From NCBI GenBank assembly GCA_035545015.1, contig DASZZD010000079.1, forward strand, positions 623 to 64,622: a stretch of 64,000 nt of DNA, written 5' to 3'. This document shows, piece by piece, positions 1-64,000 of this stretch. The notes below the pieces were generated by a model that was given only the letters and a program-made list of their open reading frames with translations, had not been told where the DNA came from and did not search any database. Position numbers and translations under genes: made by a program. The DNA comes from Phycisphaerae bacterium. GTDB lineage: Bacteria; Planctomycetota; Phycisphaerae; WQYP01. Numbering within the stretch: position 1 is the stretch's first letter; the number at the start of each line of letters is the position of its first letter.

Positions 1-332
1 GCTACGTATCGAGCGTCGTGGACTTGGAATCCTGTCACGCTGTAGGTTGCAATGAGGGCCAACCAGTGATCCAGGAGTGATGGGGGTTCTGGGAGGAGGT
101 CAAAGAGTTGGCGATATCGGCTGATCCAGCGGGACATGCGGGGGCGATCCATGTCCAAGCCATTCGCGGACTTTGCGCGAGTCGCGACCGCACAGAACTC
201 ATACAGGGATTGATGGGCAATCACGAGTTTGGTGGCGGTGCGAGCTTTGAAGACGGCATCGAGGGCGGTTTTGTAGTTGGGGTCGCTACTGTCGGTCATG
301 CGGAGAAGAATATTTGCATCCAGCAGAATCAT
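1..332 (-). CDS. PIN-domain toxin (VapC-like), 5' part only; gene runs off the left window edge
   Basis: Reverse-strand translation from ATG at 332: MILLDANILLRMTDSSDPNYKTALDAVFKARTATKLVIAHQSLYEFCAVATRAK..., a typical PIN N-terminus (LLDANILL, acidic D). No stop before position 1. The ATG overlaps the stop of the upstream small gene (ATGA overlap), as in TA operons. Confidence 0.6.
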   Translation of the reverse strand, partial: MILLDANILLRMTDSSDPNYKTALDAVFKARTATKLVIAHQSLYEFCAVATRAKSANGLDMDRPRMSRWISRYRQLFDLLPEPPSLLDHWLALIATYSVTGFQVHDARYV

Positions 333-577
333 TCCCCAGGCATCCGGGTGTACATGGCTTCGCGGGAGTCATCCATGTGTCCGACGGAGACGGCGTCGGC
401 AGCGCCCTCGGCCATGATCCGGGCGAAGTCGGCGTCCGAAAGGGGTTTGGCTGGCGAAGAACCTTCGACGATGACCAAAGCGTTGGCGCTTCCCTGGATA
501 TGTGCCAGTTCAGCGTCCAGGGCGCGGGTGATCTGGTCGCGGATTTCCTGAGGCGTGCCAGTGACTTGAAGAATCAC
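329..577 (-). CDS. Putative antitoxin partner of the PIN toxin (Phd/YefM-like pattern, uncertain)
   Basis: 82-aa ORF directly upstream of the PIN gene with a 4-nt ATGA stop/start overlap. The central ALVIVEGSSPAKPLSDADFARIMAEG segment resembles the Phd/YefM strand-helix pattern. Family assignment is by weak pattern only. Confidence 0.4.
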   Translation of the reverse strand: MILQVTGTPQEIRDQITRALDAELAHIQGSANALVIVEGSSPAKPLSDADFARIMAEGAADAVSVGHMDDSREAMYTRMPGE

Positions 578-681
578 GGAGGCTCCTTAATTCTCATTGC
601 TATTATAGCGACGTGTTTCAAGGATGATATTTGAGCGTCGCCCTTGCGACCCCTGCGGAATCCGTAATTGAAAGCAGCAGA

Positions 682-1686
682 TCAGGGTTCGGGGGGTGAC
701 GGGGCGAGGGGGAGTTCGAGGATGAAGAGGGCGCCTTGGCCGGGGGAGCCTTCTTCGCGGATGGCGCCTCCTGCGGCGGTGATGAGTTCCTGGCAGATGG
801 TGAGGCCGAGGCCTGTTCCGCCGCGGGGGACGGTGTCTTCGGGGTCTGTGGGGGCGGCGGGGGTGGCGGCGTCGGGGCGTTTGGTGGAGAAGAAGGGGTC
901 GAACATGCGTTCGCGGACGTGGGGGGGGATACCGGGGCCGGTGTCGGCGATGCGGATTTCGGCGATTTTGCCGCGCTTGATGATTTTGCCGGAGATGGAG
1001 AGGCGTTTGATGGCGCGGCGTGGAGGACCGGTGGGGGCGGCGGGGGGCGGGGCGAGGAGGGCGGAGCGGGCGTTGACGACGAGGTTCATGAGGACCTGCT
1101 GGAGCTGGCCGGCGTTCATGGCGACGCAGAGGCCGGGTTGAATTTCGACGGTGAGGGTGATGCCGTCTTTACCGAGATCGCGCGAGAGGCAGGCGAGTGT
1201 TTCGGCGACGGCGGCGGCGACATCGGCGGCGGTGGATTCGTCGCCGCGGGCGAAACCGAGGAGGCTCTTGGAGATGTTGGCGAGGCGTTCGGCGCCGGTG
1301 AGGGCTTTGTTGAGGGCCTTGGTGCGGAGGGGCTCATCGCCTTTGTCGGAGAGGGCGAAGCGGGTGTAGGAGATCATCGGGGTGAGGATGTTGTTGAATT
1401 CGTGGGCGAGGACGGCGGTGACCATGCCGAGGGTGGCGAGTTTGTTCTGCTGGGCGAGGTTTTGCTGGAGCTGGTCGATGCGGGTTTGGAGGGCGTCGAG
1501 GGCGAGCTCGATGGAGGAGGCGTCGAGCAGGCCGAGGGTGGCGAGGGGGTTGGCGGGGGCGAGGGGTGAGGAATCCTGAAAGGAAGCGGGGGAGGAGGGC
1601 GGAGGGATGCGGCGGGGTCGGTTGTGGGAGCCGCGGGGATCGGGCGAGGCCGGGGAGGGGGAGGGTTCAGGAGGTGGGGGAGCCAC
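682..1686 (-). CDS. Sensor histidine kinase (soluble; Pro-rich N-terminus, coiled coil, HisKA + HATPase_c)
   Basis: H-box HEFNNILTPMISY, N/G boxes DTGPGIPPHVRERMFDPFFSTK and GGTGLGLTICQEL. No transmembrane segment and no adjacent response regulator. The true start may be an internal Met. Confidence 0.85.
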   Translation of the reverse strand: MAPPPPEPSPSPASPDPRGSHNRPRRIPPPSSPASFQDSSPLAPANPLATLGLLDASSIELALDALQTRIDQLQQNLAQQNKLATLGMVTAVLAHEFNNILTPMISYTRFALSDKGDEPLRTKALNKALTGAERLANISKSLLGFARGDESTAADVAAAVAETLACLSRDLGKDGITLTVEIQPGLCVAMNAGQLQQVLMNLVVNARSALLAPPPAAPTGPPRRAIKRLSISGKIIKRGKIAEIRIADTGPGIPPHVRERMFDPFFSTKRPDAATPAAPTDPEDTVPRGGTGLGLTICQELITAAGGAIREEGSPGQGALFILELPLAPSPPEP

Positions 1687-2017
1687 GGGGTTCCTCTCGG
1701 TGAGACTTGGGCACAGCAGGCGGGTGTTGGCCCGGCACAGCGGTAGGGTGTGTATCGTCAGGGGTGGGAGGCGCGCTTCATTGCGGGGCAGTTAAAACGA
1801 CCGAGAGAAATGGGGGATTTTGGTATTTTGCGGCAAATTGGCACCCTTATCGCGTGTATAGGGAGCGAGGGGTGCGCCGATCCCGTGCGGGACCGTTAAG
1901 TTGGAGAATCTGGAGCGTTTGTAGGGGTAGGAAGCTCAGCGGTTTATTTTTCGGACCCGCGTTTGGCCGAAATAAGTGTCTGGAGTGTGGGGGTTTTGAT
2001 GCGAGGAGGATTGCGTC

Positions 2018-2992
2018 ATGGTCGGCAAGATTTCAGCAACGGTTGTGTTGGCAAGCATTTGCGCATTTTCGGGGGGAGCGTTTGGACAAACTGCCCCGCA
2101 GCAGGCGCGGGTGCTGGTGTTTCCATTGCGGCCGATTCACCTGACGCAGGATACGGACTGGGTGCCGAAATCCGTGAATGAGAATGTGGTGGACGCGCTG
2201 GATCGGTCGGAGCAGTATGTGGCGATACCGTACGGGGGGGAGCTGGTGGTTCAGGACAACAATCAGGCGGCGCGCAATGCGCGACAGTCGAACTTTCCGC
2301 TGGCGGTGCGCGGGACGATTCAGGTGGTGGACACGCAGGTGCGGCTGACGGCGCAACTGGTGGATGCGCATGACGGCAGCGCGGTGCGGACGGCGATGGC
2401 GACGGGGGCGATGTCGGATCTGCTGAAGGTGGAAGATGATCTGGCGGCGCAGTTGCTGGGGGAGAAATCGGCGACGACCGGGAATGCGAGCACGGCGTCG
2501 GCGCCGGCGACGAATCCGGCGCAACCGCCGATTCAGATTGTGATTCAGAACACGCCGCCCGCGCCGGAGGTGCCGAATTATAACTATGCGGGGTATCCGT
2601 ATTCGGCGTATCCGTATCCGGGGTATCCGGTGGATTACTTTGGGGGGATTGGGTATCCGGGGGTGATCATCACGACGCCGGGGAACGGGGGTGGCCATCA
2701 TCACGGGCACGATCATGACCATGGGCATGATGGGCACGGCGGGGATGGGCATGGGGGTGGGCCGATTTACTTTACGCCGGGGACGCCGGAGGTGGGGCGG
2801 AATACGCCGGGAGGGCCGGCGTTTGAGCCTGGGGTGATAGGGGAGCCGGCGAATCCGTTGCCGCGGAGCAGCCCGGCGCCGGTGACGCCGGTGACGACGC
2901 CTGGGCCGGTGGCCTCGCCGTTTCATGCGTTGTCGGTGGGTCAGCCGGGGGTGACGGCGGGGGGGTCGCGGGATGGGAATGGGCATCGGTGA
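2018..2992 (+). CDS. Secreted hypothetical protein with a His/Asp/Gly-rich low-complexity block
   Basis: N-terminal signal peptide MVGKISATVVLASICAFSGGAFGQ. Internal GGGHHHGHDHDHGHDGHGGDGHGGG metal-binding-like tract. Plus-strand host-type G/T-ending codon usage. Confidence 0.6.
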   Translation: MVGKISATVVLASICAFSGGAFGQTAPQQARVLVFPLRPIHLTQDTDWVPKSVNENVVDALDRSEQYVAIPYGGELVVQDNNQAARNARQSNFPLAVRGTIQVVDTQVRLTAQLVDAHDGSAVRTAMATGAMSDLLKVEDDLAAQLLGEKSATTGNASTASAPATNPAQPPIQIVIQNTPPAPEVPNYNYAGYPYSAYPYPGYPVDYFGGIGYPGVIITTPGNGGGHHHGHDHDHGHDGHGGDGHGGGPIYFTPGTPEVGRNTPGGPAFEPGVIGEPANPLPRSSPAPVTPVTTPGPVASPFHALSVGQPGVTAGGSRDGNGHR

Positions 2993-3034
2993 GGGGTGCG
3001 CGATGTGGGTGAAGCGGCGCGTGTGATGCGGGAA

Positions 3035-3053
3035 CACGGGCGGGACGCCCGTG
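3035..3053. repeat. REP-like perfect hairpin CACGGGCG-gga-CGCCCGTG (copy 1), between convergent gene ends
   Basis: Identical 19-mer, also at 7534 and 63096, with conserved flank ggaacacgggcgggacgcccgtg. Confidence 0.8.
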
Positions 3054-3077
3054 CGACGGGGGGCTCGTGCTACGGAG

Positions 3078-4184
3078 TCATTTGCCTTTGACGAAGAAGG
3101 ATTTGATGGATTCGTAGATGTCTTCCTTGGCGTTGACGCGGTTGGTGATGAGGTTGTCGCGGCCGGGGAGGAGGTCGTGGAGGACGTTGATGAAGTTGCC
3201 GGAGCCATAGGCGCTGGCGACCTGGCAGTAGCCGAAGAGATTGGCGGAGGGGAGGATGTGTTCCTGAAGGAAGCGGCAGCATTCGCGGGAGTCGGATTCG
3301 GAGCAGTTGTCGCCGTCGGAGAAGTGGAAGAGGTAGATGTTCCACTCGTTGGGATCGTAGTGGGCGTCGAGAAGCTGGCGGGCGCATTTGAAGGCGGAGG
3401 AGATTTTGGTGCCGCCATCTTCGCGCAGGTGGTAGAAGGTTTGTTTGTCGACTTCGCGGGCCTGGACATCGTGGACGATGTAGCGGGACTCGATGCCTTT
3501 GTAATTGCGGCGGAGCCAGGTGTCGATCCAGAAGGCTTCGATGCGGACGAGTTCTTTTTGCTCGTCACCCATGGAGCCGGAGACGTCCATCATGTAGACG
3601 ATGACGGCGTTGGATTGGGGGGCGAGGACTTCTTTCCAGGAGCGGAAGCGTTTGTCGTTTTTCACCGGGACGATAACGGGGTTGGTGGGGTTGTAGAGGC
3701 CGAGCATGATCTGGCGTTTGAGGGCTTCGCGGTAGGTGCGTTTGAAGTGTTTGAGGGACTCGGGGCCGACGCGGCGGATGCCGGAGTATTTGTCGCGGAC
3801 GGTGGTGATTTGTTTGCGGCCCTTGGGTTCGATGCGGGGGAGATGGAGCTCTTCGCCGAGGATATCGGCGAGTTCTTCGAGGGAGACGTCGACTTCCATG
3901 AGGTGCTGTCCGGGCTGATCGCCGCCCTGTTTGCCATTGCCCTGGCCGACGGTCTGACCTTCTTCGCCGTCGCCGGCGCCGACACCGCCGGAGTTATCGC
4001 CGTAGCGGAAGGTGGGGATTTCGATGCCGTGGACGGGGATGGAGATGAGGTGCTTGCCCTCTTTGCCGATGAGTTCGCCGCGGGTGAGGAATTTGCGGAG
4101 GTCGCCGCGGATGCGGCCTTTGACGATTTGTCGGAAGCGTTGGTGGTCTTGGTCGATCATGAGGGAACTCTTAAGTTGGCTCAA
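3078..4184 (-). CDS. yeaH: YeaH/YhbH family protein (DUF444), partner of PrkA
   Basis: Full-length match in style to the UPF0229/DUF444 family (…VYMMDVSGSMGDEQKELVRIEAF…FHFSDGDNCSESD…). Lies downstream of prkA on the same strand. Confidence 0.85.
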   Translation of the reverse strand: MSQLKSSLMIDQDHQRFRQIVKGRIRGDLRKFLTRGELIGKEGKHLISIPVHGIEIPTFRYGDNSGGVGAGDGEEGQTVGQGNGKQGGDQPGQHLMEVDVSLEELADILGEELHLPRIEPKGRKQITTVRDKYSGIRRVGPESLKHFKRTYREALKRQIMLGLYNPTNPVIVPVKNDKRFRSWKEVLAPQSNAVIVYMMDVSGSMGDEQKELVRIEAFWIDTWLRRNYKGIESRYIVHDVQAREVDKQTFYHLREDGGTKISSAFKCARQLLDAHYDPNEWNIYLFHFSDGDNCSESDSRECCRFLQEHILPSANLFGYCQVASAYGSGNFINVLHDLLPGRDNLITNRVNAKEDIYESIKSFFVKGK

Positions 4185-4220
4185 TACGTTCAGTACGACC
4201 GGTTCGGGCGTCGGTAAATT

Positions 4221-4796
4221 CTATGAAGCTTCCGGCCGCAAGTTGTGTGGAAATACCACGAGTGTTCGCTTCGTGGGCATTTTGGCCGAAATCGTTTGGA
4301 AGCCTTCGAGATCGGGAATGCTGGATAGCGCCTGTCCAAGTTCCTGGGTAGGAGAAGTTCCGACAGGTTGGCTTACAGAATCGAACGGCTGACGGGCGTA
4401 GTTCGCTCTCCAGTCACCCGTCATTTCCTGAGCGGTAGTCCGAAGCAGCGCGAGTTGCGAGGGTCTGGTGATGTCCGCAATGCTCTGGAGTTGAACGCGA
4501 ATAGGCAGAATGGACCAAGGACTCGCGGGATTGGAGATCAAGAAGGGTGGTTGGCCTGATAAGGAGAGCGGTGACCCAAGAATTGCGCCGACCTCCAGAA
4601 GCGCGACCTGGTGATCTTCCGCAAGATACAGGACCTCGAATTGAGGAAGGGCGGTGGCCCCTTCGTTGTAGCGGGAAGCAGCCAGCGCGGTATGTGAAGT
4701 TGCGAGTGGTGTTGACAGAAATGACGGGTGAAAAGCCCGGTACCACATACCTGTCAATGGCCCTCGCAGCAGAGAGGGGCACCCTCCAAGATTCAT
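4221..4796 (-). CDS. RES-domain toxin (Res/ParT/MbcT family NAD-targeting toxin candidate)
   Basis: WYRAFHP…SRYNEGATALPQFEVLYLAEDHQVALLEV matches the RES-domain core (R…E…S). Codon usage and GC differ from neighbouring host genes. The real start may be the internal MWYRAF. Confidence 0.7.
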   Translation of the reverse strand: MNLGGCPSLLRGPLTGMWYRAFHPSFLSTPLATSHTALAASRYNEGATALPQFEVLYLAEDHQVALLEVGAILGSPLSLSGQPPFLISNPASPWSILPIRVQLQSIADITRPSQLALLRTTAQEMTGDWRANYARQPFDSVSQPVGTSPTQELGQALSSIPDLEGFQTISAKMPTKRTLVVFPHNLRPEAS

Positions 4797-5005
4797 GTGA
4801 ACATTCCGTAACGAATGGAGCGAAGAACCAGCCGAACGAAGTCTTCACGTCCTTCTTCGAGCAATTCCTTGGCGGATTTTCCGTAGAAAACTGTATTGGG
4901 GGTGTCGAACCACAGGTCGGCATCCTGGATTAGTTCGCGGGCGTCGTCACGAACATCGGCGTGTTCTCCGGGGAGAAGTTTAGGTACTACAGCTTGCTGA
5001 GACAT
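4793..5005 (-). CDS. Xre-like/DUF2384 antitoxin (short, C-terminal domain only) paired with the RES toxin
   Basis: ADLWFDTPNTVFYGKSAKELLEEGREDFVRLVLRSIRYGMFT matches the DUF2384 (ParS/MbcA) C-terminal motif. 4-nt overlap with the RES gene. Atypical codons (cta, gta, aca, gga). Confidence 0.6.
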   Translation of the reverse strand: MSQQAVVPKLLPGEHADVRDDARELIQDADLWFDTPNTVFYGKSAKELLEEGREDFVRLVLRSIRYGMFT

Positions 5006-5008
5006 CGA

Positions 5009-7075
<2,067 letters not shown>

Positions 7076-7458
7076 TTTGAGATTCTCCGTAAGGGGCCGG
7101 CCGGTGGGAACGGCGGGCCGGGTGTGGGGCGAGCGGGGCCCGCCCGTGGTGCAGAAGAAGGCGCGGGCGCGGGAGGCGTAGAGGGCGCGCGGGAATGGGG
7201 GGAGCGGAACGACCCCAAGGGGTAGTATCGTCCGGCGGGGGTGAATTCGGCCTTCTTTTGCGATTGTCAAAACAGAGGCGGGTTGCCCGGGCGGGCACGT
7301 CTGACGGCCGGTGGACTCGGGCCACGTCGCCGCGATGGCGGCCGACCTGGCGGCTGGGCGGGGGATATCCCCGCTGAAGTCAGTATAGCTTAACGCCACG
7401 GGGGGATGGGGAGAAAAAATACGGATGGTGCGGATTCGCGGACGGGCGGTAAATGGGC

Positions 7459-7484
7459 CACGAAAAACACGAAAGGCACGAAAG
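7459..7484. repeat. Triple 9-bp direct repeat CACGAAAnn (copy A)
   Basis: cacgaaaaa cacgaaagg cacgaaag. Near-identical 27-bp element at 44780. Confidence 0.7.
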
Positions 7485-7533
7485 TTTTTTGGGGGGATTG
7501 AGCGGAGAGATCCATGCTTTTGGCGGGACGGAA

Positions 7534-7552
7534 CACGGGCGGGACGCCCGTG
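7534..7552. repeat. REP-like perfect hairpin (copy 2), immediately 3' of the aldo-keto reductase gene
   Basis: Same 19-mer. Preceded 50 bp upstream by the triple CACGAAA element. Confidence 0.8.
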
Positions 7553-7558
7553 GCACGG

Positions 7559-8680
7559 TCAGGAGGCGAGTCCCATCCATTTGGGGTTGCGGGCGGTGCC
7601 GTCGAAGCGGTCGGTGGTTTTGAAGAGTTCGAATCGGCCCTCAGCGGCGGCGTCTTTGGTTTTGGCGAGGAGGGCGGCGAGTTGGTCTTTGGTCATGGGC
7701 TGGAAGGTTTTGGCGGCGGCGAGTGCCTGGTCGAGGATTTTGTCGCTGTCCATGCCGCAGATGACGGTGGCGACGGGGAGGTTCATGGCGTACTGGATGC
7801 ATTGGGTGGCGGAGAGGGTGTTGGAGCGGAGGAGGATGCCGCCGCCGAGGGTTTTCATAGCGAGGGGCGCGGTGCCGACTTTGAGGAGTTCGGGGACGAC
7901 GAGGTGGGCGAAGGAGCGGAAGTGGGCGTCCATGACGTTGAGGGGCATCTGGCAGGTGTCGAAGTGGAAGTTATGCTGTTTGGCGACGGCAAGCATGCGG
8001 AGGTGGATGGCGGGATCTTTGTGGCCGGTGTAGCCGATGAAGCGAATTTTTCCGGCTTTTTTGGCGTCTTCGAAGGCTTCGACGGCGCCGCCTTTGGCGA
8101 AGAAACGGTCGGGGTCGTCCATGCGGATGTTTTCGTGGAACTGGAGGAGATCGATGACGTCGGTCTGAAGGCGTTTGAGGGATTCGTCGAGTTGCTTGGC
8201 GGCGGCGTCTTTGGTGCGGCCGTCGACTTTGGTCATAAGGAAGACTTTTTTGCGGTAGCCGTCCTTGAGGGCTTTTCCCATGCGGACTTCGCAATCGCCG
8301 TCGTAATAGTCCCAGCAGTTGTCCATGAAGGTGATGCCGGAGTCGATGGCGCGGCGCATGATTTTGATGGCGGTGTCTTCGGCGGGGCCGCCGATGTGGG
8401 CGCCGCCGAGGCCGACGAGGGAGACGGTTTCGCCGGTGTTACCGAGCTTGCGGTAGAGCATGTCGCCTTTACGGGTGGATTCGGGGGTGGGGATATCGAG
8501 GACGGGATCGTGGACGGCGGGGTCTGGGCCGGAGGGGGTGGCGATGGGGGAGCTGGCCTGGGCGCGTGCAAGGGAAGCGGAGGCGGCCAGGGCGGCGGAG
8601 GCGGTGAGGAAATCGCGGCGGGAGGTGGGGGTCATGGGCGTCTCCGTGTGGGAGGGAGGCGGAAGAGGGGATTGTGTCAT
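7559..8680 (-). CDS. Aldo/keto reductase with twin-arginine (TAT) signal
   Basis: RRDFLTASAALAASASLA TAT motif. AKR core (…LVGLGGAHIG…GYTGHKDP…). Confidence 0.85.
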   Translation of the reverse strand: MTQSPLPPPSHTETPMTPTSRRDFLTASAALAASASLARAQASSPIATPSGPDPAVHDPVLDIPTPESTRKGDMLYRKLGNTGETVSLVGLGGAHIGGPAEDTAIKIMRRAIDSGITFMDNCWDYYDGDCEVRMGKALKDGYRKKVFLMTKVDGRTKDAAAKQLDESLKRLQTDVIDLLQFHENIRMDDPDRFFAKGGAVEAFEDAKKAGKIRFIGYTGHKDPAIHLRMLAVAKQHNFHFDTCQMPLNVMDAHFRSFAHLVVPELLKVGTAPLAMKTLGGGILLRSNTLSATQCIQYAMNLPVATVICGMDSDKILDQALAAAKTFQPMTKDQLAALLAKTKDAAAEGRFELFKTTDRFDGTARNPKWMGLAS

Positions 8681-8875
8681 CAGTGACGGGCGGGGGCAAT
8701 GGGGTGCAAAGGGCGGGCCCTGCGCGGATGAGCGTGTACAGGCTGTACGTTCGCCGAATGTGGCAAATGGACAATCGTTGCAACATATTGTTATTCCTCA
8801 CGTAAGAATTGTTTGAAACTGACGATAAGATGTCGCGTTTGGATAACTATGCGTCTATTTTGAGGCAGGGCAGAG

Positions 8876-9559
8876 TTGATATCGCGGTGGATTCGGATCG
8901 TGTCGGCCGGGGTGGTGTGCTTGGTGCTGCTGGGGACGAGGATTGCGCGCTCGCATGTGGAGGCGCGCTGGCGCACGGCGGGGTTTTCGGCGACGATGTT
9001 GGCGAACCGGGTGCGGCGGCCGGACATGCAGGTGGCGGTGCCGGAGCTGATCAACGGACATTTTGCGCCGCCGGTGGGAGCGACATCGTGTCAGATTTGG
9101 ACGGGGCGGGACAGTGGCGGGTGCGCGGAAACGGTGGGGGGGTATGATTGTTTTGAGTCGGTGAATTATCTGATCACGGGGGATGCGAGCCGGTGCGTGT
9201 ATCGGAATTGGGCGCGGGAGGAATTGGCGCAACCGGAATCGGCTGCGGCGTGGAATGCGTTCGAGCAGAAGCTGCGGGTGGGGGATGTGGTGGAGTTTGT
9301 GGCGACGGTGCGGTCGCCGGGGGGCGTGGTGACGACGAATCCGTTTCATGCGCAATTGTGCATCGGTGCGGGTGGCGTGATGTATGGGGCGAACAACACG
9401 CCGGCGTTTGAGGTGGTGCGTGGGGTGCCGACGATCGTGCGGCATTGGGATGTGTGCCGGCCGGAGGATTATTACTACGCGCTGCGGTCGATGGATGGGG
9501 CGTGGGCGATGTGCGGGTATCAGCAGACGTATCGGGTGGTGGTGTATCGGCGGCCGTGA
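8876..9559 (+). CDS. Hypothetical Cys-rich protein with N-terminal signal anchor
   Basis: Host-like G/T-ending codon usage on the plus strand. Hydrophobic N-terminus. No recognisable family. Confidence 0.5.
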   Translation: MISRWIRIVSAGVVCLVLLGTRIARSHVEARWRTAGFSATMLANRVRRPDMQVAVPELINGHFAPPVGATSCQIWTGRDSGGCAETVGGYDCFESVNYLITGDASRCVYRNWAREELAQPESAAAWNAFEQKLRVGDVVEFVATVRSPGGVVTTNPFHAQLCIGAGGVMYGANNTPAFEVVRGVPTIVRHWDVCRPEDYYYALRSMDGAWAMCGYQQTYRVVVYRRP

Positions 9560-9575
9560 TGCCACGCCGGGGGGG

Positions 9576-10472
9576 TTATTCGACGTTTTGGACTTGTTCT
9601 TTGATGCGGTCGATGGCGGATTTGATGTTGACGGTAAGGCGGGCGATGGCGGCGTCGTTGGCTTTGGAGGCGATGGTGTTGGCTTCGCGGAGCATTTCCT
9701 GGGCGATGAAGTCGAGTTTGCGACCGGCACCTCCGGCGTCGGGGTCGTCTTTCTCGCAGACGTGGTAGAACTGTTCGAGGTGGCCGCTGAGGCGGGAGAT
9801 TTCCTCGGAGATGTCGGCGCGGTCGGCGAAGAGTGCGACTTCCTTGAGGAGGTCGGAATCGGAGAGGGAGAGCTTGGCGTCGTTGACCATCTGGTTGACG
9901 CGGGTCTTGAGTTTTTCGTGGTAGGCGCGGACGACCTGGGGGGCCTGGGCGGCGACTTTTTCGAGGGCGTCGCGGATGACGGCGAGGTGCTTCTGGAGAT
10001 CGGTCCAGAGGGCGGCGCCTTCTTTTTGGCGCATGGCGTCGAGGCGAGCGAGGGCTTCGCGGACGAGGCGGAGAACGAGGGCCTGGTGGGTGGCGAGGTA
10101 TTCGGCGGAATCTTCGCCGGCTTCGACGACGCCGGGGAGGGTGAGGAGGTGGGCGAGATCGACGCGGGTGGGGCGGGTGATTTTCTGGGCGAGGGTTTCG
10201 ATTTGTTCGAGGTAGGTGGCCAGGACGGTTTGATTGATGGCGATGGAGGTGGTGGAGAGGTGGTCTTTGACGGAGACGGCGAGGACGAGGGATCCGCGGC
10301 CGATGGTATCGCGGAGGAGGCGGTCGATGTCGGGTTCGAGGTTGGCGAGCCTGTCGGGGAGCTTGATGACGGCTTTGAAGAAGCGGTTGTTGACGGAGCG
10401 GATTTCGACGGTGCAGGAGATGCCGTGCTCATCGGCGGCGATGGAGCCGAAGCCGGTCATGCTTTTAATCAT
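9576..10472 (-). CDS. yicC: YicC family protein (stress-induced endoribonuclease)
   Basis: N-terminus MIKSMTGFG and the YicC_N/DUF1732 layout. Confidence 0.85.
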   Translation of the reverse strand: MIKSMTGFGSIAADEHGISCTVEIRSVNNRFFKAVIKLPDRLANLEPDIDRLLRDTIGRGSLVLAVSVKDHLSTTSIAINQTVLATYLEQIETLAQKITRPTRVDLAHLLTLPGVVEAGEDSAEYLATHQALVLRLVREALARLDAMRQKEGAALWTDLQKHLAVIRDALEKVAAQAPQVVRAYHEKLKTRVNQMVNDAKLSLSDSDLLKEVALFADRADISEEISRLSGHLEQFYHVCEKDDPDAGGAGRKLDFIAQEMLREANTIASKANDAAIARLTVNIKSAIDRIKEQVQNVE

Positions 10473-10499
10473 CGTGGGCTCCGGGAGGGGCGCGGGGGA

Positions 10500-10889
10500 T
10501 CAATGGGCGGCTGGTGCGGAAGCGGAAGCGGGGCCGGGCTGGAGTGCGGTGGCGGGGAGGGGTTGCTGAGATTGCGCGGGGGCAGCGGCGCCAGCGCCTG
10601 CGGCGGGGAGTGTGGCGTTGGCGGTGGCGGGGGGCGCGACGCCGGAGATAGTTTCGCGGTAGCCCTTGAAGGCGAAATTGAGGCCGATGGAGAGGAGCAT
10701 GAAGACGACGAAGAGGACGACGGTGATGGTGGTGAAGACGTCGCCGGTTTTGGTGCCGAAGGCGGAACCGCCCCCGCCGCCGGAGCCGAAGGCGCCGGAG
10801 AGACCCCCGCCGCGGCCGCGCTGCACGAGCACGACGAGGATGAGGAGGATGGAGACGGCCATGAAGAGGAGGGTGAGTGCGGTGATCAT
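10500..10889 (-). CDS. secG: Preprotein translocase subunit SecG
   Basis: LVVLVQRGRGGGLSGAFGSGGGGGSAFGTKTGDVFTTITVVLFVVF is the SecG signature. Gene order tpiA-secG. Confidence 0.85.
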   Translation of the reverse strand: MITALTLLFMAVSILLILVVLVQRGRGGGLSGAFGSGGGGGSAFGTKTGDVFTTITVVLFVVFMLLSIGLNFAFKGYRETISGVAPPATANATLPAAGAGAAAPAQSQQPLPATALQPGPASASAPAAH

Positions 10890-10900
10890 TGGGGCCCAGG

Positions 10901-10963
10901 AGTCAGTAGTCAGGAGTCAATAGTCAGAAGTCAGTAGTCAGGGGTTAGTAGTCAGGCGTTAGT
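10901..10963. repeat. Heptanucleotide tandem repeat (AGTCAGN x9) in the tpiA-secG intergenic region / secG leader
   Basis: agtcagt agtcagg agtcaat agtcaga agtcagt agtcagg ggttagt agtcagg cgttagt, read directly from the sequence. Confidence 0.8.
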
Positions 10964-11720
10964 GGGGTTTGGCGGCGGTGATGATGGCGAGGAATTCGTC
11001 GGCTTTGAGGGAAGCGCCGCCGACGAGGGCACCGTCGATATCGGGTTGGGAGAGGAGTTCGGCGGCGTTGGAGGCTTTGACGGAGCCGCCATATTGTATG
11101 CGGATGGAGTCGGCGGTGGGGTGGTCGAAGATTTTGGCGAGCTGTGCGCGGACGAAGGCGTGGACTTCCTGGGCCTGGTCCTTGGTGGCGGTGAGGCCGG
11201 TGCCGATGGCCCAGACGGGTTCGTAAGCGATGACCAATTGATTGGCCTTGGATTTGTCGAGGTTTTTGAGGCCTTCGGTGAGCTGGGTTTTGCAGATGTG
11301 GAAGGTTTTGTTGGCCTGGCGTTCTTCTATTTTTTCACCGATGCAGAGGATGGCGGTGAGACCACCGTTGATGGCGGCATGGAGTTTCCTGTTGCAGAGG
11401 GCGTCGGATTCGCCGAGGACGTGGCGGCGTTCGGAGTGGCCGATGAGGACATATTTGCAGCCGACGTCGGTGAGCATGGAGGCGGAGATTTCGCCGGTGA
11501 AGGCGCCGTTTTTCTCGAAGTAGACGTCCTGGGCGCCGAGCTGGATGGGGGCGTTCTGGATGGCCCACTTGACCTGGCCGAGGTAGACGAAGGGGGGGAT
11601 GACGGCGACGTCGGTGTCGCCGAATTGTGCGGATTTGGCGGCGAGGGCCTGGATGAGGGCGAAGGCCTCAGCGGCGGTGAGGTTCATTTTCCAGTTGCCG
11701 GCGACGAAGGGCTTGCGCAT
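10959..11720 (-). CDS. tpiA: Triosephosphate isomerase
   Basis: MRKPFVAGNWKMN…, IGHSERR and AYEPVWAIGTG motifs. Confidence 0.95.
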   Translation of the reverse strand: MRKPFVAGNWKMNLTAAEAFALIQALAAKSAQFGDTDVAVIPPFVYLGQVKWAIQNAPIQLGAQDVYFEKNGAFTGEISASMLTDVGCKYVLIGHSERRHVLGESDALCNRKLHAAINGGLTAILCIGEKIEERQANKTFHICKTQLTEGLKNLDKSKANQLVIAYEPVWAIGTGLTATKDQAQEVHAFVRAQLAKIFDHPTADSIRIQYGGSVKASNAAELLSQPDIDGALVGGASLKADEFLAIITAAKPH

Positions 11721-11929
11721 GAGGGGGGACTCGCTGTTGGGGAGTGAAGCAAAGACGGGCGATTATGGAGGAATGGGGGGCAAAATGGAAGGGGGCGGGG
11801 TTGTGAGAAAGGAACGGGGTTGGGAACGTGGTGGCGGGCGGCGGGGGGTGTCGCGACCCTTTCGTGGGATTGGCGTCGTCACTGCGGCCTCTGGGCCGCC
11901 ATGGGCGGGGACGCACATGCCACGGGTGA

Positions 11930-13081
<1,152 letters not shown>

Positions 13082-13111
13082 GCGAGGGCTGGGGCAGTGA
13101 TGCGTTGAATG

Positions 13112-13145
13112 AAGCCCGTGCGATTTTTCGCGCGGGCTTTTTTTG
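13112..13145 (+). terminator. Rho-independent terminator after gap
   Basis: aagcccgtgcga-ttttt-cgcgcgggctt hairpin followed by a run of T. Confidence 0.7.
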
Positions 13146-13255
13146 TGGCGGCGCTTTGCGGAGCGGGGACATTGCTGGGGTTTCGCGGGGCTGGTACTAT
13201 TTCCGGCTTGCGCGGGGGCGCGGGGGTTTCATCGTGTGAGGAGATTTCATCGCAT

Positions 13256-14219
13256 GCGCATCTTGTTGACGACGGCAAGTTTTCAGGAGACTCCGGGGCG
13301 GCACCATGAGGTGCTGGCGCAGTCAGGGTTTGAGGTAGCGCGGGCGAAGGGGCCGCTGTCGGAGCAGCAGATGCTGGAGCTGGTGACGAAGGATGGGGGA
13401 TTTGATGGGTTTTTGAATGGGGACGATCAGATCACGGCGAAGGTGATTGACGCGGCGCTGCCACGGTTGAAGGTGATAGCGAAGTATGGGATCGGGCTGG
13501 ATTCGATCGACGTGAAGCATGCGACGAGCAAGAAGCTGCCGGTGCTGTTTACGCCGGGGGTGAATCATACGACGGTGGCGGAGCATACGTTTGGGCTGAT
13601 GATTGCGCTGGCGAAGCATTTCTGGCCGAGCCTGCGGAGCACGAAGTCGGGCGGATGGAAGCGGATCACGGGGAGCGAGCTGGCGGGGAAGACGATTTCG
13701 GTGTTGGGCGTGGGACGCATCGGGAAGGAAGTGATCAAGCGGGCGAAGGCGTTCGACATGAACGCGATCGGTTATGACCAGTATTGGGATGAAGCGTTTG
13801 CCAAGCAATATGATGTGAAGCGCGCGGGCACGATCGAAGAGGCGGTGACGCAGGCGGATATCGTGTCGCTGCACATGAACCTGGATGAATCGAATCGCGG
13901 GTTCATCAACAAGGGGCTGATCAGCAAGATGCGCAAGGGGTCTTACATCATCAATACCGCGCGCGGCGGGTTGGTGGTGGAAAACGACATTGCGGAGGCG
14001 TGCAGGAGCGGGCACCTGGGCGGCTACGGCACGGACGTGCTCAACGAGGAGCCGCCGGCGAAGGATCATCCGTTCACGCAGATCGACAACATTCTGGTGA
14101 CGCCGCACATTGGGAGCCGGACGTTCGAGAGCGTGGAGCGACAGGCGTTGCGGGCGGTGCAGAATATCGTGGAGTTTTTGAAGGGCGGGAAAGATTACAT
14201 TCAGGCGAACAAGTTCTGA
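13256..14219 (+). CDS. D-isomer-specific 2-hydroxyacid dehydrogenase (SerA/PGDH-like)
   Basis: GVGRIGKEV NAD-binding motif. Catalytic-domain layout. Start taken at MRILLTT. Confidence 0.85.
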
Positions 14220-14222
14220 AGC

Positions 14223-14684
14223 ATGGCAAACCTGGGCGAAAATGACTATCGGAGCGGGGCGTACGAGCGGCTGCTGGAAGCGCAGAATCTTCAGCGAAGC
14301 AGATTGTTTGCGGGCGCGATTTACCTGGCAGGACGGGGTGTGGAGGGGATGCTGCGAGCGGTCATATGGAAGGGAGACGTACACATCAAAGCTGGGCGGA
14401 AGTCGCTGGAAACGGGTCATGACCTGCGTGATCTGCTGACGGAGATCGCGAATCTGGGTCTGCTACGGCGTGACGACCGGGACGAACGGTTTCGGGTGAA
14501 CGTACACAGGGTAGCCCGGTTATGGTTCAACGACATGCGTTTTGTGCCGTCGAGGTACGTAGAAAGGCGTTGGCGGAGAATCGGGGCCATTTCCGGCCGG
14601 GGGAATTTCAGCCAAGCCGCCGTCGAGTATCATGGCTGGTGTCTGGAAGTTGCCAAGCGCTGTGAGGCATTATGCGACCAGTGA
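14223..14684 (+). CDS. HEPN-domain protein (canonical PF05168-like) with C-terminal tail
   Basis: AIYLAGRGVEGMLRAVIWKGDVHIKAGRKSLETGHDLRDLL fits the HEPN helix pair plus the R-X6-H/THDL motif, and …FVPSRYVERR fits the SRYP-like end. Atypical codons (gta, cta, tta, aga, agg). Only 3 nt after the serA-like stop. Confidence 0.55.
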   Translation: MANLGENDYRSGAYERLLEAQNLQRSRLFAGAIYLAGRGVEGMLRAVIWKGDVHIKAGRKSLETGHDLRDLLTEIANLGLLRRDDRDERFRVNVHRVARLWFNDMRFVPSRYVERRWRRIGAISGRGNFSQAAVEYHGWCLEVAKRCEALCDQ

Positions 14685-14977
14685 GCAAGAAACGGCTAGA
14701 GGGACTGTTGACGAAGGAGCTGAAGCTAGCGGATGCGAGCTTTCGGCTGCAGCGGAATGGTTCGCGTTGGAGCGGGTCGATCATTTCGCGGTCGTTTCGC
14801 GGGCGTGATGACCTGAAGCGTCAGCGGCAGATCTGGGACGCACTGGAAAATGCTTTTGGAGAGGATTCACGGCAGGTGGTGGGGATGTTGTTTGCATACA
14901 CGCCTGATGAATGGGATATGGATTTGGAAGGTTTGCCGGCGCGTCCGCAACGGGCTCGCCGGCCATCGTCAAACTGA
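14672..14977 (+). CDS. Small hypothetical protein overlapping the HEPN gene by 13 nt (possible degenerate nucleotidyltransferase or antitoxin partner)
   Basis: Translational coupling with the HEPN gene. NGSRWSG resembles the GSxxxG of minimal nucleotidyltransferases, but a clear DxD is absent. Atypical codon usage. Confidence 0.4.
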
Positions 14978-14996
14978 ATGCACTTTGGAGCTTGAA

Positions 14997-16553
14997 ATGG
15001 ATAAGACGGCTGTTGCGGATGTCGGATTGATCGGTTTGGCGGTGATGGGCGAGAATTTGGCGCTCAACATGGCTGACCATGGGTATAAAGTGGCGGTGTA
15101 TAACCGGACGACGGAGGTGATGAAGAAGTTCATCGCGCGGGAGAATCCGCCGGGCGGGCTGGTGGGGTGCGAGACGCTGAAGGAACTGGTGGCGGCGATC
15201 AAGAAGCCGCGGAAGATCATTATTCTGGTGAAGGCGGGGCCGGCGGTGGATGCGGTGGTGAAGCAGCTTTTCGAGGCGGGGGTGGAGCCGGACGATATCG
15301 TGGCGGACTGCGGGAACTCGCTGTTTACGGACACGATTCGGCGGGAGAAGGAGTATGCGGCGAAGTGCAAGTTTTTCGGTTCGGGGGTTTCGGGCGGGGA
15401 GGTGGGGGCGCGGTTTGGGCCCTCGATGATGCCTGGGGGCGATCCGGATTCGTGGAAGCATTTGAAGCCGATCTGGGAGGCGGTGGCGGCGAAGGTGGAT
15501 GCGAAGACGGGCAAGCCGCTGGAGGATTACGCGCCGGGGAAACCGGTGGTGGGCGGGGTTCCATGCACGGCATACCTGGGGCCGAACGGGGCGGGGCATT
15601 ATGTGAAGATGGTGCACAACGGGATCGAATACATCGACATGCAGTTGATCTCGGAAGCGTACACGCTGATGTCGAATCTGCTGGGGATGAAGGCGCCGGA
15701 AATTGGCAAGGTGTTCGAGCAGTGGAACACGGGCGAGCTGGACAGCTATCTGATCCAGATCACGGCGGACATCCTGCAGCAACATGATCCGGTGCACAAG
15801 GAGGGATACCTCGTCGATTACATCCTGGACGCGGCGGGGCAGAAGGGCACGGGGAAGTGGACGAGCACGAACGCGCTGGACATGGGCATTCCGGCGAACG
15901 CGATCGCGGAGGCGGTCTTTGCGCGGTGCCTGTCGGCGTTGAAGGATGAGCGCGTGGAGGCGAGCAAGGTACTGAAGGGCCCGGCCAATGCGGCGAGCGC
16001 GGAGCAGGCGGCGCAGTGGTTCGGTGGGAAGCGCGAAGATTTGATCGCGGCGATCCGAGATGCGCTGTATTGCTCGAAGATTTGTGCGTATGCGCAGGGA
16101 TTCCAGCTCATGCGGGAGGCGCAGAAGGAATACAAGTGGAAGCTGAATTTCGCGGAGATCGCGGCGATTTTCCGCGGCGGGTGCATCATCCGGGCGCGGT
16201 TCCTGCAGAAAATCACCGACGCTTACACCAAGAATGCGAACCTGGTGAATCTGCTGCTCGATCCTTATTTCAACGAGCAGATTCAGAAGGGGCAGGGGAA
16301 TTGGCGCAAGGTGGTGGCGCTGGCGGCGACCAACGGGGTGGCGGCGCCGGCGTTCATGTCGGCGCTGGCGTATTACGATGGGTATCGGTCGGCGCGACTG
16401 CCGGCGAATTTGCTGCAGGGGCAGCGGGATTACTTCGGGGCGCATACGTATGAGCGCGTGGATGCGCCGCGCGGGAAGTTTTTCCATACGGATTGGCCGG
16501 AGAAGGGGCGGCCGCAGATTGATATCGTGCCGGGGAGCGGGGGCGGGCACTGA
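14997..16553 (+). CDS. gnd: 6-phosphogluconate dehydrogenase, decarboxylating
   Basis: [30 protein letters not shown]…, full-length Gnd. Start at MDKTAV (ATG 14997). Confidence 0.9.
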
Positions 16554-16584
16554 GACCGGGTGTGACAGGCTCTAGGTCAGGCGT

Positions 16585-17433
16585 GTGGTCTTCGATATAA
16601 TTTCACCGAGGAGACTCACCGTGACCACGATGGTGCCGAGCCATGACCGCCGAAATGATCCGGCGGTGGGTGCGCGCCTTTATTTGTTTACGGTGGACGA
16701 ATACTTTGCGCTTGGCGAGACGGGTATTCTGCCGGAAGACGACCCTGTCGAATTGATAGAGGGCCTTCTCGCGATTAAGAGCGACATCGTGCCGCCGTAT
16801 GGTGTTCCGGTGGGCATACCGCCACGGGAGATCTGGCCTGAGGGGGCGGCATGGACGAACCATCCGCTACGTCGTCTGACGGTCAGGGAATATGCAAAGA
16901 TCGTTCGTGCGGGTATTCTCGATCCCACGAAGCGTCACGAACTGATCGAAGGCTGGATCGTTGAAAAAATGAGTCGCAATCCCCCGCACGACTATGTGCT
17001 TTCGTCGATTCAGGACCTTTTGGGTGCGGCGCTTCCCGCAGACTGGTACTTGCGTGTGCAGATGGGGGTAACGCTGGATGAAAGCACGCCGGAGCCAGAT
17101 CTCGCGGTGGTGATATGGCCGCGCACTTACTTTCAGGAGCGGCATCCGACGCCGGGAGAAATCGGCTTGATCGTGGAGGTGGCCGATACGACCCTGCCGC
17201 TGGATCTGGGGCCGAAGCGCCGCTCCTACGCACGGAACGGGGTATCGCAATATTGGGTTGCTGATTTGCCGAATCGGCAACTTCACGTATTCAGCGATCC
17301 CAGCGGTCCGACGGATGTGCCGGCATTTGGCCAGCACCGGACACTCACGCTCAATGACCAGGTGTCGCTAAACATCCTGGACAAGCTGGTCGCCGGCTTT
17401 GCTGTGCGCGATTTATTCGGCTTACAAAGCTGA
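16585..17433 (+). CDS. Uma2 family endonuclease (DUF820, PD-(D/E)XK) with duplicated N-terminal segment
   Basis: EPDLAVVIW…GEIGLIVEVADTT…YARNGVSQYWVADL core. Two tandem copies of the N-terminal motif (LYLFTVDEYFALGETGILPEDDPVELIEG and RRLTVREYAKIVRAGILDPTKRHELIEG). Atypical codons (ata, tta, cta, aga). The start may be 16630. Confidence 0.75.
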   Translation: MVFDIISPRRLTVTTMVPSHDRRNDPAVGARLYLFTVDEYFALGETGILPEDDPVELIEGLLAIKSDIVPPYGVPVGIPPREIWPEGAAWTNHPLRRLTVREYAKIVRAGILDPTKRHELIEGWIVEKMSRNPPHDYVLSSIQDLLGAALPADWYLRVQMGVTLDESTPEPDLAVVIWPRTYFQERHPTPGEIGLIVEVADTTLPLDLGPKRRSYARNGVSQYWVADLPNRQLHVFSDPSGPTDVPAFGQHRTLTLNDQVSLNILDKLVAGFAVRDLFGLQS

Positions 17434-17434
17434 A

Positions 17435-18556
17435 ATGCTTGCTACTTTTGCCAAGGAATCTTTTGTGCCCACGAATTACATTCTTCCGACCAATGTTCAT
17501 AACGCTCTTGTCGAGGCGGCTTATCGTCATCGCGGCTACACCGAGGACGAGGCGGCGGCGGGGGCGAAGTTTTCGGAGTTGACGGCGTGGCACGGCATCA
17601 AGACGCATAACGCGATCAAGGCGCTGCATCTGGATGAGTTGTTCGGGTCGAAGGCGGGCGGGTGCAAACCGGGGGCGCAGATCACGAAGATTCCGTCGAA
17701 GTACAAGGCGGTGGAGAAGTGGGATGCGAACCGGAAGCTGGGGCAGGCGACGGCGTTTGCGGCGATGGACCGGTGCATGCAACTGGCGGACGAGTATGGG
17801 ACGGGGATCGTCGCGGTGGACAATGCGTTTCATTATTTGTGGGGCGGCGGGTATGTGATCGATGCGGCGAAGAAGGGGTACGTCGCGTACACGGCGTGCA
17901 CGGCGGCGCTGGCGGAAGTTGTGCCGTTTGGCGGGCGGTATCCGACGCTGGGGACGAACCCGCACTCGTGGGGATTTCCGACGACGGAGGAGATTGGGTT
18001 TCCGATCTGCATCGATTGGGCGACATCGGTGGTGGCGATGGGAAGGATTCAGCAGTTCATTCGTGAGGGGAAGGCGGTGCCGGAGGGATGGGGCGTGGAT
18101 GAGGCGGGGAATCCGACAACGGATCCGAATAAGGTGAAGGCGCTGTTTCCGTTCGGGCAGCACAAGGGATATGGGCTGTCGCTGATCGACGAGTTGTATG
18201 CGGCGTATATTGGCGGCTCGACGCCGACGATTCGGAATCGCTGGGACAAGGTGCCGGCGGGGGAGAAGGGGACGTGCTGCTTTTATTTTCAGTGCACGCG
18301 GCCGGATGCGATCGCGGTGGATTTCGTGAAAGGGCGGACGCAGAAGGACAACGTGAAGGCGGTGATTTCCGATATTCTGGGGCACGGGAATGAGAAGGCG
18401 ATTTTGCCCGGGCAACTGGAGGCGAACGCGGCGGCGCTGTCGGCGAAGCATGGGGGGCTGCTGTTTACAAAGGCGGAGATCGAGGCGTTCGGGGAGATCG
18501 CGAAGGAGGCGGGGTTCAGGTTTGATGCGGCGGGGCTGAAGACGATTGAAGCGTGA
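17435..18556 (+). CDS. Ldh_2 family (malate/L-lactate/sulfolactate dehydrogenase-like) oxidoreductase
   Basis: Family-typical length and motifs (…GTNPHSWGFP…GQHKGYGLSLIDEL…). Host-like codon usage after the first ~14 codons. Confidence 0.8.
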   Translation: MLATFAKESFVPTNYILPTNVHNALVEAAYRHRGYTEDEAAAGAKFSELTAWHGIKTHNAIKALHLDELFGSKAGGCKPGAQITKIPSKYKAVEKWDANRKLGQATAFAAMDRCMQLADEYGTGIVAVDNAFHYLWGGGYVIDAAKKGYVAYTACTAALAEVVPFGGRYPTLGTNPHSWGFPTTEEIGFPICIDWATSVVAMGRIQQFIREGKAVPEGWGVDEAGNPTTDPNKVKALFPFGQHKGYGLSLIDELYAAYIGGSTPTIRNRWDKVPAGEKGTCCFYFQCTRPDAIAVDFVKGRTQKDNVKAVISDILGHGNEKAILPGQLEANAAALSAKHGGLLFTKAEIEAFGEIAKEAGFRFDAAGLKTIEA

Positions 18557-18562
18557 GTTCAC

Positions 18563-19021
18563 ATGGTCGTCAGAAGCCGCAGCCGTTTACGCGGGCCGTT
18601 GGGAGATGATTATCTTCGGCTTGTGCGTGCGCATCCTCTCAAGGCCATCCGCAGCGATACGGAGCTGCGCGCCGCGCACGGAGTGCTCGATACGCTTGCC
18701 GCGATCGACGAAGAAAGGCTTACTTCCGGCCAGGCCGACTATCTTCTGGCGCTCACCGATCTTGTCTGGGCGTATGAACAGCAGCATCACGCGGTGGATC
18801 TTGCGACGGGCGATCGTGCCGACGGCATCGATGTGCTTCGCGTGCTGCTCGACGAGAACAATCTGAATGCCAGCGACCTGGGCCGGCTGCTGGGGAAACG
18901 GCAACTTGGCTCCGCTATTTTGCGAGGTAAACGGCAACTTTCAAAGGCGCATGTCGTGCGGCTGGCGGATTATTTCGGCGTTTCCACGGACATTTTGCTC
19001 CGCACGAAATCTCGACGATAA
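18563..19021 (+). CDS. HigA-like XRE-family HTH protein (COG5499-type antitoxin); no toxin gene adjacent
   Basis: C-terminal HTH LGRLLGKRQLGSAILRGKRQLSKAHVVRLADYFGVS. N-terminal ELRAAHGVLDTLAA…YLLALTDLVWAYE is typical of HigA-type antitoxins. Atypical C/T-ending codons on a strand where host genes are G-ending. Confidence 0.6.
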   Translation: MVVRSRSRLRGPLGDDYLRLVRAHPLKAIRSDTELRAAHGVLDTLAAIDEERLTSGQADYLLALTDLVWAYEQQHHAVDLATGDRADGIDVLRVLLDENNLNASDLGRLLGKRQLGSAILRGKRQLSKAHVVRLADYFGVSTDILLRTKSRR

Positions 19022-19063
19022 TCCACTTTCCTTCTCTCACTCTGCCTCAGAAAAGGATTCTTC

Positions 19064-19861
19064 ATGCCTGACAACTTCTTCGATATTTCCGGAAAAGTCG
19101 TTCTTGTTACCGGCGGGACGTCCGGGATCGGGCGGGCGATTGCGCTGGGGTGCGCCAGGGCGGGGGCGAATGTCGTTGCGGGATCCAGCTCGCCGGACAA
19201 GGTGGCGGCGATCAAAGAGGAGCTGGATAACCTCGACAGCGGGCATGATGCGGTGGCGATCAACGTGACCGATGAGGGGTCGGTGAAGGCGGCGTTTGAT
19301 CGGGCGATTCAGAAATACGGGCGCGTGGATGGCGTGGTGCATGCGGCGGGGGTGATCAAGCGGCAGCCGTCGCTGGAGATGCCGGCGGCGGAGTTTCGGC
19401 GTATCGTGGATGTGAACCTGACGGGGACGTTCATTGTGAACCAGGCGGCGGGGCGGGTGATGAAGGGGCAGAAGCCGGATGAGAAGACCGGGGAGCGCGG
19501 GTCGATCGTGAACATTGCGTCGCTGAATTCGTACATTTCGCTGACGGAAGTGATGGCGTACGCGGCGTCGAAGTCGGGGGTGCTGGGGATCATCCGGGGG
19601 CTGGCCAATGAGTGGGCGCAGCATGGGATTCGGGTGAACGGCATTGCGCCGGGAGTGTTTCCGACGGACCTGAATCGCAAGCTGATTGAGGGTACGCCGC
19701 GCGGGGAGTTTCTCAAGGCGCACACGCCGCAGGGTCGTTTCGGCATGGCGGAGGAACTGGTGGGCGCGGCGGTGTATCTGCTCTCGCCGGCGGCTTCGTA
19801 TACGAATGGGCACACGATCATTGTGGACGGGGGATTCTTGACGCGCGGCGTGGGCGTGTGA
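19064..19861 (+). CDS. SDR family oxidoreductase
   Basis: VLVTGGTSGIGRAIA Rossmann motif and YAASK catalytic motif. Confidence 0.9.
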   Translation: MPDNFFDISGKVVLVTGGTSGIGRAIALGCARAGANVVAGSSSPDKVAAIKEELDNLDSGHDAVAINVTDEGSVKAAFDRAIQKYGRVDGVVHAAGVIKRQPSLEMPAAEFRRIVDVNLTGTFIVNQAAGRVMKGQKPDEKTGERGSIVNIASLNSYISLTEVMAYAASKSGVLGIIRGLANEWAQHGIRVNGIAPGVFPTDLNRKLIEGTPRGEFLKAHTPQGRFGMAEELVGAAVYLLSPAASYTNGHTIIVDGGFLTRGVGV

Positions 19862-19887
19862 TGGCGCACCTTCGGCATGAGGCATGA

Positions 19888-20376
19888 ATGACCTTTGAAG
19901 ATCCGGTCCTCGGGTATGAGCCGCCAGAGGGGTACGAGAGTGCGCCGAAGCTGGTAAGGCTCGCGGGGACATTCAACATCATTGTTGCGGTGCTGGATAT
20001 TCTCAGTGCGCTGGGCCTGGGGACGATGATCGTATTGCTGGCGACGGGCATTGTGCCGGAGGCGATGCTGGACAGCGAACCGGGCATGGCTCTTGGGGGA
20101 AGCCGGCCGCCTCTGGCATTGTTTCTGGTGACGTGGGGTTGTTGCGCGGCGCTCGAGATAGCGGTGGCGGTGGTGAAATTGGTGGGCGCAACCAAGCTGT
20201 TGCACACAAGCCGGAACGCGTGGGGATGGGGACTGGCCACGGGAATCGTCGGCTGCGGACAGTTCTGGTGCGGGCTTACGTGCGTTCTTCCGATGGCGGC
20301 GGGGATTTATACGATCGTGATTCTGTGCCGGGAGGATGTGCGGCGATATCTGCGGGATGCGGCGATGATGGAATAA
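19888..20376 (+). CDS. Hypothetical membrane protein (about 4 TM helices)
   Basis: Hydrophobic segments. Host-like codon usage. No family recognised. Confidence 0.5.
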   Translation: MTFEDPVLGYEPPEGYESAPKLVRLAGTFNIIVAVLDILSALGLGTMIVLLATGIVPEAMLDSEPGMALGGSRPPLALFLVTWGCCAALEIAVAVVKLVGATKLLHTSRNAWGWGLATGIVGCGQFWCGLTCVLPMAAGIYTIVILCREDVRRYLRDAAMME

Positions 20377-20493
20377 TGAGCGGCAGGCCACCTCCAAGGC
20401 AGCGGACGGGTTACCATTCGCGGGCTCAGGGAAAGCAAATGACCACTATCCATCAGCCACCGCCGTCGCTGGAGATTTTGGCGGTGGGGGTTT

Positions 20494-21450
20494 TCAGTCG
20501 GGTCGTGTTGTGCCTGGCGGATGTGGCGGCGGATCCGCGTGATCCTCATCCCGGTGGATTTTCGGGCGTGGCGCCAGGGCCCAGCGCAGGGCCGCCTCCA
20601 GGGTCGGGTGGGTGAAGGCGAAGTCTTTGGGGAGGCGCGTAGCGGCGACGCGCTGGGAGGCGAGGAGCGCTTCCTTGCCCATCGCGCCGAAGAGTGCTTT
20701 CACGGCAAAAGACGGCATGGGGAAGATCACCGGGCGATGCTGGATGTGGCCGAGTGTGCGCATGAAGGCGTTTTGGCGCGTGGCGCCGGCGACGACGTTG
20801 ATCGGGCCGCGGAGGGTGGGATCGCTCAGCATGGCGGCGAGCATGGCGATGGCGTCGTGGAGGGAAATCCAGGAGAGGAATTGGCGGCCGGAGCCGATGG
20901 GCCCGGCGAGGCCGAGTTTGGTGGGGGTGCGAAGTTTGGCGAGTGCGCCGCCGTCTTTGGAGAGGACGACGCCGAGGCGGGCGTGGATCACGCGGATGCC
21001 CGCTTCTTCGGCGGGGCGGGTGGCGGCTTCCCAGGCGCGGCAGACATCGGCGAGGAAGGAGCGGCCCTCAGGAGGTAGTGGGGACTCTTCGGTGAGCAGT
21101 TCGTCGCCGCGGTCGCCGTAGATGGCGGTGGCGGAGGCGGAGATCAGCGTGTGCGGTCGCTGGTGCTGGGGAAGGCTTGCGAGGAAGGCGGCGAGCTTTT
21201 CCGTGGCGGTGACGCGCGAGCGCCAGATTTCGTCGCGGCGGCGGCGCGTCCAGCGCACGGCGATGTTGCGGCCGGCGAGATGGATAAGGGCATCGATGCG
21301 GGAGGGCGTCCGCACTTCGCCGGTGGTGACGTTCCAAGAGGGTTCACGTCCATCGCGGCGCAGCGGGATGACCATGTGGCCGTCGTGCAGGAGAAGCGTG
21401 GAAAGAGCGCGTCCGATGAGGCCGGAAGATCCGGTGATGGCGACGCGCAT
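20494..21450 (-). CDS. TIGR01777 (YfcH-like) epimerase-family oxidoreductase
   Basis: MRVAITGSSGLIGRAL…DUF1731-like C-terminus. Confidence 0.8.
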   Translation of the reverse strand: MRVAITGSSGLIGRALSTLLLHDGHMVIPLRRDGREPSWNVTTGEVRTPSRIDALIHLAGRNIAVRWTRRRRDEIWRSRVTATEKLAAFLASLPQHQRPHTLISASATAIYGDRGDELLTEESPLPPEGRSFLADVCRAWEAATRPAEEAGIRVIHARLGVVLSKDGGALAKLRTPTKLGLAGPIGSGRQFLSWISLHDAIAMLAAMLSDPTLRGPINVVAGATRQNAFMRTLGHIQHRPVIFPMPSFAVKALFGAMGKEALLASQRVAATRLPKDFAFTHPTLEAALRWALAPRPKIHRDEDHADPPPHPPGTTRPD

Positions 21451-21486
21451 CAGACACCTGTTAAACGGAAAGATGGCGTGCGAGCG

Positions 21487-24400
21487 TCAAACTTCGACGA
21501 GTTCGTCGCTTGGGGTGATGAGGGGCTCAGGGGTCGTCGCAGGGGCCGGGCGTTTGACTTTGCGGTTGGGGCCCATGGGCAAGACGCTGGATTCGCCGAA
21601 GACCTGGCGGAGGGCGTCGACGCCGCCGTTTTGCATGTTGACGCCGCCGCCGAGTTGGAGTTGCACGCGCACGCCGCCCGAGGCCTGCGCGATGGGGAGG
21701 TCGCAGAGTTCGAGCTTCACGGGGGTGCTGCCTTTGTGGTCCTTGAGGACCTTGCCAATGGCGGCCATGGTCGGCGGGTCGAGTTTCATCGCCGTGGTGC
21801 GCACGAGGATTTCGCGAGTTTTCTTTTTCTGGACGGAGTCGAGGGTGTAAACCTCGCGCGCCTTGAAGCTGGGTTCCTCGCGCATTTTGTCGACCTGGCC
21901 CTCGAAGAAGAGGACGGTGTCGGGTTTGATTATTTCCTGGAAGCGCTGGTACTCGTTGGAATAGAGGACGACTTCGAGGGAGCCGACGAGATCTTCGATG
22001 AGGAGGATGGCCCAGCGGGAGCCGGCGTTGGGGCCGGTCTTGGTGGTCATGAGGCGGATTTTGGAGACGAGGCCGCCCATCATGGCGTTGGTTTTGTCGC
22101 CGGCGGCGCGGATGGATTGGGTGTCGAGGGTGATGTAGCTCTGGAAAAGCTGCTCGACATCGCGAAGGGGATGATTGGTGACGTAGAAGCCGAGGACGGA
22201 TTTTTCGAGGGCCATTTTCTCGCCTTTGGGCCACTCGGGAATGCCGGGCACTTTGGGTTCGACGGCGAGCAGGGGATTGGCGGCGCCGGCGGAGGGGGCG
22301 CCGAAGAGGGATTCCTGGCCGGCGCGCTTGGCTTCCTGCGCCTGCTGGGCCATGCGGGAAGCGGATTCGACGGCGGTCATGGCGGCGGCGCGCACGGGGT
22401 GGAGGGAATCGAAGGCGCCGCATTTGATGAGCGATTCGATGACGGCTTTGTTGACGACGCGCAGATCGACGCGTTCGCAGAGGTCGAAGATAGACTTGTA
22501 GGGTTTGGGTTTCCGCTGGCCGCTTTCGGCATCGATTTCGTAGCGGCAGGCCATGATGGATTCGACGGCCTTGTCGCCAACCCCCTTGATGGCGGCGAGT
22601 CCGAAGCGAATGTTCTCGCCGACGACGGTGAAATCGGCGTCAGACTCATTGATGTCGGGGGGAAGAATTTCGATGCCGACCTTGCCGGAATTGGGAAGCA
22701 TGAGATGGCGGCATTCGTCGATGTATTCGACGGTCTTGGCCTGGTCGATCATTTCAAATGTGAGCAGCGCGGCCATGTACTGGGCGGGAAAATAGGTTTT
22801 CAGCCAGGCGGTTTGATAGGCGACGAAGGCGTAGCGCGTGGAGTGGGATTTGTTGAAGCCATAGCCGGCGAATTTTTCGATGTCGGCGAAGATTTCGGTG
22901 GCCTGTTCCCTGGAAAGGCCGTTCTGCATGGCGCCTTCAATGAACGCCGCTTTTTCCTTGTTGATCACGTCGGCTTTTTTCTTGGAGATGGCCTTGATGA
23001 TGTCGTAAGCGCGGCGAAGCGGAATGTTGCCCAGGCGATTGAAAATCCGCATCACCTGTTCCTGGTAGACCATCACACCGTAGGTCTCGGCGAGCACTTC
23101 GTCGGCGAGCGTGTGGAGGCTGGGGACCGCCTGCTTGCCGTGCTTGCGGGCGCAGTAATCGGGAATCAGGTCCATGGGGCCCGGGCGATAAAGTGCGTTG
23201 GCGGCGATGAGGTCTTCTAGGCGGTCGGGCTTCATTTTCATCAGGAGGTCTTTCATGCCTCCGGATTCAAACTGGAAGACGCCCTTCGTGCAGCCTTTCT
23301 GGAAGATGGTTTGATAGACGTGCTGGTCGGTGATGTCGATGCGTTCGATGTCGATGCGGCGGCCCTGTCCGCGATCTTTCAGGAAGGGGGGCGGATTGTC
23401 CTTGAGGCTGGCGGGGATTTTGACGGCGCCGCTGGTGAGGTCTTTGTCGATGAGGTCGAGGGCGCGTTCGAGGATGGTGAGGGTGCGCAGGCCGAGGAAG
23501 TCCATTTTGAGCAGGCCGACCTTTTCGCAGGTGGGGCCGTCCCACTGGGTCATGATGTCATCGCCGGATTTGTAGAGCGGGACGATTTCGTCGAGGGGTT
23601 TGTCGCAGACGATGACGCCGGCGGCGTGCATGCCGGCGTTGCGACAGAGGCCTTCGAGGCGCTGGGCGATGGCGAAGAGCTTTTGTACCTGGGGATTCTC
23701 ATCAATCATCTTCTTGATGTCGGGCACTTTGACCACGTCATCGAGGCTCACATTAAGGCCGCCGGGGACGAGCTTGGTGAGTTTGTCGGTTTCGGCGATG
23801 GGCATGCCCAGCACGCGGCCGACGTCTTTAATGGCGGCCTTCGCGCCCAGGGTGTTGAAGGTGATGATCTGGCAGACGTTGCCGTACTTTTCGCGGACGT
23901 ACTCGATGACTTTGCCGCGGCCTTCCTGGCAGATGTCGATGTCGATATCGGGCATGGCGGAGCGCGCGGGGTCCATGAAGCGCTCGAAGAGCAGATCGTA
24001 TTTGACGGGATCGACGTTGCACAGCGAGAGCACGTAGCCGACGACGGTGCCGACGCCGGAGCCTCTCGCGCCGACCGGGATGCCGCTCTTTTTGGCGTAG
24101 TTGCAGAAATCCCAGACGATCAGGAAGTAGCTGGAGAAGCCTTTGGAGCAGATGACCTGGAGCTCGAAATCGAGGCGGTCCATGACGGTTTTGCGCTGCT
24201 CGGGAGAGAGGGAATCGCCATATTTTTCTTCGACGCCGGCGAGGCAAAGCTGACGGAGGTAGGCGTCGGGGTGAATGGCGGCGCCGTCGGCGGCCGGCGG
24301 GGGGCTGTACACCGGCGCGTGGCGGGCGTTGAAGTCGAGCTTGAGCTCGCATTGTTCGGCGATGCGCAGGGTGTTGTCGCAGGCCTCGGGAATCTCACGG

Positions 24401-25173
24401 AAAATCTGGCGCATTTCCGCGGGACTCTTGAGGTAGAGCTCGCGCGAATATTTCAGGCGCGTCTCGTCGGCAAGCGTGCGGCCCATGCTGATGCAGCAGA
24501 GAGCGTCGTGGGCGTCAAAATCGTCTTTGAGCAGATAGTGGTGGTCATTGGTGGCGACGACGGGGCAGGCGGCGCGCCTGGCGACTTCGATGAGCTTGGG
24601 GATCATCGCGACCTGTGCCGGGTCGAAATGGTTTTGCAGCTCGACGTAGAAATCGTCGCCGAAGATTTCTTTGTATTGTCCGGCACAGGCGACGGCGCCT
24701 TCCACGTCGCCTCTTTCGAGAAGGGCGGAGATTTCGGTGCCGAAGTGGCCATTCATGACGACCAGGCCTTCGTGATATTTGGCGAGGGTTTCCTTGTCGA
24801 CGCGCGGGCGATAGTAGAAGCCTTCGGTGAAGGCGAGCGAGGCGAGTTTGAGGATATTTTTCCAGCCGGTTTCGTTTTTCACGACGACGGGCAGGTGATA
24901 GGCGGCTTCGGAGATGCCGTGGGAGTCTTTGTCGAAGCGCGAGGCGGGCGCGACGTAGAACTCGCAGCCGACGATGCCCTTGACATCAAATTTTTTGGCG
25001 GTGGAGTACCACTCGACAGCGCCGAAAAGATTGCCATGATCGGTGAGAGCGATCGCGGGCATGCCCAGTTCCCTGGTCTTTTCGAGCAACCCGTCAATGG
25101 TTGCCCCGCCGTCGAGCAGCGAGTAATGCGAGTGTCCGTGCAGGTGAACAAAGGAAGCTGGATCATAGGCCAT
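21487..25173 (-). CDS. dnaE: DNA polymerase III alpha subunit
   Basis: PHP domain HLHGHSHYSLLDG. Full-length DnaE body. Start placed at MAYDPASF (ATG at 25173) rather than the longer track ORF. Confidence 0.95.
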   Translation of the reverse strand: MAYDPASFVHLHGHSHYSLLDGGATIDGLLEKTRELGMPAIALTDHGNLFGAVEWYSTAKKFDVKGIVGCEFYVAPASRFDKDSHGISEAAYHLPVVVKNETGWKNILKLASLAFTEGFYYRPRVDKETLAKYHEGLVVMNGHFGTEISALLERGDVEGAVACAGQYKEIFGDDFYVELQNHFDPAQVAMIPKLIEVARRAACPVVATNDHHYLLKDDFDAHDALCCISMGRTLADETRLKYSRELYLKSPAEMRQIFREIPEACDNTLRIAEQCELKLDFNARHAPVYSPPPAADGAAIHPDAYLRQLCLAGVEEKYGDSLSPEQRKTVMDRLDFELQVICSKGFSSYFLIVWDFCNYAKKSGIPVGARGSGVGTVVGYVLSLCNVDPVKYDLLFERFMDPARSAMPDIDIDICQEGRGKVIEYVREKYGNVCQIITFNTLGAKAAIKDVGRVLGMPIAETDKLTKLVPGGLNVSLDDVVKVPDIKKMIDENPQVQKLFAIAQRLEGLCRNAGMHAAGVIVCDKPLDEIVPLYKSGDDIMTQWDGPTCEKVGLLKMDFLGLRTLTILERALDLIDKDLTSGAVKIPASLKDNPPPFLKDRGQGRRIDIERIDITDQHVYQTIFQKGCTKGVFQFESGGMKDLLMKMKPDRLEDLIAANALYRPGPMDLIPDYCARKHGKQAVPSLHTLADEVLAETYGVMVYQEQVMRIFNRLGNIPLRRAYDIIKAISKKKADVINKEKAAFIEGAMQNGLSREQATEIFADIEKFAGYGFNKSHSTRYAFVAYQTAWLKTYFPAQYMAALLTFEMIDQAKTVEYIDECRHLMLPNSGKVGIEILPPDINESDADFTVVGENIRFGLAAIKGVGDKAVESIMACRYEIDAESGQRKPKPYKSIFDLCERVDLRVVNKAVIESLIKCGAFDSLHPVRAAAMTAVESASRMAQQAQEAKRAGQESLFGAPSAGAANPLLAVEPKVPGIPEWPKGEKMALEKSVLGFYVTNHPLRDVEQLFQSYITLDTQSIRAAGDKTNAMMGGLVSKIRLMTTKTGPNAGSRWAILLIEDLVGSLEVVLYSNEYQRFQEIIKPDTVLFFEGQVDKMREEPSFKAREVYTLDSVQKKKTREILVRTTAMKLDPPTMAAIGKVLKDHKGSTPVKLELCDLPIAQASGGVRVQLQLGGGVNMQNGGVDALRQVFGESSVLPMGPNRKVKRPAPATTPEPLITPSDELVEV

Positions 25174-25248
25174 GCGGGGGGATCCTCCGTGAACAGGCGC
25201 AGTATAAAAGAGGCGGGGCGAAAGACGAAAGACCCACGCGTGGGCGGG

Positions 25249-25294
25249 CAAAAAAGAAACACCGGCGAGGGCACGGTACCTCGTCGGTGTTTCT
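25249..25294 (-). terminator. Rho-independent terminator downstream of the entericidin-like gene
   Basis: 15-bp stem gaaacaccggcgagg/cctcgtcggtgtttc with a 9-nt loop, followed on the minus strand by TTTTTT. Confidence 0.7.
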
Positions 25295-25370
25295 CAAAGC
25301 GGTCACGATGCTGCTGTGGCCGCTCCTTCAGGAACGCAATGAGCGACGTTTCCGCTCGGGCAAGCGCGCG

Positions 25371-25520
25371 TCAGGGCTGCGCCCCATGCTTGACGGCGGA
25401 ATTCTGAATGGACTGCCCGGCAGACTGCATGTCTTCACCCGCGCCCTTGGTGGTGTTGCAGGCGACAAACGGAAGAGACATGCCGGCAAGCACCAGGGCG
25501 ATCATCAACGTCTTGATCAT
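25371..25520 (-). CDS. Entericidin A/B family small lipoprotein
   Basis: MIKTLMIALVLAGMSLPFVACNTTKGAGEDMQSAGQSIQNS: lipobox plus the CNTxxGxGED…SI motif. 49 aa. The longer track ORF upstream is probably not translated. Confidence 0.75.
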   Translation of the reverse strand: MIKTLMIALVLAGMSLPFVACNTTKGAGEDMQSAGQSIQNSAVKHGAQP

Positions 25521-25739
25521 GACGAGCTCCATTCCTTCTGGGAGAGGACTGCGCCGGCCCCACTGGCAGGCGGTACGGAAGTGAACGCAAAAGCCTTGCC
25601 AGTGGCTTTGCTGCCGTTGAGGTGCTCGGATTTGTGCAGCGAGACGATCAATCCGTCGCACTTGCGGACATTCTGGCACGCAGGTCACAAGGCAAGGGAT
25701 GATCGGGAAACGCATCGGGGGGGAAATTGGCCAGCGGAG

Positions 25740-26042
25740 TCAGCCCAGGATGGTGCGGTAGGTTTCGACGCGCGGCGCTTCGGTAAGGAGGTCCTCAAAC
25801 TCCGCGAGCATGGAAAGGGAGTGAGGTTGATAGAGATGCAGGTCGAACTGCTTCTCCGATGCGAAGCGCGAGAAGAGGAAGAAGAGGTGGTCGTCGGAGG
25901 TGGAACGATACAGGCGATAGTCGAGCGTACCAGCCTCGGTACGGGAGATGGGTACGCGGTTGCGAAGGGCGCGTTCCAGCTCCGCCGCTTTGCCGGGTTT
26001 GGCCCGCAAACCAATGGTGACAATGAAAGGCTCTTTTTCCAT
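25740..26042 (-). CDS. ABM-domain (antibiotic biosynthesis monooxygenase-like) protein
   Basis: MEKEPFIVTIGLRAKPGKAAELERAL…LFFLFSRFASEKQFDLHLYQPH ferredoxin-like ABM pattern. Start at the internal Met. Confidence 0.6.
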   Translation of the reverse strand: MEKEPFIVTIGLRAKPGKAAELERALRNRVPISRTEAGTLDYRLYRSTSDDHLFFLFSRFASEKQFDLHLYQPHSLSMLAEFEDLLTEAPRVETYRTILG

Positions 26043-26176
26043 GCTCGCTTTCCCATGGGCGGTGGGGCGGGGTTCCGCGATTTCCACCCTTTCCATCGGC
26101 CGATAGCTCTGCGCCTCTCCACCCGATAGACTATAGTCCTGCAATTTACCGGGCCTGGGCGCCAGAAGGAACACGC

Positions 26177-26653
26177 ATGGAAACGGTGACTGGAGACCTG
26201 TTCGTCAAGCCGGGGAATCGGTTCGCGCTGGTGGTGGCGGAGTTTAACAGTTTTATCACGATGCAGTTGGCAGAAGGGGCGGTGCAATGCCTGCTGCGGC
26301 ACGGAGCGAAGGCCGAGCAGATCACCCAGATTCTCGTGCCCGGGGCGTTTGAGATTCCCACGGTTGCCAAGGCGGCGGCCAAGTCGAACAAGTATGCGGC
26401 GGTGATTTGCATTGCGTGCGTTATTCGTGGGGCGACAGACCATTACGATCATGTGGCGGGGCAGGTGGCGCGGGGCGTCGGGGCGATCGGGCCGGAAACT
26501 GGGGTGCCGACGGTGTTTGGCGTCATCACGGCGGACAACCAGGAGCAGGCGCTGGATCGGGCGGGGCTGAAAATGGGCAACGCCGGGTGGAATGCGGCGC
26601 TGGCGGCGATTTCCACGGCGTCGGTGCTGGCTAAAATCAAGGCGGCGGAATAA
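26177..26653 (+). CDS. ribH: 6,7-dimethyl-8-ribityllumazine synthase
   Basis: RFALVVAEFNSFIT…ILVPGAFEIP…VITADN motifs. Confidence 0.9.
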   Translation: METVTGDLFVKPGNRFALVVAEFNSFITMQLAEGAVQCLLRHGAKAEQITQILVPGAFEIPTVAKAAAKSNKYAAVICIACVIRGATDHYDHVAGQVARGVGAIGPETGVPTVFGVITADNQEQALDRAGLKMGNAGWNAALAAISTASVLAKIKAAE

Positions 26654-26733
26654 CTTGGAATATCCTGGGGTTATCCGAGCGGCGAAAATCTGGCCGCCGT
26701 CGCGTGCTTTAACTCTGAAGAACCGAAGCAGTT

Positions 26734-27165
26734 ATGATTCATGAACGTTCGACGGCCCGGCGGATCGCGTTGCAGGGGCTGTATCAATTAGATGTGCAGG
26801 GCGAGCCGTTCCTCATCGATGGGCTCCAGGCGTTTGTGTCGGAGGCGACGGACGATCCGCGAATCCGGGAGATCGCTTATTTCATGGCCAAATCGGCGTG
26901 GATGTATCATCCCACCGCGGATGAATGGATTGGGCGGATCGCGGCAAAATGGCCGGTGTATCGGATGGCGACGGTGGACCGGAACATCCTGCGGCTGGCG
27001 GCGTGGGAGCTGGTGAATTACACGCAGACGCCGCCGAAGGTGGTGCTGGATGAGGCGATCGACATGGGGAAGGAATTTTCGACCGCCGAGTCGGGGAACT
27101 TCATCAATGGGATACTTGACGCTATGCTGAAGGAACACGTGGCCCAGACGGGCCGGACGGTGTGA
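26734..27165 (+). CDS. nusB: Transcription antitermination factor NusB
   Basis: ARRIALQGLYQ… NusB family. Conserved ribH-nusB pairing. Confidence 0.9.
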   Translation: MIHERSTARRIALQGLYQLDVQGEPFLIDGLQAFVSEATDDPRIREIAYFMAKSAWMYHPTADEWIGRIAAKWPVYRMATVDRNILRLAAWELVNYTQTPPKVVLDEAIDMGKEFSTAESGNFINGILDAMLKEHVAQTGRTV

Positions 27166-27184
27166 GGCAAAATCGGAGCGTGCG

Positions 27185-27544
27185 ATGCGGTACATGGCGG
27201 CGTTGTTGGCGGTGGCGGGGATGAGCGCGGGAATGGCGGCATTTGCGGCGACGACGGCGGACGATGGATCGTGTCCGGCGTGCGATGCGGCGGCGGGGGA
27301 GACGGCGCCGGTGCTGCTGCTGACGGCGGCGGCGAGCGCTCCGGCGACACAGGCGGCGGTGGATGTGGGGAACACCAAGTGCATGGTGATGCCGGACGAT
27401 GATGTCACGCCGGGCAAGACCGTGACCTATGACGGGAAAATTTATCATTTCTGCTGCGATGATTGCATCGCGGATTTCAAAAAGGATCCGGCGAAATACA
27501 TCAAAGCGATGCAGGCGGACCCGAAAAAATACGGGGTGAAGTGA
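27185..27544 (+). CDS. Secreted YHS-domain protein with CxxC motif (metal-binding candidate)
   Basis: Signal peptide. CPAC. YHFCCDDCIADFKKDP is YHS/TRASH-like. Confidence 0.6.
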   Translation: MRYMAALLAVAGMSAGMAAFAATTADDGSCPACDAAAGETAPVLLLTAAASAPATQAAVDVGNTKCMVMPDDDVTPGKTVTYDGKIYHFCCDDCIADFKKDPAKYIKAMQADPKKYGVK

Positions 27545-27685
27545 GCGGGGCGGGCACGGGGGGGGGGCGCCGGGCGGAGCGGACAGGCGCGGGAGGTGGG
27601 CTGCTTGACGGGCTGTGCGCTGACGATTAAGTAAGCCGTTTCGATTTTTTTCAAGAGTGTGCGGCGGCAGCGCGAGAGGATCAGC

Positions 27686-29209
27686 ATGCGGTCGGTATCC
27701 CCTTCGGAAATCTGGTTCGTCACGGGCAGCCAGCATTTGTATGGCGAGGCGGCCCTCAGGCAGGTGGCGGCGAATGCGCAGCAGGTGGTGGCGGGGCTGA
27801 ATGACGCGAAGACGGGGGGCGGGCTGCCGCTCAACGTGTTGTTCAAGCCGATCGTGACGACGCCGGAGGAGGTGCGGGCGCGGTGTCTGGATGCCAGCCA
27901 CGATGCGAATTGCGCGGGGCTGATTTTGTGGATGCACACGTTTTCGCCGGCGAAGATGTGGATCGGGGGGCTGACGAACCTGCACAAGCCGTTTGCGCAT
28001 CTGCATACGCAGTTCAACCGCGATCTGCCGTGGGGACAGATCGACATGGATTTCATGAACCTGAACCAGGCGGCGCACGGGGACCGGGAGGCGGGTTTCA
28101 TGCACACGCGCCTGCGGCTGAATCGCAAGGTGATCGTGGGGCACTGGAGCGACCCGAACACGCAGGCGCGGCTGGCGGCGTGGATGCGCGCGGCGCGGGC
28201 GTGGCATGATTTGCAGGGCGCGAAGTTCGCGCGCTTCGGCGACAACATGCGCTATGTGGCGGTGACGGAGGGAGACAAGGTGGCGGCGGAGACGAAGCTG
28301 GGGATCAGCGTGAACGGCTATGGCGTGGGCGATCTGGTGCGGGCGATCAGCGAGGTGCTCGACGCGCAGGTGACGGAGCTTTGCGGGGAGTATGAGGATC
28401 AGTACAAGGTGGCGGCGGAGCTGCGGCGCGGCGGGGGGCGGCATGAGTCGCTGCGCGAGGGGGCGCGGATCGAGCTGGGGCTTCGGCGGTTTCTGGAGCA
28501 TGGGCATTTCAAGGGATTCACGACGACGTTTGAGGATTTGCACGGGTTGCGGCAGTTGCCGGGGCTTGCGGTGCAGCGGTTGATGAAGGATGGGTATGGA
28601 TTTGGCGCGGAGGGAGATTGGAAGACCTGTGCGCTGCTGCGGGCTATGAAGGTGATGGGCGACGGGCTGCAAGGGGGGACGAGCTTCATGGAGGATTATA
28701 CGTATCATCTGGCGCCGGGGCACAATCTGGTGCTGGGGGCGCACATGCTGGAGGTGTGCGAGAGCATTGCGGCGAGCCGGCCGACGCTGGAGATTCATCC
28801 GCTAGGGATCGGCGGGAAGGAAGATCCAGTGCGGCTGGTGTTTGATACCCCGGCGGGCGAGGCGATCAATGCGTCGCTGATCGATCTGGGGAATCGGTTC
28901 CGGCTGCTGGTGCATGAGGTGGAGGTGGTGGCGCCGCCACAGCCGCTGCCGAAGCTGCCGGTGGCGCGGGCGGTGTGGAAGAACAAGCCGGATTTTGCGA
29001 CAGGGTGTGCCGCGTGGATTTACGCGGGCGGGGCGCATCACACGGGGTTCAGCCAGGCGGTGAAGACGGAGCATGTGGAGGATTTTGCGCAGATCGCGGG
29101 GGTGGAGTTGGCGATCATCGATGCGAAGACGGAGCTGCGGCGGTTCCAGCAGGATTTGCGGAATAATGAGGTGTACTATCATTTCGCGCCGGGATTGGGG
29201 CGGCTGTGA
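27686..29209 (+). CDS. araA: L-arabinose isomerase
   Basis: [13 protein letters not shown]…, full-length AraA. Confidence 0.9.
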
Positions 29210-29217
29210 TAGTCAAC

Positions 29218-29245
29218 GTAATTGGTAATTAGTAATTGGTAATTG
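29218..29245. repeat. Heptanucleotide tandem repeat GTAATTR x4 (AT-rich) in the araA-araB intergenic spacer
   Basis: gtaattg gtaatta gtaattg gtaattg, read from the sequence. Unusually AT-rich for this genome. Confidence 0.8.
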
Positions 29246-29303
29246 GCGATGTGTCGGCGAAGAGCGCCTGGTGTGAAGGGGGGACACTGTGAGGTTGGCG
29301 GAT

Positions 29304-30992
29304 ATGGCGGCTTATACGATTGGGCTGGATTATGGCACGAACACGGTGCGGGCGCTGCTGGTGAACGTACAGACGGGGGCGGAGATTGCGACGGCGATTT
29401 TTGAGTATCCGCATGGGATGGCGGGGGTGGTGCTGGATCGGCGCGATCCGAATCTGGCGAGGCAACATCCGCAGGATTATCTGGATGGGGCGGAGGTGAC
29501 GATTAAGAAGGTGCTGGCGGAGGGCACCAGCAAGGGAGTGAAGGCGTCGGAGGTGATTGGGATCGGGGTGGACACGACCGGCAGCACGCCGATGCCGGTG
29601 GATGCCGAGGGCCGGCCGGTGGCGTTTTTGTCGCAGTTTGTGACGGATCCGGCGGCACTGGCGTGGTTGTGGAAGGATCACACATCACACGCGGAGGCGG
29701 TGGAGATCACGCAGATCGCGGCGAAATTGCGGCCGCAGTATCTGGCGAAGTGCGGAGGGAAGTATTCGTCGGAGTGGTTCTGGGCGAAGATTCTGCATTG
29801 TGCGCGGGTGGCGCCGGCGGTGTTTGATGCGGCGGCGACGTGGGTGGAAATCGCGGATTGGATTCCCGCGGCGCTGTGCGGGACCACGGCGCCGGCGAAG
29901 ATCAAGCGGGGCGTGTGCGCGGCGGGGCACAAGGCGTTTTATAACGAGGCGTGGGGCGGCTATCCGGATGAAGAGTTCTTGAAGGCGATCGATCCGTGGC
30001 TGGTGCGTATTGGAAAAACGCTGCCGGCGAAGGTGCACACGGTGGCGGATGCGGCGGGGTGGTTGAGCGAGGAGTGGGCGAAAAAGACCGGATTGAAGGC
30101 GGGAATACCGGTGGCGGTGGGGGCGTTTGATGTGCATTTGGGGGCCGTGGGATCGGGGATTCGGCCGGGGGTGCTGGTGAAGATCATGGGGACGTCGACG
30201 TGCGATTTGATGGTGTCGCCGCTGGGGGAGAAGCTGGCGGATGTGCCGGGGCTGTGCGGAATTGTGCCGGCATCGGTGATTCCCGGGTTTTATGGGATGG
30301 AGGCGGGGCAGTCGGCGGTGGGGGACATTTTCAACTGGTTCGTGCAGGTGATTCAGCCGGGCGGGAAGGAGAAGGGATCGCATGAGGCGCTGACGGAAGG
30401 CGCGGCGAAATTGAAGCCGGGCGAGAGCGGGCTGCTGGTGCTGGATTGGCACAATGGGAATCGGACGGTGCTGGTGGATCAGCGGCTGACCGGCACGATT
30501 TTCGGGTTGACGCTGCACACGACGCCGGCGGAGATTTACCGGGCGCTGATCGAGGCGACGGCGTTCGGGGCGCGCGTCATCATGGAGCGCTTCGAGGAAT
30601 ATCAAGTGCCGGTGAAACGGGTGGTGAGCGGCGGCGGGATTGCGTCGAAGAACCCGATGGCGATGCAGATTTATGCGAATGCGATGGGCCGGCCGGTGGC
30701 GATTTCGCACAGCGCGCAGACATGCGCGCTGGGGTCGGCGATCGCCGGGGCGGTGGCGGCGGGGACGGCGGTGGGGGGATACAGGGATTTCGGCACGGCG
30801 ATCGGCGCGATGGCGACGAAGTCGGAACGGACGTTTACGCCCGAGCCCGCGGCGGCGGCGGTGTACGATCGGTTGTACAAGCTGTATCGGCGGCTGCACG
30901 ATGCGTTCGGCGTCGCGGGGCATCAGGATTCGCTGGGGGATGTGATGAAGGAATTGCTGAACATTCGCGATGAAGCGCGGAAGCACGAATAG
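29304..30992 (+). CDS. araB: L-ribulokinase
   Basis: MAAYTIGLDYGTNTVRALLV…, FGGY kinase, AraB length. The start could alternatively be 29289. Confidence 0.85.
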   Translation: MAAYTIGLDYGTNTVRALLVNVQTGAEIATAIFEYPHGMAGVVLDRRDPNLARQHPQDYLDGAEVTIKKVLAEGTSKGVKASEVIGIGVDTTGSTPMPVDAEGRPVAFLSQFVTDPAALAWLWKDHTSHAEAVEITQIAAKLRPQYLAKCGGKYSSEWFWAKILHCARVAPAVFDAAATWVEIADWIPAALCGTTAPAKIKRGVCAAGHKAFYNEAWGGYPDEEFLKAIDPWLVRIGKTLPAKVHTVADAAGWLSEEWAKKTGLKAGIPVAVGAFDVHLGAVGSGIRPGVLVKIMGTSTCDLMVSPLGEKLADVPGLCGIVPASVIPGFYGMEAGQSAVGDIFNWFVQVIQPGGKEKGSHEALTEGAAKLKPGESGLLVLDWHNGNRTVLVDQRLTGTIFGLTLHTTPAEIYRALIEATAFGARVIMERFEEYQVPVKRVVSGGGIASKNPMAMQIYANAMGRPVAISHSAQTCALGSAIAGAVAAGTAVGGYRDFGTAIGAMATKSERTFTPEPAAAAVYDRLYKLYRRLHDAFGVAGHQDSLGDVMKELLNIRDEARKHE

Positions 30993-31013
30993 AAGCACGG
31001 ATAAAGGAAACGC

Positions 31014-31721
31014 ATGGCTTACGAAGCGCTCAAGGAAGAAGTGTATCGCGTCAACATGGCGCTGGTGGAGGCGGGGCTGGTGAAGCTGACCTGGGGGAAT
31101 GCTTCGGGGGTGGATCGGGAAGCCGGAGTCATGGCGATCAAGCCAAGTGGTGTGCCGTATGCGCGGTTGTCGCCGACGGACATCGTCGTGTTGTCCATCG
31201 ATACCGGTAAGACGTTGGAGGGGACGGCTCGTCCGAGTTCCGATACGCCGACGCATTTGCATCTTTATCGCGAGTTTCCCGGATTGGGTGGGATCGTGCA
31301 TACCCATTCGGACTATGCAACGAGCTTTGCACAGGCGCAGACGAGCATCACGTGCCTGGGCACCACGCACGCGGATCATTTTTACGGCACGATTCCCTGT
31401 ACGCGGCCGATGAAGAAGGAAGAAATCGTCACGGATTACGAGCTGAACACCGGGAAGATCATTGTCGATTGCTTTCGGTCGTTGAACCTGAACGCGGATC
31501 ATGTGCCGGGGGTGCTGGTGGCGAGCCATGCGCCGTTCGCATGGGGGATTACGCCGGCCAAGGCGCTGGAGAATGCCATCGTGCTCGAGTACGTGGCCAA
31601 GATGCAGTTGCAAAGTTTAACGATCAATCCGACGGCGGTGCCTATCGCGCAGCCGCTGCTGGATAAGCATTTTTTGCGGAAGCACGGACCGGGGGCCTAT
31701 TACGGGCAGGCGAAGGGGTGA
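31014..31721 (+). CDS. araD: L-ribulose-5-phosphate 4-epimerase
   Basis: Class II aldolase/AraD motifs (…GIVHTHSDYATSFAQ…). Confidence 0.9.
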   Translation: MAYEALKEEVYRVNMALVEAGLVKLTWGNASGVDREAGVMAIKPSGVPYARLSPTDIVVLSIDTGKTLEGTARPSSDTPTHLHLYREFPGLGGIVHTHSDYATSFAQAQTSITCLGTTHADHFYGTIPCTRPMKKEEIVTDYELNTGKIIVDCFRSLNLNADHVPGVLVASHAPFAWGITPAKALENAIVLEYVAKMQLQSLTINPTAVPIAQPLLDKHFLRKHGPGAYYGQAKG

Positions 31722-31742
31722 TCTTCAACCATTTCACGAGGA

Positions 31743-31979
31743 TTGATGATGGCGGCGAAGAAAGCAGTGCGCGAGGCGGCGATGCCGGCGGAACTGTTGG
31801 GGGCGCTGAAGGGAAATGCGGAAGCGCGCGGGGTGTTTGAGGGGCTGAGCCCGAGCCACCGGCGGGAATACGTGAAGTGGGTCACGGAAGCGAAAAAGGC
31901 GGAGACGCGGCAGCGGCGCGCGGATGCTGCAGTGGCGCGGATGGTCGAAAACGATAAGGCGCGGCGTGCGAAAGCGTGA
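31743..31979 (+). CDS. YdeI/OmpD-associated family small protein
   Basis: …FEGLSPSHRREYVKWVTEAKKAETRQRR… is the family signature. Confidence 0.6.
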   Translation: MMMAAKKAVREAAMPAELLGALKGNAEARGVFEGLSPSHRREYVKWVTEAKKAETRQRRADAAVARMVENDKARRAKA

Positions 31980-31993
31980 CGAGGCGTCCGTGG

Positions 31994-33556
31994 TTATTCG
32001 ACAAGACCGGGGATCGGATAGTCCCATGTATCGGTGCGGAAGGGCGAGGCGGGGAGGTTGTCTTTGTTGAAAAGGTTGGCGCCGTCGGGGAAGTTGTCCC
32101 AGGCGTAACGGACCGCGACGGGAGCGGGAACGTCGGGCGAGGTAAGGACGACAGTGTCCCCATTGATCTCCGCGACGGCGTCGTGGAATTTCTGATCGGC
32201 GCCGGCGACTTGAAACCATTTCAGCGGGCCACCCTTGGCGACAAGTTGGCCGTCCGTATGGGTGAATTTCACGATGGCTTTGTTGCCGTCGATTGTGAGC
32301 GAATCAAAGACGGGGCCGGAAGTTTCGATTTTCTGGCCGTAGGCGAGGGCGAGCGCGAGACGGTCGAGGCGTTCGCCGACCGGTTCCTTGTTTTTGGGGT
32401 GGACGTTTTTGGCTTCGCCGGTGTCGATGATGCAGGCGATGCCGGTGTTTTTGAGCTGCAGCACCTGATTCTGCTGTTCGCGGACGAGCGGGTTGTTGGA
32501 GATGTCCTGCTGGCCGGGGATTTGCACGATGAGAAAGGGGAAGTCGCCTTCGTGCCAGCGGGTGCGCCAGTCGGTGATGAGGGCGCTGGTGAGATGGCCG
32601 AAGGTGTTGAGTCCAGTTTTACCGCCGGTGAGCGATTCGCCCTGATACCAGATCGCGCCCTTGATGGCATAGGGGATGATGGGGTTGAGTTGCCCATTGA
32701 AGAGGACGGTGGCTTCGTGCTGGTCGTTGACGGGGTTGCCGAGACGGGCGGTGGGCGGCTGGCGTTTTTTGTTGATGGGGGTGGGCTTGGGGAATTCGGG
32801 GGGCAACTCGCCGAGGGTGACCTGCGGGTTTTTGTCGAAGGCGGCGAGGTTGGAATCGAAGGTGTCGAGATAACGTTTGAGCCTGGGATCGGCAGCGAGA
32901 GCCTCGCGCGAGGCCCAGGCCTCCGCGGTGGCGGCGCCGTAAGAGGTGTTGATGATGCCGACGGGCTGATGAATGTCGCGCTGCAGATCGCGGGCGAACA
33001 GGTATCCGACGGCGGAGAAGGCGGGAACTGTTTTCGGCGAGCAGACTTCCCACGCGCCGGAGAGCGTGGTCAGCGGCGTGCGCGATTTGGCCTGCTTGAC
33101 GGTGAACATGCGGATTTTCGGGAAATCGGCCTTGGCGATCACCTCGTCCTCGTTGAGCATGCCGGCGAAGGATTTCACCTTTTTCGAGACGGTGAACTCC
33201 ATGTTGGATTGGCCGGAGGCGAGCCACACTTCGCCGATGAGGACGTCATTGATGGTGATTTCGTTTTTGCCTTTGATGGTCAGCGTCGTTGCGGGAGCGT
33301 CGAGACCGGCGGCTTTTTGCGCGGGCAGGCGGACGAGCCACTTGCCGTCATTGTCGGCGGTGGCGGTTTGAGAATCTTTATTGAGCGTGACGGTGACGGA
33401 TTCGCCCGGATCGGCGGTTCCCCAGACGGGAATATCCATGGCCTGCTGGAGCACGGCGTGATCGGAGAAAAGGGCGTTGGGATGGACATCGGCACGGGCG
33501 GCGGCGCCCAGGAGAAGCAGCGAGATGGCGGTGGAAAGAGCAAGCGTTTTGGGCAC
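31994..33556 (-). CDS. Sialate O-acetylesterase-like carbohydrate esterase (SGNH/DUF303), secreted
   Basis: Signal peptide. WLASGQSNMEF catalytic-serine motif. Family length. Confidence 0.8.
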   Translation of the reverse strand: MPKTLALSTAISLLLLGAAARADVHPNALFSDHAVLQQAMDIPVWGTADPGESVTVTLNKDSQTATADNDGKWLVRLPAQKAAGLDAPATTLTIKGKNEITINDVLIGEVWLASGQSNMEFTVSKKVKSFAGMLNEDEVIAKADFPKIRMFTVKQAKSRTPLTTLSGAWEVCSPKTVPAFSAVGYLFARDLQRDIHQPVGIINTSYGAATAEAWASREALAADPRLKRYLDTFDSNLAAFDKNPQVTLGELPPEFPKPTPINKKRQPPTARLGNPVNDQHEATVLFNGQLNPIIPYAIKGAIWYQGESLTGGKTGLNTFGHLTSALITDWRTRWHEGDFPFLIVQIPGQQDISNNPLVREQQNQVLQLKNTGIACIIDTGEAKNVHPKNKEPVGERLDRLALALAYGQKIETSGPVFDSLTIDGNKAIVKFTHTDGQLVAKGGPLKWFQVAGADQKFHDAVAEINGDTVVLTSPDVPAPVAVRYAWDNFPDGANLFNKDNLPASPFRTDTWDYPIPGLVE

Positions 33557-33742
33557 TGGGAAATCCTTTCTGAAACCGGCGGGCTGTATTGGCCGGGTGG
33601 TGGAACAACGCCTTTGGGGCGGGATTCTTTCGTGACAGGTGAGATGCCGTCGCGGCGGGCGGCCTGCTGTTTGGGGCTGCGTGAGGCAAGTTGATTCGCT
33701 GCGAATGCGATCCTAGTATCGATCGACATCGATACAAAGGAA

Positions 33743-34756
33743 TTGACGATGAACGAATTGGAATATCTGGCGGATGAAGCGGGCCAGGGCGCACAGGAGT
33801 CGGGAGCGGTCGGCGGCGCGATGCCGGATGGGGCGCTGCTCGATGCGTACTCGCGGGCCGTGGTCGGGGCGGTCAACAAAGTTGGCCCTGCGGTGGTGCA
33901 CATTCACGTGCGGATGTCGGAGAACGGCCGGAATCGCGGCGGCAGCGGCAGCGGCGTGGTGTTTACGCCCGATGGGTTCATTCTCACCAACTCGCACGTC
34001 GTGCATGGAGCATGGCAGATTCGCGTGGCTTTTGCGGATGGACGTGAGGCGGGGGCGACCCTCATCGGCGACGATCCGCACACGGACCTGGCGGTGCTGC
34101 GTGTGGATGCGCGGGATCTGCCGGTGGCGGAACTCGGCGATTCGGCGGCCTTAGCGCCGGGGCAATTGGTGATCGCGATCGGCAATCCGCTGGGATTCCA
34201 GGCGACGGTCACGGCAGGCGTCGTCAGCGCGGTGGGGCGGACGTTCCGCAGCCAGAGCGGCCGGCTCATCGACAACGTGATTCAGACGGACGCGGCGCTC
34301 AATCCCGGAAACTCCGGCGGCCCCCTGGTGGATTCGTCGGGGCGCGTCGTCGGGATCAACACCGCGGTGATCGCCATGGCGCAGGGCCTGTGCTTCGCGG
34401 TGCCGGTGAATACAGCCAAGGTGGTGGCGGCGGAGCTGATGGCGCACGGCAAAGTGAGCCGGAGCTTCATCGGCGTGATGGGCCAGACGGTACCGATTCC
34501 GCGGAAGCTGGTGCGTTTCTGGAAGCTGGAGCAGTCGAAGGGCGTGCTGGTGGCCGGTGTCGAGGAAGGCAGTCCGGCGGCGCGGGCAGGGCTGGAGGAG
34601 GGCGATGTGATCCTGTCGATTGCCGGGCAGGTGGTGGCGGATGTGGATGTGCTGCATCGGGTGTTGACGGCTGAGCGCATCGGCATCGCGACGGAGCTCG
34701 TGGTGCTGCGGCGGTATGAGCGTCTGGAGCTGGCGATCGTGCCGGCGGAGGCGTGA
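33743..34756 (+). CDS. HtrA/DegP-family trypsin-like serine protease with one PDZ domain
   Basis: ILTNSHVV (His), DLAVLRV (Asp) and GNSGGPL (Ser) triad, plus a C-terminal PDZ. Confidence 0.85.
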   Translation: MTMNELEYLADEAGQGAQESGAVGGAMPDGALLDAYSRAVVGAVNKVGPAVVHIHVRMSENGRNRGGSGSGVVFTPDGFILTNSHVVHGAWQIRVAFADGREAGATLIGDDPHTDLAVLRVDARDLPVAELGDSAALAPGQLVIAIGNPLGFQATVTAGVVSAVGRTFRSQSGRLIDNVIQTDAALNPGNSGGPLVDSSGRVVGINTAVIAMAQGLCFAVPVNTAKVVAAELMAHGKVSRSFIGVMGQTVPIPRKLVRFWKLEQSKGVLVAGVEEGSPAARAGLEEGDVILSIAGQVVADVDVLHRVLTAERIGIATELVVLRRYERLELAIVPAEA

Positions 34757-34758
34757 CG

Positions 34759-36903
34759 TCAGCGCGTCGTGGCGGGTTCGAGCTTTGCGAGAGTTTCGTT
34801 GACTTTGGCGATGTCCTCGGGCGAGAGGCGTTTGGGTTCGTCGGGCGCGAGCTGGGCGTTGAAACGGAGGGCTTCGCGCAGGTAGCGGGCGCGCTCGGCG
34901 GGAGGCAGGTCGGAGGGCGGCAGCGCGAAGCGAAGCCGCACACGGGCGTTGGCGCGATCGAGCGTGAAAAGCCGGCGAATGTCATCGGCCACCGGCTGGC
35001 CGAGGCGCTGCTTCAGGAGGATGCGCTGATCGAGAAGGTCGGTGGCGCGAGGCGACCGGGCGAGCGCTTCATCGAGTGCGTGCAGGGCGCCGGCGTTGTC
35101 GCCGGACATCGCGGCGCGCAGGTAGGCGTATTCGGCGGGGGCGGGATCCCAGGGCATCGTGGCGTTGAGCGTGGGAATCCAGAGCGTGGCGGCAATGAAG
35201 ATCGCAGCGGCGCCCAACGCAATCGGCGGCGCAACGCGCGGCAGCTTTGATCGCGCGCGCCGGCCCGGGGCGGCGGCGCCGGCGAATCCCAGCAGAAACC
35301 AGAAAAGCATCGCCGCCGCGCCGGTCAGCACCGCCATGTTGATCTGGTCGTAAACGAACATCCCCAGCGCCCCCATGAGCCCGCCGATCGCCAGCGAGGC
35401 GCTCCGCGGCGGCGCGGATTCCATCAGAATAAAGGCGCCGGCTCCCGCGCATGCGGCAAGCAGCGCATAGAGGATCGCGAGATAAAGAAAGTAAACGTCA
35501 TACGGCCCCACGATTGCATAACGCAACATCCACCAGACGCCGCAAAACATCGCCGCGACCACCAGAACATTGGTGGACAGAATCGGCCGGGGCTCGGCGG
35601 TTTCATCAGGCAGAGCGAACGGTGCACGGGCGGCGGCGATCACGCTGCAGGCGATCAAGAGGGCCAGCAGCGCCGCCGCAGGAATTCCGAGTTCGGCCGC
35701 GGCGCGGACAAAATAGGAGTGCGGATCGCTGACATCCTCCGGAGCGGCGGGACGTTTGACGGACGTGTAATAGCTGCCGAAGTTATCCGGGCCGACGCCT
35801 GCGAGCGGATGATCGCGCACCAGCGTCGCGGCGGCCGTCCAATAGTACCAGCGGAAACGAAGGCTCTTGCCCGGCAGCGAATCATGCCGCACGCCATAGG
35901 CGACAACGGCCGCACCGCCAAGAAAAAACGCGCAGAACCCGGCAACGATCAGCACGCGGCGATAGCGGGCGAAAATCCCGTGCAGGCCGACGCCGGCGAT
36001 CGTGGCCACGGTGCAGATCACGACCATGCCCATGCCGCCATTGCTTTGCGTGAGCACGAGCATCCACGTTCCCAGCGCAAAAAGAATTGCCGAGGTGCTT
36101 ATGCCGATGATCGCGGCGATCGCGTTTTCAGTGCGCATCGCCGTGCGGAAGAACGAAACCGCCAGGCCGGCGGCCATCACCAGCAGCCCCACGAATGCCG
36201 CCGCCGTGACATTCGCCAGCGTGAGAAATCCTTCAAGCTCTCCGCCGTGGAGACGGGCTTCATACGCCGCCGCTTCCGGCGACCCCGGCGCAATGCCCTG
36301 GCTGCGGAGGATCTGATCGCGATTTTGCTCGAACGTGGCGATCGTCTCGGGCTGATCGACAAAGTGCTGGATCATCCCCTGCATGATCCAGGCGGCAAGA
36401 ATGGCGATGAAGAGCGCCGTCAGAAACTGCCGCGAGCGCCGGCCCGTCAGCGCAGGATGGCACAGCAGGCTGACGGTCCAGCCGGCGGCGAGAATCGCGA
36501 TGATGTCCGTCGAGCCGACCGCCGCCGCAAATCGATTGGCTGCGCGAAACGTGGAATTGAGCGCGCATCCGGCGATGGCCGCGATAATGAGCCACCGCAG
36601 GAAATGCTTCCACGTGATCAAATCAGCGGCGGCGGCAATCGCGGCGCCGGCGGCGGAGAGCAGCAGCGCGATCGTCGCGAAGCCCGTCGTGACGCCCGGG
36701 CCGACCTCCGGAAGCGCAAGATGGTGTTCAGGATCCGTCTGTGCGAGCAGCCGTTCCTGCTTTTGCGCCAGGCCTTCGCGCAGCGTCTCGGTCATCGTCA
36801 GACGCAGCGAGAGGACCAGCGCCAGCCCCGCGAGAACGACGAACGCCCAGGTGCGCAGCGGGCCGGTGATCGGCATGAATGTCGCAGGAGATTCCGGCGT
36901 CAT
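34759..36903 (-). CDS. O-antigen ligase (Wzy_C) family membrane protein with C-terminal TPR region
   Basis: Multi-TM body with RDHPLAGVGPDNFGSYY, the O-antigen ligase loop. The C-terminal soluble repeats are TPR-like. Confidence 0.75.
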   Translation of the reverse strand: MTPESPATFMPITGPLRTWAFVVLAGLALVLSLRLTMTETLREGLAQKQERLLAQTDPEHHLALPEVGPGVTTGFATIALLLSAAGAAIAAAADLITWKHFLRWLIIAAIAGCALNSTFRAANRFAAAVGSTDIIAILAAGWTVSLLCHPALTGRRSRQFLTALFIAILAAWIMQGMIQHFVDQPETIATFEQNRDQILRSQGIAPGSPEAAAYEARLHGGELEGFLTLANVTAAAFVGLLVMAAGLAVSFFRTAMRTENAIAAIIGISTSAILFALGTWMLVLTQSNGGMGMVVICTVATIAGVGLHGIFARYRRVLIVAGFCAFFLGGAAVVAYGVRHDSLPGKSLRFRWYYWTAAATLVRDHPLAGVGPDNFGSYYTSVKRPAAPEDVSDPHSYFVRAAAELGIPAAALLALLIACSVIAAARAPFALPDETAEPRPILSTNVLVVAAMFCGVWWMLRYAIVGPYDVYFLYLAILYALLAACAGAGAFILMESAPPRSASLAIGGLMGALGMFVYDQINMAVLTGAAAMLFWFLLGFAGAAAPGRRARSKLPRVAPPIALGAAAIFIAATLWIPTLNATMPWDPAPAEYAYLRAAMSGDNAGALHALDEALARSPRATDLLDQRILLKQRLGQPVADDIRRLFTLDRANARVRLRFALPPSDLPPAERARYLREALRFNAQLAPDEPKRLSPEDIAKVNETLAKLEPATTR

Positions 36904-38060
36904 CGGGTGTGCTCCCCGACGCGTTCAAGAACCGCGATGACCGTGAGCATCCCGAGGAGTTGCAGCGCCAGCAGCGCGGCCGACGTGGCGTCGCTGTGCA
37001 GCGCAAGCAGCGGCGCGGCGATGCCGGTCGCCAGCGTGACGCCATAAATGATCAACACCGCTGAGCGCGTCGAGAAACCGTGCCGCGTCAGGCGATGCGA
37101 GAAATGGTTGGTGTCGCCGGTCATCGGAGAGCGGCCCTTGAGCAGGCGAAGGACTGAAACGATCACCAGATCATAAAGCGGAACGGCCGTGACGAAGAGC
37201 GGCATCAGCACCGCGTAGGGCGCGCGCCCGGGTTGATAGTACGTCGTGCGGATCGTGAGCGCCGCGAGGATGAAGCCGAGGATCATCGAACCGCCGTCGC
37301 CCATGAAAATGGATGCGGGCGGAAAGTTGAAGCACAGAAATCCCAGAATGCTGCCCATCAACGTAAGGAGCAGGCCGGCGACGAACCATTGGCCGTTGAT
37401 GCAGGCGGCGATCAGAAAAACCGCGGCGCAGATGAACGCCACGCCGGCGGAAAGGCCATCCATGTTATCGAGGAAATTGAAGGCGTTCGTGAGCGCGACG
37501 ATCCACAGAACGGAACAGAGCACGGAGACGAAAAAGCCCGGCGTGGGAAAATTGCCGAGGAACGTGAGGACACGAAATGACCCGGCGCCGAATGATTCGC
37601 CGACAAAGACGAGCGCTGCGGCGATCGCGAGCTGCGCGAGGAGCTTGGGCCAGGGGTCGAGCGGCTTGCGATCATCGAGCAGGCCGAGGAGATGGATGCC
37701 GAATGTCGCCATGAGCAACAGCACGAGCAGCGGCGCATGGGCGCGCATGCCCGGAAGATGGAGAACGACATCGGGCAGATCGCGACCAAAAACCTGGAAT
37801 CGCGCCAAGTCGTGGCCATGTGTGAGGACAACAATGGCAATCAGCGCGATGACCAGTGGAATCGCAAATCCCCAGAAAATGCCAATGCCCCCATTGCGCG
37901 GCGTCGCAACGGTGTGCACCTTGCGCTGTCCCGGCGCGTCCATGAGCCCCAGCCGCCGCGCATAGCGGCGCGCCAGGGCGGTGCCGATAAGGCTGAGAAC
38001 AAAGGCCAGAACAAACAGGGCGGCGCCGCCGACGAGCATGGGGCGGAACCCTCCGATCAA
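36900..38060 (-). CDS. MraY/WecA-family undecaprenyl-phosphate sugar-phosphotransferase (GT4 class)
   Basis: …MDAPGQRKVHTVATPRNGGIGIF…NFLDNMDGL… are the PNPT family motifs. 4-nt overlap with the ligase gene. Confidence 0.85.
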   Translation of the reverse strand: MIGGFRPMLVGGAALFVLAFVLSLIGTALARRYARRLGLMDAPGQRKVHTVATPRNGGIGIFWGFAIPLVIALIAIVVLTHGHDLARFQVFGRDLPDVVLHLPGMRAHAPLLVLLLMATFGIHLLGLLDDRKPLDPWPKLLAQLAIAAALVFVGESFGAGSFRVLTFLGNFPTPGFFVSVLCSVLWIVALTNAFNFLDNMDGLSAGVAFICAAVFLIAACINGQWFVAGLLLTLMGSILGFLCFNFPPASIFMGDGGSMILGFILAALTIRTTYYQPGRAPYAVLMPLFVTAVPLYDLVIVSVLRLLKGRSPMTGDTNHFSHRLTRHGFSTRSAVLIIYGVTLATGIAAPLLALHSDATSAALLALQLLGMLTVIAVLERVGEHTR

Positions 38061-38063
38061 AAC

Positions 38064-38630
38064 TCAGCGGCCCGCGGTGATTCGCTGGAGCTGCTCAAGA
38101 TAGGCCGTGCGCGCCCGAACGAAAAACGCCCCCGCCTCGCGCGTCTGGTAGTCGGCGTACGTCCACGGCCAGGGCGTCCAGGCGTTCTGCTGCCAGTGCA
38201 ACGTGACCTCGCCGTAAATTCCCTCGGCAATGTACACCCGATGCGAATGATCCTTGGTGGTCGCCAGGATCACCTTGTAGCGGTGTACGTAACCGGGATC
38301 GATGTTGATCGGGCGGGCGACCGCTCCACCGCTGCGCGGCGCGGCGAACTGTCGCGCCAGCAGCGTCTCGGCCATGTTCGTTTCCAGCTTGCACTTCGCC
38401 AGGTGTTCGGGATTGAACAGCGCCTCGAAACGCACCCATTGCCGCAGCAGATGCGGCCCCATTTCCCCGGCGTAATAATCGGTGAAGGTGAATGGCAGAA
38501 TTTCGGAGGCGTCATCGATCCGGCCATACCATTGCGCCAATTCCGCGCGCGCCGCGGCGAGCTGGTCTTCCGAACCGGCGAGCAGGCCGGCAAATCGGCA
38601 CACGGGCATCGGGGACGTCGGGACGGCCAT
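38064..38630 (-). CDS. DUF4416 family protein
   Basis: ILPFTFTDYYAGEMG…INIDPGY…TKDHSHRVYIAEGIYGEVTL matches the DUF4416 consensus. Confidence 0.7.
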   Translation of the reverse strand: MAVPTSPMPVCRFAGLLAGSEDQLAAARAELAQWYGRIDDASEILPFTFTDYYAGEMGPHLLRQWVRFEALFNPEHLAKCKLETNMAETLLARQFAAPRSGGAVARPINIDPGYVHRYKVILATTKDHSHRVYIAEGIYGEVTLHWQQNAWTPWPWTYADYQTREAGAFFVRARTAYLEQLQRITAGR

Positions 38631-38675
38631 TGAACCTCCTGTCCGCCCTATGCTACGGGAGGCGCGCGCGGCGGG

Positions 38676-39797
38676 CTAGTCATCAAACAGCGCAAGTTGG
38701 CGCGGCGGAACGGCGGGGCTCGCCGAAACGCCGCGAGCCCGCAGGTGGCGCCCGAACTCGTTGACGAATCCGTGCGTCAGCAGAAAGTGCCGCGCGCCGC
38801 GCTCCCGCATCGCATCCACAAACGCATTGAGCTGGTCAAAATCGCAATGATCCGACAGCGGAAACGCTTCCGCCGCCTGATAGCGATAGGTGGCGCCCGA
38901 GTCGATCGCCCAACCCGTGACAACGAGGATATGGGCGTTTTTGATGCTGGCGATCATCCGCGAATTGCGAATGTGCGGCGGCGCGATCAGCACCGTGCCT
39001 TCGATGTTGCCCGCCTCATGGCGGCGCACCTCCCCGACACGCACGCCGTGCCGGTGATAAATCTCCGTGATCGCGTGCGCGGCGCCGTGCATGGCGATCG
39101 CAAAACCGTTTTCCGCGAGAATCCGCGCGACTTCCTGCGCCTTGCCCAGCGAATAGCACAAACACACCGGCTGCTTCCCCTCGGCAAACGCCGCCGCCAC
39201 CGAATCGCACAGCCGCTCGATCACCTCGCCTCGCACCGGAAAGCGATAGCGCGGCAACCCATAGGTGCATTCCATCAGCACCACATCCGCGCCATCGGAT
39301 GGCAGCGCGCAACCCGGAACGGTCAACGCGTCCCGCCCGGGCGCATAGCGGAAATCTCCCGTATACAGCAATCGGCCGCGCGCGGTCGTGATCCGCGGCA
39401 TCGCACTCCCCAGCACATGCCCCGCCGGAAACAACTCGATCTCGAGGCCATCCTCCCGATGGATCGCCCCATGAGGCAACGGCGCCAACTGCGTCGTAGC
39501 GGCCAATTCCGGCGCTTCCCCCCCGCGCGCATCCGCGGGATCGCCGAGCCGGTGCGCCAGCAGGTCGCACGTGATCGGATGGGCGATCACCCTTCCGTGC
39601 CGCCCGAGATGATCGGAATGGGCATGCGAAACGATGGCGTGCGAGCGCGGAAAACGCGCATCGAGATGCCAGGGGGAGCCTCTAAAGCGCAGCTCGTCCG
39701 TGGCATCCAACAGGTCGCTGGCGACAAAATCCGCGGATCGGCAGGAGCTCAACATGCTTGCAATTCTATGGCGGATCGTGCGAAAAAAAGAAACCAC
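38676..39797 (-). CDS. MBL-fold metallo-hydrolase (beta-CASP-like nuclease candidate)
   Basis: VSHAHSDH metal-binding motif and later conserved D/H positions. The start may be an internal Met. Confidence 0.75.
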   Translation of the reverse strand: MVSFFRTIRHRIASMLSSCRSADFVASDLLDATDELRFRGSPWHLDARFPRSHAIVSHAHSDHLGRHGRVIAHPITCDLLAHRLGDPADARGGEAPELAATTQLAPLPHGAIHREDGLEIELFPAGHVLGSAMPRITTARGRLLYTGDFRYAPGRDALTVPGCALPSDGADVVLMECTYGLPRYRFPVRGEVIERLCDSVAAAFAEGKQPVCLCYSLGKAQEVARILAENGFAIAMHGAAHAITEIYHRHGVRVGEVRRHEAGNIEGTVLIAPPHIRNSRMIASIKNAHILVVTGWAIDSGATYRYQAAEAFPLSDHCDFDQLNAFVDAMRERGARHFLLTHGFVNEFGRHLRARGVSASPAVPPRQLALFDD

Positions 39798-40003
39798 TGG
39801 GCAGAAAGAACAGGCGGCGCAAAATTGCGCATTTACCCACAGCGAATCGCCACGCCCTCGCGTATACTAATGTTTCGCCCCGGGACATCGCTTCATCCGG
39901 GGGCTCTCTCGGCCGAACAGCGTTGCTTCGTGCGGCACAGCTTGACCGGGATCAAGGATGATGAACAGGCTCGCTTCCCACGCAACCGTTCGGAGGAATT
40001 TCA

Positions 40004-41143
40004 ATGTCGGCAAACGCCAGGGCGGAGCGCGGCGGCGACGCTGCCGCTGCACACGTGAAATTGTCCCCACGCTTCACCGGACCGGACAAATTCATGAAAG
40101 AGTTGCGCCGCCGGGTGGACGCCTATTTCGAAACCACCGCCCGCCGCCGCCGCGATTGCCCCGGCATGTACTTCAAAACCGCCACCATCCTCACCTGGTT
40201 CTTCGGGGCCTACCTCTCCCTCCTGTTCTTTGTCCATAGCCCCTGGCTGATCGTCCTCCTGTCGGTGGTGCTTGGGCTCTCGCTCGCCGCCATCGGCTTC
40301 AACATCCAGCACGACGGCAGCCACAAGGGCTACTCCGACCGCCAGTGGATCAACAAAATGATGGCCATGACCCTGGACCTCATGGGCGGCAGCTCCTACC
40401 TCTGGGACTGGAAACACAACTCCATCCACCACACCTACACCAACATCGCCGGCGAGGACGATGACATCGATCTCGGCTGGCTCGGACGCCTCTCCCCCCA
40501 TCAACGCCGCTTCTGGTTCCACCGCATGCAGTCCATCTACATGTGGGGCCTCTACGGCTTCCTCGCCATCAAGTGGCACTTCATCGACGATTTCTACCAG
40601 ATCGCCCGCGGACGCATCGGCGAGAAAAAAATCCCCCGCCCCAAGGGCATGGACCTCGTCGTCTTCATCGGCGGAAAAGTGATCTTCTTCTCCCTCGCCT
40701 TCGTCGTGCCCATGCTGCTGCACCCCTGGTGGGCGGTCCTCGCAACCTACGCCATGGCGGCCTTCACCAGCGGCGTCGTCCTCAGCATCGTCTTCCAGCT
40801 TGCGCATTGCGTCGAAGGCGCGCAATTTCCGCAGCCCGTCGAGCAGGGCGCCGGCCAACGCTCCATGATGGAAACCGAATGGGCCATCCATCAGGTCCAA
40901 ACCACCGTCAATTTTTCACGCCGCAACCCCGTCCTGAGCTGGTTTCTCGGCGGCCTGAATTTCCAGATCGAACACCACCTGTTTCACAAAATCAGCCACG
41001 TCCACTATCCCGCCCTGAGCCGCGTGGTCGAGGAAACCTGCCGGGAGTACGGCGTCAGCTACAAAGCCCACCGCTCCGTATTTTCCGCGGTGCGGTCGCA
41101 CTACCGCTGGCTCGTCCTGATGGGCAGGCCAGTCGCGGCGTGA
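40004..41143 (+). CDS. Membrane fatty-acid desaturase (front-end/DesD-like)
   Basis: Three His boxes: HDGSHKGYS, HNSIHHTY and QIEHHLF. Confidence 0.85.
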   Translation: MSANARAERGGDAAAAHVKLSPRFTGPDKFMKELRRRVDAYFETTARRRRDCPGMYFKTATILTWFFGAYLSLLFFVHSPWLIVLLSVVLGLSLAAIGFNIQHDGSHKGYSDRQWINKMMAMTLDLMGGSSYLWDWKHNSIHHTYTNIAGEDDDIDLGWLGRLSPHQRRFWFHRMQSIYMWGLYGFLAIKWHFIDDFYQIARGRIGEKKIPRPKGMDLVVFIGGKVIFFSLAFVVPMLLHPWWAVLATYAMAAFTSGVVLSIVFQLAHCVEGAQFPQPVEQGAGQRSMMETEWAIHQVQTTVNFSRRNPVLSWFLGGLNFQIEHHLFHKISHVHYPALSRVVEETCREYGVSYKAHRSVFSAVRSHYRWLVLMGRPVAA

Positions 41144-41155
41144 GCGGGCCTTCCA

Positions 41156-42082
41156 TCAGCGCGGCGCCGGCCAGGGTTTCCCCAGCTCCAGCGGCCCCGC
41201 GCCGGCACGCGACAACAACGTAAGCGCCACCAACGTCGCCGCATAAGGCAGCATGTCGAACAGCCCGTGCGGAATCGCCACCGTCGCTCCCGGCAACGAC
41301 GCCAGCGCCGATTGCAGCGCGTCAAGCGCCCCGAAAAGCACCGCCGCCGCCGCCAGCCCCGGCAATGACCAACGCGCAAAAATCACCAGCGCCAGCACCA
41401 GAAATCCCTGCCCCGCCGTCATGTTCAACTGGAACGAATGATTGCGCATGGTCGACAGATACGCCCCCGCCGCGCCGGCGCACGCCCCCGCGAAAAGCAC
41501 CGCCAGCAGACGCCCCCCGCGCACGCGAATCCCCATCGCATCCGCGGCCTCCGGCGCATCGCCCAGCGCCGTCACCACCAGGCCCAGGCGCGTGAATCGC
41601 AGCAACACATCTACCACGCCCGCCAGGATCACCGCCGCATAAAACAAACCGTACTGCTGAAAAAGCACCGCCCCTATAAAAGGCATGCGCGACAACACCG
41701 GCACTGACACCTGTTCATACATCGCCGGCGGTGCATGTGTCGGCAACGCCCCCTGCAACATCCGCCACGCCGTCGTCGACATCCCAAATGCCAGCAGGTT
41801 CAACGCCGCCCCCGCCACAATCTGATCGGCACGCGCGTAAACGGTCACCAGCGCGAAGAGCCCCGCCAGCGCCACCCCCGCCGCTGCTGCCGCCGGCACC
41901 GCCCACGCAACCGAGCCCGTCAGCACCGCCGCGCCGTACGCCGCGATCGCTCCCACGATCATCAGCCCCTCGATCCCGATGTCGATCACCCCGGCACGCT
42001 CCGCCACCAGTTCCCCCGTGCCCGCCAGAAGCAGCGGCGTCGCCGACAGCAGCGCTTCGTGAAAAATGAAAGTGGCATCCAT
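41156..42082 (-). CDS. ABC transporter permease (BMP/nucleoside-type importer)
   Basis: Multi-TM permease within a four-gene ABC operon. Confidence 0.85.
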   Translation of the reverse strand: MDATFIFHEALLSATPLLLAGTGELVAERAGVIDIGIEGLMIVGAIAAYGAAVLTGSVAWAVPAAAAAGVALAGLFALVTVYARADQIVAGAALNLLAFGMSTTAWRMLQGALPTHAPPAMYEQVSVPVLSRMPFIGAVLFQQYGLFYAAVILAGVVDVLLRFTRLGLVVTALGDAPEAADAMGIRVRGGRLLAVLFAGACAGAAGAYLSTMRNHSFQLNMTAGQGFLVLALVIFARWSLPGLAAAAVLFGALDALQSALASLPGATVAIPHGLFDMLPYAATLVALTLLSRAGAGPLELGKPWPAPR

Positions 42083-43185
42083 CAGGCCGCCCGACCTTCC
42101 GCCGCCGCGTCCGGCTTCGTCGTGACTTCCATCGCCGTTTCCGACGCAAGCACGCGCCGATTCGCCAGCAGGCTTGCGGAAGTCAACAGCGCCAGCGTGA
42201 TCAGCCCCTTCAAAATGTCCGCCGTCTCGTGCGGCAGCGGTGTCGCCGAAGTCTCCAGCGTCGCCGCTCCCTGATCGAGCAATGCGAAAAACAGCGCCGC
42301 CGCCGCGATTCCCACCGGATGCAGCCTTCCCAGGAGCGCCACCGCAATCCCGGTGTACCCGTACGACTCCGGCGTCTGCGTGAGCACGTGTCCACCCACG
42401 CCCAGCGTCTGAATCGCCCCGGAAAGCCCCGCAAAACCGCCAGAAAACAGCAGCACAAACCCCTGCCGCGAAGCCGTGGGAATGCCCGAATAACGCGCCG
42501 CCGCGGGATTAAGCCCGGTCACCAGCAGCTCAAACCCCAGCGTCGTGCGCGACTGGACGCCCCACGCGATCAGCGCCGCCACCGCCGCAATCACCACCCC
42601 GGCGTGCACCACCAGCGATCCGCCGATCAGCGGCAATTGAAACGCCGCCGGCATCGGATCCGACTGTACCGCCTGCGTCAGGTGCGATTTCAGCGGGCCC
42701 TCCAACAGCACGTCCAGCAGTTGCAGCGCCACGAAATTCAAAAGAATCGTCGAGAGCACGACCGGCACGCCGCGCAACAGTTCCAGTCCCGCCGCCACTC
42801 CCGCAAAAAGCGCCCCCGCAACCACCGCCGCCGCCAGCGCCACCGTGATCGCCGCCGCCGATGCGTGCAGCCCGGGCAGCATGCGCGTCGCCACCGCCGC
42901 CGCCGCGATCGCGCCGAGAATCGATTGCCCCTCCGCGCCGATGTTCAGAACCCCCGCGCGAAACGCCACCCCAGCCGCCAATCCCGTCAGCAGCAGCGGG
43001 CAACTGTTCTTCAGCGCCACCTCGATATTGAACCGATCCGCCACCGCCGCCGTGAACCACTCCCGCAGCAGGCTCAGCGCCGGATACTTCGCGAGCGCCA
43101 GCCCGATCGCCAGGAGCGCGATCGACACCGCGACGGCAATCGCCGGCGGAACCAGCGGCAGGAAAATCCGACGCACCAAACGCAT
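42082..43185 (-). CDS. ABC transporter permease (BMP/nucleoside-type importer)
   Basis: Multi-TM permease. Start overlaps the downstream permease. Confidence 0.85.
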   Translation of the reverse strand: MRLVRRIFLPLVPPAIAVAVSIALLAIGLALAKYPALSLLREWFTAAVADRFNIEVALKNSCPLLLTGLAAGVAFRAGVLNIGAEGQSILGAIAAAAVATRMLPGLHASAAAITVALAAAVVAGALFAGVAAGLELLRGVPVVLSTILLNFVALQLLDVLLEGPLKSHLTQAVQSDPMPAAFQLPLIGGSLVVHAGVVIAAVAALIAWGVQSRTTLGFELLVTGLNPAAARYSGIPTASRQGFVLLFSGGFAGLSGAIQTLGVGGHVLTQTPESYGYTGIAVALLGRLHPVGIAAAALFFALLDQGAATLETSATPLPHETADILKGLITLALLTSASLLANRRVLASETAMEVTTKPDAAAEGRAA

Positions 43186-43259
43186 GGCGGAAGTGTACTG
43201 GCCGGCGCATTTTTCGTAAGCCGGAACCGCGGATTTTCACCAGCCTCGAAACGACGCTC

Positions 43260-44759
43260 CTACCCGCCAAGCCCCAGCATCAACGGCGCAATCGCTTCCT
43301 TCGTTCGCGCCGACGCCAGCGTGAGCGTCCCGTTGTAAAGCACCGCAACGCGATCCGCCACCCCCAGCAACTCCTCCAGATCCGCGTGAATCAATACGAT
43401 CGCCGCGCCCCCGTCCGCACGATCCCGCGCCGCCCGGAGTTGCCGCATCACAAACGCCGTCGCCGCAATATCCAGCCCGCGCGTCGGATTGGCCGCCACC
43501 ACGACCGGCTTCGCCGCCAACCCCAATTCCCGGGCCAGCACCACCTTCTGCTGATTCCCGCCGGAAAGGCGCGACAACGGCGTCGCCACCCCATCCGTGC
43601 GGATGTCAAACGTTCGCACCGCCCGCACCGCCGCCCCCTTCCACGCCCGCGGCCACAACACCCCCGCCCGTGAAAACGGCGCCCGCCGGTAATCCTTCAT
43701 CAGCAGGTTCTCCGTCACCGACAGCGGCAGCACCGCCGCCAGCCGATGCCGATCGTCCGGAATCACCGCCATCTGTTTCAACCGCTCCCGAATCCGCGCA
43801 CGCGTGCAATCGCGCCCCCGAATCTCCAGCTTCCCCTCCCGCAGCGGCAAATCCCCCACCAGCGCCGCCAGCAAATCCGCCTGCCCATTCCCATCCACCC
43901 CTGCAATCCCCAGGATTTCCCCGGCACGAACCTCCAGCGACACATCACGCAACATCCCCGCCGATGCATGCCGTAGCGCCAGCACCACCGGCCGCCCCTC
44001 ATGCCGCTCCACAGCTTCGCGCCGCTCGACCGCCGCTACCGCCGCCTCCCCAATCATCCGCGCCGCAATCTCGCTCACCGAAATCCCCTCCCGCGGTCCC
44101 GCATGCACTACCCGGCCGCGCCGCAGAATCGCCACCTCATCGCACACGCTCTCCACCTCCGCCAGCTTGTGCGTGATGAAAATCACCGCCGCCCCACTTG
44201 CCTTCAACGACCGCATCGCCACAAAAAGCTCCCCCGCTTCCTGCGGCGTCAGCACCGCCGTCGGCTCATCCAGAATCAGCGTGCGCCCGCTCTTCGCCTG
44301 CGCCGTCCTGTCCGTCGTCAACAGCGCCTTCAATATCTCCGCCCGCTGCTGCTGCCCCACAGAAAGCCGCCCCGCCAGCGTTTGCAGCGGCAACTGCCAG
44401 CCCAGCCGCTCGAGCCACGCCTCCGCCCGCAACCCCACCTTTGCCGGCCGCTCCCGCATCGCCAGCGCCAGATTCTCCGCCGTCGTCAGCGTCGGCACCA
44501 GCTTGAAATGCTGATGCACCATCCCGATCCCCAGCGCCTGCGCCGCCCGCGGTGACCCAATCCGCACCGCCCGCCCATCCACCACAATCTCCCCGGAATC
44601 CGCCTGCAAAAGCCCGAACAAAATGTTCATCAACGTCGATTTCCCCGCCCCGTTCTCCCCCAGCAGCCCGTGAATTCGCCCCGGTGCAAACCCCAGCGAC
44701 ACATCCTCCAGCACCCGCAGCCGCCCGAACGATTTGAAAATGTGCCGCACTTCCAGCAT
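43260..44759 (-). CDS. ABC transporter ATP-binding protein with duplicated ATPase domains
   Basis: Two Walker A sites (GENGAGKST and a second) and LSGGNQQK signatures. Confidence 0.9.
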   Translation of the reverse strand: MLEVRHIFKSFGRLRVLEDVSLGFAPGRIHGLLGENGAGKSTLMNILFGLLQADSGEIVVDGRAVRIGSPRAAQALGIGMVHQHFKLVPTLTTAENLALAMRERPAKVGLRAEAWLERLGWQLPLQTLAGRLSVGQQQRAEILKALLTTDRTAQAKSGRTLILDEPTAVLTPQEAGELFVAMRSLKASGAAVIFITHKLAEVESVCDEVAILRRGRVVHAGPREGISVSEIAARMIGEAAVAAVERREAVERHEGRPVVLALRHASAGMLRDVSLEVRAGEILGIAGVDGNGQADLLAALVGDLPLREGKLEIRGRDCTRARIRERLKQMAVIPDDRHRLAAVLPLSVTENLLMKDYRRAPFSRAGVLWPRAWKGAAVRAVRTFDIRTDGVATPLSRLSGGNQQKVVLARELGLAAKPVVVAANPTRGLDIAATAFVMRQLRAARDRADGGAAIVLIHADLEELLGVADRVAVLYNGTLTLASARTKEAIAPLMLGLGG

Positions 44760-44779
44760 CAGGACCGCCGATCAATGGT

Positions 44780-44804
44780 CACGAAAAACACGAACCGCAC
44801 GAAG
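44780..44804. repeat. Triple 9-bp direct repeat CACGAAnnn (copy B), just upstream of the ABC ATPase start
   Basis: cacgaaaaa cacgaaccg cacgaag. Followed at 44847-44873 by ctctccgtg x3. Confidence 0.7.
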
Positions 44805-44890
44805 CAGACTTCACACGGTGCAGCCACAATCCCGCTTGCGTCAACCTCTCTCCGTGCTCTCCGTGTCCTCCGTGGTTATTCCGTCGAGCG

Positions 44891-45931
44891 TCAATCCCCG
44901 GCCGGAATCTTGATCTCCCCGCTCGTGATCTTCTTCGCCGCATCATCCAGCAGTGGCTGCACATCCTTCAGTACCGTCCCCGTCAATTTCGGATTCAGCA
45001 CCGCCTCGCACACCCCATTCGCCAGATCCTCCTTCACCAGCCCCCCCTTGAACGTGCCGCCGCGCACCTGCTCGATCACCTGCGCAAACGCCTTATCCAG
45101 GTGAATCACCGCCGACCCCAATGTATAGTCCGAACAAATCGCATTCCCATTCTGATCCGCATTCGCTCCAAAAGTATAAACGATGCCATGCAAATCTGAC
45201 TTGCGCTGCGTGTCGTGCTCCTTCACCGCCTCAAAAATCCCCGAGCTCGCCGCATCCGTGTTCTGCATGATCACATCGATCCCCGCGTCCATGAATGCCT
45301 CCGCCTGCGTCTTCGATTTCGCCGGATCGTCCCACCCCGTGTACTGCGTCGTCACCGTGATGCTCGGATCCACCGATTTCGCCCCCGCCTCAAACCCCCG
45401 CCGCATCACCGTCACCGTCGGAATCGCCTCCCCGCCGATGAACCCCAGCTTGTGCGTCTTCGTCACCTTCGCCGCCGCAATCCCCAACTGATAAGACGCC
45501 CCCGCAAGGTCATACGCCAGCGACTGAAAATTCGGCGAATCCACATCCCCGCCCGATACCGCGATCTTCTCCTTCACCGCGCTCCTCTTCGAAGGATCCG
45601 TCAGCTCTTTCACCGGCTCCAGATACTCATACCCATGCGCAATCACCAGCGAAAACCCCTGCGCGTCAAACTGCCGCAGCGCATCCGCCGCATTGTCCTT
45701 GCTCACGTTCTGCCGCGTGCGCACGTCCAGCGAATACTGCTTGCTCAGCGATTGCAGCGACGTCTCCGCCAATTGATTCCATCCCCCATCCGATGTCGAC
45801 CCCGACACCATCAACCCCACCTTCATCGTCCCGCCACTCGCCGGCGCCGTCCCCGTCGCGGGACCCGAAGAGTTTCCCGAGCACGCCGCCACCGCCGCCG
45901 CCACTACCACCGCGACAAGAACCTTCCACAT
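44891..45931 (-). CDS. BMP-family ABC transporter substrate-binding lipoprotein
   Basis: Lipobox AACSG. BMP/Med family body. Confidence 0.85.
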   Translation of the reverse strand: MWKVLVAVVVAAAVAACSGNSSGPATGTAPASGGTMKVGLMVSGSTSDGGWNQLAETSLQSLSKQYSLDVRTRQNVSKDNAADALRQFDAQGFSLVIAHGYEYLEPVKELTDPSKRSAVKEKIAVSGGDVDSPNFQSLAYDLAGASYQLGIAAAKVTKTHKLGFIGGEAIPTVTVMRRGFEAGAKSVDPSITVTTQYTGWDDPAKSKTQAEAFMDAGIDVIMQNTDAASSGIFEAVKEHDTQRKSDLHGIVYTFGANADQNGNAICSDYTLGSAVIHLDKAFAQVIEQVRGGTFKGGLVKEDLANGVCEAVLNPKLTGTVLKDVQPLLDDAAKKITSGEIKIPAGD

Positions 45932-45992
45932 ATCACGCTCCTCAAATCACCCGTTTACCAAAACCCCGCGCGCCGTCCGCCGCCGCGCGCAC

Positions 45993-46760
45993 TCATCGCT
46001 TACGCCACGTCTCCAGTTGCCGGCTTCGCTGATAAATCCCAAACGACTGCATCATGCACAATGCGCCGATGATCAGCAGGATCATGTCCACGCCCTGACC
46101 CCCCAGTTGCAGATCTATCGGCGGCGGAATATGAACCGATTCCACCCCCAGCCCCAGCACCACAAACGAAAGCCCTGCCACCGTTCCCACCATCCCCGCG
46201 ATCATCAGCGACTTCTGAAATCCCACCACCAGCCACAGCAATTCCTGCAGCATGCGCCCCCCATCCATCGGATACGCCGGAATCAAATTGAACAACAGCA
46301 GCAGCCGGTTGATCTGCCACATCCAATAACACGCAACGCCAAGGTATCGTTCCGCCCCCGTATGAAACCGATACCAGAAATACATGTCGCCCCCATCCAG
46401 TATGTTCAAATGCCGGCACGCCAGATAAAACACCGGCCACAGCACCGCGTTCACCAGCGGCCCGCACACCGTGCTGAACAGCCACGCCCACGGATTGTTC
46501 GGCGGCTGCACGAACGCGATCCCCCCCAGCGGCCAAAGCACAATGTGATCCGCCGTGCCCCCCACCGCCTTGCACGACAACGCATGCCCGAATTCATGCA
46601 CCAACACCACCGCGAACAGCAGCCCCAGCGTCAACGCGTCAATGTCCAGCATCTTCGAACCGCTCAGTTCGAAAAACGCCCAGACCAAAAACGTCCAGTG
46701 CAGCACCACCGTAATCCCAAACCACCGCCCCAACGGAATACCCTGATTGAAAAAATTCAT
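45993..46760 (-). CDS. Site-2 protease family (M50) membrane metalloprotease
   Basis: HEFGHAL zinc motif within TM helices. Confidence 0.8.
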   Translation of the reverse strand: MNFFNQGIPLGRWFGITVVLHWTFLVWAFFELSGSKMLDIDALTLGLLFAVVLVHEFGHALSCKAVGGTADHIVLWPLGGIAFVQPPNNPWAWLFSTVCGPLVNAVLWPVFYLACRHLNILDGGDMYFWYRFHTGAERYLGVACYWMWQINRLLLLFNLIPAYPMDGGRMLQELLWLVVGFQKSLMIAGMVGTVAGLSFVVLGLGVESVHIPPPIDLQLGGQGVDMILLIIGALCMMQSFGIYQRSRQLETWRKR

Positions 46761-46791
46761 GCGACTCCAAATCGCTCATTGTCGGTCGTTA

Positions 46792-48348
46792 TCAGTTTTC
46801 CGCCGGCACCACCAGCGCCCGCTTCAACACCTTCCCCGTCGCTGTCATCGGAAACTGCTCCACAAAATACACTTCCCGCGGCGCCTTATACGCCGCCAGC
46901 CGATCCCGCACGAACCCGCGCAATTCGCTCGCCGTTGGCTTCGCGACCGCCTCCGCCTCGCCCCCCGCCTTCAACTGCACAAACGCCACCGGCGCCTCCC
47001 CGCGCGATTCATCCTTCACCCCGATCACCGCCGCGATTAGCACCGCCGGATGCTCCTTCAGCACATCCTCGATCTCCCGCGGAAACACCTTTTCCCCCGC
47101 CATGATGATCATGTCCTTCTTACGCCCCGTAATGAACAAAAACCCCTCTTCATCAATCTTCGCAATGTCACCCGTCTTGAACCACCCCTCCGCCGTAATT
47201 ACCTCCGCCGTCACCTCCGGCTTGTTGTAATACCCCTTCATCACCATCGGCCCGCGAATGTACAATTCCCCGCCATCCACCCCGCGCGCCAAATCCCGCC
47301 CCTCCTCATCCACCGTCTTCACCTCCACCGACGGAACCGTCTTCCCCACAGATCCCGCCTTGTGCGCCCATGGCAAATTGATCGCCACGATCGGCGACGT
47401 CTCCGTCAGCCCAAACCCCTCCATCAACGTAATTCCGAACGTGTTGCGAAACTGCTCGATCAGCGGCACCGGCAACGCCTCCCCGCCCGATATCGCCAGC
47501 TTCACCGTCGCCAGCGACTCCCGCTTCGCCGACTTCGCATGCGCCATCACCGCATACATCGTCGGCACCAGAATCAGCACCTCGATCGCATGCTGCTGCA
47601 CCGCTTGAAACACCGCCGGCGGCGAAAACCTCGCCTGGTACACCGTCTTCGATCCCAGCATCAGCGGTATCAGAAAGCACCCCATCAGCCCCATCGTGTG
47701 AAACATCGGCAGCACGCCCAGAAAAATCGTCTTCTCCGTGAACCGCGCATGTTCGCACGAATGTATCGCGTCCGACTCCAGATTCCCGTTGGTCAGCATC
47801 ACCCCCTTGGGCACGCCCGCCGTCCCCGACGTATACATGATCACCGCCACATCAGCCGGATTCCGCGCCGGTATCGGCCGCACCAGCTTCCTCAGCGCCC
47901 CCGCATCCACCGCCAGCGCCGCCATCGCCGCCAGCCCCGGCCGCTCGAACTTCAGCGACTCCATCGTGATCACTTTCAACTCCCCTCCCACCAGCGCCGC
48001 CACCCCTTCCGCCAGCGCCCGCAAATGCTCGATCGTAAAAATCACCTTCAACCCCGCATCCCGCACAATCCCCGCCAATTCCTCGGGCTTCAGCAGATAA
48101 TTCAGCGGCAGCACGATCCGCCCATCCCACCGCGCCCCGCCGAACGCCACCGCAAACGCCGCGGTGGGGGGGATCAGCAGCCCCACCTTGTCGCCAAAAA
48201 TCTCCCGCGGCACGAGCGTCTGCAAATGATCCACGAACACGTGCGACCCATACACCAGCTCCCGATACGTCAGTGTCCGCTGATCGTCCACGATCGCCAC
48301 CGCGTTGGGGGTCCGAAGCGCATGCTCCAGCACTTTTTCCAGAATCAT
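46792..48348 (-). CDS. Long-chain-fatty-acid--CoA ligase / AMP-dependent synthetase
   Basis: YTSGTAGVPKGV AMP-binding motif. Start taken at MILEKVLEH rather than the longer track ORF. Confidence 0.85.
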   Translation of the reverse strand: MILEKVLEHALRTPNAVAIVDDQRTLTYRELVYGSHVFVDHLQTLVPREIFGDKVGLLIPPTAAFAVAFGGARWDGRIVLPLNYLLKPEELAGIVRDAGLKVIFTIEHLRALAEGVAALVGGELKVITMESLKFERPGLAAMAALAVDAGALRKLVRPIPARNPADVAVIMYTSGTAGVPKGVMLTNGNLESDAIHSCEHARFTEKTIFLGVLPMFHTMGLMGCFLIPLMLGSKTVYQARFSPPAVFQAVQQHAIEVLILVPTMYAVMAHAKSAKRESLATVKLAISGGEALPVPLIEQFRNTFGITLMEGFGLTETSPIVAINLPWAHKAGSVGKTVPSVEVKTVDEEGRDLARGVDGGELYIRGPMVMKGYYNKPEVTAEVITAEGWFKTGDIAKIDEEGFLFITGRKKDMIIMAGEKVFPREIEDVLKEHPAVLIAAVIGVKDESRGEAPVAFVQLKAGGEAEAVAKPTASELRGFVRDRLAAYKAPREVYFVEQFPMTATGKVLKRALVVPAEN

Positions 48349-48503
48349 CGGGTGCTCCGCGGTTGACACGATTGCGCGAAACCCGCATGTTGCAGGCCGC
48401 TCTGTTTCGCCGTCGCCCGGCCACCTGAACTGTAACCCACCCGCGCGGCGCGCACAACGCGAATCACCCGCCGGCAGCCACGCGCCGGCGCCTGGAGCCG
48501 CTG

Positions 48504-49280
48504 ATGAAAATCTCGCCCGTCGCACCGCTGATCCTCCTCGCCGCCGCCACGCTTGCGCTCTACGCCTGCACCGCCAGCGACGCCGACCGCCGCGCCCTCG
48601 CCCGGGGTTTTTCCGATTACCAGGCCCGACGCTTCGACGAAGCCGAAAACGCCGCCGCCGCCTACCTCGCCAAATATCCCACCGCCGAAAACGCCGACGA
48701 AGCCTACTATCTCCGCGGACTCGCCCGTCTCGCCAAAAGCGACACCGGCGGCGCCGCTCAGGACCTCTCCCTCGCCATCCAGAAATCCCGCCGCACCGAT
48801 CTCAAATCCAAAGCCTGGCGCGCCCTCGGCGACATCGCCTTCGACGGCGTCCGCTTCGCCGAAGCCGCCGCCGATTATCAGAACAGCCTCGCTGCCGGCG
48901 GCCTCCCGCCCGCCGACGCCGGATACGTCAACTACCGCCTCGGCGAATGCCTCCAGAACCAGGGCCAATGGGATCGCGCACGCCCCTTCCTCGACAAAGC
49001 CGCCGCCTCCCCCGATCCCACCATCGCTCCACGCGCCAGGGAACGCGCCGCTCTCCGCTATTTCACCCTTCAATTTGGCGCTTTCCGCGACACCGCCAAC
49101 GCCAACAACCTTGCCCGCGAACTCAAATCCGCCGGCCTCGCCGCCGGTGTCTTCACCGCATCCCACGACGGACAGACCCTCTACGCCGTCCGCGCCGGCG
49201 GTTACGCCACCTGGGCCGCCGCCGATCAGGCACGCGAAAAACTGCTGGCCAAATACCCGCTCCTCACGGTATACCCCTGA
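48504..49280 (+). CDS. Lipoprotein with TPR repeats and C-terminal SPOR (peptidoglycan-binding) domain
   Basis: Lipobox LYACT. TPR-like helices. C-terminal FTLQFGAFRDTANANNLARELKSAGL…YAVRAGGY is a SPOR motif. Confidence 0.7.
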   Translation: MKISPVAPLILLAAATLALYACTASDADRRALARGFSDYQARRFDEAENAAAAYLAKYPTAENADEAYYLRGLARLAKSDTGGAAQDLSLAIQKSRRTDLKSKAWRALGDIAFDGVRFAEAAADYQNSLAAGGLPPADAGYVNYRLGECLQNQGQWDRARPFLDKAAASPDPTIAPRARERAALRYFTLQFGAFRDTANANNLARELKSAGLAAGVFTASHDGQTLYAVRAGGYATWAAADQAREKLLAKYPLLTVYP

Positions 49281-49307
49281 CCGATCCTCCGGCACCTCGG
49301 GTGACGC

Positions 49308-50864
49308 TTGCCACTGCCCCGATTCTTTCACATGGAACCGGCCGCCAGCGCCGGCGCCTCCGCCCGGGTCTACATGCCCGCCGTCATGGTCTCGCGCGCC
49401 CTCGCCCTCATCCGCCTCCTCCTCGTCGCCCGCCTCCTCGGCGAAGCCCGCAAAGGCCAATACGGCGTCTATCAGCAAGCCCTCGTCCTCATGAACTGGC
49501 TCGTCCCTGTCGTCATGTTCGGCCTTGGTGATGTCGCCGAACGCTACGCCGCCCGCTTCGAACGCGAAGGCCGCCTCGCCTGGTGGGTCCGACGCCACGC
49601 CGTACGCCTCGCCGCCACCGGCCTCGCCGCCGCAACCCTTCTCATCGCCGCAACCCCTTGGGTCGGCCGCAACATCTTCCATCTCGATCCCTCCGCCGGC
49701 CGCGCCTGGATGCTCGATGCCACCTGCGCCGCCGCCATCATCTTCCTCGCCCTCTACCAATACGTCGCCGCCCTCCTCCGCGGCATGCGCGCCTACAACG
49801 CCGTCGCCGGCATGGAAGTCACCTCCGCCATCCTCCTCCTGATCCTCTCCACTCTCGCCGCAATCCACGGATCAGCCGTCGGCCTCGTTTACATGTACGC
49901 CGTTTCCGTCGGCGTGCCCATGCTCTTCTTCGCCGGCCTCGCCTGGTCGCGCATCAACGCCCCCACCACCGCCGCCGGCGCGCCCCGCTCCGTCCACCTC
50001 TCCCGCTTCGGCCGCTGGGCCCTCGTCCGCCTGCTCCTCATGATGAGCTTCGGATTCCTGAGCGTCTGGGGCGTCGGCTATCTCGCCGCCCAGGCCGGTT
50101 GGCCCTCAAGAGACGTCCAGGAAGCCCAGGCCGAATACGCCATTCCCTACCGCATGGCCGAGGTGCTCTCCTACATCGCCATCACCGCCTGGGCCTCCAC
50201 CTACGGAATCGCCGCCAAATTCTGGGCCCATGGCCAGACCCGCCGCGCCCGCGCCGAGCTCTTCCGGATCGGGCGATTTGGCGCAGCCGCGCTCGCCCTC
50301 ATGGCGGCCCTTGCGGTGATTTGTCGCAGCCCCATTGGCTGGCTCCTTCCGGCTTATGCCGACGTCGTCCGCACGCTGCTGCCCCCGATGGCCGGCGTCT
50401 TCATCTGGTATGGCCTCCTCGCTTTTTGCAGCACCTACGCCGATCTCCGCGAAACGCCCCACCGCGGCGCCTGGCTCTGGGGAGCTGCTGTCGCCGGACA
50501 GGCCGCCGTCATGCTGCTCACCCCCGGTGGCGCCGGAACACCCGCCGACGCCATCGGACCCCGCGAACGCGTCGTCGTCGCCTCCGCCGTCGGCGTCGGA
50601 CTCGCCCTGCTCATCCTCGCCCCCTTAGTCCTCTGGCGACCCCTTCGTCTCACCGCAACCGCCGTCCCGCCCGCGCTGGTGGCCCTTTCCGCCCTCGCCC
50701 TCTTCGTTCCCGCCGATCTGGTCGGCTGGATCGCCCCGGTCGTCCTCATCGCCGTCCTGCTCCTGCTCCAGAGCATGGGCCTTCTCGTACGCCGTTCCGA
50801 CCGCCGCCGCTGGCGTCGCTGGCGCAACGCCCGCGCTCCTGCCCCGCTCGCACCGATCGCTTGA
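49308..50864 (+). CDS. Polysaccharide biosynthesis / oligosaccharide flippase (MOP superfamily, Wzx-like)
   Basis: About 12-14 TM helices with a flippase-type arrangement, in a polysaccharide-assembly neighbourhood. Confidence 0.7.
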   Translation: MPLPRFFHMEPAASAGASARVYMPAVMVSRALALIRLLLVARLLGEARKGQYGVYQQALVLMNWLVPVVMFGLGDVAERYAARFEREGRLAWWVRRHAVRLAATGLAAATLLIAATPWVGRNIFHLDPSAGRAWMLDATCAAAIIFLALYQYVAALLRGMRAYNAVAGMEVTSAILLLILSTLAAIHGSAVGLVYMYAVSVGVPMLFFAGLAWSRINAPTTAAGAPRSVHLSRFGRWALVRLLLMMSFGFLSVWGVGYLAAQAGWPSRDVQEAQAEYAIPYRMAEVLSYIAITAWASTYGIAAKFWAHGQTRRARAELFRIGRFGAAALALMAALAVICRSPIGWLLPAYADVVRTLLPPMAGVFIWYGLLAFCSTYADLRETPHRGAWLWGAAVAGQAAVMLLTPGGAGTPADAIGPRERVVVASAVGVGLALLILAPLVLWRPLRLTATAVPPALVALSALALFVPADLVGWIAPVVLIAVLLLLQSMGLLVRRSDRRRWRRWRNARAPAPLAPIA

Positions 50865-51078
50865 CACCAGCCGCCACGCGCTCCACATTCTCGGAAGCAC
50901 TCCGCGCCGGAAACAGGTCAACTCCCCCCGCGGGACACCCGATGCTTTAGGGGCCGCCACCTGCCAGAAAGAGTGGCGAATCCTGACGGAAGAGTCCGAT
51001 TTCCTATGAACGGCGCTGGGAAGTTCGAGCAGGCACAGTGCTTGCGTGGTAGTTCCGCGCTTCTTGAGGTGACCTCTA

Positions 51079-52175
51079 TGAACTTCGTGCTCCACATCCT
51101 TGGACAAGTCCAGAAGAACGCACCGGCCTGGGGGGGACGCGGAAATCACCTTGCCGATGATAGCCTCGCCGCCGTACGACGCGCCCTGCTCGCCGGCCAA
51201 TACACCCACGCCGCCGAACTCCTCGCCGACGCAACCGGCACGGACTCCAAAGAATCCCTCGGCACCACAGGCCTCACCTTCGCCCGCGGTCAGCTCAGCC
51301 TCATGGCCGGCGCCTACTCCGAAGCCGCCTGGTGCTTTGCCGAAGGCATGGAACGCGTCATGGGCGCCGCCGATGGCAGCCTCGAAGTAGGCGCCGGATC
51401 GATCCTCGAAAAAATGATCGGCGCCGGCGAAGACGCCCTCCGTTCGGGCAACTGCGGCCGCGCGGTAACCCTGCTCAGCACTGCCCGCGGCCTCGTCGAC
51501 CAACTCCTGGGCGCTGAAGCCGGCCTTTGCGTCGCAGAAGCCCGCATCGCCGCCCACATGCGCGCCGGTCGCGTCGAACGCCTCGTGCCCCTCGCCCGTC
51601 TCGGGGACACCCTGCTCAAAGCCGAAGCTCGTGCCCGCCTCGCCGGCAGCGTCGGCGCCCTGAAAACCGGCGGCAACCGCGCCGATGTCGCCTGGGCCAT
51701 CGGCGCCGGCCGCGTCACCGAACTGCTCGAAGGCGAATTCGAAACTCTTTCCCTCGCCAGCCGACGCCTCCGCGGCCACGCCGAAGTCCATCTGCGCCTG
51801 GGCCTCGTCGCTCGCACCCTCGGCCACCCCGACACCGCCGCCTGGGCATTGGGCGAAGTCCTCGCCGTTCATCCTCATCACGTCTCCACCGCCGCCCGCC
51901 TCGGAGCAACCCTCGTCGAGCGCGGCGCCGATAGCGCGAGCGTTCTGGGCATTCTCGCCGTCGCGTTCGCCGTCCCCACCGACGCCATCCGCCGTTACGC
52001 CGATCTCGCCGCCGCCGCCCACGACGCCGACTTCGACCAGCGCGTCGACCGCTTCGCCGCCGGCGGCGCCGGCCCCGTCGTCCGCGCCAATCTCGCCTTC
52101 GCCCTCGCCGAACTCGGACTCCTCGAAGGGCCCCGCGCCGCCTGGCGCGAACTCCACGGCCTGCAAAAGGCCTGA
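51079..52175 (+). CDS. Hypothetical helical (TPR-like) protein
   Basis: Long in-frame ORF with region-consistent C-ending codon usage. No family recognised. Start guessed at MNFVLHIL. Confidence 0.4.
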
Positions 52176-52508
52176 CGCCCCCAGTCCATCCAGAATGCCA
52201 TCGCTGAAACGCTCACAAGCGCAGCGGTCCGGCATCGATCCCCAGCAATTCCAACAGGATTTCGCCTCGGCCGTGCAATCGGTTCAGTCCGGTGGCAACG
52301 TTGACTTCGCATCGCTGTTCCAGAATTTCCCCGCGGGTTCGGCGGTCGACACTATGGCCTGATTTTCCGGAAGCCATTACCCCAGCGCGGCCACCGGGCG
52401 GAGGATGCGCCCGGTTGCCGCCGCTATTTTTGCACCGGCCAGCACGAGTGGCCAAAATCCACCGAACTCGCCGATGAAGCCTCCACATGGTGCGCTCGGG
52501 AGTCGGTC

Positions 52509-53636
52509 ATGTCGCGAACGTTTGTCGAAGTCGCCATCCTGCTTGCCGCCGCCGGCTTCACGCGTGCTGCGCCCGCCCCGCCCACACGCATTCCCGATGC
52601 GCGGATCGTCAGCGTCCAATTCACCGATCAACATCGCGGCTGGGAGCGAACGGACCAGGGCCTCCTGCTCACGGACGATGGCGGCCACACCTGGCGCACG
52701 GTTCTCGCAAACGCACCCTGGAGCGGCGAGTGGGGATCAGGCTGGTACTTCAGCCACGATTGGCACGCGATCGATGCGCAGCATGCCTGGGTCGCCTTTG
52801 CCGCCGCTTCGGGGAAAGTTCACTTCCGCCGCACCACCGATGCGGGCAAACACTGGAGCGATGCGCTCGTCGCGACCGGGACGCAGGATACGCTCGCCGT
52901 CAACGTCTCGTTCGCCGATCCAAAGCATGGCTGGATCCTCGTGATCCCCGAGCACGCCATGAATTCCTCGCCCGGCGTCCTGTATCGCACGCTCGACGGA
53001 GGCACGCACTGGCGCGAAATCGGCTCGGTGGAATCGCCGGGATCGCCTCCCAAGGGCCTGCCGCGCGGCGGAAACATCGCGTTCCTCGACGCCCACACCG
53101 GCTGGCTCGTGGGCTCCGATACCTCCACCACTCCCTCCACAATGGCCGTCACTCACGACGGCGGCGCCACCTGGCGGTCCGTCCCTCTCAAACCCCCCGC
53201 TGGCGTGACCGGTGACCTCGACGTCCTCGCCCCTCCGGTCTTCCTGAATCCCACCGAAGGCCGCCTCGGCGTGCGCATCGGCGCCGCCCACGTGATCTAC
53301 GCAACCCACGATGCCGGCAAACACTGGCAAGCCCTCACCGTCACCCGCTCCACCGGCCAATTCGATTTTCTCACCCCCCGCGACGCCTGGATCTGGCGCA
53401 ACGCCGCCCCCCTTTACAACATCCCCAACGGCGCCCTCCTTCACACCACCGACGCCGGCCATTCCTGGCAACCCCTTCGCGGCCCACAAAGCCTCGAACA
53501 CATCGTGCAAAAGAACGAAACCGTCACCGAACTGACCTTCATCGACCCCCACCACGGCTGGGCCTGCATCCAAAACAACACCACCACACGCCTCGTCCAC
53601 ACCACCGACGGCGGGCAAACCTGGACGGAAGAATAG
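52509..53636 (+). CDS. Secreted BNR/Ycf48-like beta-propeller protein
   Basis: Signal peptide. Repeated GG.HW / DGG.TW BNR-like motifs (DDGGHTWRTV, DAGKHWSD, DGGTHWREI, HDGGATWRSV, HDAGKHWQAL, TDAGHSWQPL, TDGGQTWTEE). Confidence 0.7.
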   Translation: MSRTFVEVAILLAAAGFTRAAPAPPTRIPDARIVSVQFTDQHRGWERTDQGLLLTDDGGHTWRTVLANAPWSGEWGSGWYFSHDWHAIDAQHAWVAFAAASGKVHFRRTTDAGKHWSDALVATGTQDTLAVNVSFADPKHGWILVIPEHAMNSSPGVLYRTLDGGTHWREIGSVESPGSPPKGLPRGGNIAFLDAHTGWLVGSDTSTTPSTMAVTHDGGATWRSVPLKPPAGVTGDLDVLAPPVFLNPTEGRLGVRIGAAHVIYATHDAGKHWQALTVTRSTGQFDFLTPRDAWIWRNAAPLYNIPNGALLHTTDAGHSWQPLRGPQSLEHIVQKNETVTELTFIDPHHGWACIQNNTTTRLVHTTDGGQTWTEE

Positions 53637-53649
53637 GTATGAAATCGCG

Positions 53650-54744
53650 TCACACATAACCTTCTCCCTTCTCGAGCACCTGGGGGTCAGGTTCAGCAAG
53701 GTGGGGCAGGAGGGTGTCGAGAAAATTGGCGGGGGTGTGGAATTGGTGAACGAGGGTGTGCGCGTTGGTGGCGAGTTGGGCGGCGCGGGCGGGGTCGGAC
53801 AGGAGTTGCTGGATGGCTTCGCGCAGGGCGATGGGATGTTGCGGCGGGACGGTGACGGCGGCGCCGGGGGAGAGGCGCGAGGCGAGGCCGGTGGTGCGGG
53901 TGATGATGACGGGTTTGCGGCACGCGGCGGCTTCGAGGTAGGCGGTGAGGCCGGCGCAGTAGGGATTCTCGAATAGGGGAACGATGATGACGGCGGCCTG
54001 GTGATACAGATCGCGGAGGGCGGACCAGTCGTAGAACTGGCGGGTCATGTTGGGGGGGAGCGGATCGGGAAGGGAATCGCGGAGCGTGCGGGCGTCTTTG
54101 GAGTAGGCGGAAATTTTCACCTGAACGGGCAAGTCACAGGTGGCGGCGGCGAGGGTTTTGTAGTCGCGCTGCTCGAGGCCAACAGAGACCAGAAGAGGAC
54201 TGAGTGCTGAGGACTGAGGACTGAGAGCGGGGCGGAAGAAGTGGGTGTCGGTTTGTTCGGGGAGGAGGATGGTGCGGCCTTTGGGGAGGGCGAGGGCTGT
54301 TCGCAGGAAGGCGAGTTGGGGGTCGGCGTTGGTGAAGAAGTTGTGGATGGCGGGGAGGGGGCGGAAGAGGCGAAGGGCGGCTTTGGCGCGGGGGCGGTTG
54401 AGGTTGTGGACGAACATACTGATGCGCGGGCGGCGGGGGGGGGTGAGTTTGCGGGCGAGGGTGGCCAGGGGGATGCCGATGTCTTCGCCGGTGGCGTAAA
54501 TGGTGTCGCTGGGGGAGGTTTGCCGGAGGATTTTGCGGGCGTGGGCCCAGAGGGTGGCGGTGGGGAAGATTTTGGCGCGAAGCGTGTCGGCGGCGGTGGG
54601 GGCGAGGCCGGGCGTGGGGAGATGGAAGGTGGTGGGGGTGCGCTGGTCGAGGTCGAGCAGGACGTGGCCGGGGGCGCGATCGGCGGCGGCGTCCTGCCGG
54701 ATCTTGTCGAGGTCGAGAGGTTTGGAGAAAGCGATGTGCAGCAT
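53650..54744 (-). CDS. Glycosyltransferase family 4
   Basis: C-terminal GT4 EX7E-type region (…AACRKPVIITRTTG…). The track ORF begins at a TTG at 54771; ATG at 54744 is more likely. Confidence 0.8.
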   Translation of the reverse strand: MLHIAFSKPLDLDKIRQDAAADRAPGHVLLDLDQRTPTTFHLPTPGLAPTAADTLRAKIFPTATLWAHARKILRQTSPSDTIYATGEDIGIPLATLARKLTPPRRPRISMFVHNLNRPRAKAALRLFRPLPAIHNFFTNADPQLAFLRTALALPKGRTILLPEQTDTHFFRPALSPQSSALSPLLVSVGLEQRDYKTLAAATCDLPVQVKISAYSKDARTLRDSLPDPLPPNMTRQFYDWSALRDLYHQAAVIIVPLFENPYCAGLTAYLEAAACRKPVIITRTTGLASRLSPGAAVTVPPQHPIALREAIQQLLSDPARAAQLATNAHTLVHQFHTPANFLDTLLPHLAEPDPQVLEKGEGYV

Positions 54745-54760
54745 GTTCACTTTTCGATTT

Positions 54761-55879
54761 TCAACGTCCAATTTTTTCGGCGAGGAGCGTGTTGAGGGTT
54801 TTTTCGAGTTTGGTGGTGGCGTCCTGCCAGGTGTAACTCGTGGCGGTGTGGTGGGCGGTGGTGGAGAGGGATTGCCATTGGTCGTTAGGCATCCGTGCGA
54901 TGGTGAGGATGGCGTTGGCCATGGATTGGGGGTCTTCTTGTGGGACGAGGATTCCCCCGCTCCCAGTGCCGTTGGCGAGGAGTTCGGGGGCGGCGCCGGC
55001 GGGGGCGGCGATCACGGGGGTGCGGCAGGCCATCGCTTCCAGGAGAGGGAGGCCGAAGCCTTCGATGCGCGAGGGGAAGAGCCAGGCGTCGCAGGCGGCG
55101 TAGATTTTCGGAAGCTCGGCGTCGGGAACGCGGAAGCGGAAATCGGTGTCGGGCGGCAGCGGGAGAGTGGGGGTGGGCTGCATGGAGCCGAAGGAGAGGA
55201 CGCGCAGGGTGGGCAGTTGTTGGCGGGCGATGTGGATCGCCTGAATGGCGATGTCGGCGCCCTTGTTGTGCATCGGGGTATAGGTGAAGCCGATGGCGGG
55301 AGTGGGATTCTTGGAGCGCTGCGGGGCGTTGAAGAGCGTGGTGTCGACGGCGTTGGGGATGCGGGCGATGGGGGCTTGGTGGAACTTGGTTTGCAGCAGA
55401 TCGGCGACCCATTGGGCGATGACGATTTTGGGGATGGGCAGGCGGCAAGTGGCGTCGACGCGACCGACGTGGCCGGCCCAGGTTTCGTAGTCCTGCATGA
55501 AGTGAACTTTTTTGCCTTTGGAGGCAGGGAGGGCCTGGAGCCATTCGACGGTTTCCCACCAGGTGGCAATGGCGATGTCGGCATCGGGGACGTCTTGGGC
55601 GGTGATCGGGGCGGTGTGGGGGAGCTTAAGACGCTGGAAGGAGCCGGGGGGGAGCGGGGCGGGAAGGTTGTCGAAATAGGAGGGGCCGGCGTCTGGGGGT
55701 TTGGGGAGGTGACGGGTGTGGCGGAGCGAGCGTAAGGTTTGGCGGAGAGAGGGTTTGGGGTGTTGAGGTTGGAGGACGGTGACAGCGTGGCCACGAAGCG
55801 CGAGGGCGTGGGCGTAGGTGGCCAGGACGCGGATGCCGCCGTAGAGGCCGTCGGGGGGGAGGAGGAAGGTGATGCGCAT
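54761..55879 (-). CDS. Glycosyltransferase family 4
   Basis: MRITFLLPP… N-terminus and EAMACRTPVIAAPAGAAPEL GT4 motif. Start placed at ATG 55879. Confidence 0.8.
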   Translation of the reverse strand: MRITFLLPPDGLYGGIRVLATYAHALALRGHAVTVLQPQHPKPSLRQTLRSLRHTRHLPKPPDAGPSYFDNLPAPLPPGSFQRLKLPHTAPITAQDVPDADIAIATWWETVEWLQALPASKGKKVHFMQDYETWAGHVGRVDATCRLPIPKIVIAQWVADLLQTKFHQAPIARIPNAVDTTLFNAPQRSKNPTPAIGFTYTPMHNKGADIAIQAIHIARQQLPTLRVLSFGSMQPTPTLPLPPDTDFRFRVPDAELPKIYAACDAWLFPSRIEGFGLPLLEAMACRTPVIAAPAGAAPELLANGTGSGGILVPQEDPQSMANAILTIARMPNDQWQSLSTTAHHTATSYTWQDATTKLEKTLNTLLAEKIGR

Positions 55880-56213
55880 GGTGTGGGTGGTACGGGGGAG
55901 GGGGGTGGGGGGATGGGGGACGGGCGGAGAAATGAGGGGTAGCGGGTGGGAAGCGGGGGGAATCGGCGGCGGAAGTGTGGGGGTTTGCACGGTGATTTCC
56001 GGGGCGGCGCGAGGGGGTGTTTTTTCATGTTCTTCTCCCGTATGCGACAGGGAACATTGTCGGCCAAGGCCGACCGCTAAAAAAGGACGCGGGGGTGCAT
56101 AAAAGAGAACGGATGGGGCGGCGGAAAGGTTCCCGAGATGGGAGTCGGGAGCGGGGTCGCGTGGGGGACGGTATGATTGGGGTGTCGCTGTGGGATTTGG
56201 AAGGAGTGCTGAG

Positions 56214-56657
56214 ATGGCGGGAACTGTGCGGCTTCATCGGGTGTTGCGTGCGCCGGCGGAGCGGGTGTATCGGGCGTTTTTGGATGCGGATGCGAAGGCG
56301 AAGTGGTTGCCGCCGAATGGGTTTGTGGGGAAGGTGCATGCGTCGGATGCGCGGGTGGGGGGGAGTTACAAGATGTCGTTTACGAATTTTGGCACGGGGA
56401 AGAGTCATGGGTTTGGGGGGACGTACACGGAGTTGGTGCCGGGGGAGCGGATTCGGTATACGGATCGGTTTGATGATCCGGGGTTGCCGGGGGAGATGCA
56501 TGTGACGGTGACGCTGAAGGCGACGACGGTGGGGACGGAGTTGAGCATCGTTCAGGAGGGGATACCGGAAATGATTCCGGTGGAGGCGTGTTATCTGGGG
56601 TGGCAGGAGTCGTTGATTTTGCTGCGGAAATTGGTGGAGGCGGAGATTCCGGGGTGA
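56214..56657 (+). CDS. SRPBCC/AHSA1-like domain protein
   Basis: …RVYRAFLDADAKAKWLPPNGF…GGSYKMSF… is an Aha1-like START fold. Confidence 0.8.
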   Translation: MAGTVRLHRVLRAPAERVYRAFLDADAKAKWLPPNGFVGKVHASDARVGGSYKMSFTNFGTGKSHGFGGTYTELVPGERIRYTDRFDDPGLPGEMHVTVTLKATTVGTELSIVQEGIPEMIPVEACYLGWQESLILLRKLVEAEIPG

Positions 56658-56692
56658 GGGGGATGCCTGGGAGTTCCAGGCTCAGGGGGGGA

Positions 56693-58915
56693 TCAGTTGG
56701 AGGAGGTTTGCTGGTCGAAGAGGGCGCGGTCGGGGGTGGACCAGAGGGCGAGGTTCCAGCGCCAGAGGGAGAGGAGGGCGGGGTTGGCGTGGTCGGCGTC
56801 GGCGGCACGGTAGGCGAGGAGCTGGGCGCGGTGGATGAGGGCTTCGGCTCCGGGTTTGGACCAGGAGGTAGCGGCGGTTTGCCAGAGGGTTTGTGCGGCT
56901 TTTGCGCGGTCGGTGGGCAGTTGGATTTTGGCGAGGTCGACGGCGGGAGGATCGGCGTCGAATTTGTAGTCGGCGTGGGGGAACTTGGTGATGTCGGGGC
57001 CGAGGCGGTCGACGAAGATGCCAAAGAGTTTGGTGACGAAGGAGTGGTTGCGGTTGATTTTGATCCAATAGAGGCCGGGCTTGCGGGCGAGGAATTGTTC
57101 GTAGAAGCCGGGGAACATGTCGGAGGCGCGGGCGTGGGCGATGACGGGGAGTTTTTCGAGATCGAGGCGTGCTTGCTGGGAGAGGGTGGAGGCTTCGTCG
57201 GTGTCCCTGGCGGCCCGGCCGAGGGGGAGGCGGGTGTCGTAGCGGAGATCGAGGATGAAATCGCGAAGGGAGTTGCGGGAGGTTTGGCCATCGGGGTTGA
57301 GGAGATAGATGGAGATGCGGGCACGGGGGGCGGGGATGTTGACTTTGACCCAGAGGTCGGGGCCCTGGACGGCGGGGGAGGCGACGTTGTCGGAGAAGCC
57401 CTGGTCGTTGAGTTCGGACTGGACGCGGGAGTTATTGTAGGGATTGAAGAGGCCACGGCGGGGGAGATCGGGGTCGGTGGGGAAGGTGGTGGAGTTGACC
57501 TCCATGTCGTAATGGCCGCCGGTGACGACGGAGGCGTTGTAACCGTCGGCGGCGAAGGAGGGGCCTGCGCCGAGGCGAGCGAATTGGCGGCCGATGTGGC
57601 CGATCCAGTCGCCGGCGGTGGTCCAGTCTTCGCCGAGGTAGGCGCCGGCGGGGGTGGATTTGTCGGGGGCGGGGAGGGCGGCGATTTGTTTTTGAAGGTT
57701 CTGGAGTTCTTCGAGGGTGGGCGGGGCGGCGGGTTTGGGGAGCGCGGCGGGCGGGGTGGGGATGGCCTGGGGGACGGGTTTGGTCTCGGCGATGTTGAGG
57801 ATCGTGGGAGGCACGAGGTAGCGGGCGATGAGGGGGAGGCCGTTGGGGGTGGTGGCGATTCCGCGGACGTAGTTGACGCAGGGTTTGCCGGTGTCGAGCA
57901 TGGGGGAATCGGTTTGGGAGGCGGTGATGGTGTTGGTGTCGGGGTCGAAGCGTTCGACGCCGGTGGTGCGGTGGGAGATCCAGAGTTTTTGCTGGGCGTT
58001 GAGGGAGAGGGCGGTGATCCAGTCTTCGGAGAGGAGGCCGTCGTCGGAGGGTTGGAAATTTTCGGGGGGTCCGGCGTAGCGGCGTTGGACTTTTTCGATC
58101 CAGTCCTTGCCGCGGAAGAAGGAGAAGGATTTGCCGTTGTCGGAGGAGATGGCGAGGCCGGTGGTGGTGCCGAGGAAAATGCGGCCTGTGGAATCGATGG
58201 CGAGGGCGGTGCCTTCGGGGGAGGGGAGGCCTTTGCCGGAGGGGGTGATGGGTTCGTCGGAGGGATCGGGGCCGGGGAGGTGGTCCCAGTGATGGAAGTT
58301 GTCGGCGGGATGTCCGATGAGGAGGCCATCGGCGGCGGTGGCGACGAAGAGGTCGCCGGTGGTGGGGGAGATGGCGAGGGCGCGGGCTTGATCGGAGGGG
58401 AGGCCATCGGCGCGGGAGAAGTTGGACCAGGAGTCGGTGGAATCGTTGTAGCGGGTGAGGCCTTCGTTGGTGGCGATCCAGACGTCGCCGGTTTGGGGAT
58501 TGGCGGCGAGGGCGAAGACGTGGGCGCCGAGGGGACCGGCGGAGGGGCCCCAGGTGGTGTAGGTTTGCCAGGAGGCGCCATTGAAGACGGAGACGCCGTG
58601 GTTGAGGGTTCCGACCCAGAGGCGGTGTTTTTTGTCTTGTGCGAGGGCGTAGGTGAAGTTGTCGCCGGGGCCGGTGGCGGGGGAGGCGGGGGGGATGGGG
58701 CGGGAGAATTGTTGCCATTGGTTGTTGTGGAATTTCCAGACGCCCTGGCCTTCGGAGGCGAGCCAGAGGTCGGTGTGGTTTTGGTCGGGGAGTAGGGCGG
58801 TGGAGTGGAAGGGGCCGCCGTTGGCGGGGGATTCGTTTTGGGCGTTGGAGGTGATGGTGGGTTCGGCGAAGGCGGGAGTGGTGAGGAGGAGGAGGGCGAG
58901 GACGAGTTTGTGCAT
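56693..58915 (-). CDS. Secreted protein with two-component-regulator propeller (Reg_prop) repeats
   Basis: Signal peptide MHKLVLALLLLTTPAFA. Repeated …LWVGT/…VWIAT/…LFVAT propeller motifs. Start at ATG 58915, not the longer Pro-rich track ORF. Confidence 0.65.
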   Translation of the reverse strand: MHKLVLALLLLTTPAFAEPTITSNAQNESPANGGPFHSTALLPDQNHTDLWLASEGQGVWKFHNNQWQQFSRPIPPASPATGPGDNFTYALAQDKKHRLWVGTLNHGVSVFNGASWQTYTTWGPSAGPLGAHVFALAANPQTGDVWIATNEGLTRYNDSTDSWSNFSRADGLPSDQARALAISPTTGDLFVATAADGLLIGHPADNFHHWDHLPGPDPSDEPITPSGKGLPSPEGTALAIDSTGRIFLGTTTGLAISSDNGKSFSFFRGKDWIEKVQRRYAGPPENFQPSDDGLLSEDWITALSLNAQQKLWISHRTTGVERFDPDTNTITASQTDSPMLDTGKPCVNYVRGIATTPNGLPLIARYLVPPTILNIAETKPVPQAIPTPPAALPKPAAPPTLEELQNLQKQIAALPAPDKSTPAGAYLGEDWTTAGDWIGHIGRQFARLGAGPSFAADGYNASVVTGGHYDMEVNSTTFPTDPDLPRRGLFNPYNNSRVQSELNDQGFSDNVASPAVQGPDLWVKVNIPAPRARISIYLLNPDGQTSRNSLRDFILDLRYDTRLPLGRAARDTDEASTLSQQARLDLEKLPVIAHARASDMFPGFYEQFLARKPGLYWIKINRNHSFVTKLFGIFVDRLGPDITKFPHADYKFDADPPAVDLAKIQLPTDRAKAAQTLWQTAATSWSKPGAEALIHRAQLLAYRAADADHANPALLSLWRWNLALWSTPDRALFDQQTSSN

Positions 58916-59024
58916 GGTTTTGAGTCCTGAGTTGTGGAGCGGGGTGGATTGTAATTGGGAGGGAAGGGGCTGTGGCAAATGGGGGATACTCCGGTTGCGC
59001 ATGTTGCGTGCCAGACGAGGGGGC

Positions 59025-59142
59025 GAGGCGCTCATTTTGCGGGGAGAGGCGCTCATTTTTTTGACTTTTGCTTTTGGCGCGCAAGGGGTCGGATTTGTGG
59101 GGGTTGTGAATGAGCGAGGGGCGAGGCGCTCAAGGCGCTCAT
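59025..59142. promoter_or_regulatory. Array of four GAGGCGCTCA decamers in the divergent intergenic region
   Basis: Copies at 59025, 59046, 59123 and 59133, read from the sequence. Candidate transcription-factor binding array. Confidence 0.35.
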
Positions 59143-59325
59143 GTGTTTTTGCGCAGGGGCGAGGGAGGGTGGTTTGGGGGTTTGGGGAATTCGTGGAGGG
59201 TGTGTGGGTGGTGGACATGATCTTCTCCCGGTGCGGCGTGGGCGCGCCGCATAGAGAGAACGGATGGGTGAGGGGGAAGGTTCCAGGAAAGTTTGGGGAT
59301 TTTTTTGAGGGGAGTGTTCATTGTG

Positions 59326-59550
59326 GTTTATTCATTTGGGAAGTGGTCGGTGGTCTGTTGAGGGGAGGGCCTTATGGCACGAGCGGGTCGCGACAGACGC
59401 AAGCGTTGGTGGGTGGTCGGGAGATGTGGGATTGGGTTGGGTGGGAGGGGATGCGCGGGGGGAGGGGTGCGGGTAATATGTTTGAGGCGCGGACATTATG
59501 GGAGGGACGGGTCGCGACGACGCAAGCGTTGGCGGGGGCACGTATGTATC
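59326..59550. repeat. Left copy of a ~190-bp direct repeat flanking the AAA+ ATPase gene (contains an extra internal copy of the 45-bp core)
   Basis: Shares ttattcatttg…gggttgggtgg…tttgaggcgcggacattatgggagggacgggtcgcgacgacgcaagcgttgg with 60925-61115. A third partial core lies at 59370-59420. Confidence 0.7.
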
Positions 59551-59577
59551 ATCGGGGGATTTTGAGGAGGATGGTTT

Positions 59578-60909
59578 ATGGGGATTTTGGGAATGATGCG
59601 GAATTCGGCGGGGCGGGTGGTGCGGCGGCATTTGGGGGGGAGGGGGGAGGGGATGCGGGTGAGGGAGCGGCGGTTTCCGGCGCGGGTGCGGGCGGATTTG
59701 CAGCGGGGGATGGAGGCGGTGGGGAAGGAGATGGGGGCGGCGTTGCGGTATGGGGTGACTTCGCGGTATGGGCAGGCGGTGACGTTGTCGGAGGTGGTGC
59801 AGGGGGGAATGATGGGGCCGGCGCTGGGGCCGGTGGTGTATGAGGATGTGGATGTGGGGGAGGCGGAGGCGGTGCGGTGTCCGAAGAGCGGGTTGTGGTT
59901 GGGGGAGTGGGAGGGGACGCGGTATGTGGTGCTGGTGTCGCAGGGGGAGCCGCCGTATTCGGCGCTGGGGACGACGGTGCAGGTGGGGACGGTGGGGGCG
60001 AGAGGGGAGGAGGTGTGCGGGCGGGTGATGCGGGTGCTGGAGGAGGTGGTGAAGAAGTCGCCGAGCTATCGAGGGAAGGTGTTGTCGCTGGAGGCTGGGG
60101 AGGGGTATTCGGGTCAGGGGCAGGGGGTGAAGGTGCATCGGCTACGGGAGGTGAAGCGGGAGGAGGTGATTTTGCCGGCGGCGACGCTGGCGTTGTTGGA
60201 GCGGAACGTGATGGGGTTTGTGGTGCGGCGGGAGAAGATTGGGGCGATGGGACAATCGCGGAAGAAGGGGTTGCTGTTTCACGGGCGACCGGGGACGGGC
60301 AAGACGCACACGATACATTATTTGGCGCGGGCGCTGGCGGGGCATACGACGTTGATCGTGACGGCGGAGCAGGTGGGATTGCTGCCGGAGTACATGACGC
60401 TGGCGCGGCTGCTGCAGCCGAGCATGGTGGTGATCGAGGATGCGGATTTGATTGCGCGGGAGCGATCGCGGATGGCGAGCGCATGCGAGGAGGTGATGTT
60501 GAATCGGCTGCTGAACGAGATGGACGGGTTGAAGGAGGATGCGGATGTGATTTTTGTGTTGACGACGAATCGTCCGGAGGCGCTGGAGGAGGCATTGACG
60601 GCGCGGCCGGGGCGGGTGGACCAAGCGGTGGAATTTCCGCTGCCGGACGAGGCGGGGCGGGAGAAGCTGGTGCGATTGTATGCGGGGAAGGCGGCGATGA
60701 CGGAGGAGGTGGTGAAGGAAACGGTGGAGCGGACGGAGGGGGTGAGCGCGGCGTTCATTAAGGAGTTGATGCGGCGGGCGGTGCAGTTTCACCTGGAGCG
60801 GGAGGAGACGGGGCGGATTGATGGGGAGGATGTGCGTGGGGCGATTGAGGAGATGGTGGTGGGAGGCGGGGCGGTGAATCGGCGGTTGATGGGGGTGGGG
60901 CAGCGGTAA
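59578..60909 (+). CDS. AAA+ ATPase (classic FtsH/Cdc48-like ATPase module) with uncharacterised ~230-aa N-terminal domain
   Basis: Walker A GRPGTGKTHT, Walker B VVIEDADL, SRH NRPEALEEALTARPGRVDQAVEFPLP. No protease domain. Confidence 0.85.
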   Translation: MGILGMMRNSAGRVVRRHLGGRGEGMRVRERRFPARVRADLQRGMEAVGKEMGAALRYGVTSRYGQAVTLSEVVQGGMMGPALGPVVYEDVDVGEAEAVRCPKSGLWLGEWEGTRYVVLVSQGEPPYSALGTTVQVGTVGARGEEVCGRVMRVLEEVVKKSPSYRGKVLSLEAGEGYSGQGQGVKVHRLREVKREEVILPAATLALLERNVMGFVVRREKIGAMGQSRKKGLLFHGRPGTGKTHTIHYLARALAGHTTLIVTAEQVGLLPEYMTLARLLQPSMVVIEDADLIARERSRMASACEEVMLNRLLNEMDGLKEDADVIFVLTTNRPEALEEALTARPGRVDQAVEFPLPDEAGREKLVRLYAGKAAMTEEVVKETVERTEGVSAAFIKELMRRAVQFHLEREETGRIDGEDVRGAIEEMVVGGGAVNRRLMGVGQR

Positions 60910-60924
60910 TGGGGGATTATTCAG

Positions 60925-61115
60925 TGGGGATTGTTCATTATTCATTTGTGGGGATGGGGCGAGTGTTGGCGGAGTGGTGCAAGGGGTTGCGAGGCGTTCC
61001 GCGAAAAGCAAGCCGGAGCGAGGGGTTTGGGGGTTGAGAATGGGTTGGGTCGGGTTTTGAGGAGCGGGCATTATGGGGGGAACGGGTCGCGACGACGCAA
61101 GCGTTGGTGGGTGCA
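60925..61115. repeat. Right copy of the ~190-bp direct repeat flanking the AAA+ ATPase gene
   Basis: See 59326-59550. Core gcattatggggggaacgggtcgcgacgacgcaagcgttggtgggtgcac. Confidence 0.7.
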
Positions 61116-61134
61116 CATTTGTTGATTGGTGGAT

Positions 61135-62694
61135 TTATTTGGTGGGGAGGGCGTCGTATTGGAAGTTTTTGAAGGTGACTTGGCCTTGGCCGGCGGCGTA
61201 GAGGGCGGGGCGGAGGGAGAGGAAGTCGCCGCGGGTGTTGTGGTTGTAGGTGGAGACGTTGATGCCGGTGGGGAAGCGGGTCCAGGTGATGCCGTCGGTG
61301 CTGGAGAACATGGAGAGGATGTTGCGGTCGTTGATGAGGCGGAGGTGGAGGGAGGAGGAGGGGGCGCGGGCGGAGGTGCGGTCGGCGCCGTAGCGGTGCA
61401 TGAAGAAGTGAGATTTGTCGAAGCCGAGGCCGGCATAGAGGCGGTCGTCGTAGAAGAGGAGGAGTCCGGCTTTGGCGTTGTCGGAGACTTCGGCTTCGAC
61501 CTGGACCTGGTAGGAATGGTCGCCGGTGATGAAGGTGAGGGGGGAGCAGTTGGCGGGGGAATCGCCTTTGGCCTGGAGGATGAGGGAGCTGTTTTGGTAG
61601 CGGAAGCGCTGGGCGTCGGTGTCGGAGCCTTTGTAGAAACTCCATTGGAGGCCCATTTTGTTGGTGGAGAAATCGTCGGAGAAGGCGAAGCCGTTGGGGA
61701 CGGCGGGGCCTTGTGGCTTGGGGATGGGTTTGGCGGGGTCGTAGCCGGCGGATTTGAACCAGCCGTCATCGGTCCAGGTGACGGGTTCGAGGAGGGTTTG
61801 GCGGCCGAGGGTGTAGAAGCCGTTTTCGTAGGCGTGGTAGACGATGTACCACTGGCCTGCGGGACCTTCGAACAGGGTGGCGTGGCCTTTGGACCACCAT
61901 TTTTCGTCGCGGCTTTGGGTGTGGATGATGGGGTTGTAGGGGGAATTTTCCCAGGGGCCTTCGAGGGATTTGGAGCGGGCGGAGACGACCATGTGGCTGG
62001 TGGGGGGGCCAGCGGTGCCACCTTCGGCGACGGTGAGGTAGTAATAGTCGCCATGGTGGGTGACCTTGGGGCCTTCGAGGGAGAAGCTTTCGACGATCCA
62101 GTCATCGGGATATTTCCATCCGTTGTAGACTTTGCGGGGCTTGGCGGTGGTGGAGAGGCCGTCGTCGGCGAGGGGGACGAGGTCGCCGCCGGAGAGGAAG
62201 AGGAAGCGGTGGCCATCGGGGGAGACGGCGTGGCCGGGATCGATTTCGGAGAGGTGGAGGTCGATGGGGTCGGACCAGGGGCCGTGGATGTTGTCGGCGG
62301 TGATGACGTAGTTGTCGTGGCGGCCGTCTTTGACGCCGGGGAAGTAGATGTAGTATTTGCCGTTGAATTTGGTGAGGTCTGGGGCCCAGACGCTGCCGAC
62401 GTTTTTGCGGAGGGCGGGTCCGACGGGTTCCCAGTTGACGAGGTCTTTGGAATGCCAGATGAGGAGGCCGGGGTAGGAATCGAAGGAGGAGTTGGTGAGG
62501 TAGTAGTCGTCGCCGTCCTTGAGGATGGAGGGGTCGGGGTGATCGCCGGGGAGGATGGGGTTGAGGTAGGAGCCGTTGCCGAGGTCGGCGTGGCGGTGGT
62601 GCTCGGAGGCAGCGGTGGGGGGGGCGGCGAGGGCGAGGAGGGGGAATGCCAAATGACAAATTACAAATGACAAATGAGGGAGGCGCGTGGGCAT
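61135..62694 (-). CDS. Glycoside hydrolase family 43 (beta-xylosidase/alpha-L-arabinofuranosidase type) with C-terminal beta-sandwich, secreted
   Basis: GDHPDPSIL…WAPD…GPWS GH43 catalytic motifs. Signal peptide encoded partly by a heptamer repeat. Start at ATG 62694. Confidence 0.85.
   Translation of the reverse strand: MPTRLPHLSFVICHLAFPLLALAAPPTAASEHHRHADLGNGSYLNPILPGDHPDPSILKDGDDYYLTNSSFDSYPGLLIWHSKDLVNWEPVGPALRKNVGSVWAPDLTKFNGKYYIYFPGVKDGRHDNYVITADNIHGPWSDPIDLHLSEIDPGHAVSPDGHRFLFLSGGDLVPLADDGLSTTAKPRKVYNGWKYPDDWIVESFSLEGPKVTHHGDYYYLTVAEGGTAGPPTSHMVVSARSKSLEGPWENSPYNPIIHTQSRDEKWWSKGHATLFEGPAGQWYIVYHAYENGFYTLGRQTLLEPVTWTDDGWFKSAGYDPAKPIPKPQGPAVPNGFAFSDDFSTNKMGLQWSFYKGSDTDAQRFRYQNSSLILQAKGDSPANCSPLTFITGDHSYQVQVEAEVSDNAKAGLLLFYDDRLYAGLGFDKSHFFMHRYGADRTSARAPSSSLHLRLINDRNILSMFSSTDGITWTRFPTGINVSTYNHNTRGDFLSLRPALYAAGQGQVTFKNFQYDALPTK
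62650..62677. repeat. Heptanucleotide tandem repeat CAAATKA x4 inside the GH43 signal-peptide coding region
   Basis: caaatga caaatta caaatga caaatga. On the coding strand it encodes LSFVICHLAF. Confidence 0.8.
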
Positions 62695-62827
62695 GGTTGG
62701 GGCTCCGGGTTGGGATGGGGGGAGTTTACTGCGGATGCGGGGGGAGGGGGAGGCGCACAAACAAGGAGAGAGGGAGAGGAGACAGGAGAGGGGATTGTTG
62801 TGGGGTTTTGGTTGGTATACTGGGTGT

Positions 62828-63058
62828 ATGACTGCGGAGCATTTTGACAGGATCATTCACGCGTTTCAGAAGCGGGCGCCGTTTCGGTCGTATACGGTGG
62901 AGCTTGTGAATGGGGCGCGGGTTGATGTGGATTATCCGGAGACGCTGGTGTTTCGGGGCGGGGTGGCGGTGTTTTTGTGTGCGGAGGGGGCGCCGGCGTT
63001 TTTCGATCATGAGTCGGTGGCGCAGGTGACGGATGCGAGTGGGCAGCGGGCGGCGTGA
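62828..63058 (+). CDS. Small hypothetical protein (~76 aa)
   Basis: MTAEHFDRIIHAFQKRAPFRSYTVELVNG…, host-like codon usage. No family recognised. Confidence 0.3.
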   Translation: MTAEHFDRIIHAFQKRAPFRSYTVELVNGARVDVDYPETLVFRGGVAVFLCAEGAPAFFDHESVAQVTDASGQRAA

Positions 63059-63095
63059 GGGACTGTACGATTGCGTCGGGTCACATGTGGTTCGA

Positions 63096-63114
63096 CACGG
63101 GCGGGACGCCCGTG
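63096..63114. repeat. REP-like perfect hairpin (copy 3), between convergent gene ends
   Basis: Same 19-mer. Confidence 0.8.
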
Positions 63115-63119
63115 CCACG

Positions 63120-64000
63120 TTAGTGGTCGAGTTCGAGTTTGATGCAGTCGTAGTTGATGACGCCGCCTGTGAGGTGGAGGGTGAGGGTGTTTTCGCCGGG
63201 GTGGAGGGAAGAGGTGGGGAATTTGAAGATTTTGGTTTCGTGGTAGGAGGAGCCCTGGATGGCGGAGCGGTAGGCGGCGGAGGAGTTGCCGCCTTTGTAG
63301 TCGCCGATGGGTTTGTCGTTGGCCAGGATTTCGAGGGAGGGGTTGCGGGTTTGGCCGGCGATGCCGAGGGTGAGGATGGCGTTGCCCTGGGGGACGGAAG
63401 GGAGGGTGAAGTGGATGGTCCAGTTGCCGGGGTTGGCCTGGGCGACGTACCAGTCTTTGGCGGGGTCGGATTTGCCGATGGTGAAGTCGAGGTTGGCGGG
63501 GATTTTGGAAGTCCAAGGGCGGGCGGCGCCGGAGGGGTCGGTGAAGCCGTATTGGCGGGGGAGGTCGGACATGTTGAAGCCGGTGGCGCGCCAGTTGGCG
63601 TCGCCGATCTGGAAGATTTTTTCGGCGTAGGTGGTGGGGGTGAAGTGGAGATCGCCGAGGTTGAGAGTGCCTGAGGCGGAAGTGGGGGGGGGGACGGTGA
63701 TGTCGTCTTTGCGGAACTGGTCGGTGACGCCGGGGATCATGGCGTAGAGGGTGTAGGAGCCGGGGCGGACGTGTTGGAGGGTGAAGTGGCCGGTGTCATC
63801 GGCGCGGGCGCTAAAGATGTAGTTGAGGGTTTCGACTTGCCAGTCTGCGGCGGGCGGGGAGGGTTGGGTGAGGACGATGAGGGCGTTTTTGGCGGGGGCG
63901 TGGGAGGGATCGAGGGTGAGGGTGCCGGTGATGTCGGCGCGCTGGAGGGGGTAGTCGGGGTTTTGCATCCATTGATAGGGCCACTGGGATTCCTGGTTTT
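63120..64000 (-). CDS. Polysaccharide lyase-like protein (rhamnogalacturonan lyase-type Fn3/CBM-like C-terminal region), 5' part beyond the window
   Basis: The reading frame continues past the Met at 63968 to the window edge. The C-terminal beta-sandwich pattern resembles RG lyase family 4 domains II/III. Medium-low confidence. Confidence 0.4.
   Translation of the reverse strand, partial: NQESQWPYQWMQNPDYPLQRADITGTLTLDPSHAPAKNALIVLTQPSPPAADWQVETLNYIFSARADDTGHFTLQHVRPGSYTLYAMIPGVTDQFRKDDITVPPPTSASGTLNLGDLHFTPTTYAEKIFQIGDANWRATGFNMSDLPRQYGFTDPSGAARPWTSKIPANLDFTIGKSDPAKDWYVAQANPGNWTIHFTLPSVPQGNAILTLGIAGQTRNPSLEILANDKPIGDYKGGNSSAAYRSAIQGSSYHETKIFKFPTSSLHPGENTLTLHLTGGVINYDCIKLELDH

Follow-up and report, generated by a model that had tools for sequence, protein, structure and literature searches.

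How did a toxin-antitoxin pair come to lie within a host stress operon of a Phycisphaerae bacterium, and is it a newcomer there or an established resident? In the window, by which we mean the whole 64,000-nucleotide stretch analysed here, the minus strand carries prkA, an antitoxin gene, a RES-domain toxin gene and yeaH/DUF444, in that order. The product of prkA (5009..7075, 688 aa) matched the Pfam families AAA_PrkA (E=3.1e-91) and PrkA (E=1.4e-83), was also assigned to the PrkA family by NCBIfam and is 99% identical to the corresponding gene of lineage L002 (called at 688 aa). The yeaH gene (3078..4160, 360 aa from the ATG at 4160) matched PF04285 (E=2.1e-84) and NCBIfam NF003711 (561 bits), with the L002 counterpart likewise called at 360 aa. 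The antitoxin gene (4793..5005, 70 aa) begins 3 nt beyond the prkA stop codon, read from the sequence as TAA at 5011-5009, and a GGAG Shine-Dalgarno-like motif for it sits within the last prkA codons. Its stop overlaps the start of the toxin gene (4221..4796, 191 aa as it stands) within an ATGA at 4796-4793. These coordinates, together with the Pfam-identified flanks, bear out an earlier sequence-only reading, which had placed two same-strand genes overlapping by 4 nt between prkA and yeaH.

Here prkA and yeaH are 848 nt apart, with the cassette within this distance. Most of the 80 other prkA loci compared have a gap of ~20-150 nt, and yeaH is usually followed there by spoVR; that reading, too, had held that prkA and yeaH are normally adjacent. 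It was also right that no spoVR lies downstream. The yeaH gene is the last of the unit, the next gene is oriented divergently and is not spoVR, and a search for SpoVR across the whole window found none, whereas spoVR came next after yeaH in seven of eight relatives tested. Misassembly of the junctions could be ruled out, as the same junctions occur in eight other contigs (from an NCBI MAG, JGI metagenomes and Logan).

Profile searches then settle what the two inserted genes encode. The toxin matched PF08808 (E=1.4e-13) over profile positions 2-138 of 157, its score of 51.6 bits exceeding the gathering cutoff of 23.2. Five residues that are invariant in family alignments of 40 and 66 sequences (R20, R42, Y57, E68 and S170) are all present in the window protein, as is a family-invariant QE(L/M)TGDW motif. 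In the profile alignment, R42, Y57 and E68 line up with R47, Y58 and E69 of MbcT; the window toxin has the equivalents of MbcT R27, R47, Y58, E69 and S126, none of which varies within the family, and R27, R47 and Y58 are the Arg/Tyr residues reported as essential in MbcT (PMC6436930). As a single-sequence query against the PDB the toxin returned nothing meaningful, and its profile matched MbcT only. An AF2 model of an orthologue, P0002 (84% identical; pLDDT 94.1), was searched against the PDB with Foldseek, and the best 12 matches were all RES toxins (MbcT, NatT, RES-Pp, ParT and VPA0770), with MbcT at the top of the list.

The antitoxin comprises an acidic N-terminal helix region and an Xre/MbcA/ParS C-terminal toxin-binding domain. 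Taken alone it reached 21.6 bits with PF09722 (Xre_MbcA_ParS_C; E=2.2e-4), just below the cutoff of 24.5; among antitoxins paired with this RES subfamily, however, 29 of 30, the window copy included, matched the family (best E=4.7e-11). The antitoxin family profile found VPA0769 (2e-6), MbcA (2e-5), ParS (6e-5) and Xre (5e-3) in the PDB, in each case at the C-terminal end. By sequence, these results identify the cassette as a type II toxin-antitoxin system of the RES / Xre-MbcA-ParS family (COG5654-COG5642), so the proposed MbcTA/ParST-type assignment stands. NCBIfam holds no model for either protein, and none of the four proteins of the locus matched a PADLOC defence-system model above noise.

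No helix-turn-helix (HTH) family was matched by the 70-aa antitoxin in the domain search, again as the sequence-only reading had it. That reading saw in the missing HTH part a question of how the pair is autoregulated; the lack is not peculiar to this copy. At 36 of the 63 complete RES-subfamily loci, the ORF upstream of the toxin can be no longer than 80 aa; the subfamily antitoxins are minimal proteins of 65-78 aa, essentially consisting of the toxin-binding domain only, and the 4-nt overlap with the toxin gene recurs at 65 of 75 loci. Compared at the sequence level, a short, HTH-less antitoxin is the norm for this subfamily and not a truncation. The cassette is in this respect an ordinary family member; its context is unusual but conserved.

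The spacing of the genes bears on how such a pair could be expressed. With 3 nt separating it from prkA, a 4-nt internal overlap and, ancestrally, 10 nt to yeaH, there is almost no intergenic space, which makes co-transcription of the pair with prkA and yeaH most likely, and transcription reaching yeaH must run through the cassette, as had been proposed. A sigma-70 scan of positions 2900-7600 gave no promoter-like site on the minus strand, although Planctomycetota promoters are poorly defined, and a terminator scan of the same interval gave none on this strand; its five sites were all plus-strand and no more frequent than chance predicts. The sigma-54 consensus (TGGCAC-N5-TTGCW, up to two mismatches) was matched 22 times where chance would give 26.6, and no match lay upstream of prkA. 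An internal promoter within the 3' end of prkA is conceivable. Given that the cassette has neither intergenic space of its own nor a DNA-binding domain, it probably has no autoregulated promoter and would be expressed from a prkA-antitoxin-toxin-yeaH transcript.

Is the pair a recent acquisition, as the sequence-only reading concluded from its composition? Its codons do look foreign. Among the 261 codons of the toxin and antitoxin genes, 43 are of kinds used fewer than 2 times per 1000 in the host set (4,784 codons from 11 same-strand genes), in which such codons make up 1.8%, and AGA is not used in that set at all. The accompanying claim of a much lower GC content needs to be narrowed: total GC is just slightly lower (toxin 0.562 and antitoxin 0.516; flanks 0.577 and 0.593; window 0.631), whereas third positions differ sharply, with a GC3 of 0.57 in the toxin and 0.51 in the antitoxin against 0.81, and a C3 of 0.29 and 0.37, respectively, against 0.69-0.72. 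The break in composition is sharp and falls exactly at the borders of the cassette genes. Judged on Pfam-verified genes, and not on C3/GC3-based gene calls, which are confounded by antisense shadow frames, the third-position bias of this genome tracks the DNA strand and not gene orientation.

Such a pattern could be read as a recent import or replacement in the lineage of the window and L002, by homologous recombination through the prkA and yeaH flanks from a relative carrying the cassette. This would explain a cassette without the genome's extreme strand-specific third-position bias and a razor-sharp break at the gene borders, particularly as a bias that follows the strand points to a mutational cause that should affect a long-term resident, too. 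Moreover, the window and L002 share an identical tract of 370 nt, the longest within 8.9 kb, which could be a recombination tract. In lineages L005 and L090, however, the cassette is equally off-composition beside flanks of much weaker bias, indicating that the atypical composition is persistent and not transient. The dS of the toxin between the window and L002 (0.12) is near that of the flanks (0.155), the junction positions are identical in all lineages, and no donor-like sequence was found. We therefore consider a recent import very improbable. Since a purely mutational host bias would not be expected to leave an old resident with a third-position composition far from that of the flanks in every lineage carrying the arrangement, the cassette may have been replaced recurrently by recombination from relatives.

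The distribution of the arrangement speaks against recent acquisition. The order prkA-antitoxin-RES-yeaH is also found in three more lineages (L002, L005-L009 and L090/L091), whose toxins are 97, 84 and 70% identical to that of the window. Between lineages, the synonymous sites of the toxin-antitoxin genes are saturated, like those of the flanks; for the window against L005, dS reaches 1.8-2.2 in the former and 1.1-1.4 in the latter. In the same comparison, omega is 0.045 for the antitoxin, 0.041 for the toxin and 0.064 for yeaH, and toxin values across lineages range from about 0.04 to 0.11. Saturated dS combined with a dN/dS of 0.04-0.1 argues for old residence under purifying selection and does not support the claim of a recent acquisition. 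What that reading had named as evidence against itself is seen in part: relatives do have the pair conserved within the operon, yet with a composition that is still atypical instead of host-like. At the same time, the cassette is absent from the 80 other prkA loci, and none of the 80 RES-subfamily loci taken from metagenomes adjoins prkA or yeaH. Judged from these sequence comparisons, the module has long resided in a narrow Phycisphaerae clade and been kept there by selection.

The window copy itself appears to be damaged. A 1-nt deletion at 4236..4237 on the minus strand (GG, compared with GGG in L002; column 795 of the DNA alignment) shifts the toxin frame after codon 187 and leads to a premature TAG at 4223-4221, giving 191 aa compared with 208 aa in the ancestral form. 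The remnant of the ancestral C-terminus, GSFIEFTDARTGRTERIEPT, follows out of frame at 4171..4235 on the same strand and ends with a TAA at 4173-4171, 10 nt ahead of the yeaH ATG. What is lost is a block conserved in the family alignments, 'PGSxVxFxDxxTGxxHxIP', which forms two strands in the AF2 model (E191-195 and E202-205; block pLDDT ~95-97), so that the RES domain of this copy is incomplete, its C-terminal strands not being intact. Judged from the conservation of these last two beta-strands and from the model, the window toxin is probably crippled, and what this genome retains would be an intact antitoxin beside a weakened or inactive toxin. An independent Logan contig, 100% identical to the window over 3842-5054, has the deletion too; in principle, both could go back to one error of sequencing or assembly in the G-run. 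The deletion and the truncation had gone unnoticed in the sequence-only reading. In L002, L005-L009 and L090/L091 the toxin is intact throughout, at 208 or 213 aa.

A broken toxin beside an intact antitoxin that is 100% conserved relative to L002 is the order of decay expected of a selfish addiction cassette, that is, one that landed in a permissive spot, persisted since loss of the antitoxin is lethal, does nothing for the host and decays toxin first. Its atypical codon composition in all lineages would fit, as would the variable prkA-yeaH junction of related genomes; in other Phycisphaerae this gap holds unrelated small genes. L005 has a further antitoxin gene (Phd/YefM) after yeaH. Chromosomal toxin-antitoxin modules of Pseudomonas putida were found 'rather selfish than beneficial' (PMC7280312). 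In a vertically inherited module without benefit, however, one would not expect the toxin to be under strong purifying selection across lineages, and the toxin is intact in all seven other contigs with the arrangement, which span three lineages. Nor does the surrounding DNA look mobile: flanking repeats, tRNA genes and an integrase are all missing near the cassette, a repeat search around it found neither a target-site duplication nor terminal inverted repeats, and neither Rfam, run on the whole window, nor a tRNA scan gave any hit that would mark a riboswitch, a leader or a tRNA used for integration. Within the toxin gene, a 14-nt perfect inverted repeat (4414-4427 / 4718-4731) has two mismatches in L002 and was taken as chance. 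Overall, we find a purely selfish cassette unlikely.

Could the pair instead have been domesticated as a functional component of the PrkA/YeaH starvation pathway? Its operon position has been kept across lineages with saturated dS, the omega of both cassette genes (about 0.04) is as low as that of yeaH, and with neither an autoregulatory domain nor its own promoter space its expression would be slaved to prkA. Work on other organisms adds some plausibility: PrkA of Bacillus subtilis is reported to be a Lon-like ATP-dependent protease (PMC9512850), in nitrogen-starved Escherichia coli yeaG shapes metabolic heterogeneity and influences the transcription of toxin-antitoxin genes (PMC4664914), in Pseudomonas aeruginosa RES toxins drive the formation of persisters (PMC11535050), and Legionella has a core-genome RES-Xre pair with a non-canonical function (PMC12457610). 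Even so, the arrangement is confined to one narrow clade (0/80 other prkA loci and 0/80 other RES-subfamily loci), the frameshift makes the toxin dispensable at least in this genome, and a gap that also hosts unrelated small genes suggests a permissive insertion site and not a partnership. We thus rate this role for toxin and minimal antitoxin as distinctly unlikely, and give a similarly poor chance to its suggested trigger, in which PrkA or a downstream signal would remove the antitoxin in prolonged stress, so that NAD+ falls and dormancy follows; the PrkA-antitoxin interaction is purely postulated. An extended version is just as much of a long shot, namely that the pair is a clade-specific PrkA/YeaH output module, transcribed with prkA only, whose antitoxin is removed by a Lon-like PrkA ATPase/protease or a downstream factor, NAD+ depletion then enforcing dormancy in prolonged stress. 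So, in our view, is its corollary for the codons, by which selection would keep non-host codons that hold translation low in place of transcriptional autoregulation.

The account that we consider likely joins a RES/Xre-C cassette, a single old insertion, operon-embedded expression, an MbcTA-like mechanism and a 1-nt deletion within the toxin gene of this genome. One insertion, placed exactly where prkA stops and yeaH starts, would have occurred in the ancestor of a narrow Phycisphaerae clade and been inherited vertically under purifying selection since. Antitoxin and toxin would be genes 2 and 3 of the prkA-antitoxin-toxin-yeaH transcript, with no autoregulated promoter and with translational coupling setting their stoichiometry. 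By analogy with MbcA-MbcT, the conserved antitoxin C-terminus (…R-Y-G-M-F-T) may plug the NAD+ cleft of the toxin, and free toxin would consume NAD+ or transfer from it; toxicity, neutralisation and NAD+ chemistry are predicted from homology, at ~15% identity to solved structures.

Together, these findings indicate that an atypical codon composition is no proof of recent transfer, as this cassette looks foreign yet is syntenic and under purifying selection. It also provides a natural example of a toxin-antitoxin module without a DNA-binding antitoxin or promoter space, and so reliant on a stress operon of its host for expression. Should its intact form prove toxic and responsive to PrkA, the module would offer a handle on two poorly understood matters, the function of PrkA/YeaH and the control of minimal RES antitoxins; otherwise it is another chromosomal toxin-antitoxin module, its toxin disabled here.

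Among known systems, the closest structural match is MbcT-MbcA of Mycobacterium tuberculosis (Rv1989c-Rv1990c; 6FKG), with a Foldseek E of 7e-7 and a TM score of 0.67-0.69 on the target for the toxin model. In both systems the antitoxin gene lies upstream of the toxin gene, and our antitoxin profile aligns to residues 57-114 of MbcA, whose C-terminus blocks the toxin active site (PMC6436930). MbcT is an NAD+ phosphorylase, and the same chemistry is at most predicted here. The two toxins share only ~15% identity, and the one described here is ~20 aa longer, with the invariant QELTGDW motif, and truncated in the window; the antitoxin, in turn, has 70 aa compared with 113 aa in MbcA, and the cassette probably has no promoter region of its own. 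The fold match to ParT of the Sphingobium ParS-ParT system (6D0H) is weaker than that to MbcT. That system likewise pairs a RES-fold toxin, which ADP-ribosylates Prs according to the summary in PMC12457610, with a COG5642 antitoxin, and our profile matches ParS residues 31-71.

The RES fold and the DUF2384/Xre_MbcA_ParS_C domain are also shared with Xre-RES of P. putida (6GW6, 9R35), VPA0770-VPA0769 and NatR-NatT. These systems form 4:2 complexes by which they repress their own promoter (PMC12204516), whereas the cassette has neither an HTH domain nor an upstream intergenic region to bind. GndR-GndX of Legionella pneumophila (PMC12457610) is another vertically conserved RES-Xre pair, in the core genome there and clade-wide here, and by this analogy vertical conservation suggests a host-level use; GndX retains its HTH domain, however, and GndRX occupies a locus of its own and not one within a stress operon. 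The flanks, finally, are clear orthologues of the yeaG-yeaH / prkA-yhbH(-spoVR) operon. In E. coli, yeaGH is a single operon that responds to nitrogen starvation and other stresses by induction (PMC4664914), while here the cassette splits prkA from yeaH and spoVR is missing from the window.

Two minus-strand genes lie between prkA (7075 to 5009, minus strand; 688 aa; Pfam AAA_PrkA 3.1e-91, PrkA 1.4e-83) and yeaH/DUF444 (minus strand, ATG at 4160 to 3078; 360 aa; PF04285 2.1e-84). The ATG of the first (5005-4793; 70 aa) opens 3 nt past the prkA TAA, and the start of the second (4796-4221; 191 aa) overlaps the stop of the first by 4 nt as ATGA; the distance from the second gene to yeaH was ancestrally 10 nt. 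The 191-aa protein matches the RES domain well above threshold (PF08808, E=1.4e-13, 51.6 bits; cutoff 23.2), its closest database protein comes from a Phycisphaerae MAG (97% identity), and its relatives are annotated as "RES family NAD+ phosphorylase". On its own, the 70-aa protein scores slightly under the cutoff for Xre_MbcA_ParS_C (PF09722; 21.6 versus 24.5 bits), but this domain is matched by 29 of the 30 antitoxins that accompany toxins of this RES subfamily, the window one included (best E=4.7e-11), and a profile of the antitoxin family matches four PDB antitoxins (VPA0769, MbcA, ParS and P. putida Xre) at their C-terminal ends, which makes the assignment secure at family level. Domain matches and gene order thus agree with the sequence-only reading of a RES/Xre-C pair on the same strand as prkA and yeaH, and the pair is a genuine, well-supported member of this toxin-antitoxin family, belonging to a minimal-antitoxin subfamily.

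The same reading had called the cassette a recent acquisition, which does not hold. The order prkA-antitoxin-toxin-yeaH recurs with equally tight junctions in three further contig sets: an NCBI MAG (L002, GCA_035548175.1; identity to the window 99% for PrkA, 98% for YeaH, 97% for the toxin and 100% for the antitoxin), five JGI metagenome contigs (L005-L009; 97%, 89%, 84% and 84%, respectively) and a JGI and Logan pair (L090/L091; 96%, 90%, 70% and 64%). Nei-Gojobori estimates between the window and L005 gave dS values of 1.39 for prkA, 1.09 for yeaH, 1.80 for the antitoxin and 2.25 for the toxin, with low dN/dS throughout (0.027, 0.064, 0.045 and 0.041, respectively); against L090, the toxin ratio was 0.11, and against L002, dS was 0.155 for prkA, 0.157 for yeaH, 0.120 for the toxin and 0 for the antitoxin. 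Divergence of the cassette thus equals or exceeds that of the flanks, with purifying selection acting on it, as expected of an old, retained insertion. Among the matches listed, it was absent from all 80 prkA loci of other species (PrkA 66-82% identical; the nearest being Phycisphaerae/Tepidisphaerales MAGs), and at 80 further loci from this RES subfamily, the toxin adjoined neither prkA nor yeaH. The cassette sits within the prkA-yeaH operon of a narrow Phycisphaerae clade and is inherited together with it. Comparing the junction across relatives nevertheless gave a mixed picture, as the conserved cassette is compositionally atypical in every lineage.

The reported "much lower GC" was overstated for total GC, which is only modestly reduced (toxin 0.562 and antitoxin 0.516; flanks 0.577 and 0.593; window 0.631), but the contrast is real at third codon positions. 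Here, the flanks show GC3 of 0.81, C3 of about 0.70 and T3 of about 0.05, versus GC3 of 0.57/0.51 and C3 of 0.29/0.37 in toxin/antitoxin. In 30-codon windows, C3 is 0.73 before and 0.37 after the prkA/antitoxin border, and 0.30 before and 0.73 after the toxin/yeaH border. The unusual codon usage was correctly recognized: 43 of 261 cassette codons are host-rare (under 2 per 1000), compared with 1.8% in a host set of 4,784 codons from 11 same-strand genes, in which AGA is never used.

Third-position bias in the window is extremely strong and tracks the DNA strand, not gene orientation. At 1-36 kb and 53.6-64 kb, minus-strand genes have C3 of 0.6-0.82, while Pfam-verified plus-strand genes are G3-rich, for example GAPDH (11939-13081, plus strand; G3 0.59) and an AAA ATPase (59578-60909, plus strand; G3 0.81). 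The polarity is reversed at about 40-53.6 kb, flipping near 38-40 kb and again at about 53.6 kb, and the GC skew of 4-kb bins has extremes of +0.49 and -0.36. That the sign changes twice within 15 kb suggests an inversion. A minus-strand block at 34759-38630, including a Wzy_C O-antigen-ligase-like protein, is balanced unlike its surroundings (C3 0.38-0.46, G3 0.32-0.43) and may mark the transition between skew polarities or an island of distinct composition. As the bias follows the DNA strand, a mutational cause is suggested, which should have reshaped an old resident cassette, too. Yet the cassette stands apart in composition in all lineages, among them L005 and L090 (PrkA 96-97% identical to that of the window), where the flanks carry a much weaker third-position bias. 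Either synonymous sites in the cassette are under a constraint of their own, or recombination replaces it from time to time. The longest identical run between the window and L002 in 8.9 kb of alignment, 370 nt at 4650-5020, covers the prkA end, all of the antitoxin gene and 145 nt at the start of the toxin gene, while the two otherwise differ by about 3-4% within genes; this run could likewise be a recombination tract or reflect nucleotide-level constraint.

An alignment of 40 toxins revealed invariant R20, R42, Y57, E68, Q123-E-x-T-G-D-W129 and S170. The toxin profile pairs R42, Y57 and E68 with R47, Y58 and E69 of MbcT, the toxicity of which requires R27, R47 and Y58 (PMC6436930). The AlphaFold2 model of P0002, an orthologue 84% identical to the window toxin, is confident (pLDDT 94.1), and its best 12 PDB fold matches are RES toxins without exception, with MbcT on top. 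DNA alignment against L002 and L005 showed that the window toxin lacks one base at 4236-4237 (TTGCGGGCCGG to TTGC-GGCCGG), which shifts the frame past codon 187 and shortens the product from 208 to 191 aa. The change removes a family-wide conserved segment (GSFIEF.DARTGRTERIEP) that forms two confident beta-strands in the P0002 model (191-195 and 202-205); its out-of-frame remnant is legible up to a TAA at 4173-4171, 10 nt ahead of the yeaH ATG. An independent Logan contig, 100% identical to the window over 3842-5054, carries the same deletion, whereas the toxin is intact in all seven other contigs with this arrangement. Judging from the alignment and the model, the window toxin is probably attenuated or dead. 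The toxin gene also contains a perfect 14-nt inverted repeat (4414-4427/4718-4731), one arm of which codes for part of QE(M)TGDW; with two mismatches in L002, it is probably a chance occurrence.

Among the prkA loci listed, the prkA-yeaH gap mostly measures 20-150 nt, but nine loci, several of them from Phycisphaerae, carry different inserts of 0.5-2.6 kb (L011, L012, L013, L017, L028, L051, L063, L082, L088). These include a 23S_rRNA_IVP four-helix-bundle gene (L017), a CitMHS transporter (L028), an unannotated ORF family of roughly 70 aa (two copies in L013, one in L051) and small membrane proteins (L012, L051), most inserts having no Pfam match. This suggests that the junction is a permissive spot. 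As noted from the sequence, no spoVR follows: SpoVR-like sequence was found nowhere in the 64-kb window, L002 or L005, whereas spoVR directly follows yeaH in seven of eight relatives tested (L011, L012, L016, L027, L054, L070, L073). At this position, L005 carries a second toxin-antitoxin element, a Phd/YefM antitoxin gene (2802-2963; PF02604, E=4e-7) that is truncated where the contig stops.

On the minus strand at 2900-7600, no terminator-like or sigma-70-like sites were found, Planctomycetota promoters being poorly defined. The cassette would be transcribed within the prkA-yeaH unit, with the antitoxin translated from its GGAG-preceded ATG just past the prkA stop and the toxin through coupling. 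The antitoxin C-terminus would block the NAD+ cleft of the toxin, as in MbcA (PMC6436930), and free toxin would consume NAD+. RES toxins are enzymatically diverse, with phosphorylases, a glycohydrolase and an ADP-ribosyltransferase among them (PMC12457610). Operons of the prkA-yeaH type are induced by stress and starvation in model organisms (PMC4664914) and PrkA has been reported to be a Lon-like ATP-dependent protease (PMC9512850), making a functional link to the cassette conceivable. We consider such a link quite improbable, because the association is limited to a single clade, the junction takes up unrelated genes in other genomes and the window genome can do without the toxin.

The shortness of the antitoxin, in turn, is shared. 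We surveyed 80 metagenome loci that code for members of this RES subfamily (toxins 44-61% identical), a family of moderate size (among 1.84 billion representative proteins, 227 clusters at E<=1e-30, rising to 1,223 at E<=1e-3). In nearly all 80, the toxin gene is preceded by an ORF bearing the motif W-L-x-T-P-N-x-x-L-G-G-x-x-P-x-D-L-I-G-T…L-R-x-L-I-R-A-I-K-H-G-M-x-T/S; 65 of 75 loci show a 4-nt overlap between this ORF and the toxin gene, and in 36 of 63 complete ones the ORF is capped at 80 aa. None of 30 subfamily antitoxins matched any helix-turn-helix family, bearing out the earlier remark that this part is missing; by sequence comparison, the short antitoxin is the norm for its subfamily. 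In seven loci (L119, L106, L145, L154, L156, L131, L150), the antitoxin domain terminates a far longer upstream ORF (about 220-346 aa), which may represent an N-terminal fusion or an over-extended ORF in GC-rich DNA. Overall, the cassette is a known kind of toxin-antitoxin module in an unusual operon context. It differs from three characterised relatives, which are autoregulated through DNA-binding complexes (PMC12204516), and from GndX, which has kept its helix-turn-helix (domain composition in PMC12457610).

What the first reader, a model, noticed from the sequence alone, without database searches (positions are those of the whole stretch)
14223..14977. Compositionally foreign HEPN-domain gene plus overlapping small partner wedged between the serA-like gene and gnd: candidate HEPN-based toxin/defence pair with a non-standard partner
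The 153-aa protein has the canonical HEPN layout: helix pair …AIYLAGRGVEGMLRAVIWK…, R-X6-H with the THDL-like motif (GRKSLETGHDLRDLL), and a later SRY motif, plus an extra ~40-aa tail. It starts 3 nt after the serA-like stop. Its last 13 nt overlap the start of a 101-aa ORF that ends 20 nt before gnd. Both use codons that are rare in host genes (gta, cta, tta, aga, agg). Canonical HEPN proteins pair with an MNT nucleotidyltransferase that is usually encoded upstream. Here the partner is downstream and carries only a GSxxxG-like remnant (NGSRWSG) without a clear DxD. It may therefore be a divergent or inactive nucleotidyltransferase, or a different kind of antitoxin.
Basis: partly seen in the sequence, partly recalled or inferred. 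Interest (0 to 1): 0.6.

Follow-up and report, generated by a model that had tools for sequence, protein, structure and literature searches.

The report
HEPN gene paired with BolA-like partner
Two small overlapping genes between a dehydrogenase gene and gnd form a conserved cassette, a HEPN-fold (RNase-type) protein plus a BolA-fold protein that lacks BolA's iron-sulfur ligand; it looks like an undescribed toxin-antitoxin-like module of Phycisphaerae, with function untested.

Summary
ORF1 is 14223-14684 (153 aa) and ORF2 is 14672-14977 (101 aa), with a 13-nt overlap.

ORF1 is a HEPN protein of the PF05168 (HEPN-T) clade. Homologues pass Pfam's threshold, and the AlphaFold model (pLDDT 94) matches solved HEPN domains first. 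R59 and "SRY" are variable. The conserved residues are E41-x3-R45, H66 and N103-x2-R106, as in AF0298-like HEPNs with an alternative active site.

ORF2 is not a degenerate nucleotidyltransferase. It has a BolA fold: its profile hits only BolA chains in the PDB, and the top 22 fold matches are BolA proteins. It has no conserved His or Cys where BolA binds its Fe-S cluster.

The two genes travel together. All 27 HEPN-seeded loci carry the partner, and 63 of 77 assessable partner-seeded copies carry the HEPN. The genes overlap in 53 of 54 distinct pairs. The cassette sits in at least 45 genomic contexts, almost all in Phycisphaerae, and its codon usage is atypical for the host.

No profile library or paper searched describes this pairing. 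The best reading is a type II toxin-antitoxin-like module (confidence about 0.5). The main rival is a cooperating RNA-binding pair, supported by long retention inside a groEL-dnaJ operon.

The parts
14223..14684 (+). HEPN-fold protein gene (153 aa), PF05168 / HEPN-T clade, AF0298-like motif pattern. Putative metal-independent RNase and the candidate toxin.
   Evidence: 78 homologues. 37 of 52 hit PF05168 at E<=0.1, and five tested homologues score above the 22-bit gathering cut-off. AlphaFold pLDDT 94.3. The top six Foldseek PDB hits are all HEPN domains. Invariant residues are Y9, R16, L23, E41, L44, R45, G65 and H66.
14343..14357 (+). Codons E41-G-M-L-R45, the Ex3[KR] motif of HEPN helix 2.
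   Evidence: E41 and R45 are invariant in 52 of 52 sequences. The motif is defined in PMC3710099.
14397..14429 (+). Codons 59-69 (RKSLETGHDLR). This is the loop and helix start between core helices 2 and 3, and it carries the invariant H66 (14418-14420).
   Evidence: H66 52/52, G65 52/52, T64 49/52, K60 45/52. R59 is R in only 28/52 and K in 17/52. The secondary structure comes from the model.
14529..14543 (+). Codons N103-D-M-R106-F107. A conserved basic residue follows core helix 3, with no His 4-6 residues downstream.
   Evidence: N103 51/52, R106 51/52, F/Y107 52/52. Positions 110-112 are variable.
14661..14684 (+). Translational-coupling junction. TGTGAGG (codons C147-E148-A149) supplies a GAGG Shine-Dalgarno-like site 4 nt before the ORF2 ATG (14672). 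The ORF1 stop TGA is at 14682-14684.
   Evidence: 53 of 54 non-identical pairs overlap, and 25 of 54 overlap by exactly 13 nt. TG[TC]GAGG-N4-ATG recurs in all 12 junctions printed.
14672..14977 (+). BolA-fold partner gene (101 aa). It lacks the Fe-S ligand His/Cys and has a basic, low-confidence C-terminal tail (residues ~85-101). Candidate antitoxin or RNA-binding partner.
   Evidence: PF01722 16.5 bits, E=0.011. 36 of 51 relatives hit BolA at E<=0.1. The family profile hits only BolA chains in the PDB, best 6.6e-7. AlphaFold pLDDT 90.7 with topology a1-b1-b2-a2-b3-a3. The top 22 Foldseek PDB hits are all BolA family. No conserved His or Cys in the family.
13263..14219 (+). Upstream flank: D-2-hydroxyacid dehydrogenase (serA-like). 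Not part of the cassette, but probably the source of transcription.
   Evidence: PF02826 6.6e-54. The only terminator-like site upstream is at 13111-13140. On the + strand no terminator-like site lies between it and 16455-16473.
14997..16553 (+). Downstream flank: 6-phosphogluconate dehydrogenase (gnd). Not part of the cassette.
   Evidence: PF00393 6e-132.

Best explanation
The two genes form a self-contained, translationally coupled module that has spread or persisted as a unit in Phycisphaerae (Planctomycetota). The most likely function is a type II toxin-antitoxin-like pair.

In this model the upstream HEPN protein is a metal-independent RNase. Its active site would be built from the invariant H66 (in the insert between helices 2 and 3), the conserved basic residue R106 after helix 3, and the E41-x3-R45 motif of helix 2. 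This is the 'alternative' arrangement predicted for AF0298-like HEPN-T proteins.

The downstream BolA-fold protein is made whenever the HEPN protein is made. Its start codon lies inside the end of the HEPN gene, and its ribosome-binding GAGG is encoded by the conserved Cys-Glu codons of the HEPN C-terminus. It would neutralise the RNase by direct binding. Loss of the partner, for example by proteolysis starting at its disordered basic tail, would free the RNase and arrest growth.

**Shown here:** the folds, the conserved residues, the obligate gene pairing, the overlap, the varied genomic contexts, and the atypical codon usage.

**Inferred:** RNase activity, toxicity, neutralisation by binding, and the trigger.
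For: **Fold and family.**
- HEPN assignment.
- BolA assignment.
- The motif pattern matches the description of AF0298-like and AbiV HEPNs in PMC3710099. AbiV is an experimentally shown RNase with its motif in a flexible inter-helix segment.

**Linkage of the two genes.**
- All 27 loci found with the HEPN query (20 distinct sequences) carry the partner immediately downstream.
- Of 82 partner copies found with the partner query, 5 lack enough upstream DNA to judge. Of the other 77, 63 have the HEPN immediately upstream.
- Distant subfamilies keep the same architecture: L111, L114 and L116.
- 53 of 54 distinct pairs overlap, most often by 13 nt.
- HEPN and partner identity matrices correlate, r=0.64, with 0 of 2000 permutations reaching that value.

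**Behaviour like an accessory module.**
- 77 loci with at least 2 kb of flank fall into 45 unrelated neighbourhoods. Examples are serA/gnd, hypA/hypB and groEL/dnaJ.
- Two MAGs in the set yielded two loci each. In one of them the second locus (L029) is only a HEPN fragment without a partner.
- Codon usage is atypical.
- Neighbours are often other toxin-antitoxin or mobile-type genes: Uma2, BrnT, PIN/PhdYeFM, DUF2442/DUF4160.

**Direction of decay.** HEPN is truncated, reduced to a remnant or absent next to an intact partner in L027, L059, L093, L112, L063, L041, L051 and L078. The reverse was seen once, in L023, a MAG with 3.3x coverage. Toxin-first gene order with a small unrelated protein antitoxin has a HEPN precedent in RnlA-RnlB (PMC8266594, listed).
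Against: - No experiment and no complex model.
- The canonical Rx4-6H motif is not conserved, so the protein could be a non-catalytic RNA binder. PMC3710099 allows this for HEPNs that lack the motif.
- Both proteins are basic, with median pI 9.7 for the HEPN and 9.8 for the partner. Many antitoxins are acidic.
- In one lineage the cassette has stayed between groEL and dnaJ while DnaJ diverged to about 70-77% identity. That looks like a domesticated function more than a selfish element.
- The decay asymmetry is not statistically significant (Fisher p=0.11).
- No copy was found on plasmids, phages or viral contigs. PADLOC gives no hit.
- In the window the cassette has no recognisable promoter of its own.
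Confidence: 0.5

Rival explanations
1. The pair is a cooperating RNA-binding or RNA-processing complex, not a toxin-antitoxin pair. The HEPN protein (catalytic or not) and the KH-like BolA-fold protein act together on an RNA such as rRNA, tRNA or a stress mRNA. This would be part of a stress response, which explains the long-term residence in heat-shock and housekeeping operons.
For: - Both proteins are basic.
- The largest context group (13 of 77 loci) is groEL / cassette / dnaJ-grpE. The cassette is retained there while DnaJ diverges to 70-77% identity.
- A lone partner sits in the same slot in L063.
- BolA-fold proteins occur as rRNA-bound subunits of the Toxoplasma mitoribosome among the fold hits.
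- The canonical catalytic motif is degenerate.
- PMC3710099 proposes RNA-level stress roles for HEPN next to chaperone domains, as in sacsin.
Against: - 45 unrelated contexts and atypical codon usage fit an accessory module better than a core function.
- The partner can stand alone, but an intact HEPN was found without an intact partner only once, in L023. That is unexpected for two equal subunits.
- H66, E41, R45 and R106 are conserved as strictly as catalytic residues usually are.
Confidence: 0.3
2. ORF2 is an ordinary BolA/IbaG-type protein that works with monothiol glutaredoxin in Fe-S cluster handling or as a stress morphogene. The HEPN gene is just a neighbour.
For: JGI names close homologues 'acid stress-induced BolA-like protein IbaG/YrbA'. 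The fold and sequence signature are BolA-like.
Against: - No column of the family alignment has a conserved His or Cys. Gly71 (47/51) stands where I place BolA's ligand His by eye, and H of 'RHR' is Gln in 44/51.
- Every Pfam score for which bits were returned is below the BolA gathering cut-off of 25.7. The window copy scores 16.5 bits.
- The gene is coupled to a HEPN gene in 63 of 77 assessable copies and overlaps it.
- No glutaredoxin gene appears among the neighbours listed.
Confidence: 0.07
3. One reading: ORF2 is a degenerate minimal nucleotidyltransferase (MNT), making this a decayed HEPN-MNT system.
For: The window protein contains NGSRWSG, a loose likeness to the GSxxxG motif. One partner-only locus (L052) has a true MNT gene directly upstream of the BolA-like gene.
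Against: - No PF01909 or Polbeta hit for ORF2 or for any of 51 relatives.
- The predicted fold is a1-b1-b2-a2-b3-a3, and its first 22 PDB matches are BolA proteins with no nucleotidyltransferase in the 50 matches listed.
- There is no DxD motif.
- S34 and S36 are variable. Only G35 of that stretch is invariant.
Confidence: 0.01
4. The ORFs are chance open frames in GC-rich DNA, or a decayed pseudogene pair.
For: GC-rich windows like this carry many long spurious ORFs. Examples are the antisense ORFs 13323-14420 and 14781-16550.
Against: - Hundreds of homologues exist.
- The structure models are confident.
- Substitutions against L014 are almost all synonymous.
- The start/stop overlap is conserved.
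Confidence: 0.01

Closest known systems
HEPN-T clade (Pfam PF05168), especially the AF0298-like group (PDB 2hsb) described by Anantharaman et al. 2013 (PMC3710099)
   Same: - Same fold, and homologues score above the PF05168 threshold.
- Ex3[KR] motif in helix 2.
- A strongly conserved His in the insert between helices 2 and 3.
- A basic residue kept at the canonical motif position with no His 4-6 residues after it.
   Different: - It has an extra conserved C-terminal helix (residues ~129-152, with C140, R146, C147 and E148).
- It is never next to or fused with a nucleotidyltransferase in the loci examined.
- It is paired with a BolA-fold gene instead.
HEPN-MNT toxin-antitoxin systems (HepT-MntA, e.g. 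Shewanella SO_3166/SO_3165; PDB 5yep, 7bxo)
   Same: A small HEPN protein in a two-gene, overlapping, co-directional cassette scattered over chromosomes. The HEPN is the toxin in those systems.
   Different: - The partner there is a Pol-beta nucleotidyltransferase that AMPylates a Tyr of the RX4HXY motif and is encoded upstream.
- Here the partner has a BolA fold and is encoded downstream.
- There is no RX4HXY motif here.
- The fold match to HepT is weak (Foldseek E about 1).
RnlA-RnlB / LsoA-LsoB (HEPN RNase toxins with small unrelated protein antitoxins)
   Same: The HEPN toxin gene comes first, followed by a small protein antitoxin of unrelated fold that is thought to act by direct binding.
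   Different: - RnlA and LsoA are large multi-domain proteins with a canonical motif.
- RnlB and LsoB are not BolA-like.
- Those systems are plasmid- or phage-linked defence systems in Enterobacteria.
AbiV (Lactococcus; PDB 9bj6; bioRxiv 10.1101/2024.05.05.592566)
   Same: A small dimeric HEPN with a non-standard motif placed in a flexible inter-helix segment. It is an experimentally shown RNase, and it appears among the weaker fold hits.
   Different: The AbiV antidote is reported to be an RNA (type III). No BolA-like gene is involved. Sequence similarity is negligible.
BolA / IbaG (YrbA) family (Pfam PF01722; PDB 2dhm, 1ny8, 4puh, 3tr3)
   Same: - Same a1-b1-b2-a2-b3-a3 fold.
- Conserved F-x-G, an Arg at the start of helix 2, and a C-terminal (T)P-x-E-W.
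   Different: - No His or Cys Fe-S ligand.
- 'RHR' has become R-Q-[RK].
- It has an added basic tail, which ends in [KR][KR]AG in about 20 of 51 relatives.
- It is genetically tied to a HEPN gene.
- It is sometimes duplicated in tandem or fused as two domains.

Membership tests
HEPN superfamily / PF05168 (HEPN-T) | All-alpha up-down helical bundle with an insert between core helices 2 and 3 | tested here: met
HEPN superfamily / PF05168 (HEPN-T) | Profile match to PF05168 at or above the gathering score (22 bits) | tested here: met
   The window protein itself gives no hit. Homologues related to it at E<=1e-33 score 25.6-28.0 bits (P0041, P0048, P0061). More distant cassette HEPNs score 28.8 (L111) and 35.1 (L065). 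37 of 52 family members hit at E<=0.1. Membership is therefore by transitivity.
HEPN superfamily / PF05168 (HEPN-T) | Rx4-6H catalytic motif at the end of core helix 3 | tested here: not met
R99 (44/52) and R106 (51/52) are conserved after helix 85-100, but no His is conserved 4-6 residues downstream. PMC3710099 lists this pattern as an accepted variant of HEPN-T (AF0298-like) with a possible alternative active site. It lowers the claim of a canonical active site, not the claim of fold membership.
HEPN superfamily / PF05168 (HEPN-T) | Ex3[KR] motif in helix 2 | tested here: met
   E41 and R45 are invariant in 52/52 sequences and lie in helix 29-51.
HEPN superfamily / PF05168 (HEPN-T) | Metal-independent endoribonuclease activity | not testable with these tools
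   Needs purified protein and an RNA cleavage assay.
HEPN-MNT (HepT-MntA) toxin-antitoxin system | Adjacent minimal nucleotidyltransferase (PF01909 / PF18765) gene | tested here: not met
   Pfam hits for the adjacent genes are 2-Hacid_dh (upstream), BolA (weak, for ORF2) and 6PGD (downstream); none is a nucleotidyltransferase. None of the neighbours listed in the six context look-ups is an MNT.
HEPN-MNT (HepT-MntA) toxin-antitoxin system | RX4HXY motif with the Tyr that is AMPylated | tested here: not met
   No such motif in the sequence. H66 is followed by D-L-R.
BolA family (PF01722) | a1-b1-b2-(eta)-a2-b3-a3 fold | tested here: met
   Model elements are H6-17, E23-29, E32-38, H47-69, E70-76 and H78-81, with pLDDT 90.7. 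The top 22 Foldseek PDB hits are all BolA family, E 4e-5 to 9e-3, prob 1.00.
BolA family (PF01722) | Profile match at or above the gathering score (25.7 bits) | tested here: not met
   The window protein scores 16.5 bits, E=0.011. 36 of 51 relatives hit at E<=0.1, best 2e-5. The scored examples reach 20.4-20.8 bits. In the other direction, the family profile finds 16 of 16 BolA-family chains in the PDB sequence set, best 32.5 bits, E=6.6e-7. This is a divergent branch of the superfamily, not a member by Pfam's own threshold.
BolA family (PF01722) | Conserved His (BolA_H) or Cys (BolA_C) that ligates the [2Fe-2S] cluster shared with a monothiol glutaredoxin | tested here: not met
   No column between positions 28 and 84 has more than 8 His or 3 Cys in 51 sequences. 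Gly71 (47/51) stands at the start of beta3, where I place the BolA His by eye. HMMER aligned that stretch differently, so only the absence of any conserved His or Cys is firm.
BolA family (PF01722) | F-x-G ... R-H-R signature before and in helix 2 | tested here: inconclusive
   F42 51/51, G44 35/51, R50 51/51. The His is Gln in 44/51, and the third position is R/K in 26/51. The signature is partly kept.
Type II toxin-antitoxin module (generic) | Two small adjacent co-directional genes, usually overlapping, inherited as a unit | tested here: met
Type II toxin-antitoxin module (generic) | Occurrence in many unrelated genomic contexts, patchy distribution, multiple copies | tested here: met
   45 contexts among 77 loci. 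Two MAGs yielded two loci each, one of them (L029) only a HEPN fragment. True presence/absence across Phycisphaerae genomes was not measured.
Type II toxin-antitoxin module (generic) | Toxin arrests growth; antitoxin binds and neutralises it; antitoxin is labile | not testable with these tools
   Needs expression, pull-down and stability experiments.

The most novel reading that the evidence does not exclude
A BolA-fold protein that has lost its iron-sulfur ligand has been recruited as the dedicated partner of a HEPN RNase with a non-canonical active site. In at least one Phycisphaerae lineage this pair is a long-standing component of the groEL-dnaJ-grpE heat-shock operon. There it would act as an RNA-level arm of the heat-shock response, cutting or masking ribosomal or transfer RNA when protein folding fails. 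That would be a bacterial counterpart of the HEPN-DnaJ-Hsp90 combination seen in animal sacsin.
Probability: 0.12. Interest if true: 0.8.

Novelty: new variant of a known kind. Interest (0 to 1): 0.58.

Why it matters
HEPN RNases are the effectors of many toxin-antitoxin, abortive-infection and CRISPR systems, and what distinguishes those systems is how the RNase is held in check. The partners I know of are nucleotidyltransferases that AMPylate the toxin, small unrelated proteins (RnlB, LsoB), and RNAs (AbiV).

A BolA-fold partner would add a new control principle. It would also give the BolA superfamily a function unrelated to glutaredoxin and Fe-S chemistry.

The family is large: 173 cluster representatives for the partner and 121 HEPN proteins found in two searches. 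It is unannotated in Pfam, NCBIfam and PADLOC, and confined to a poorly studied, mostly uncultured phylum. Its conserved residues (H66, R106, E41, R45) give direct mutational tests of the 'alternative HEPN active site' predicted in 2013. Its repeated residence in a heat-shock operon offers a testable link between HEPN proteins and proteotoxic stress.

Tried and rejected
- **Single-sequence profile searches of ORF1.** Pfam, NCBIfam and PADLOC gave nothing. The HEPN assignment needed the family.
- **HEPN family profile against PDB sequences.** No meaningful hit.
- **Nucleotidyltransferase reading of ORF2.** Rejected.
- **Defence-island or mobile-element origin.**
  - No relative on viral contigs, plasmids or in BFVD.
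  - Only a weak PHROG hit of unknown function (phrog_5737, 3.1e-5).
- **Insertion scars.** Only short, chance-level direct and inverted repeats flank the cassette.
- **RNA elements.** No Rfam match at E<=0.1 in 12500-17500.
- **Own promoter or terminator.** None found beyond chance.
- **Literature.** No paper in the library links HEPN with BolA or describes a BolA-like antitoxin. The word-start hits I opened were author names such as 'Bolam'.
- **Searches I could not run.**
  - The first partner alignment was too diverse for the metagenome scan. A narrower one worked.
- **Decay asymmetry as statistical evidence.** HEPN is lost more often than the partner, but this is not significant (Fisher p=0.11, or 0.27 after removing duplicates).
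Full report
**1. What is in the sequence**

| Feature | Coordinates | Note |
|---|---|---|
| serA-like gene | 13263-14219 (+) | D-2-hydroxyacid dehydrogenase, PF02826 6.6e-54 |
| ORF1 | 14223-14684 (+) | 153 aa; starts 3 nt after the upstream stop |
| ORF2 | 14672-14977 (+) | 101 aa; overlaps ORF1 by 13 nt (ATGCGACCAGTGA) |
| gnd | 14997-16553 (+) | PF00393 6e-132; starts 19 nt after ORF2 ends |
| Uma2-family gene | 16585-17433 (+) | follows gnd |

On the + strand, the only terminator-like sites nearby are at 13111-13140 (after the GAPDH gene) and at 16455-16473, which lies inside the 3' end of gnd. The region has no above-chance promoter match. In this genome the cassette is therefore probably transcribed with its neighbours.

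Both ORFs are real genes.
- Each has many homologues.
- Each gives a confident structure model.
- Against a relative with 95% DNA identity (L014, a Phycisphaerae MAG), ORF1 shows 5 synonymous and 0 non-synonymous codon differences. ORF2 shows 5 synonymous and 1 non-synonymous.

**2. Is the cassette compositionally foreign?**

Not in bulk GC, which is 0.58-0.60, like the flanks. It is atypical in codon choice.

| Measure | ORF1 | ORF2 | Reference genes |
|---|---|---|---|
| CAI z-score (18 + strand genes) | -2.55 | -1.9 | 0 by definition |
| A at third codon position | 0.16 | 0.16 | 0.05 |
| G at third codon position | 0.42 | 0.51 | 0.61 |
| GC3 | 0.67 | 0.62 | 0.77 |
| GTA/CTA/TTA/AGA/AGG/ATA per 1000 codons | 85 | 19.8 (two CTA only) | 11.8 |

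The neighbouring Uma2 gene is equally atypical (z -2.5). The gene set is heuristic, so the z-scores are approximate. Low expression could produce the same pattern as foreign origin.

**3.

*Family and fold.*
- The window protein alone hits no Pfam, NCBIfam or PADLOC model.
- It has 78 homologues at E<=1e-3. Of 52 aligned full-length members, 37 hit PF05168 (HEPN) at E<=0.1.
- Several homologues exceed the 22-bit gathering score: 25.6-28.0 bits in the close family, and 28.8 and 35.1 bits in distant cassette HEPNs.
- The AlphaFold model is all-helical, with pLDDT 94.3 and pTM 0.90.
- Its six best PDB matches are all HEPN domains: ST0689, TT1696, TM0613, AF0298 and two chains of sacsin HEPN. All have prob 1.00 and TM 0.56-0.70.

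*Conserved residues.*
- E41 and R45 are invariant. This is the Ex3[KR] motif of helix 2.
- H66 is invariant within L-E-T-G-H-D-L-R.
- N103, R106 and F/Y107 are 51-52 of 52.
K60 is K in 45 of 52.
- The 'SRY' triplet at 110-112 is variable.

*Where these residues sit.* By the model's secondary structure, H66 lies in the insert between core helices 2 and 3. R99 and R106 follow core helix 3 (residues 85-100), which is where the canonical motif should be. No His is conserved 4-6 residues downstream of them.

This is the pattern that Anantharaman et al. 2013 describe for AF0298-like HEPN-T proteins and AbiV. In those, the His of Rx4-6H is lost, the basic residue is kept, and a second conserved His from the helix 2-3 insert may form an alternative active site (PMC3710099). 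AbiV has since been shown to be a metal-independent RNase whose motif lies in a flexible inter-helix segment (bioRxiv 10.1101/2024.05.05.592566).

I could not inspect model coordinates. Whether H66 pairs with R106 or with the basic residues at 59/60 is therefore undecided.

**4. ORF2 is a BolA-fold protein, not a nucleotidyltransferase**

*Evidence for the BolA fold.*
- ORF2 gives weak BolA hits: PF01722 E=0.011, NCBIfam BolA E=0.014. JGI names two close homologues 'BolA-like IbaG/YrbA'.
- An exhaustive profile search found 173 cluster representatives at E<=1e-3.
- 36 of 51 aligned relatives hit PF01722 at E<=0.1, and none hit a nucleotidyltransferase model.
- The family profile finds 16 PDB sequences, all of them BolA family. 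The best are Arabidopsis BolA2 at 6.6e-7, E. coli BolA at 4.2e-5 and E. coli YrbA/IbaG at 8.8e-5.
- The model (pLDDT 90.7) has the BolA topology a1-b1-b2-a2-b3-a3. Its first 22 PDB matches are all BolA proteins.

*How it differs from ordinary BolA proteins.*
- No position has a conserved His or Cys, so the ligand of the glutaredoxin-shared [2Fe-2S] cluster is missing.
- 'RHR' is R-Q-[RK].
- A basic, low-confidence tail follows the conserved (T)P-x-E-W. About 20 of 51 relatives end in [KR][KR]AG, while the window copy ends in RRPSSN.
- Every Pfam score for which bits were returned is below the BolA gathering cut-off. This is a divergent branch of the superfamily.

**5. The two genes are one unit**

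*Pairing.*
- All six context look-ups for HEPN homologues show an overlapping 87-105 aa gene immediately downstream.
- With HMMs of both families, all 27 HEPN-seeded loci with room (20 distinct sequences) have the partner.
- In 80 metagenome loci fetched with the partner as bait, there are 82 partner copies. Of these, 63 have the HEPN immediately upstream, 5 lack upstream DNA, and 14 (about 8 distinct) do not have it.
- Several of those 14 carry HEPN remnants (L059, L093), or a different PF05168 HEPN further upstream followed by a fused double BolA-like gene (L065).
- A second, distant subfamily keeps the same architecture. It includes L111, L114, L116 and 43 homologues, one of them named Planctomycetota. 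L114 again has a 13-nt overlap, and L111 has two partner genes.

*Overlap.*
- In 53 of 54 non-identical pairs the partner's start lies inside the HEPN gene, and in 25 of 54 the overlap is exactly 13 nt.
- The junction reads TG[TC]GAGG-N4-ATG in all 12 examples printed. The GAGG ribosome-binding site of the partner is therefore encoded by the near-invariant Cys147-Glu148 codons of the HEPN.

*Co-inheritance.* Pairwise identities of the two proteins correlate, with r=0.64 and 0 of 2000 permutations reaching that value.

**6. Where the cassette occurs**

*Taxonomy.* All 16 hits in the species-representative genome collection are Phycisphaerae MAGs (Tepidisphaeraceae or Phycisphaerales), or in one case a MAG labelled only Planctomycetota. 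Two MAGs yielded two loci each, though one of these (L029) is only a HEPN fragment without a partner. One protein hit is labelled Sumerlaeota. No copy was found on viral contigs, plasmids or among viral structure models.

*Genomic contexts.* The 77 loci with at least 2 kb of flank fall into 45 groups that share no flanking gene. Examples are serA-like/gnd (window, L001, L014), hypA/hypB, and a divergent promoter region next to dnaK.

*The heat-shock group.* The largest group has 13 loci with the order groEL / cassette / dnaJ-grpE. Within it DnaJ is 70-77% identical, the HEPN 44-67% and the partner 39-61%. The cassette has therefore stayed in that slot over a long period.

The cassette combines two properties. 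It has many unrelated locations, as accessory modules do. It is also retained for a long time in some operons.

**7. How it most likely works**

My best explanation, with confidence about 0.5, is a type II toxin-antitoxin-like module.
- The HEPN dimer is an RNase that uses H66 with R106 (or K60) and E41/R45.
- The BolA-fold protein is co-translated with it and neutralises it by binding.
- Loss of the partner frees the RNase.

*Support.*
- The module architecture.
- The contexts and the atypical codon usage.
- Frequent toxin-antitoxin-type neighbours: Uma2, BrnT, PIN/PhdYeFM, DUF2442/DUF4160.
- The direction of decay. The HEPN has a premature stop right after H66 in L027. It is reduced to a remnant or truncated in L059, L093 and L112, and absent in L041, L051, L063 and L078, each next to an intact partner. 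The opposite, an intact HEPN with a frameshifted partner, was seen once, in a MAG with 3.3x coverage (L023). The asymmetry is suggestive but not significant (p=0.11).
- Toxin-first order with a small unrelated protein antitoxin has a HEPN precedent in RnlA-RnlB.

*Against.*
- Both proteins are basic (median pI 9.7 and 9.8).
- The canonical motif is missing.
- The cassette lacks its own promoter here.
- The cassette has resided for a long time in heat-shock operons.

These points feed the main rival (confidence about 0.3). In that reading the two proteins cooperate on an RNA target as part of a stress response, with the KH-like BolA fold as an RNA-binding adaptor. BolA-fold subunits of a mitoribosome appear among the fold hits.

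The other readings are poorly supported.

| Reading | Confidence |
|---|---|
| Ordinary BolA/IbaG function | about 0.07 |
| Decayed MNT | about 0.01 |
| Chance ORFs | about 0.01 |

**8. Comparison with what is known, and novelty**

The HEPN belongs to the known HEPN-T clade in its AF0298-like variant. The partner belongs to the BolA superfamily but fails that family's functional hallmark, the Fe-S ligand, and scores below its Pfam threshold.

The system fails the defining test of HEPN-MNT systems, because it has no nucleotidyltransferase and no RX4HXY motif. It may work like RnlAB-type HEPN systems without being a member of them.

Neither PADLOC, NCBIfam nor Pfam models the pair. Full-text searches found no paper linking HEPN with BolA, or BolA-like proteins with antitoxins.

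I rate it a new variant of a known kind: a HEPN two-gene module with a new partner fold. Interest is moderate to fairly high, and it rests entirely on comparative evidence.

**9. Limits**

- No experiment was done, no complex model was made, and I had no access to model coordinates.
- The genome scan used one strict peptide pattern, so true prevalence and presence/absence in Phycisphaerae are unknown.
- Most loci are metagenomic, and some frameshifts may be assembly errors.

Noticed in passing
window 1-64000 (sign changes near 37-38 kb and 53.5 kb): The window has extreme strand asymmetry. GC skew is +0.2 to +0.5 over 1-36 kb and 54-64 kb, and -0.2 to -0.36 over 40-52 kb. At third codon positions the + strand is G-rich whatever the gene orientation: coding-strand GC3 skew is about +0.5 for + genes and -0.5 to -0.8 for - genes. 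Other Phycisphaerae loci fetched here have a median |skew| of 0.04. The 16-kb block of opposite sign could be an inversion or an assembly joint.
   Followed up: partly
window 14223-14977 versus L014 2562-3316: Against a relative with 95% DNA identity, the cassette differs at 11 of 755 distinct positions (1.5%). The flanking serA-like and gnd genes differ at 135 of 2514 positions (5.4%), mostly synonymous. The cause could be recent recombination or transfer of the cassette between strains, or constraint on synonymous sites. This was not resolved.
   Followed up: partly
window 16585-17433: A Uma2-family putative restriction endonuclease gene (PF05685, 1.9e-25) directly follows gnd. It is as codon-atypical as the cassette (CAI z -2.5). 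The small ORF 18563-19021 is also atypical (z -2.9).
   Followed up: no
L052 94-918: A true minimal nucleotidyltransferase gene (PF01909, 37.6 bits) lies directly upstream of a BolA-like partner gene, with no HEPN gene between them. It is the only such locus seen, and its meaning is unclear.
   Followed up: partly
L065 2659-3291, L068, L112 598-1146, L111 522-1078: The BolA-like partner can be duplicated. It appears as two domains fused in one ORF (L065/L068, L112), or as two separate tandem genes after the HEPN (L111).
   Followed up: partly
partner family alignment A3 (C-termini): About 20 of 51 partner proteins end in [KR][KR]AG after a basic tail. The window copy and its closest relatives end in ...SSN instead. 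This could be a degradation or interaction signal.
   Followed up: no
L005, L016, L020, L035, L036, L063, L075, L098, L099, L105 and others: The cassette recurs between groEL and dnaJ-grpE in a diverged lineage (DnaJ 70-77% identical). In L063 only the BolA-like gene remains in that slot.
   Followed up: partly
L027 3992-4459; L023 4392-4796: L027 has a premature stop in the HEPN gene right after the invariant His, with an intact partner. L023 is a MAG with 3.3x coverage. It has an intact HEPN and a frameshifted partner, the only case of that kind, and it may be an assembly error.
   Followed up: yes
window 13111-13140: A strong intrinsic-terminator-like hairpin (13 pairs, followed by a T-run) follows the GAPDH gene. 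It marks the likely start of the transcription unit serA-like / HEPN / BolA-like / gnd.
   Followed up: no

Follow-up and report, generated by a model that had tools for sequence, protein, structure and literature searches.

Why do codon third positions in one stretch of a Phycisphaerae genome follow the DNA strand and not the gene, and why does their polarity reverse in an internal block? The skew profile described here is that of the window, the whole 64,000-nucleotide stretch analysed, taken from a 65.8-kb source contig, and not that of a replicon. The original prediction was that the skew is locked to the strand and exceptionally large, and that a block at 34.76-53.64 kb is a recent, not yet ameliorated inversion. 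Per-gene plus-strand GC3 skew was +0.45 to +0.81 in most genes between 0.7 and 33.5 kb (a few short ORFs were much lower), -0.45 to -0.76 across the genes from 40,004 to 53,636, and +0.64 to +0.91 in genes from 53,650 onward, and its sign was independent of gene orientation over the whole window. At four-fold sites the skew of most left-flank genes lay between +0.55 and +1.00, short ORFs being lower; inside the block it was -0.53 to -0.88, and to the right of it +0.71 to +0.98. G occupied 75-95% of plus-strand four-fold sites in the flanks, and C 66-84% in the block, with 73-85% over most of 40.0-53.64 kb. Intergenic DNA had the same skew signs as the genes in each domain, so the skew is not codon selection. 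Per-gene, four-fold and intergenic skews thus all confirmed the strand-locked pattern, and the block of opposite polarity was found, negative from 40,004 to 53,636 and cut off very sharply on the right. Whole-sequence skew in 2-kb windows reached extremes of +0.54 and -0.36, about ten times the G excess termed typical in SkewDB (PMC8941118), which bore out the suspicion that its magnitude lies beyond the bacterial norm.

Most of the predicted gene identities were upheld by Pfam; the exceptions were the 'flippase' at 49,308-50,864, which had no Pfam match, and the MBL-like gene, whose match was sub-threshold.

Table 1. Polarity domains, boundaries and gene content of the window.
Feature	Coordinates	Strand	Description
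Left high-skew domain	600..11800	genes on both strands	plus strand 80-95% G at four-fold sites; four-fold skew +0.82 to +1.00
Left flank, same polarity but weaker	11900..33600		four-fold skew about +0.55 to +0.83; G.75, C.15
htrA-like protease gene	33743..34756	+	graded fall begins here; four-fold skew +0.39
Zone X, four-gene operon	34759..39797	-	Wzy_C O-antigen ligase, WecA-like GT4, DUF4416, MBL-like
Reversed-polarity block proper	40004..53636		plus strand 66-84% C at four-fold sites; mirror image of flank substitution regime
Block genes (1)	40004..53636		desaturase, two permeases, ABC ATPase, Bmp-like binding protein, M50 protease
Block genes (2)	40004..53636		acyl-CoA synthetase, SPOR/TPR protein, two function-unassigned proteins, BNR protein
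Sharp minus-to-plus polarity step	53636..53680		BNR/GT 13-nt spacer and last ~10 GT codons
Two group-1/GT4 glycosyltransferase (GT) genes	53650..55990	-	four-fold skew +0.76 and +0.71; positive, submaximal
Right high-skew domain	56190..64000		four-fold skew +0.94 to +0.98; 88-93% G

The switches had been placed exactly between two convergent gene pairs, which held on the right and failed on the left. The right switch was a step at 53,636/53,650 with a best fit of ~53,680, and the final ~10 GT codons remained rich in C/T on the plus strand, in the window and in its closest relative alike. DnaA boxes, RNA genes and repeats were looked for in the step (53636..53680) and none was found, and a search of the window, step region included, found neither dnaA nor a DnaA-box cluster. 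The ends of the block had no inverted repeats and no IS remnants. A search of the polarity boundaries for a marking motif, an RNA, a promoter or a terminator signal found none. On the left, the stop codons of htrA and the ligase lie 2 nt apart, a junction kept in the relative, and A/T third-position skew did flip at 34.76 kb, but G/C skew did not. GC3 skew in zone X was close to zero (ligase +0.07, WecA-like +0.17, DUF4416 -0.06 and MBL-like -0.13), with codons neither C- nor G-ending. From htrA to the ABC ATPase, four-fold skew ran +0.39, +0.03, +0.11, -0.11, -0.27, -0.57, -0.74, -0.70 and -0.84. This run was better described by a sigmoid (centre ~37.1 kb, 10-90% span ~8.8 kb) than by a single step (2dLL = 267), so that the predicted G/C flip at 34.76 kb was replaced by a fall graded over ~9 kb.

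The closest relative (DASZTO010000060.1; pieces L131, L001 and L137, colinear with the window over 19-64 kb) showed identical gene order, orientation and junctions, including the 2-nt htrA/ligase spacer, and the same skew pattern. Its four-fold distance from the window was ~0.37 substitutions per site, which is species-level. Since arrangement and skew are common to both at this distance, nothing in the block is recent, and the age given in the original prediction had to be abandoned; synteny comparison with relatives found none with the ~19-kb block in the opposite orientation. The window-versus-relative table of the left flank (11900..33600) was symmetric (G/C 113 vs 130). Differences in the flank were G/C 46%, G/A 29% and G/T 12%, and those in the block were the complement of this spectrum (C/G 41%, C/T 28% and C/A 20%). 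The two GT genes showed four-fold skews of +0.65 and +0.51 in the relative. The right domain, where T occupied 80% of C/T two-fold sites, was equally extreme in the relative at a four-fold divergence of only.073-.077, and therefore the G-enriching regime acts there.

To characterize the substitution regime, we took a GTR process from the left flank (11900..33600), left the ancestral composition free, fixed time to that of the flank, and estimated p, the weight of this process versus its strand mirror. The estimator recovered the true p in simulations and was stable under gene bootstrap. Presuming site-independent substitution, a stationary left flank, a single divergence time region-wide and the absence of gene flow from lineages carrying the alternative arrangement, the block at 40.0-53.64 kb gave p = 0.05 (CI 0-0.05), the mirror of the flank process; it is not 'not yet ameliorated', as it is not ameliorating at all. 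The two GT genes showed an intermediate regime, with p = 0.70 (CI 0.55-0.85), and the right flank followed the flank process (p = 0.85-1.0). At four-fold sites of the block, an amelioration model was ~315 lnL worse than the mirror model: it predicted G.21, C.70 and divergence.435, and the mirror model.09,.82 and.211, compared with observed values of.08-.10,.79-.83 and.228. Two-fold sites agreed independently with the mirror-image regime, with observed window-relative differences of.217 and.180 against hand-computed two-state expectations of.213 and.160 (mirror) and.305 and.235 (amelioration). Toward-G changes on one strand were 2.4-5x faster than the complementary changes for every type. These substitution patterns indicate that this Phycisphaerae lineage has a strand-asymmetric process under which synonymous sites on one strand are driven to 75-95% G, and that within 40.0-53.65 kb the process has run opposite to both flanks at least since the split from the species-level relative.

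Zone X gave a different result. Its composition at two-fold sites was half-way, its inferred ancestor was C-rich (G.22, C.66), and after the split from the relative it followed the flank process, with p = 1.0 (CI 0.85-1.0). Zone X (34.76-39.8 kb) was formerly in the reversed domain; it later went over to the flank regime, and its conversion is about half complete. It is here, and not in the block proper, that amelioration really is under way. Because the ancestor was C-rich, a reversed unit of ~18.9 kb bounded by two convergent gene pairs probably once existed.

Polarity switches were also present within 21-kb pieces of other relatives (L133, L134/L139 and L140). In L133, polarity changed from plus to minus in a step-like manner within an intact araA of a colinear cluster. 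In the pair L134/L139, a minus domain with p = 0 (48 lnL better than p = 1) adjoined a plus domain with p = 0.9, both in a cluster colinear with the window. Switch positions were not associated with the same genes from one genome to another. As switches occur in colinear clusters and intact genes, a polarity switch need not mark an inversion breakpoint. Rearrangements are common in the clade, as shown by a gene order that breaks up after every few genes at 75-87% amino-acid identity.

The explanation we favour, with evenly balanced confidence, is that the block represents a long-lived polarity domain where a strand-asymmetric process, probably replication direction, is truly reversed, and not the fading scar of an inversion. 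The graded left boundary supports such a domain, since the end of an inversion would be a step. In the simplest physical reading, the process would be tied to replication direction, with forks running leftward through the block. Forks would diverge at ~53.65 kb, with smaller steps at ~52.3 and ~56.1 kb, and the leftward forks would meet rightward ones in a broad zone at ~34-44 kb, which would have moved rightward over time. The domain may have been seeded by an ancient inversion whose ends lay at 34,757 and ~53,680. Several observations sit badly with the fork reading. Genes showed no co-orientation with the proposed fork direction, both sides of the step being head-on to diverging forks; the step offers an origin only a 13-nt spacer, with no dnaA or DnaA-box cluster; and the step-like switch in the araA of L133 conflicts with a diffuse termination zone. 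To our knowledge, local reversals of replication direction have no precedent among bacteria.

A passive inversion of 34.76-53.64 kb, older than the split and ameliorating slowly, would make the mirror regime an artefact of recombination import from un-inverted lineages or of rate or context effects. It would account for the sharp right edge at a convergent gene pair, for the flip of A/T third-position skew and of the inferred ancestral G/C polarity at 34,756/34,759, and for the block-type composition of the GT gene tail, as though a breakpoint had forced a new end on the ORF. Un-inverting would bring WecA and the Wzy_C ligase beside the two GT genes, as had been proposed for a split polysaccharide locus; the clade is prone to rearrangement, and the L133 switch is the trace expected of recombination between homologous copies. 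We still consider this unlikely. Amelioration models fail at four-fold and two-fold sites, the rate-heterogeneity version expects G to take part in the differences but C takes part in 89% of those observed, and uniform amelioration can yield neither a 9-kb gradient nor one operon half converted with the rest untouched. Gene flow would be needed across ~14% nucleotide divergence, the opposite orientation was found in no relative, the ends lack repeats, and the two-regime result recurs in the independent L134/L139 pair without rearrangement. That the reversed or neutral DNA, especially the polysaccharide genes at 34.76-39.8 kb, is a horizontally acquired island whose donor genome had a different skew or none is highly improbable. 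Mobility is common among genes for O-antigen ligase and WecA, unskewed high-GC genomes have T3 > A3 in gene sense, and zone X combines this with near-zero G/C skew and a lower amino-acid identity to the relative (78-84% in three of its four genes; DUF4416 95%). However, it is present, colinear and equally saturated in that relative, its inferred ancestor was not neutral, its G+C content resembles the surroundings, and no integrase, tRNA or repeat was found; the block genes are housekeeping-type, and the block core (41.1-52.2 kb) is syntenic in one relative at 73% identity.

A polarity carried with the DNA independently of forks, in which existing bias is read and reinforced, for example by directional pervasive transcription (G-rich, C-poor transcripts escaping Rho and forming R-loops that again expose the strand already exposed) or a polar repair or nicking system, is a quite unlikely alternative. 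Under it, a segment that had been inverted or imported would retain its polarity indefinitely, and domain walls could creep. Rho prefers C-rich, G-poor RNA and G-rich RNA favours R-loops, which could link them to the polarity of the window. Consistent with such feedback are the stable adjacency of both polarities in two species pairs, boundaries that differ in colinear DNA of relatives, a boundary that has shifted by ~5 kb, a step without origin features, genes not co-oriented with polarity, and the favouring of all toward-G changes on one strand, which resembles fixation or repair bias more than a single type of lesion. Against it, none of the boundary signals sought was found, coherence over tens of kilobases is not obvious from short-range feedback, and we know of no feedback producing skew of this size. 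That the window holds the replicon's sole true origin (~53.65 kb) and terminus (~35-43 kb) is very doubtful, although the signs and shapes of the switches fit (sharp minus-to-plus, diffuse plus-to-minus) and both sides behave as at equilibrium. The replichores would be so unequal that replication would be almost unidirectional. Neither dnaA, a DnaA-box cluster nor, with the one consensus tried, dif was found, the step falls between stop codons 13 nt apart, and the switches in unrelated 21-kb pieces of several relatives are far too many for one pair per genome and not at the same genes.

The long-lived polarity domain resembles several known systems in part. The multi-origin chromosomes of mammals and archaea reportedly carry skew N-domains with jumps at origins; these share the sharp upward jump, gradual downslope and intermediate plateaux, and a polarity upheld by replication direction, as proposed for the window. 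One origin is the rule for bacterial chromosomes, and here the host is a bacterium with domains of just 10-40 kb and a nearly saturated skew; neither origin proteins nor origin motifs were identified, and one relative has a sharp downward step. A bacterial terminus or fork-convergence zone likewise shows a plus-to-minus change whose position can drift, but here a search of the convergence zone with one consensus gave no dif-like site, only 14-19 kb separate the zone from an origin-type switch, and there are several such zones in small samples of related genomes. The skew anomalies left by bacterial inversions, a 'forensic record' (SkewDB, PMC8941118), share a segment opposite in sign to both neighbours and one edge that steps at a gene boundary. 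Unlike them, the window has an arrangement common to a species-level relative, no relaxation toward the flank, a ~9-kb gradient edge and ~10x the usual magnitude, and its relatives switch without rearrangement. Animal mitochondrial genomes (e.g. PMC4182315, PMC2939890) also combine a comparably extreme four-fold skew with positional gradients, and their polarity reverses when the control region is inverted. They are small single-origin genomes with deamination-type spectra (C-to-T, A-to-G), whereas the window favours all toward-G changes and its G/C transversion differences dominate.

Genes were called by frame-specific G+C and base composition was measured on the plus strand. Skew was read within the window, which makes up 64 kb of the 65,814 bp of its contig, from an uncultured Phycisphaerae MAG, and not over a replicon. 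The G+C content was approximately 63%, and the genes included ordinary chromosomal ones such as dnaE, ribH, nusB, araA/araB and an ABC transporter. Third-position GC skew on the plus strand was +0.45 to +0.81 for most genes between 0.7 and 33.5 kb, -0.45 to -0.76 for all 11 genes between 40,004 and 53,636 (the reversed block), and +0.64 to +0.91 from 53,650 to the window end; a few short ORFs in the left flank fell far below the range of their neighbours. Four-fold degenerate sites carry no amino-acid effects, and in most genes a single base took up 66-95% of them. Skew at these sites (skew4) lay between +0.82 and +1.00 from 0.7 to 11.7 kb and mostly between +0.55 and +0.83 from 11.9 to 33.5 kb; it ranged from -0.53 to -0.88 in the reversed block, was +0.76 and +0.71 in the two GT genes right of the step, and reached +0.94 to +0.98 at 56.2-64 kb. 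Two-fold sites were distorted too, with T at 80% of plus-strand C/T sites in the right domain.

The sign of GC3 skew was independent of gene orientation across the window. The rule in the original prediction, that codon third positions track the strand and not the gene, was thus borne out by the same sign in both gene orientations within each domain. Intergenic DNA carried the same polarity as the genes around it, which rules out codon-level selection as its cause, and these results showed that the bias acts on the DNA strand, not on the codon. The remark that the magnitude was unusual also held, as whole-sequence skew reached 0.35-0.54, a G excess of 0.2-0.3 per nucleotide compared with a typical value of about 0.025 in SkewDB (PMC8941118).

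Window genes fell into two classes by strand, with almost exclusive sets of synonymous codons that end in G in one class and in C in the other. Codon positions 1 and 2 also shifted with the strand, and protein composition probably differs between the two gene classes. The G-rich ('leading-type') strand had no excess of genes, which is unusual for bacteria. Skew magnitude stepped without a change of sign from +0.92 to +0.72 at ~11.8 kb (11,720-11,940) and from +0.73 to +0.96 at ~56.1 kb (55,990-56,190), both times in intergenic DNA between divergent genes, so that the window holds at least six composition domains, not three. Four short genes inside the positive domain (14,223-14,684; 16,585-17,433; 18,587-18,937; 25,371-26,174) showed weak skew, with skew4 of +0.2 to +0.5, and their GC3 was below that of the genes around them. 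Recent arrival, a mis-called frame or a different constraint could each account for such genes.

The two edges of the reversed block had different shapes. The right switch was a step, with the cumulative minimum and the best-fit step both at ~53,680, and the minus-to-plus change at 53,636-53,680 covered a 13-nt spacer and the last ten codons of a GT gene. The left switch was graded for G/C, centred at ~37 kb with a 10-90% span of ~8.8 kb, and a sigmoid fitted better than a single step (2dLL = 267). Gene by gene from htrA to the ABC ATPase, skew4 ran +0.39, +0.03, +0.11, -0.11, -0.27, -0.57, -0.74, -0.70 and -0.84. The four genes of the minus-strand operon on this slope (zone X) were neither G- nor C-ending (GC3 skew +0.07, +0.17, -0.06 and -0.13), and their two-fold sites, like their four-fold sites, lay midway between flank and block. 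Of the two switch points originally proposed, the one at 53.64 kb therefore stood as a step and the one at 34.76 kb did not: G/C skew declines across it into a zone near zero, and only the A/T third-position skew (at 34.8 kb, because of the mix of two-fold codon types in the zone X genes) and the inferred ancestral state flip there.

The closest relative (R) was colinear with the window genome (W) from 19 to 64 kb, bar a few gene-sized indels, with amino-acid identity per gene of 61-99%, mostly 78-97%. Both block junctions were identical in R, including the 2-nt spacer between htrA and the ligase, and the skew profile matched, with the step, the near-zero zone and the gradient all there. Four-fold sites differed between W and R at 23% in the left flank and the block, 27% in the right flank, 41% in zone X and 7% in the saturated right domain, and these values amount to 55-78% of what the composition of each region allows at most. 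For the left flank, the GTR distance came to 0.37 substitutions per site. Since R shares order, junctions and skew profile at this distance, the cause of the block predates a species-level split. The inversion proposed in the original prediction would thus not be recent, and a synteny search for the block in the other orientation returned the same orientation in R and scrambled edges in distant relatives.

Between 34.76 and ~48 kb, and again in the GT genes, W was consistently but slightly further along than R: sites with W=G/R=C outnumbered those with W=C/R=G by 123 vs 70, 129 vs 82 and 43 vs 14, whereas the left flank was symmetric (113 vs 130). This asymmetry implies that the reversed domain is slightly wider in R on both sides. 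Opposite global fork direction in the two lineages was rejected, because neither the left flank nor the high-skew domain showed W/R asymmetry. Among the gene-sized indels, a toxin-antitoxin pair (HicA/HicB) separates araB from the aldolase gene in R (L131 13,153-13,580), and R also carries an alpha-L-fucosidase (L137 6,572-8,128; skew4 +0.77, below its neighbours) and a 283-aa gene (L137 2,951-3,802); the window instead of R's genes has an AAA ATPase and a GH43 xylosidase (59,578-62,856).

The substitution regime was characterized with a general reversible process estimated from the left flank. For each region, the joint 4x4 W/R table was fitted as a mixture of this process (weight p) and its strand mirror (weight 1-p), with ancestral composition free and time fixed to that of the left flank. 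The estimator returned p = 0, 0.5 and 1 in simulations and was steady under gene bootstrap.

Regions and sequences compared, with the fitted weight (p) of the left-flank substitution process against its strand mirror
Feature	Position or accession	p	95% CI	Remark
Zone X	34.76-39.8 kb	1.0	0.85-1.0	
Desaturase and two permeases		0.15	0.05-0.30	
ABC ATPase to acyl-CoA synthetase		0.00	0-0.05	
SPOR to 400-aa protein		0.05	0-0.15	
BNR		0.0	0-0.2	
Whole block	40.0-53.64 kb	0.05	0-0.05	
Two GT genes		0.70	0.55-0.85	
GT genes and SRPBCC	53.6-57 kb	0.85	0.70-0.95	
Right high-skew domain	56.1-64 kb	1.0		gene bootstrap all 1.0
Window proteins	HVS728xx			
Closest relative R	DASZTO010000060.1 (GCA_035548175.1)			50 kb; pieces L131, L001, L137

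The flank process acting since the split would be expected under the model to leave the block at G.21 / C.70 with 43% divergence. The block was observed at G.08-.10 / C.79-.83 with 23% divergence, compared with.09 /.82 / 21% expected from the mirror model, and the amelioration model was ~315 lnL worse than the mirror. Amelioration with its own free time (0.4x that of the flank) still lost to the mirror model, which has three fewer parameters. A mixture of slow sites and ameliorated fast sites was rejected for its wrong spectrum centre, as C takes part in 89% of the block's differences. By base pair, the spectrum of the block (C/G 41%, C/T 28%, C/A 20%) was the complement of that of the left flank (G/C 46%, G/A 29%, G/T 12%). 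Two-fold sites, an independent class, showed W-R differences of.217 and.180 in the block, where hand-computed two-state expectations were.213 and.160 if the mirror process is stationary but.305 and.235 if the block ameliorates. The description of the block as not yet ameliorated finds no support in its weight p, in the likelihoods or in the two-fold sites, which agree with them.

Within the inversion as originally proposed, substitutions towards the flank equilibrium were found only in zone X, whose inferred ancestor had G.22 / C.66. We conclude that the DNA from 40.0 to 53.65 kb kept evolving in the mirror image of its flank, and that the operon at 34.76-39.8 kb, now about half converted, departed from the reversed regime not long before W and R split. 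These fits showed that neighbouring domains differ in the sense of their bias, that this sense is stable, and that one domain boundary has moved by ~5 kb. Rates on the G-rich strand were.475 for C>G vs.094 for G>C, 1.05 for A>G vs.45 for T>C, and.62 for T>G vs.24 for A>C, so that every change towards G outpaces its complement.

We searched the window for features of an origin, a terminus, inversion ends and a genomic island. An oriC usually consists of a DnaA-box cluster and an AT-rich unwinding element in non-coding DNA, often near dnaA/dnaN. An oriC-type minus-to-plus switch is present at 53,636-53,680; the four one-mismatch DnaA boxes in 64 kb (4.5 expected) included none near this step, and the AAA protein at 59,578-60,909 showed no DnaA domain in a Pfam search. 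A terminus-type plus-to-minus switch is also present, graded and centred at ~37 kb, and the window gave no match to the core of the 28-bp XerCD dif site at up to 3 mismatches, with a consensus that is proteobacterial-type and may not be that of the host. The check on origin and terminus thus returned neither a DnaA-box cluster, nor a DnaA-domain AAA protein, nor a dif match to this consensus. Inverted repeats at the block ends were limited to low-complexity compositional matches, the genes flanking the ends held no mobile-element domains, and scans of the boundaries for tRNAs, Rfam families, and promoter and terminator signals were all negative. The island marks looked for were likewise missing (no tRNA or integrase genes, and G+C like the surroundings); the region is present in R, and the block core is syntenic in a relative at 73% identity. 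On these features, the reversed block is neither an oriC nor a genomic island, nor, with the dif consensus used, a demonstrable terminus.

Other relatives were sampled as 21-kb pieces, and the sequence seen came to about 200 kb from a few genomes. Strong skew locked to the strand characterizes the clade, but in patches: it was found in L129, L133, the close pair L134/L139, and L140, was weaker in L002, L138 and L141, and was absent in L130 (71% G+C). L130 (JGI Ga0501044_0005261) has an acyl-CoA synthetase 73% identical to that of the block and keeps the block's core gene order without any strand skew, so that the extreme skew was gained or lost within the family. Polarity switches were frequent among the pieces. 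In L134 and L139, which diverge by ~9% at four-fold sites, polarity rises from -0.97 to +0.8 within ~2 kb, and the midpoint of the rise falls in an intact araA. The switch lies within a cluster (ABM-ribH-nusB-YHS-araA-araB-aldolase-X-SASA) colinear with 25.7-33.5 kb of the window, where polarity is positive throughout, and it is therefore not an inversion breakpoint. The minus domain of this pair again fitted the mirror process (p = 0, ahead of p = 1 by 48 lnL), the plus domain fitted a flank-type process (p = 0.9), and the two difference spectra were complementary. L133 switches from plus to minus in a step at about codon 150 of araA, continues minus for ~10 kb and is then positive again, and L140 goes from +0.86 to -0.75 across ~20 kb. 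So many switches in such small samples are too many for one origin and one terminus per genome. The ancestral adjacency (htrA by BNR, or ligase by GT genes) was sought in L129, L130, L133, L134, L138, L140 and L141, where gene order was scrambled at the edges and uninformative. A scan of JGI metagenomes with the ABC ATPase gave a best match of 43% identity and none closer. JGI sample 3300056388 contains a contig with an AraA of 96% identity.

In the relatives anchored on araA (10,001-11,527 in both L134 and L139; 10,001-11,512 in L133), the switches inside the gene lie within ~160 bp of each other and run in opposite directions, one gradual and one a step. Their nearness is beyond chance, and araA may be a recombination anchor. 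The gene is 75-76% identical to Verrucomicrobia araA, which suggests lateral transfer on the basis of sequence identity.

The original reading of the block as a recent, un-ameliorated inversion was partly right in its observation and not supported in its central claim. Bacterial skew reversals are routinely taken as inversions or assembly errors and presumed to fade. The block resembles an inversion scar, yet it differs from one in three of four tests: relatives in the opposite orientation, relaxation towards the flank, and end repeats. An ancient inversion with ends at 34,757 and ~53,680 is a reasonable origin of the reversed unit under any reading. Three observations favour it: the ancestral state is inferred to have been reversed as far as 34.76 kb, the GT gene is composed like the block in its tail, and undoing the inversion would rejoin WecA and the ligase with the GT genes, although no genome with the other orientation was found among the relatives. 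That this old inversion was passive, with the mirror signal arising from allele import or model failure, is a serious alternative; the second species pair, with mirror-image regimes side by side and no rearrangement, counts against it. Overall, the block appears to be an old, maintained domain of reversed polarity, and the chromosomes of the clade seem to be pieced together from domains of this kind, with skew close to saturation.

Among well-established processes, replication alone, to our knowledge, treats the two strands unequally whatever the direction of the genes, which makes leftward forks through the block the most economical reading. Forks would diverge at ~53.65 kb, with smaller upward steps at ~52.3 and 56.1 kb, and the leftward ones would meet rightward ones in a drifting zone at 34-44 kb. 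Initiation at upward jumps defines multi-origin skew domains (N-domain type), and the block is like these in having both polarities at equilibrium in place, as seen in W/R and L134/L139, and, in the window, a sharp rise and a gradual fall. Shapes varied among the genomes: the fall spans 8.8 kb in the window and more than 20 kb in L140, L134 rises over 2.0 kb, and the downward switch of L133 is a sharp step, which speaks against fork direction. So do the missing origin-like sequence at the 53.65-kb step, the missing dif site under the proteobacterial-type consensus, and genes that are not co-oriented with polarity. It is improbable, in our judgement, that the clade's chromosomes are cut into replication-direction domains of tens of kb, with many fixed initiation sites and drifting termination zones as in archaea and eukaryotes; if they were, the block at 40.0-53.65 kb would be one domain, with initiation at ~53.65 kb and a convergence zone at ~34-44 kb. 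The other serious rival of the fork reading, besides the passive inversion, is a polarity that travels with the DNA and reinforces itself, through directional Rho-resistant transcription or a polar repair system, for instance.

In the block, a case of a strand-skew domain, the reversed state has lasted in both species through ~0.37 synonymous substitutions per site. Should the polarity be set by fork direction, replication in a bacterial lineage would proceed by local domains and the rule of one origin would be overturned; a bacterium that replicates from many origins would be categorically new, and the near-saturated skew would make the replication programme readable from sequence alone. If fork direction does not set it, a self-reinforcing strand-asymmetric process of a new kind is at work. 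Literature searches gave no relevant paper on GC skew that is extreme or mosaic, whether in Planctomycetota or elsewhere among bacteria, and we know of no stronger strand bias in a cellular chromosome than that of this lineage, with up to 95-100% G at the synonymous sites of one strand. The clade is a natural system for timing how composition tracks a change of regime, with the half-converted operon as a calibration point.

The findings caution against skew as a guide to origins, or as a check on MAG assemblies, in clades of this kind. In saturated domains synonymous divergence has a ceiling of ~7%, so that ANI and similar identity measures are misleadingly high there; the SRPBCC/AHSA1 gene at 56,190-56,657, with 89% G at four-fold sites, has 97% protein identity to R and differs at 3 of 75 such sites. 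Extreme skew also generates false nucleotide similarity and false repeat families. Many blastn matches between 46,965-48,351 of the window and L001 (66-70% identity) joined unrelated C-rich coding stretches, and were rejected as homology because they are compositional artefacts. The genes at 49,308-50,864 (originally called a flippase) and 50,973-52,175 had no Pfam match at E < 0.01, yet both stay next to SPOR/TPR in relatives, at identities as low as 44-45% (L002, L130).
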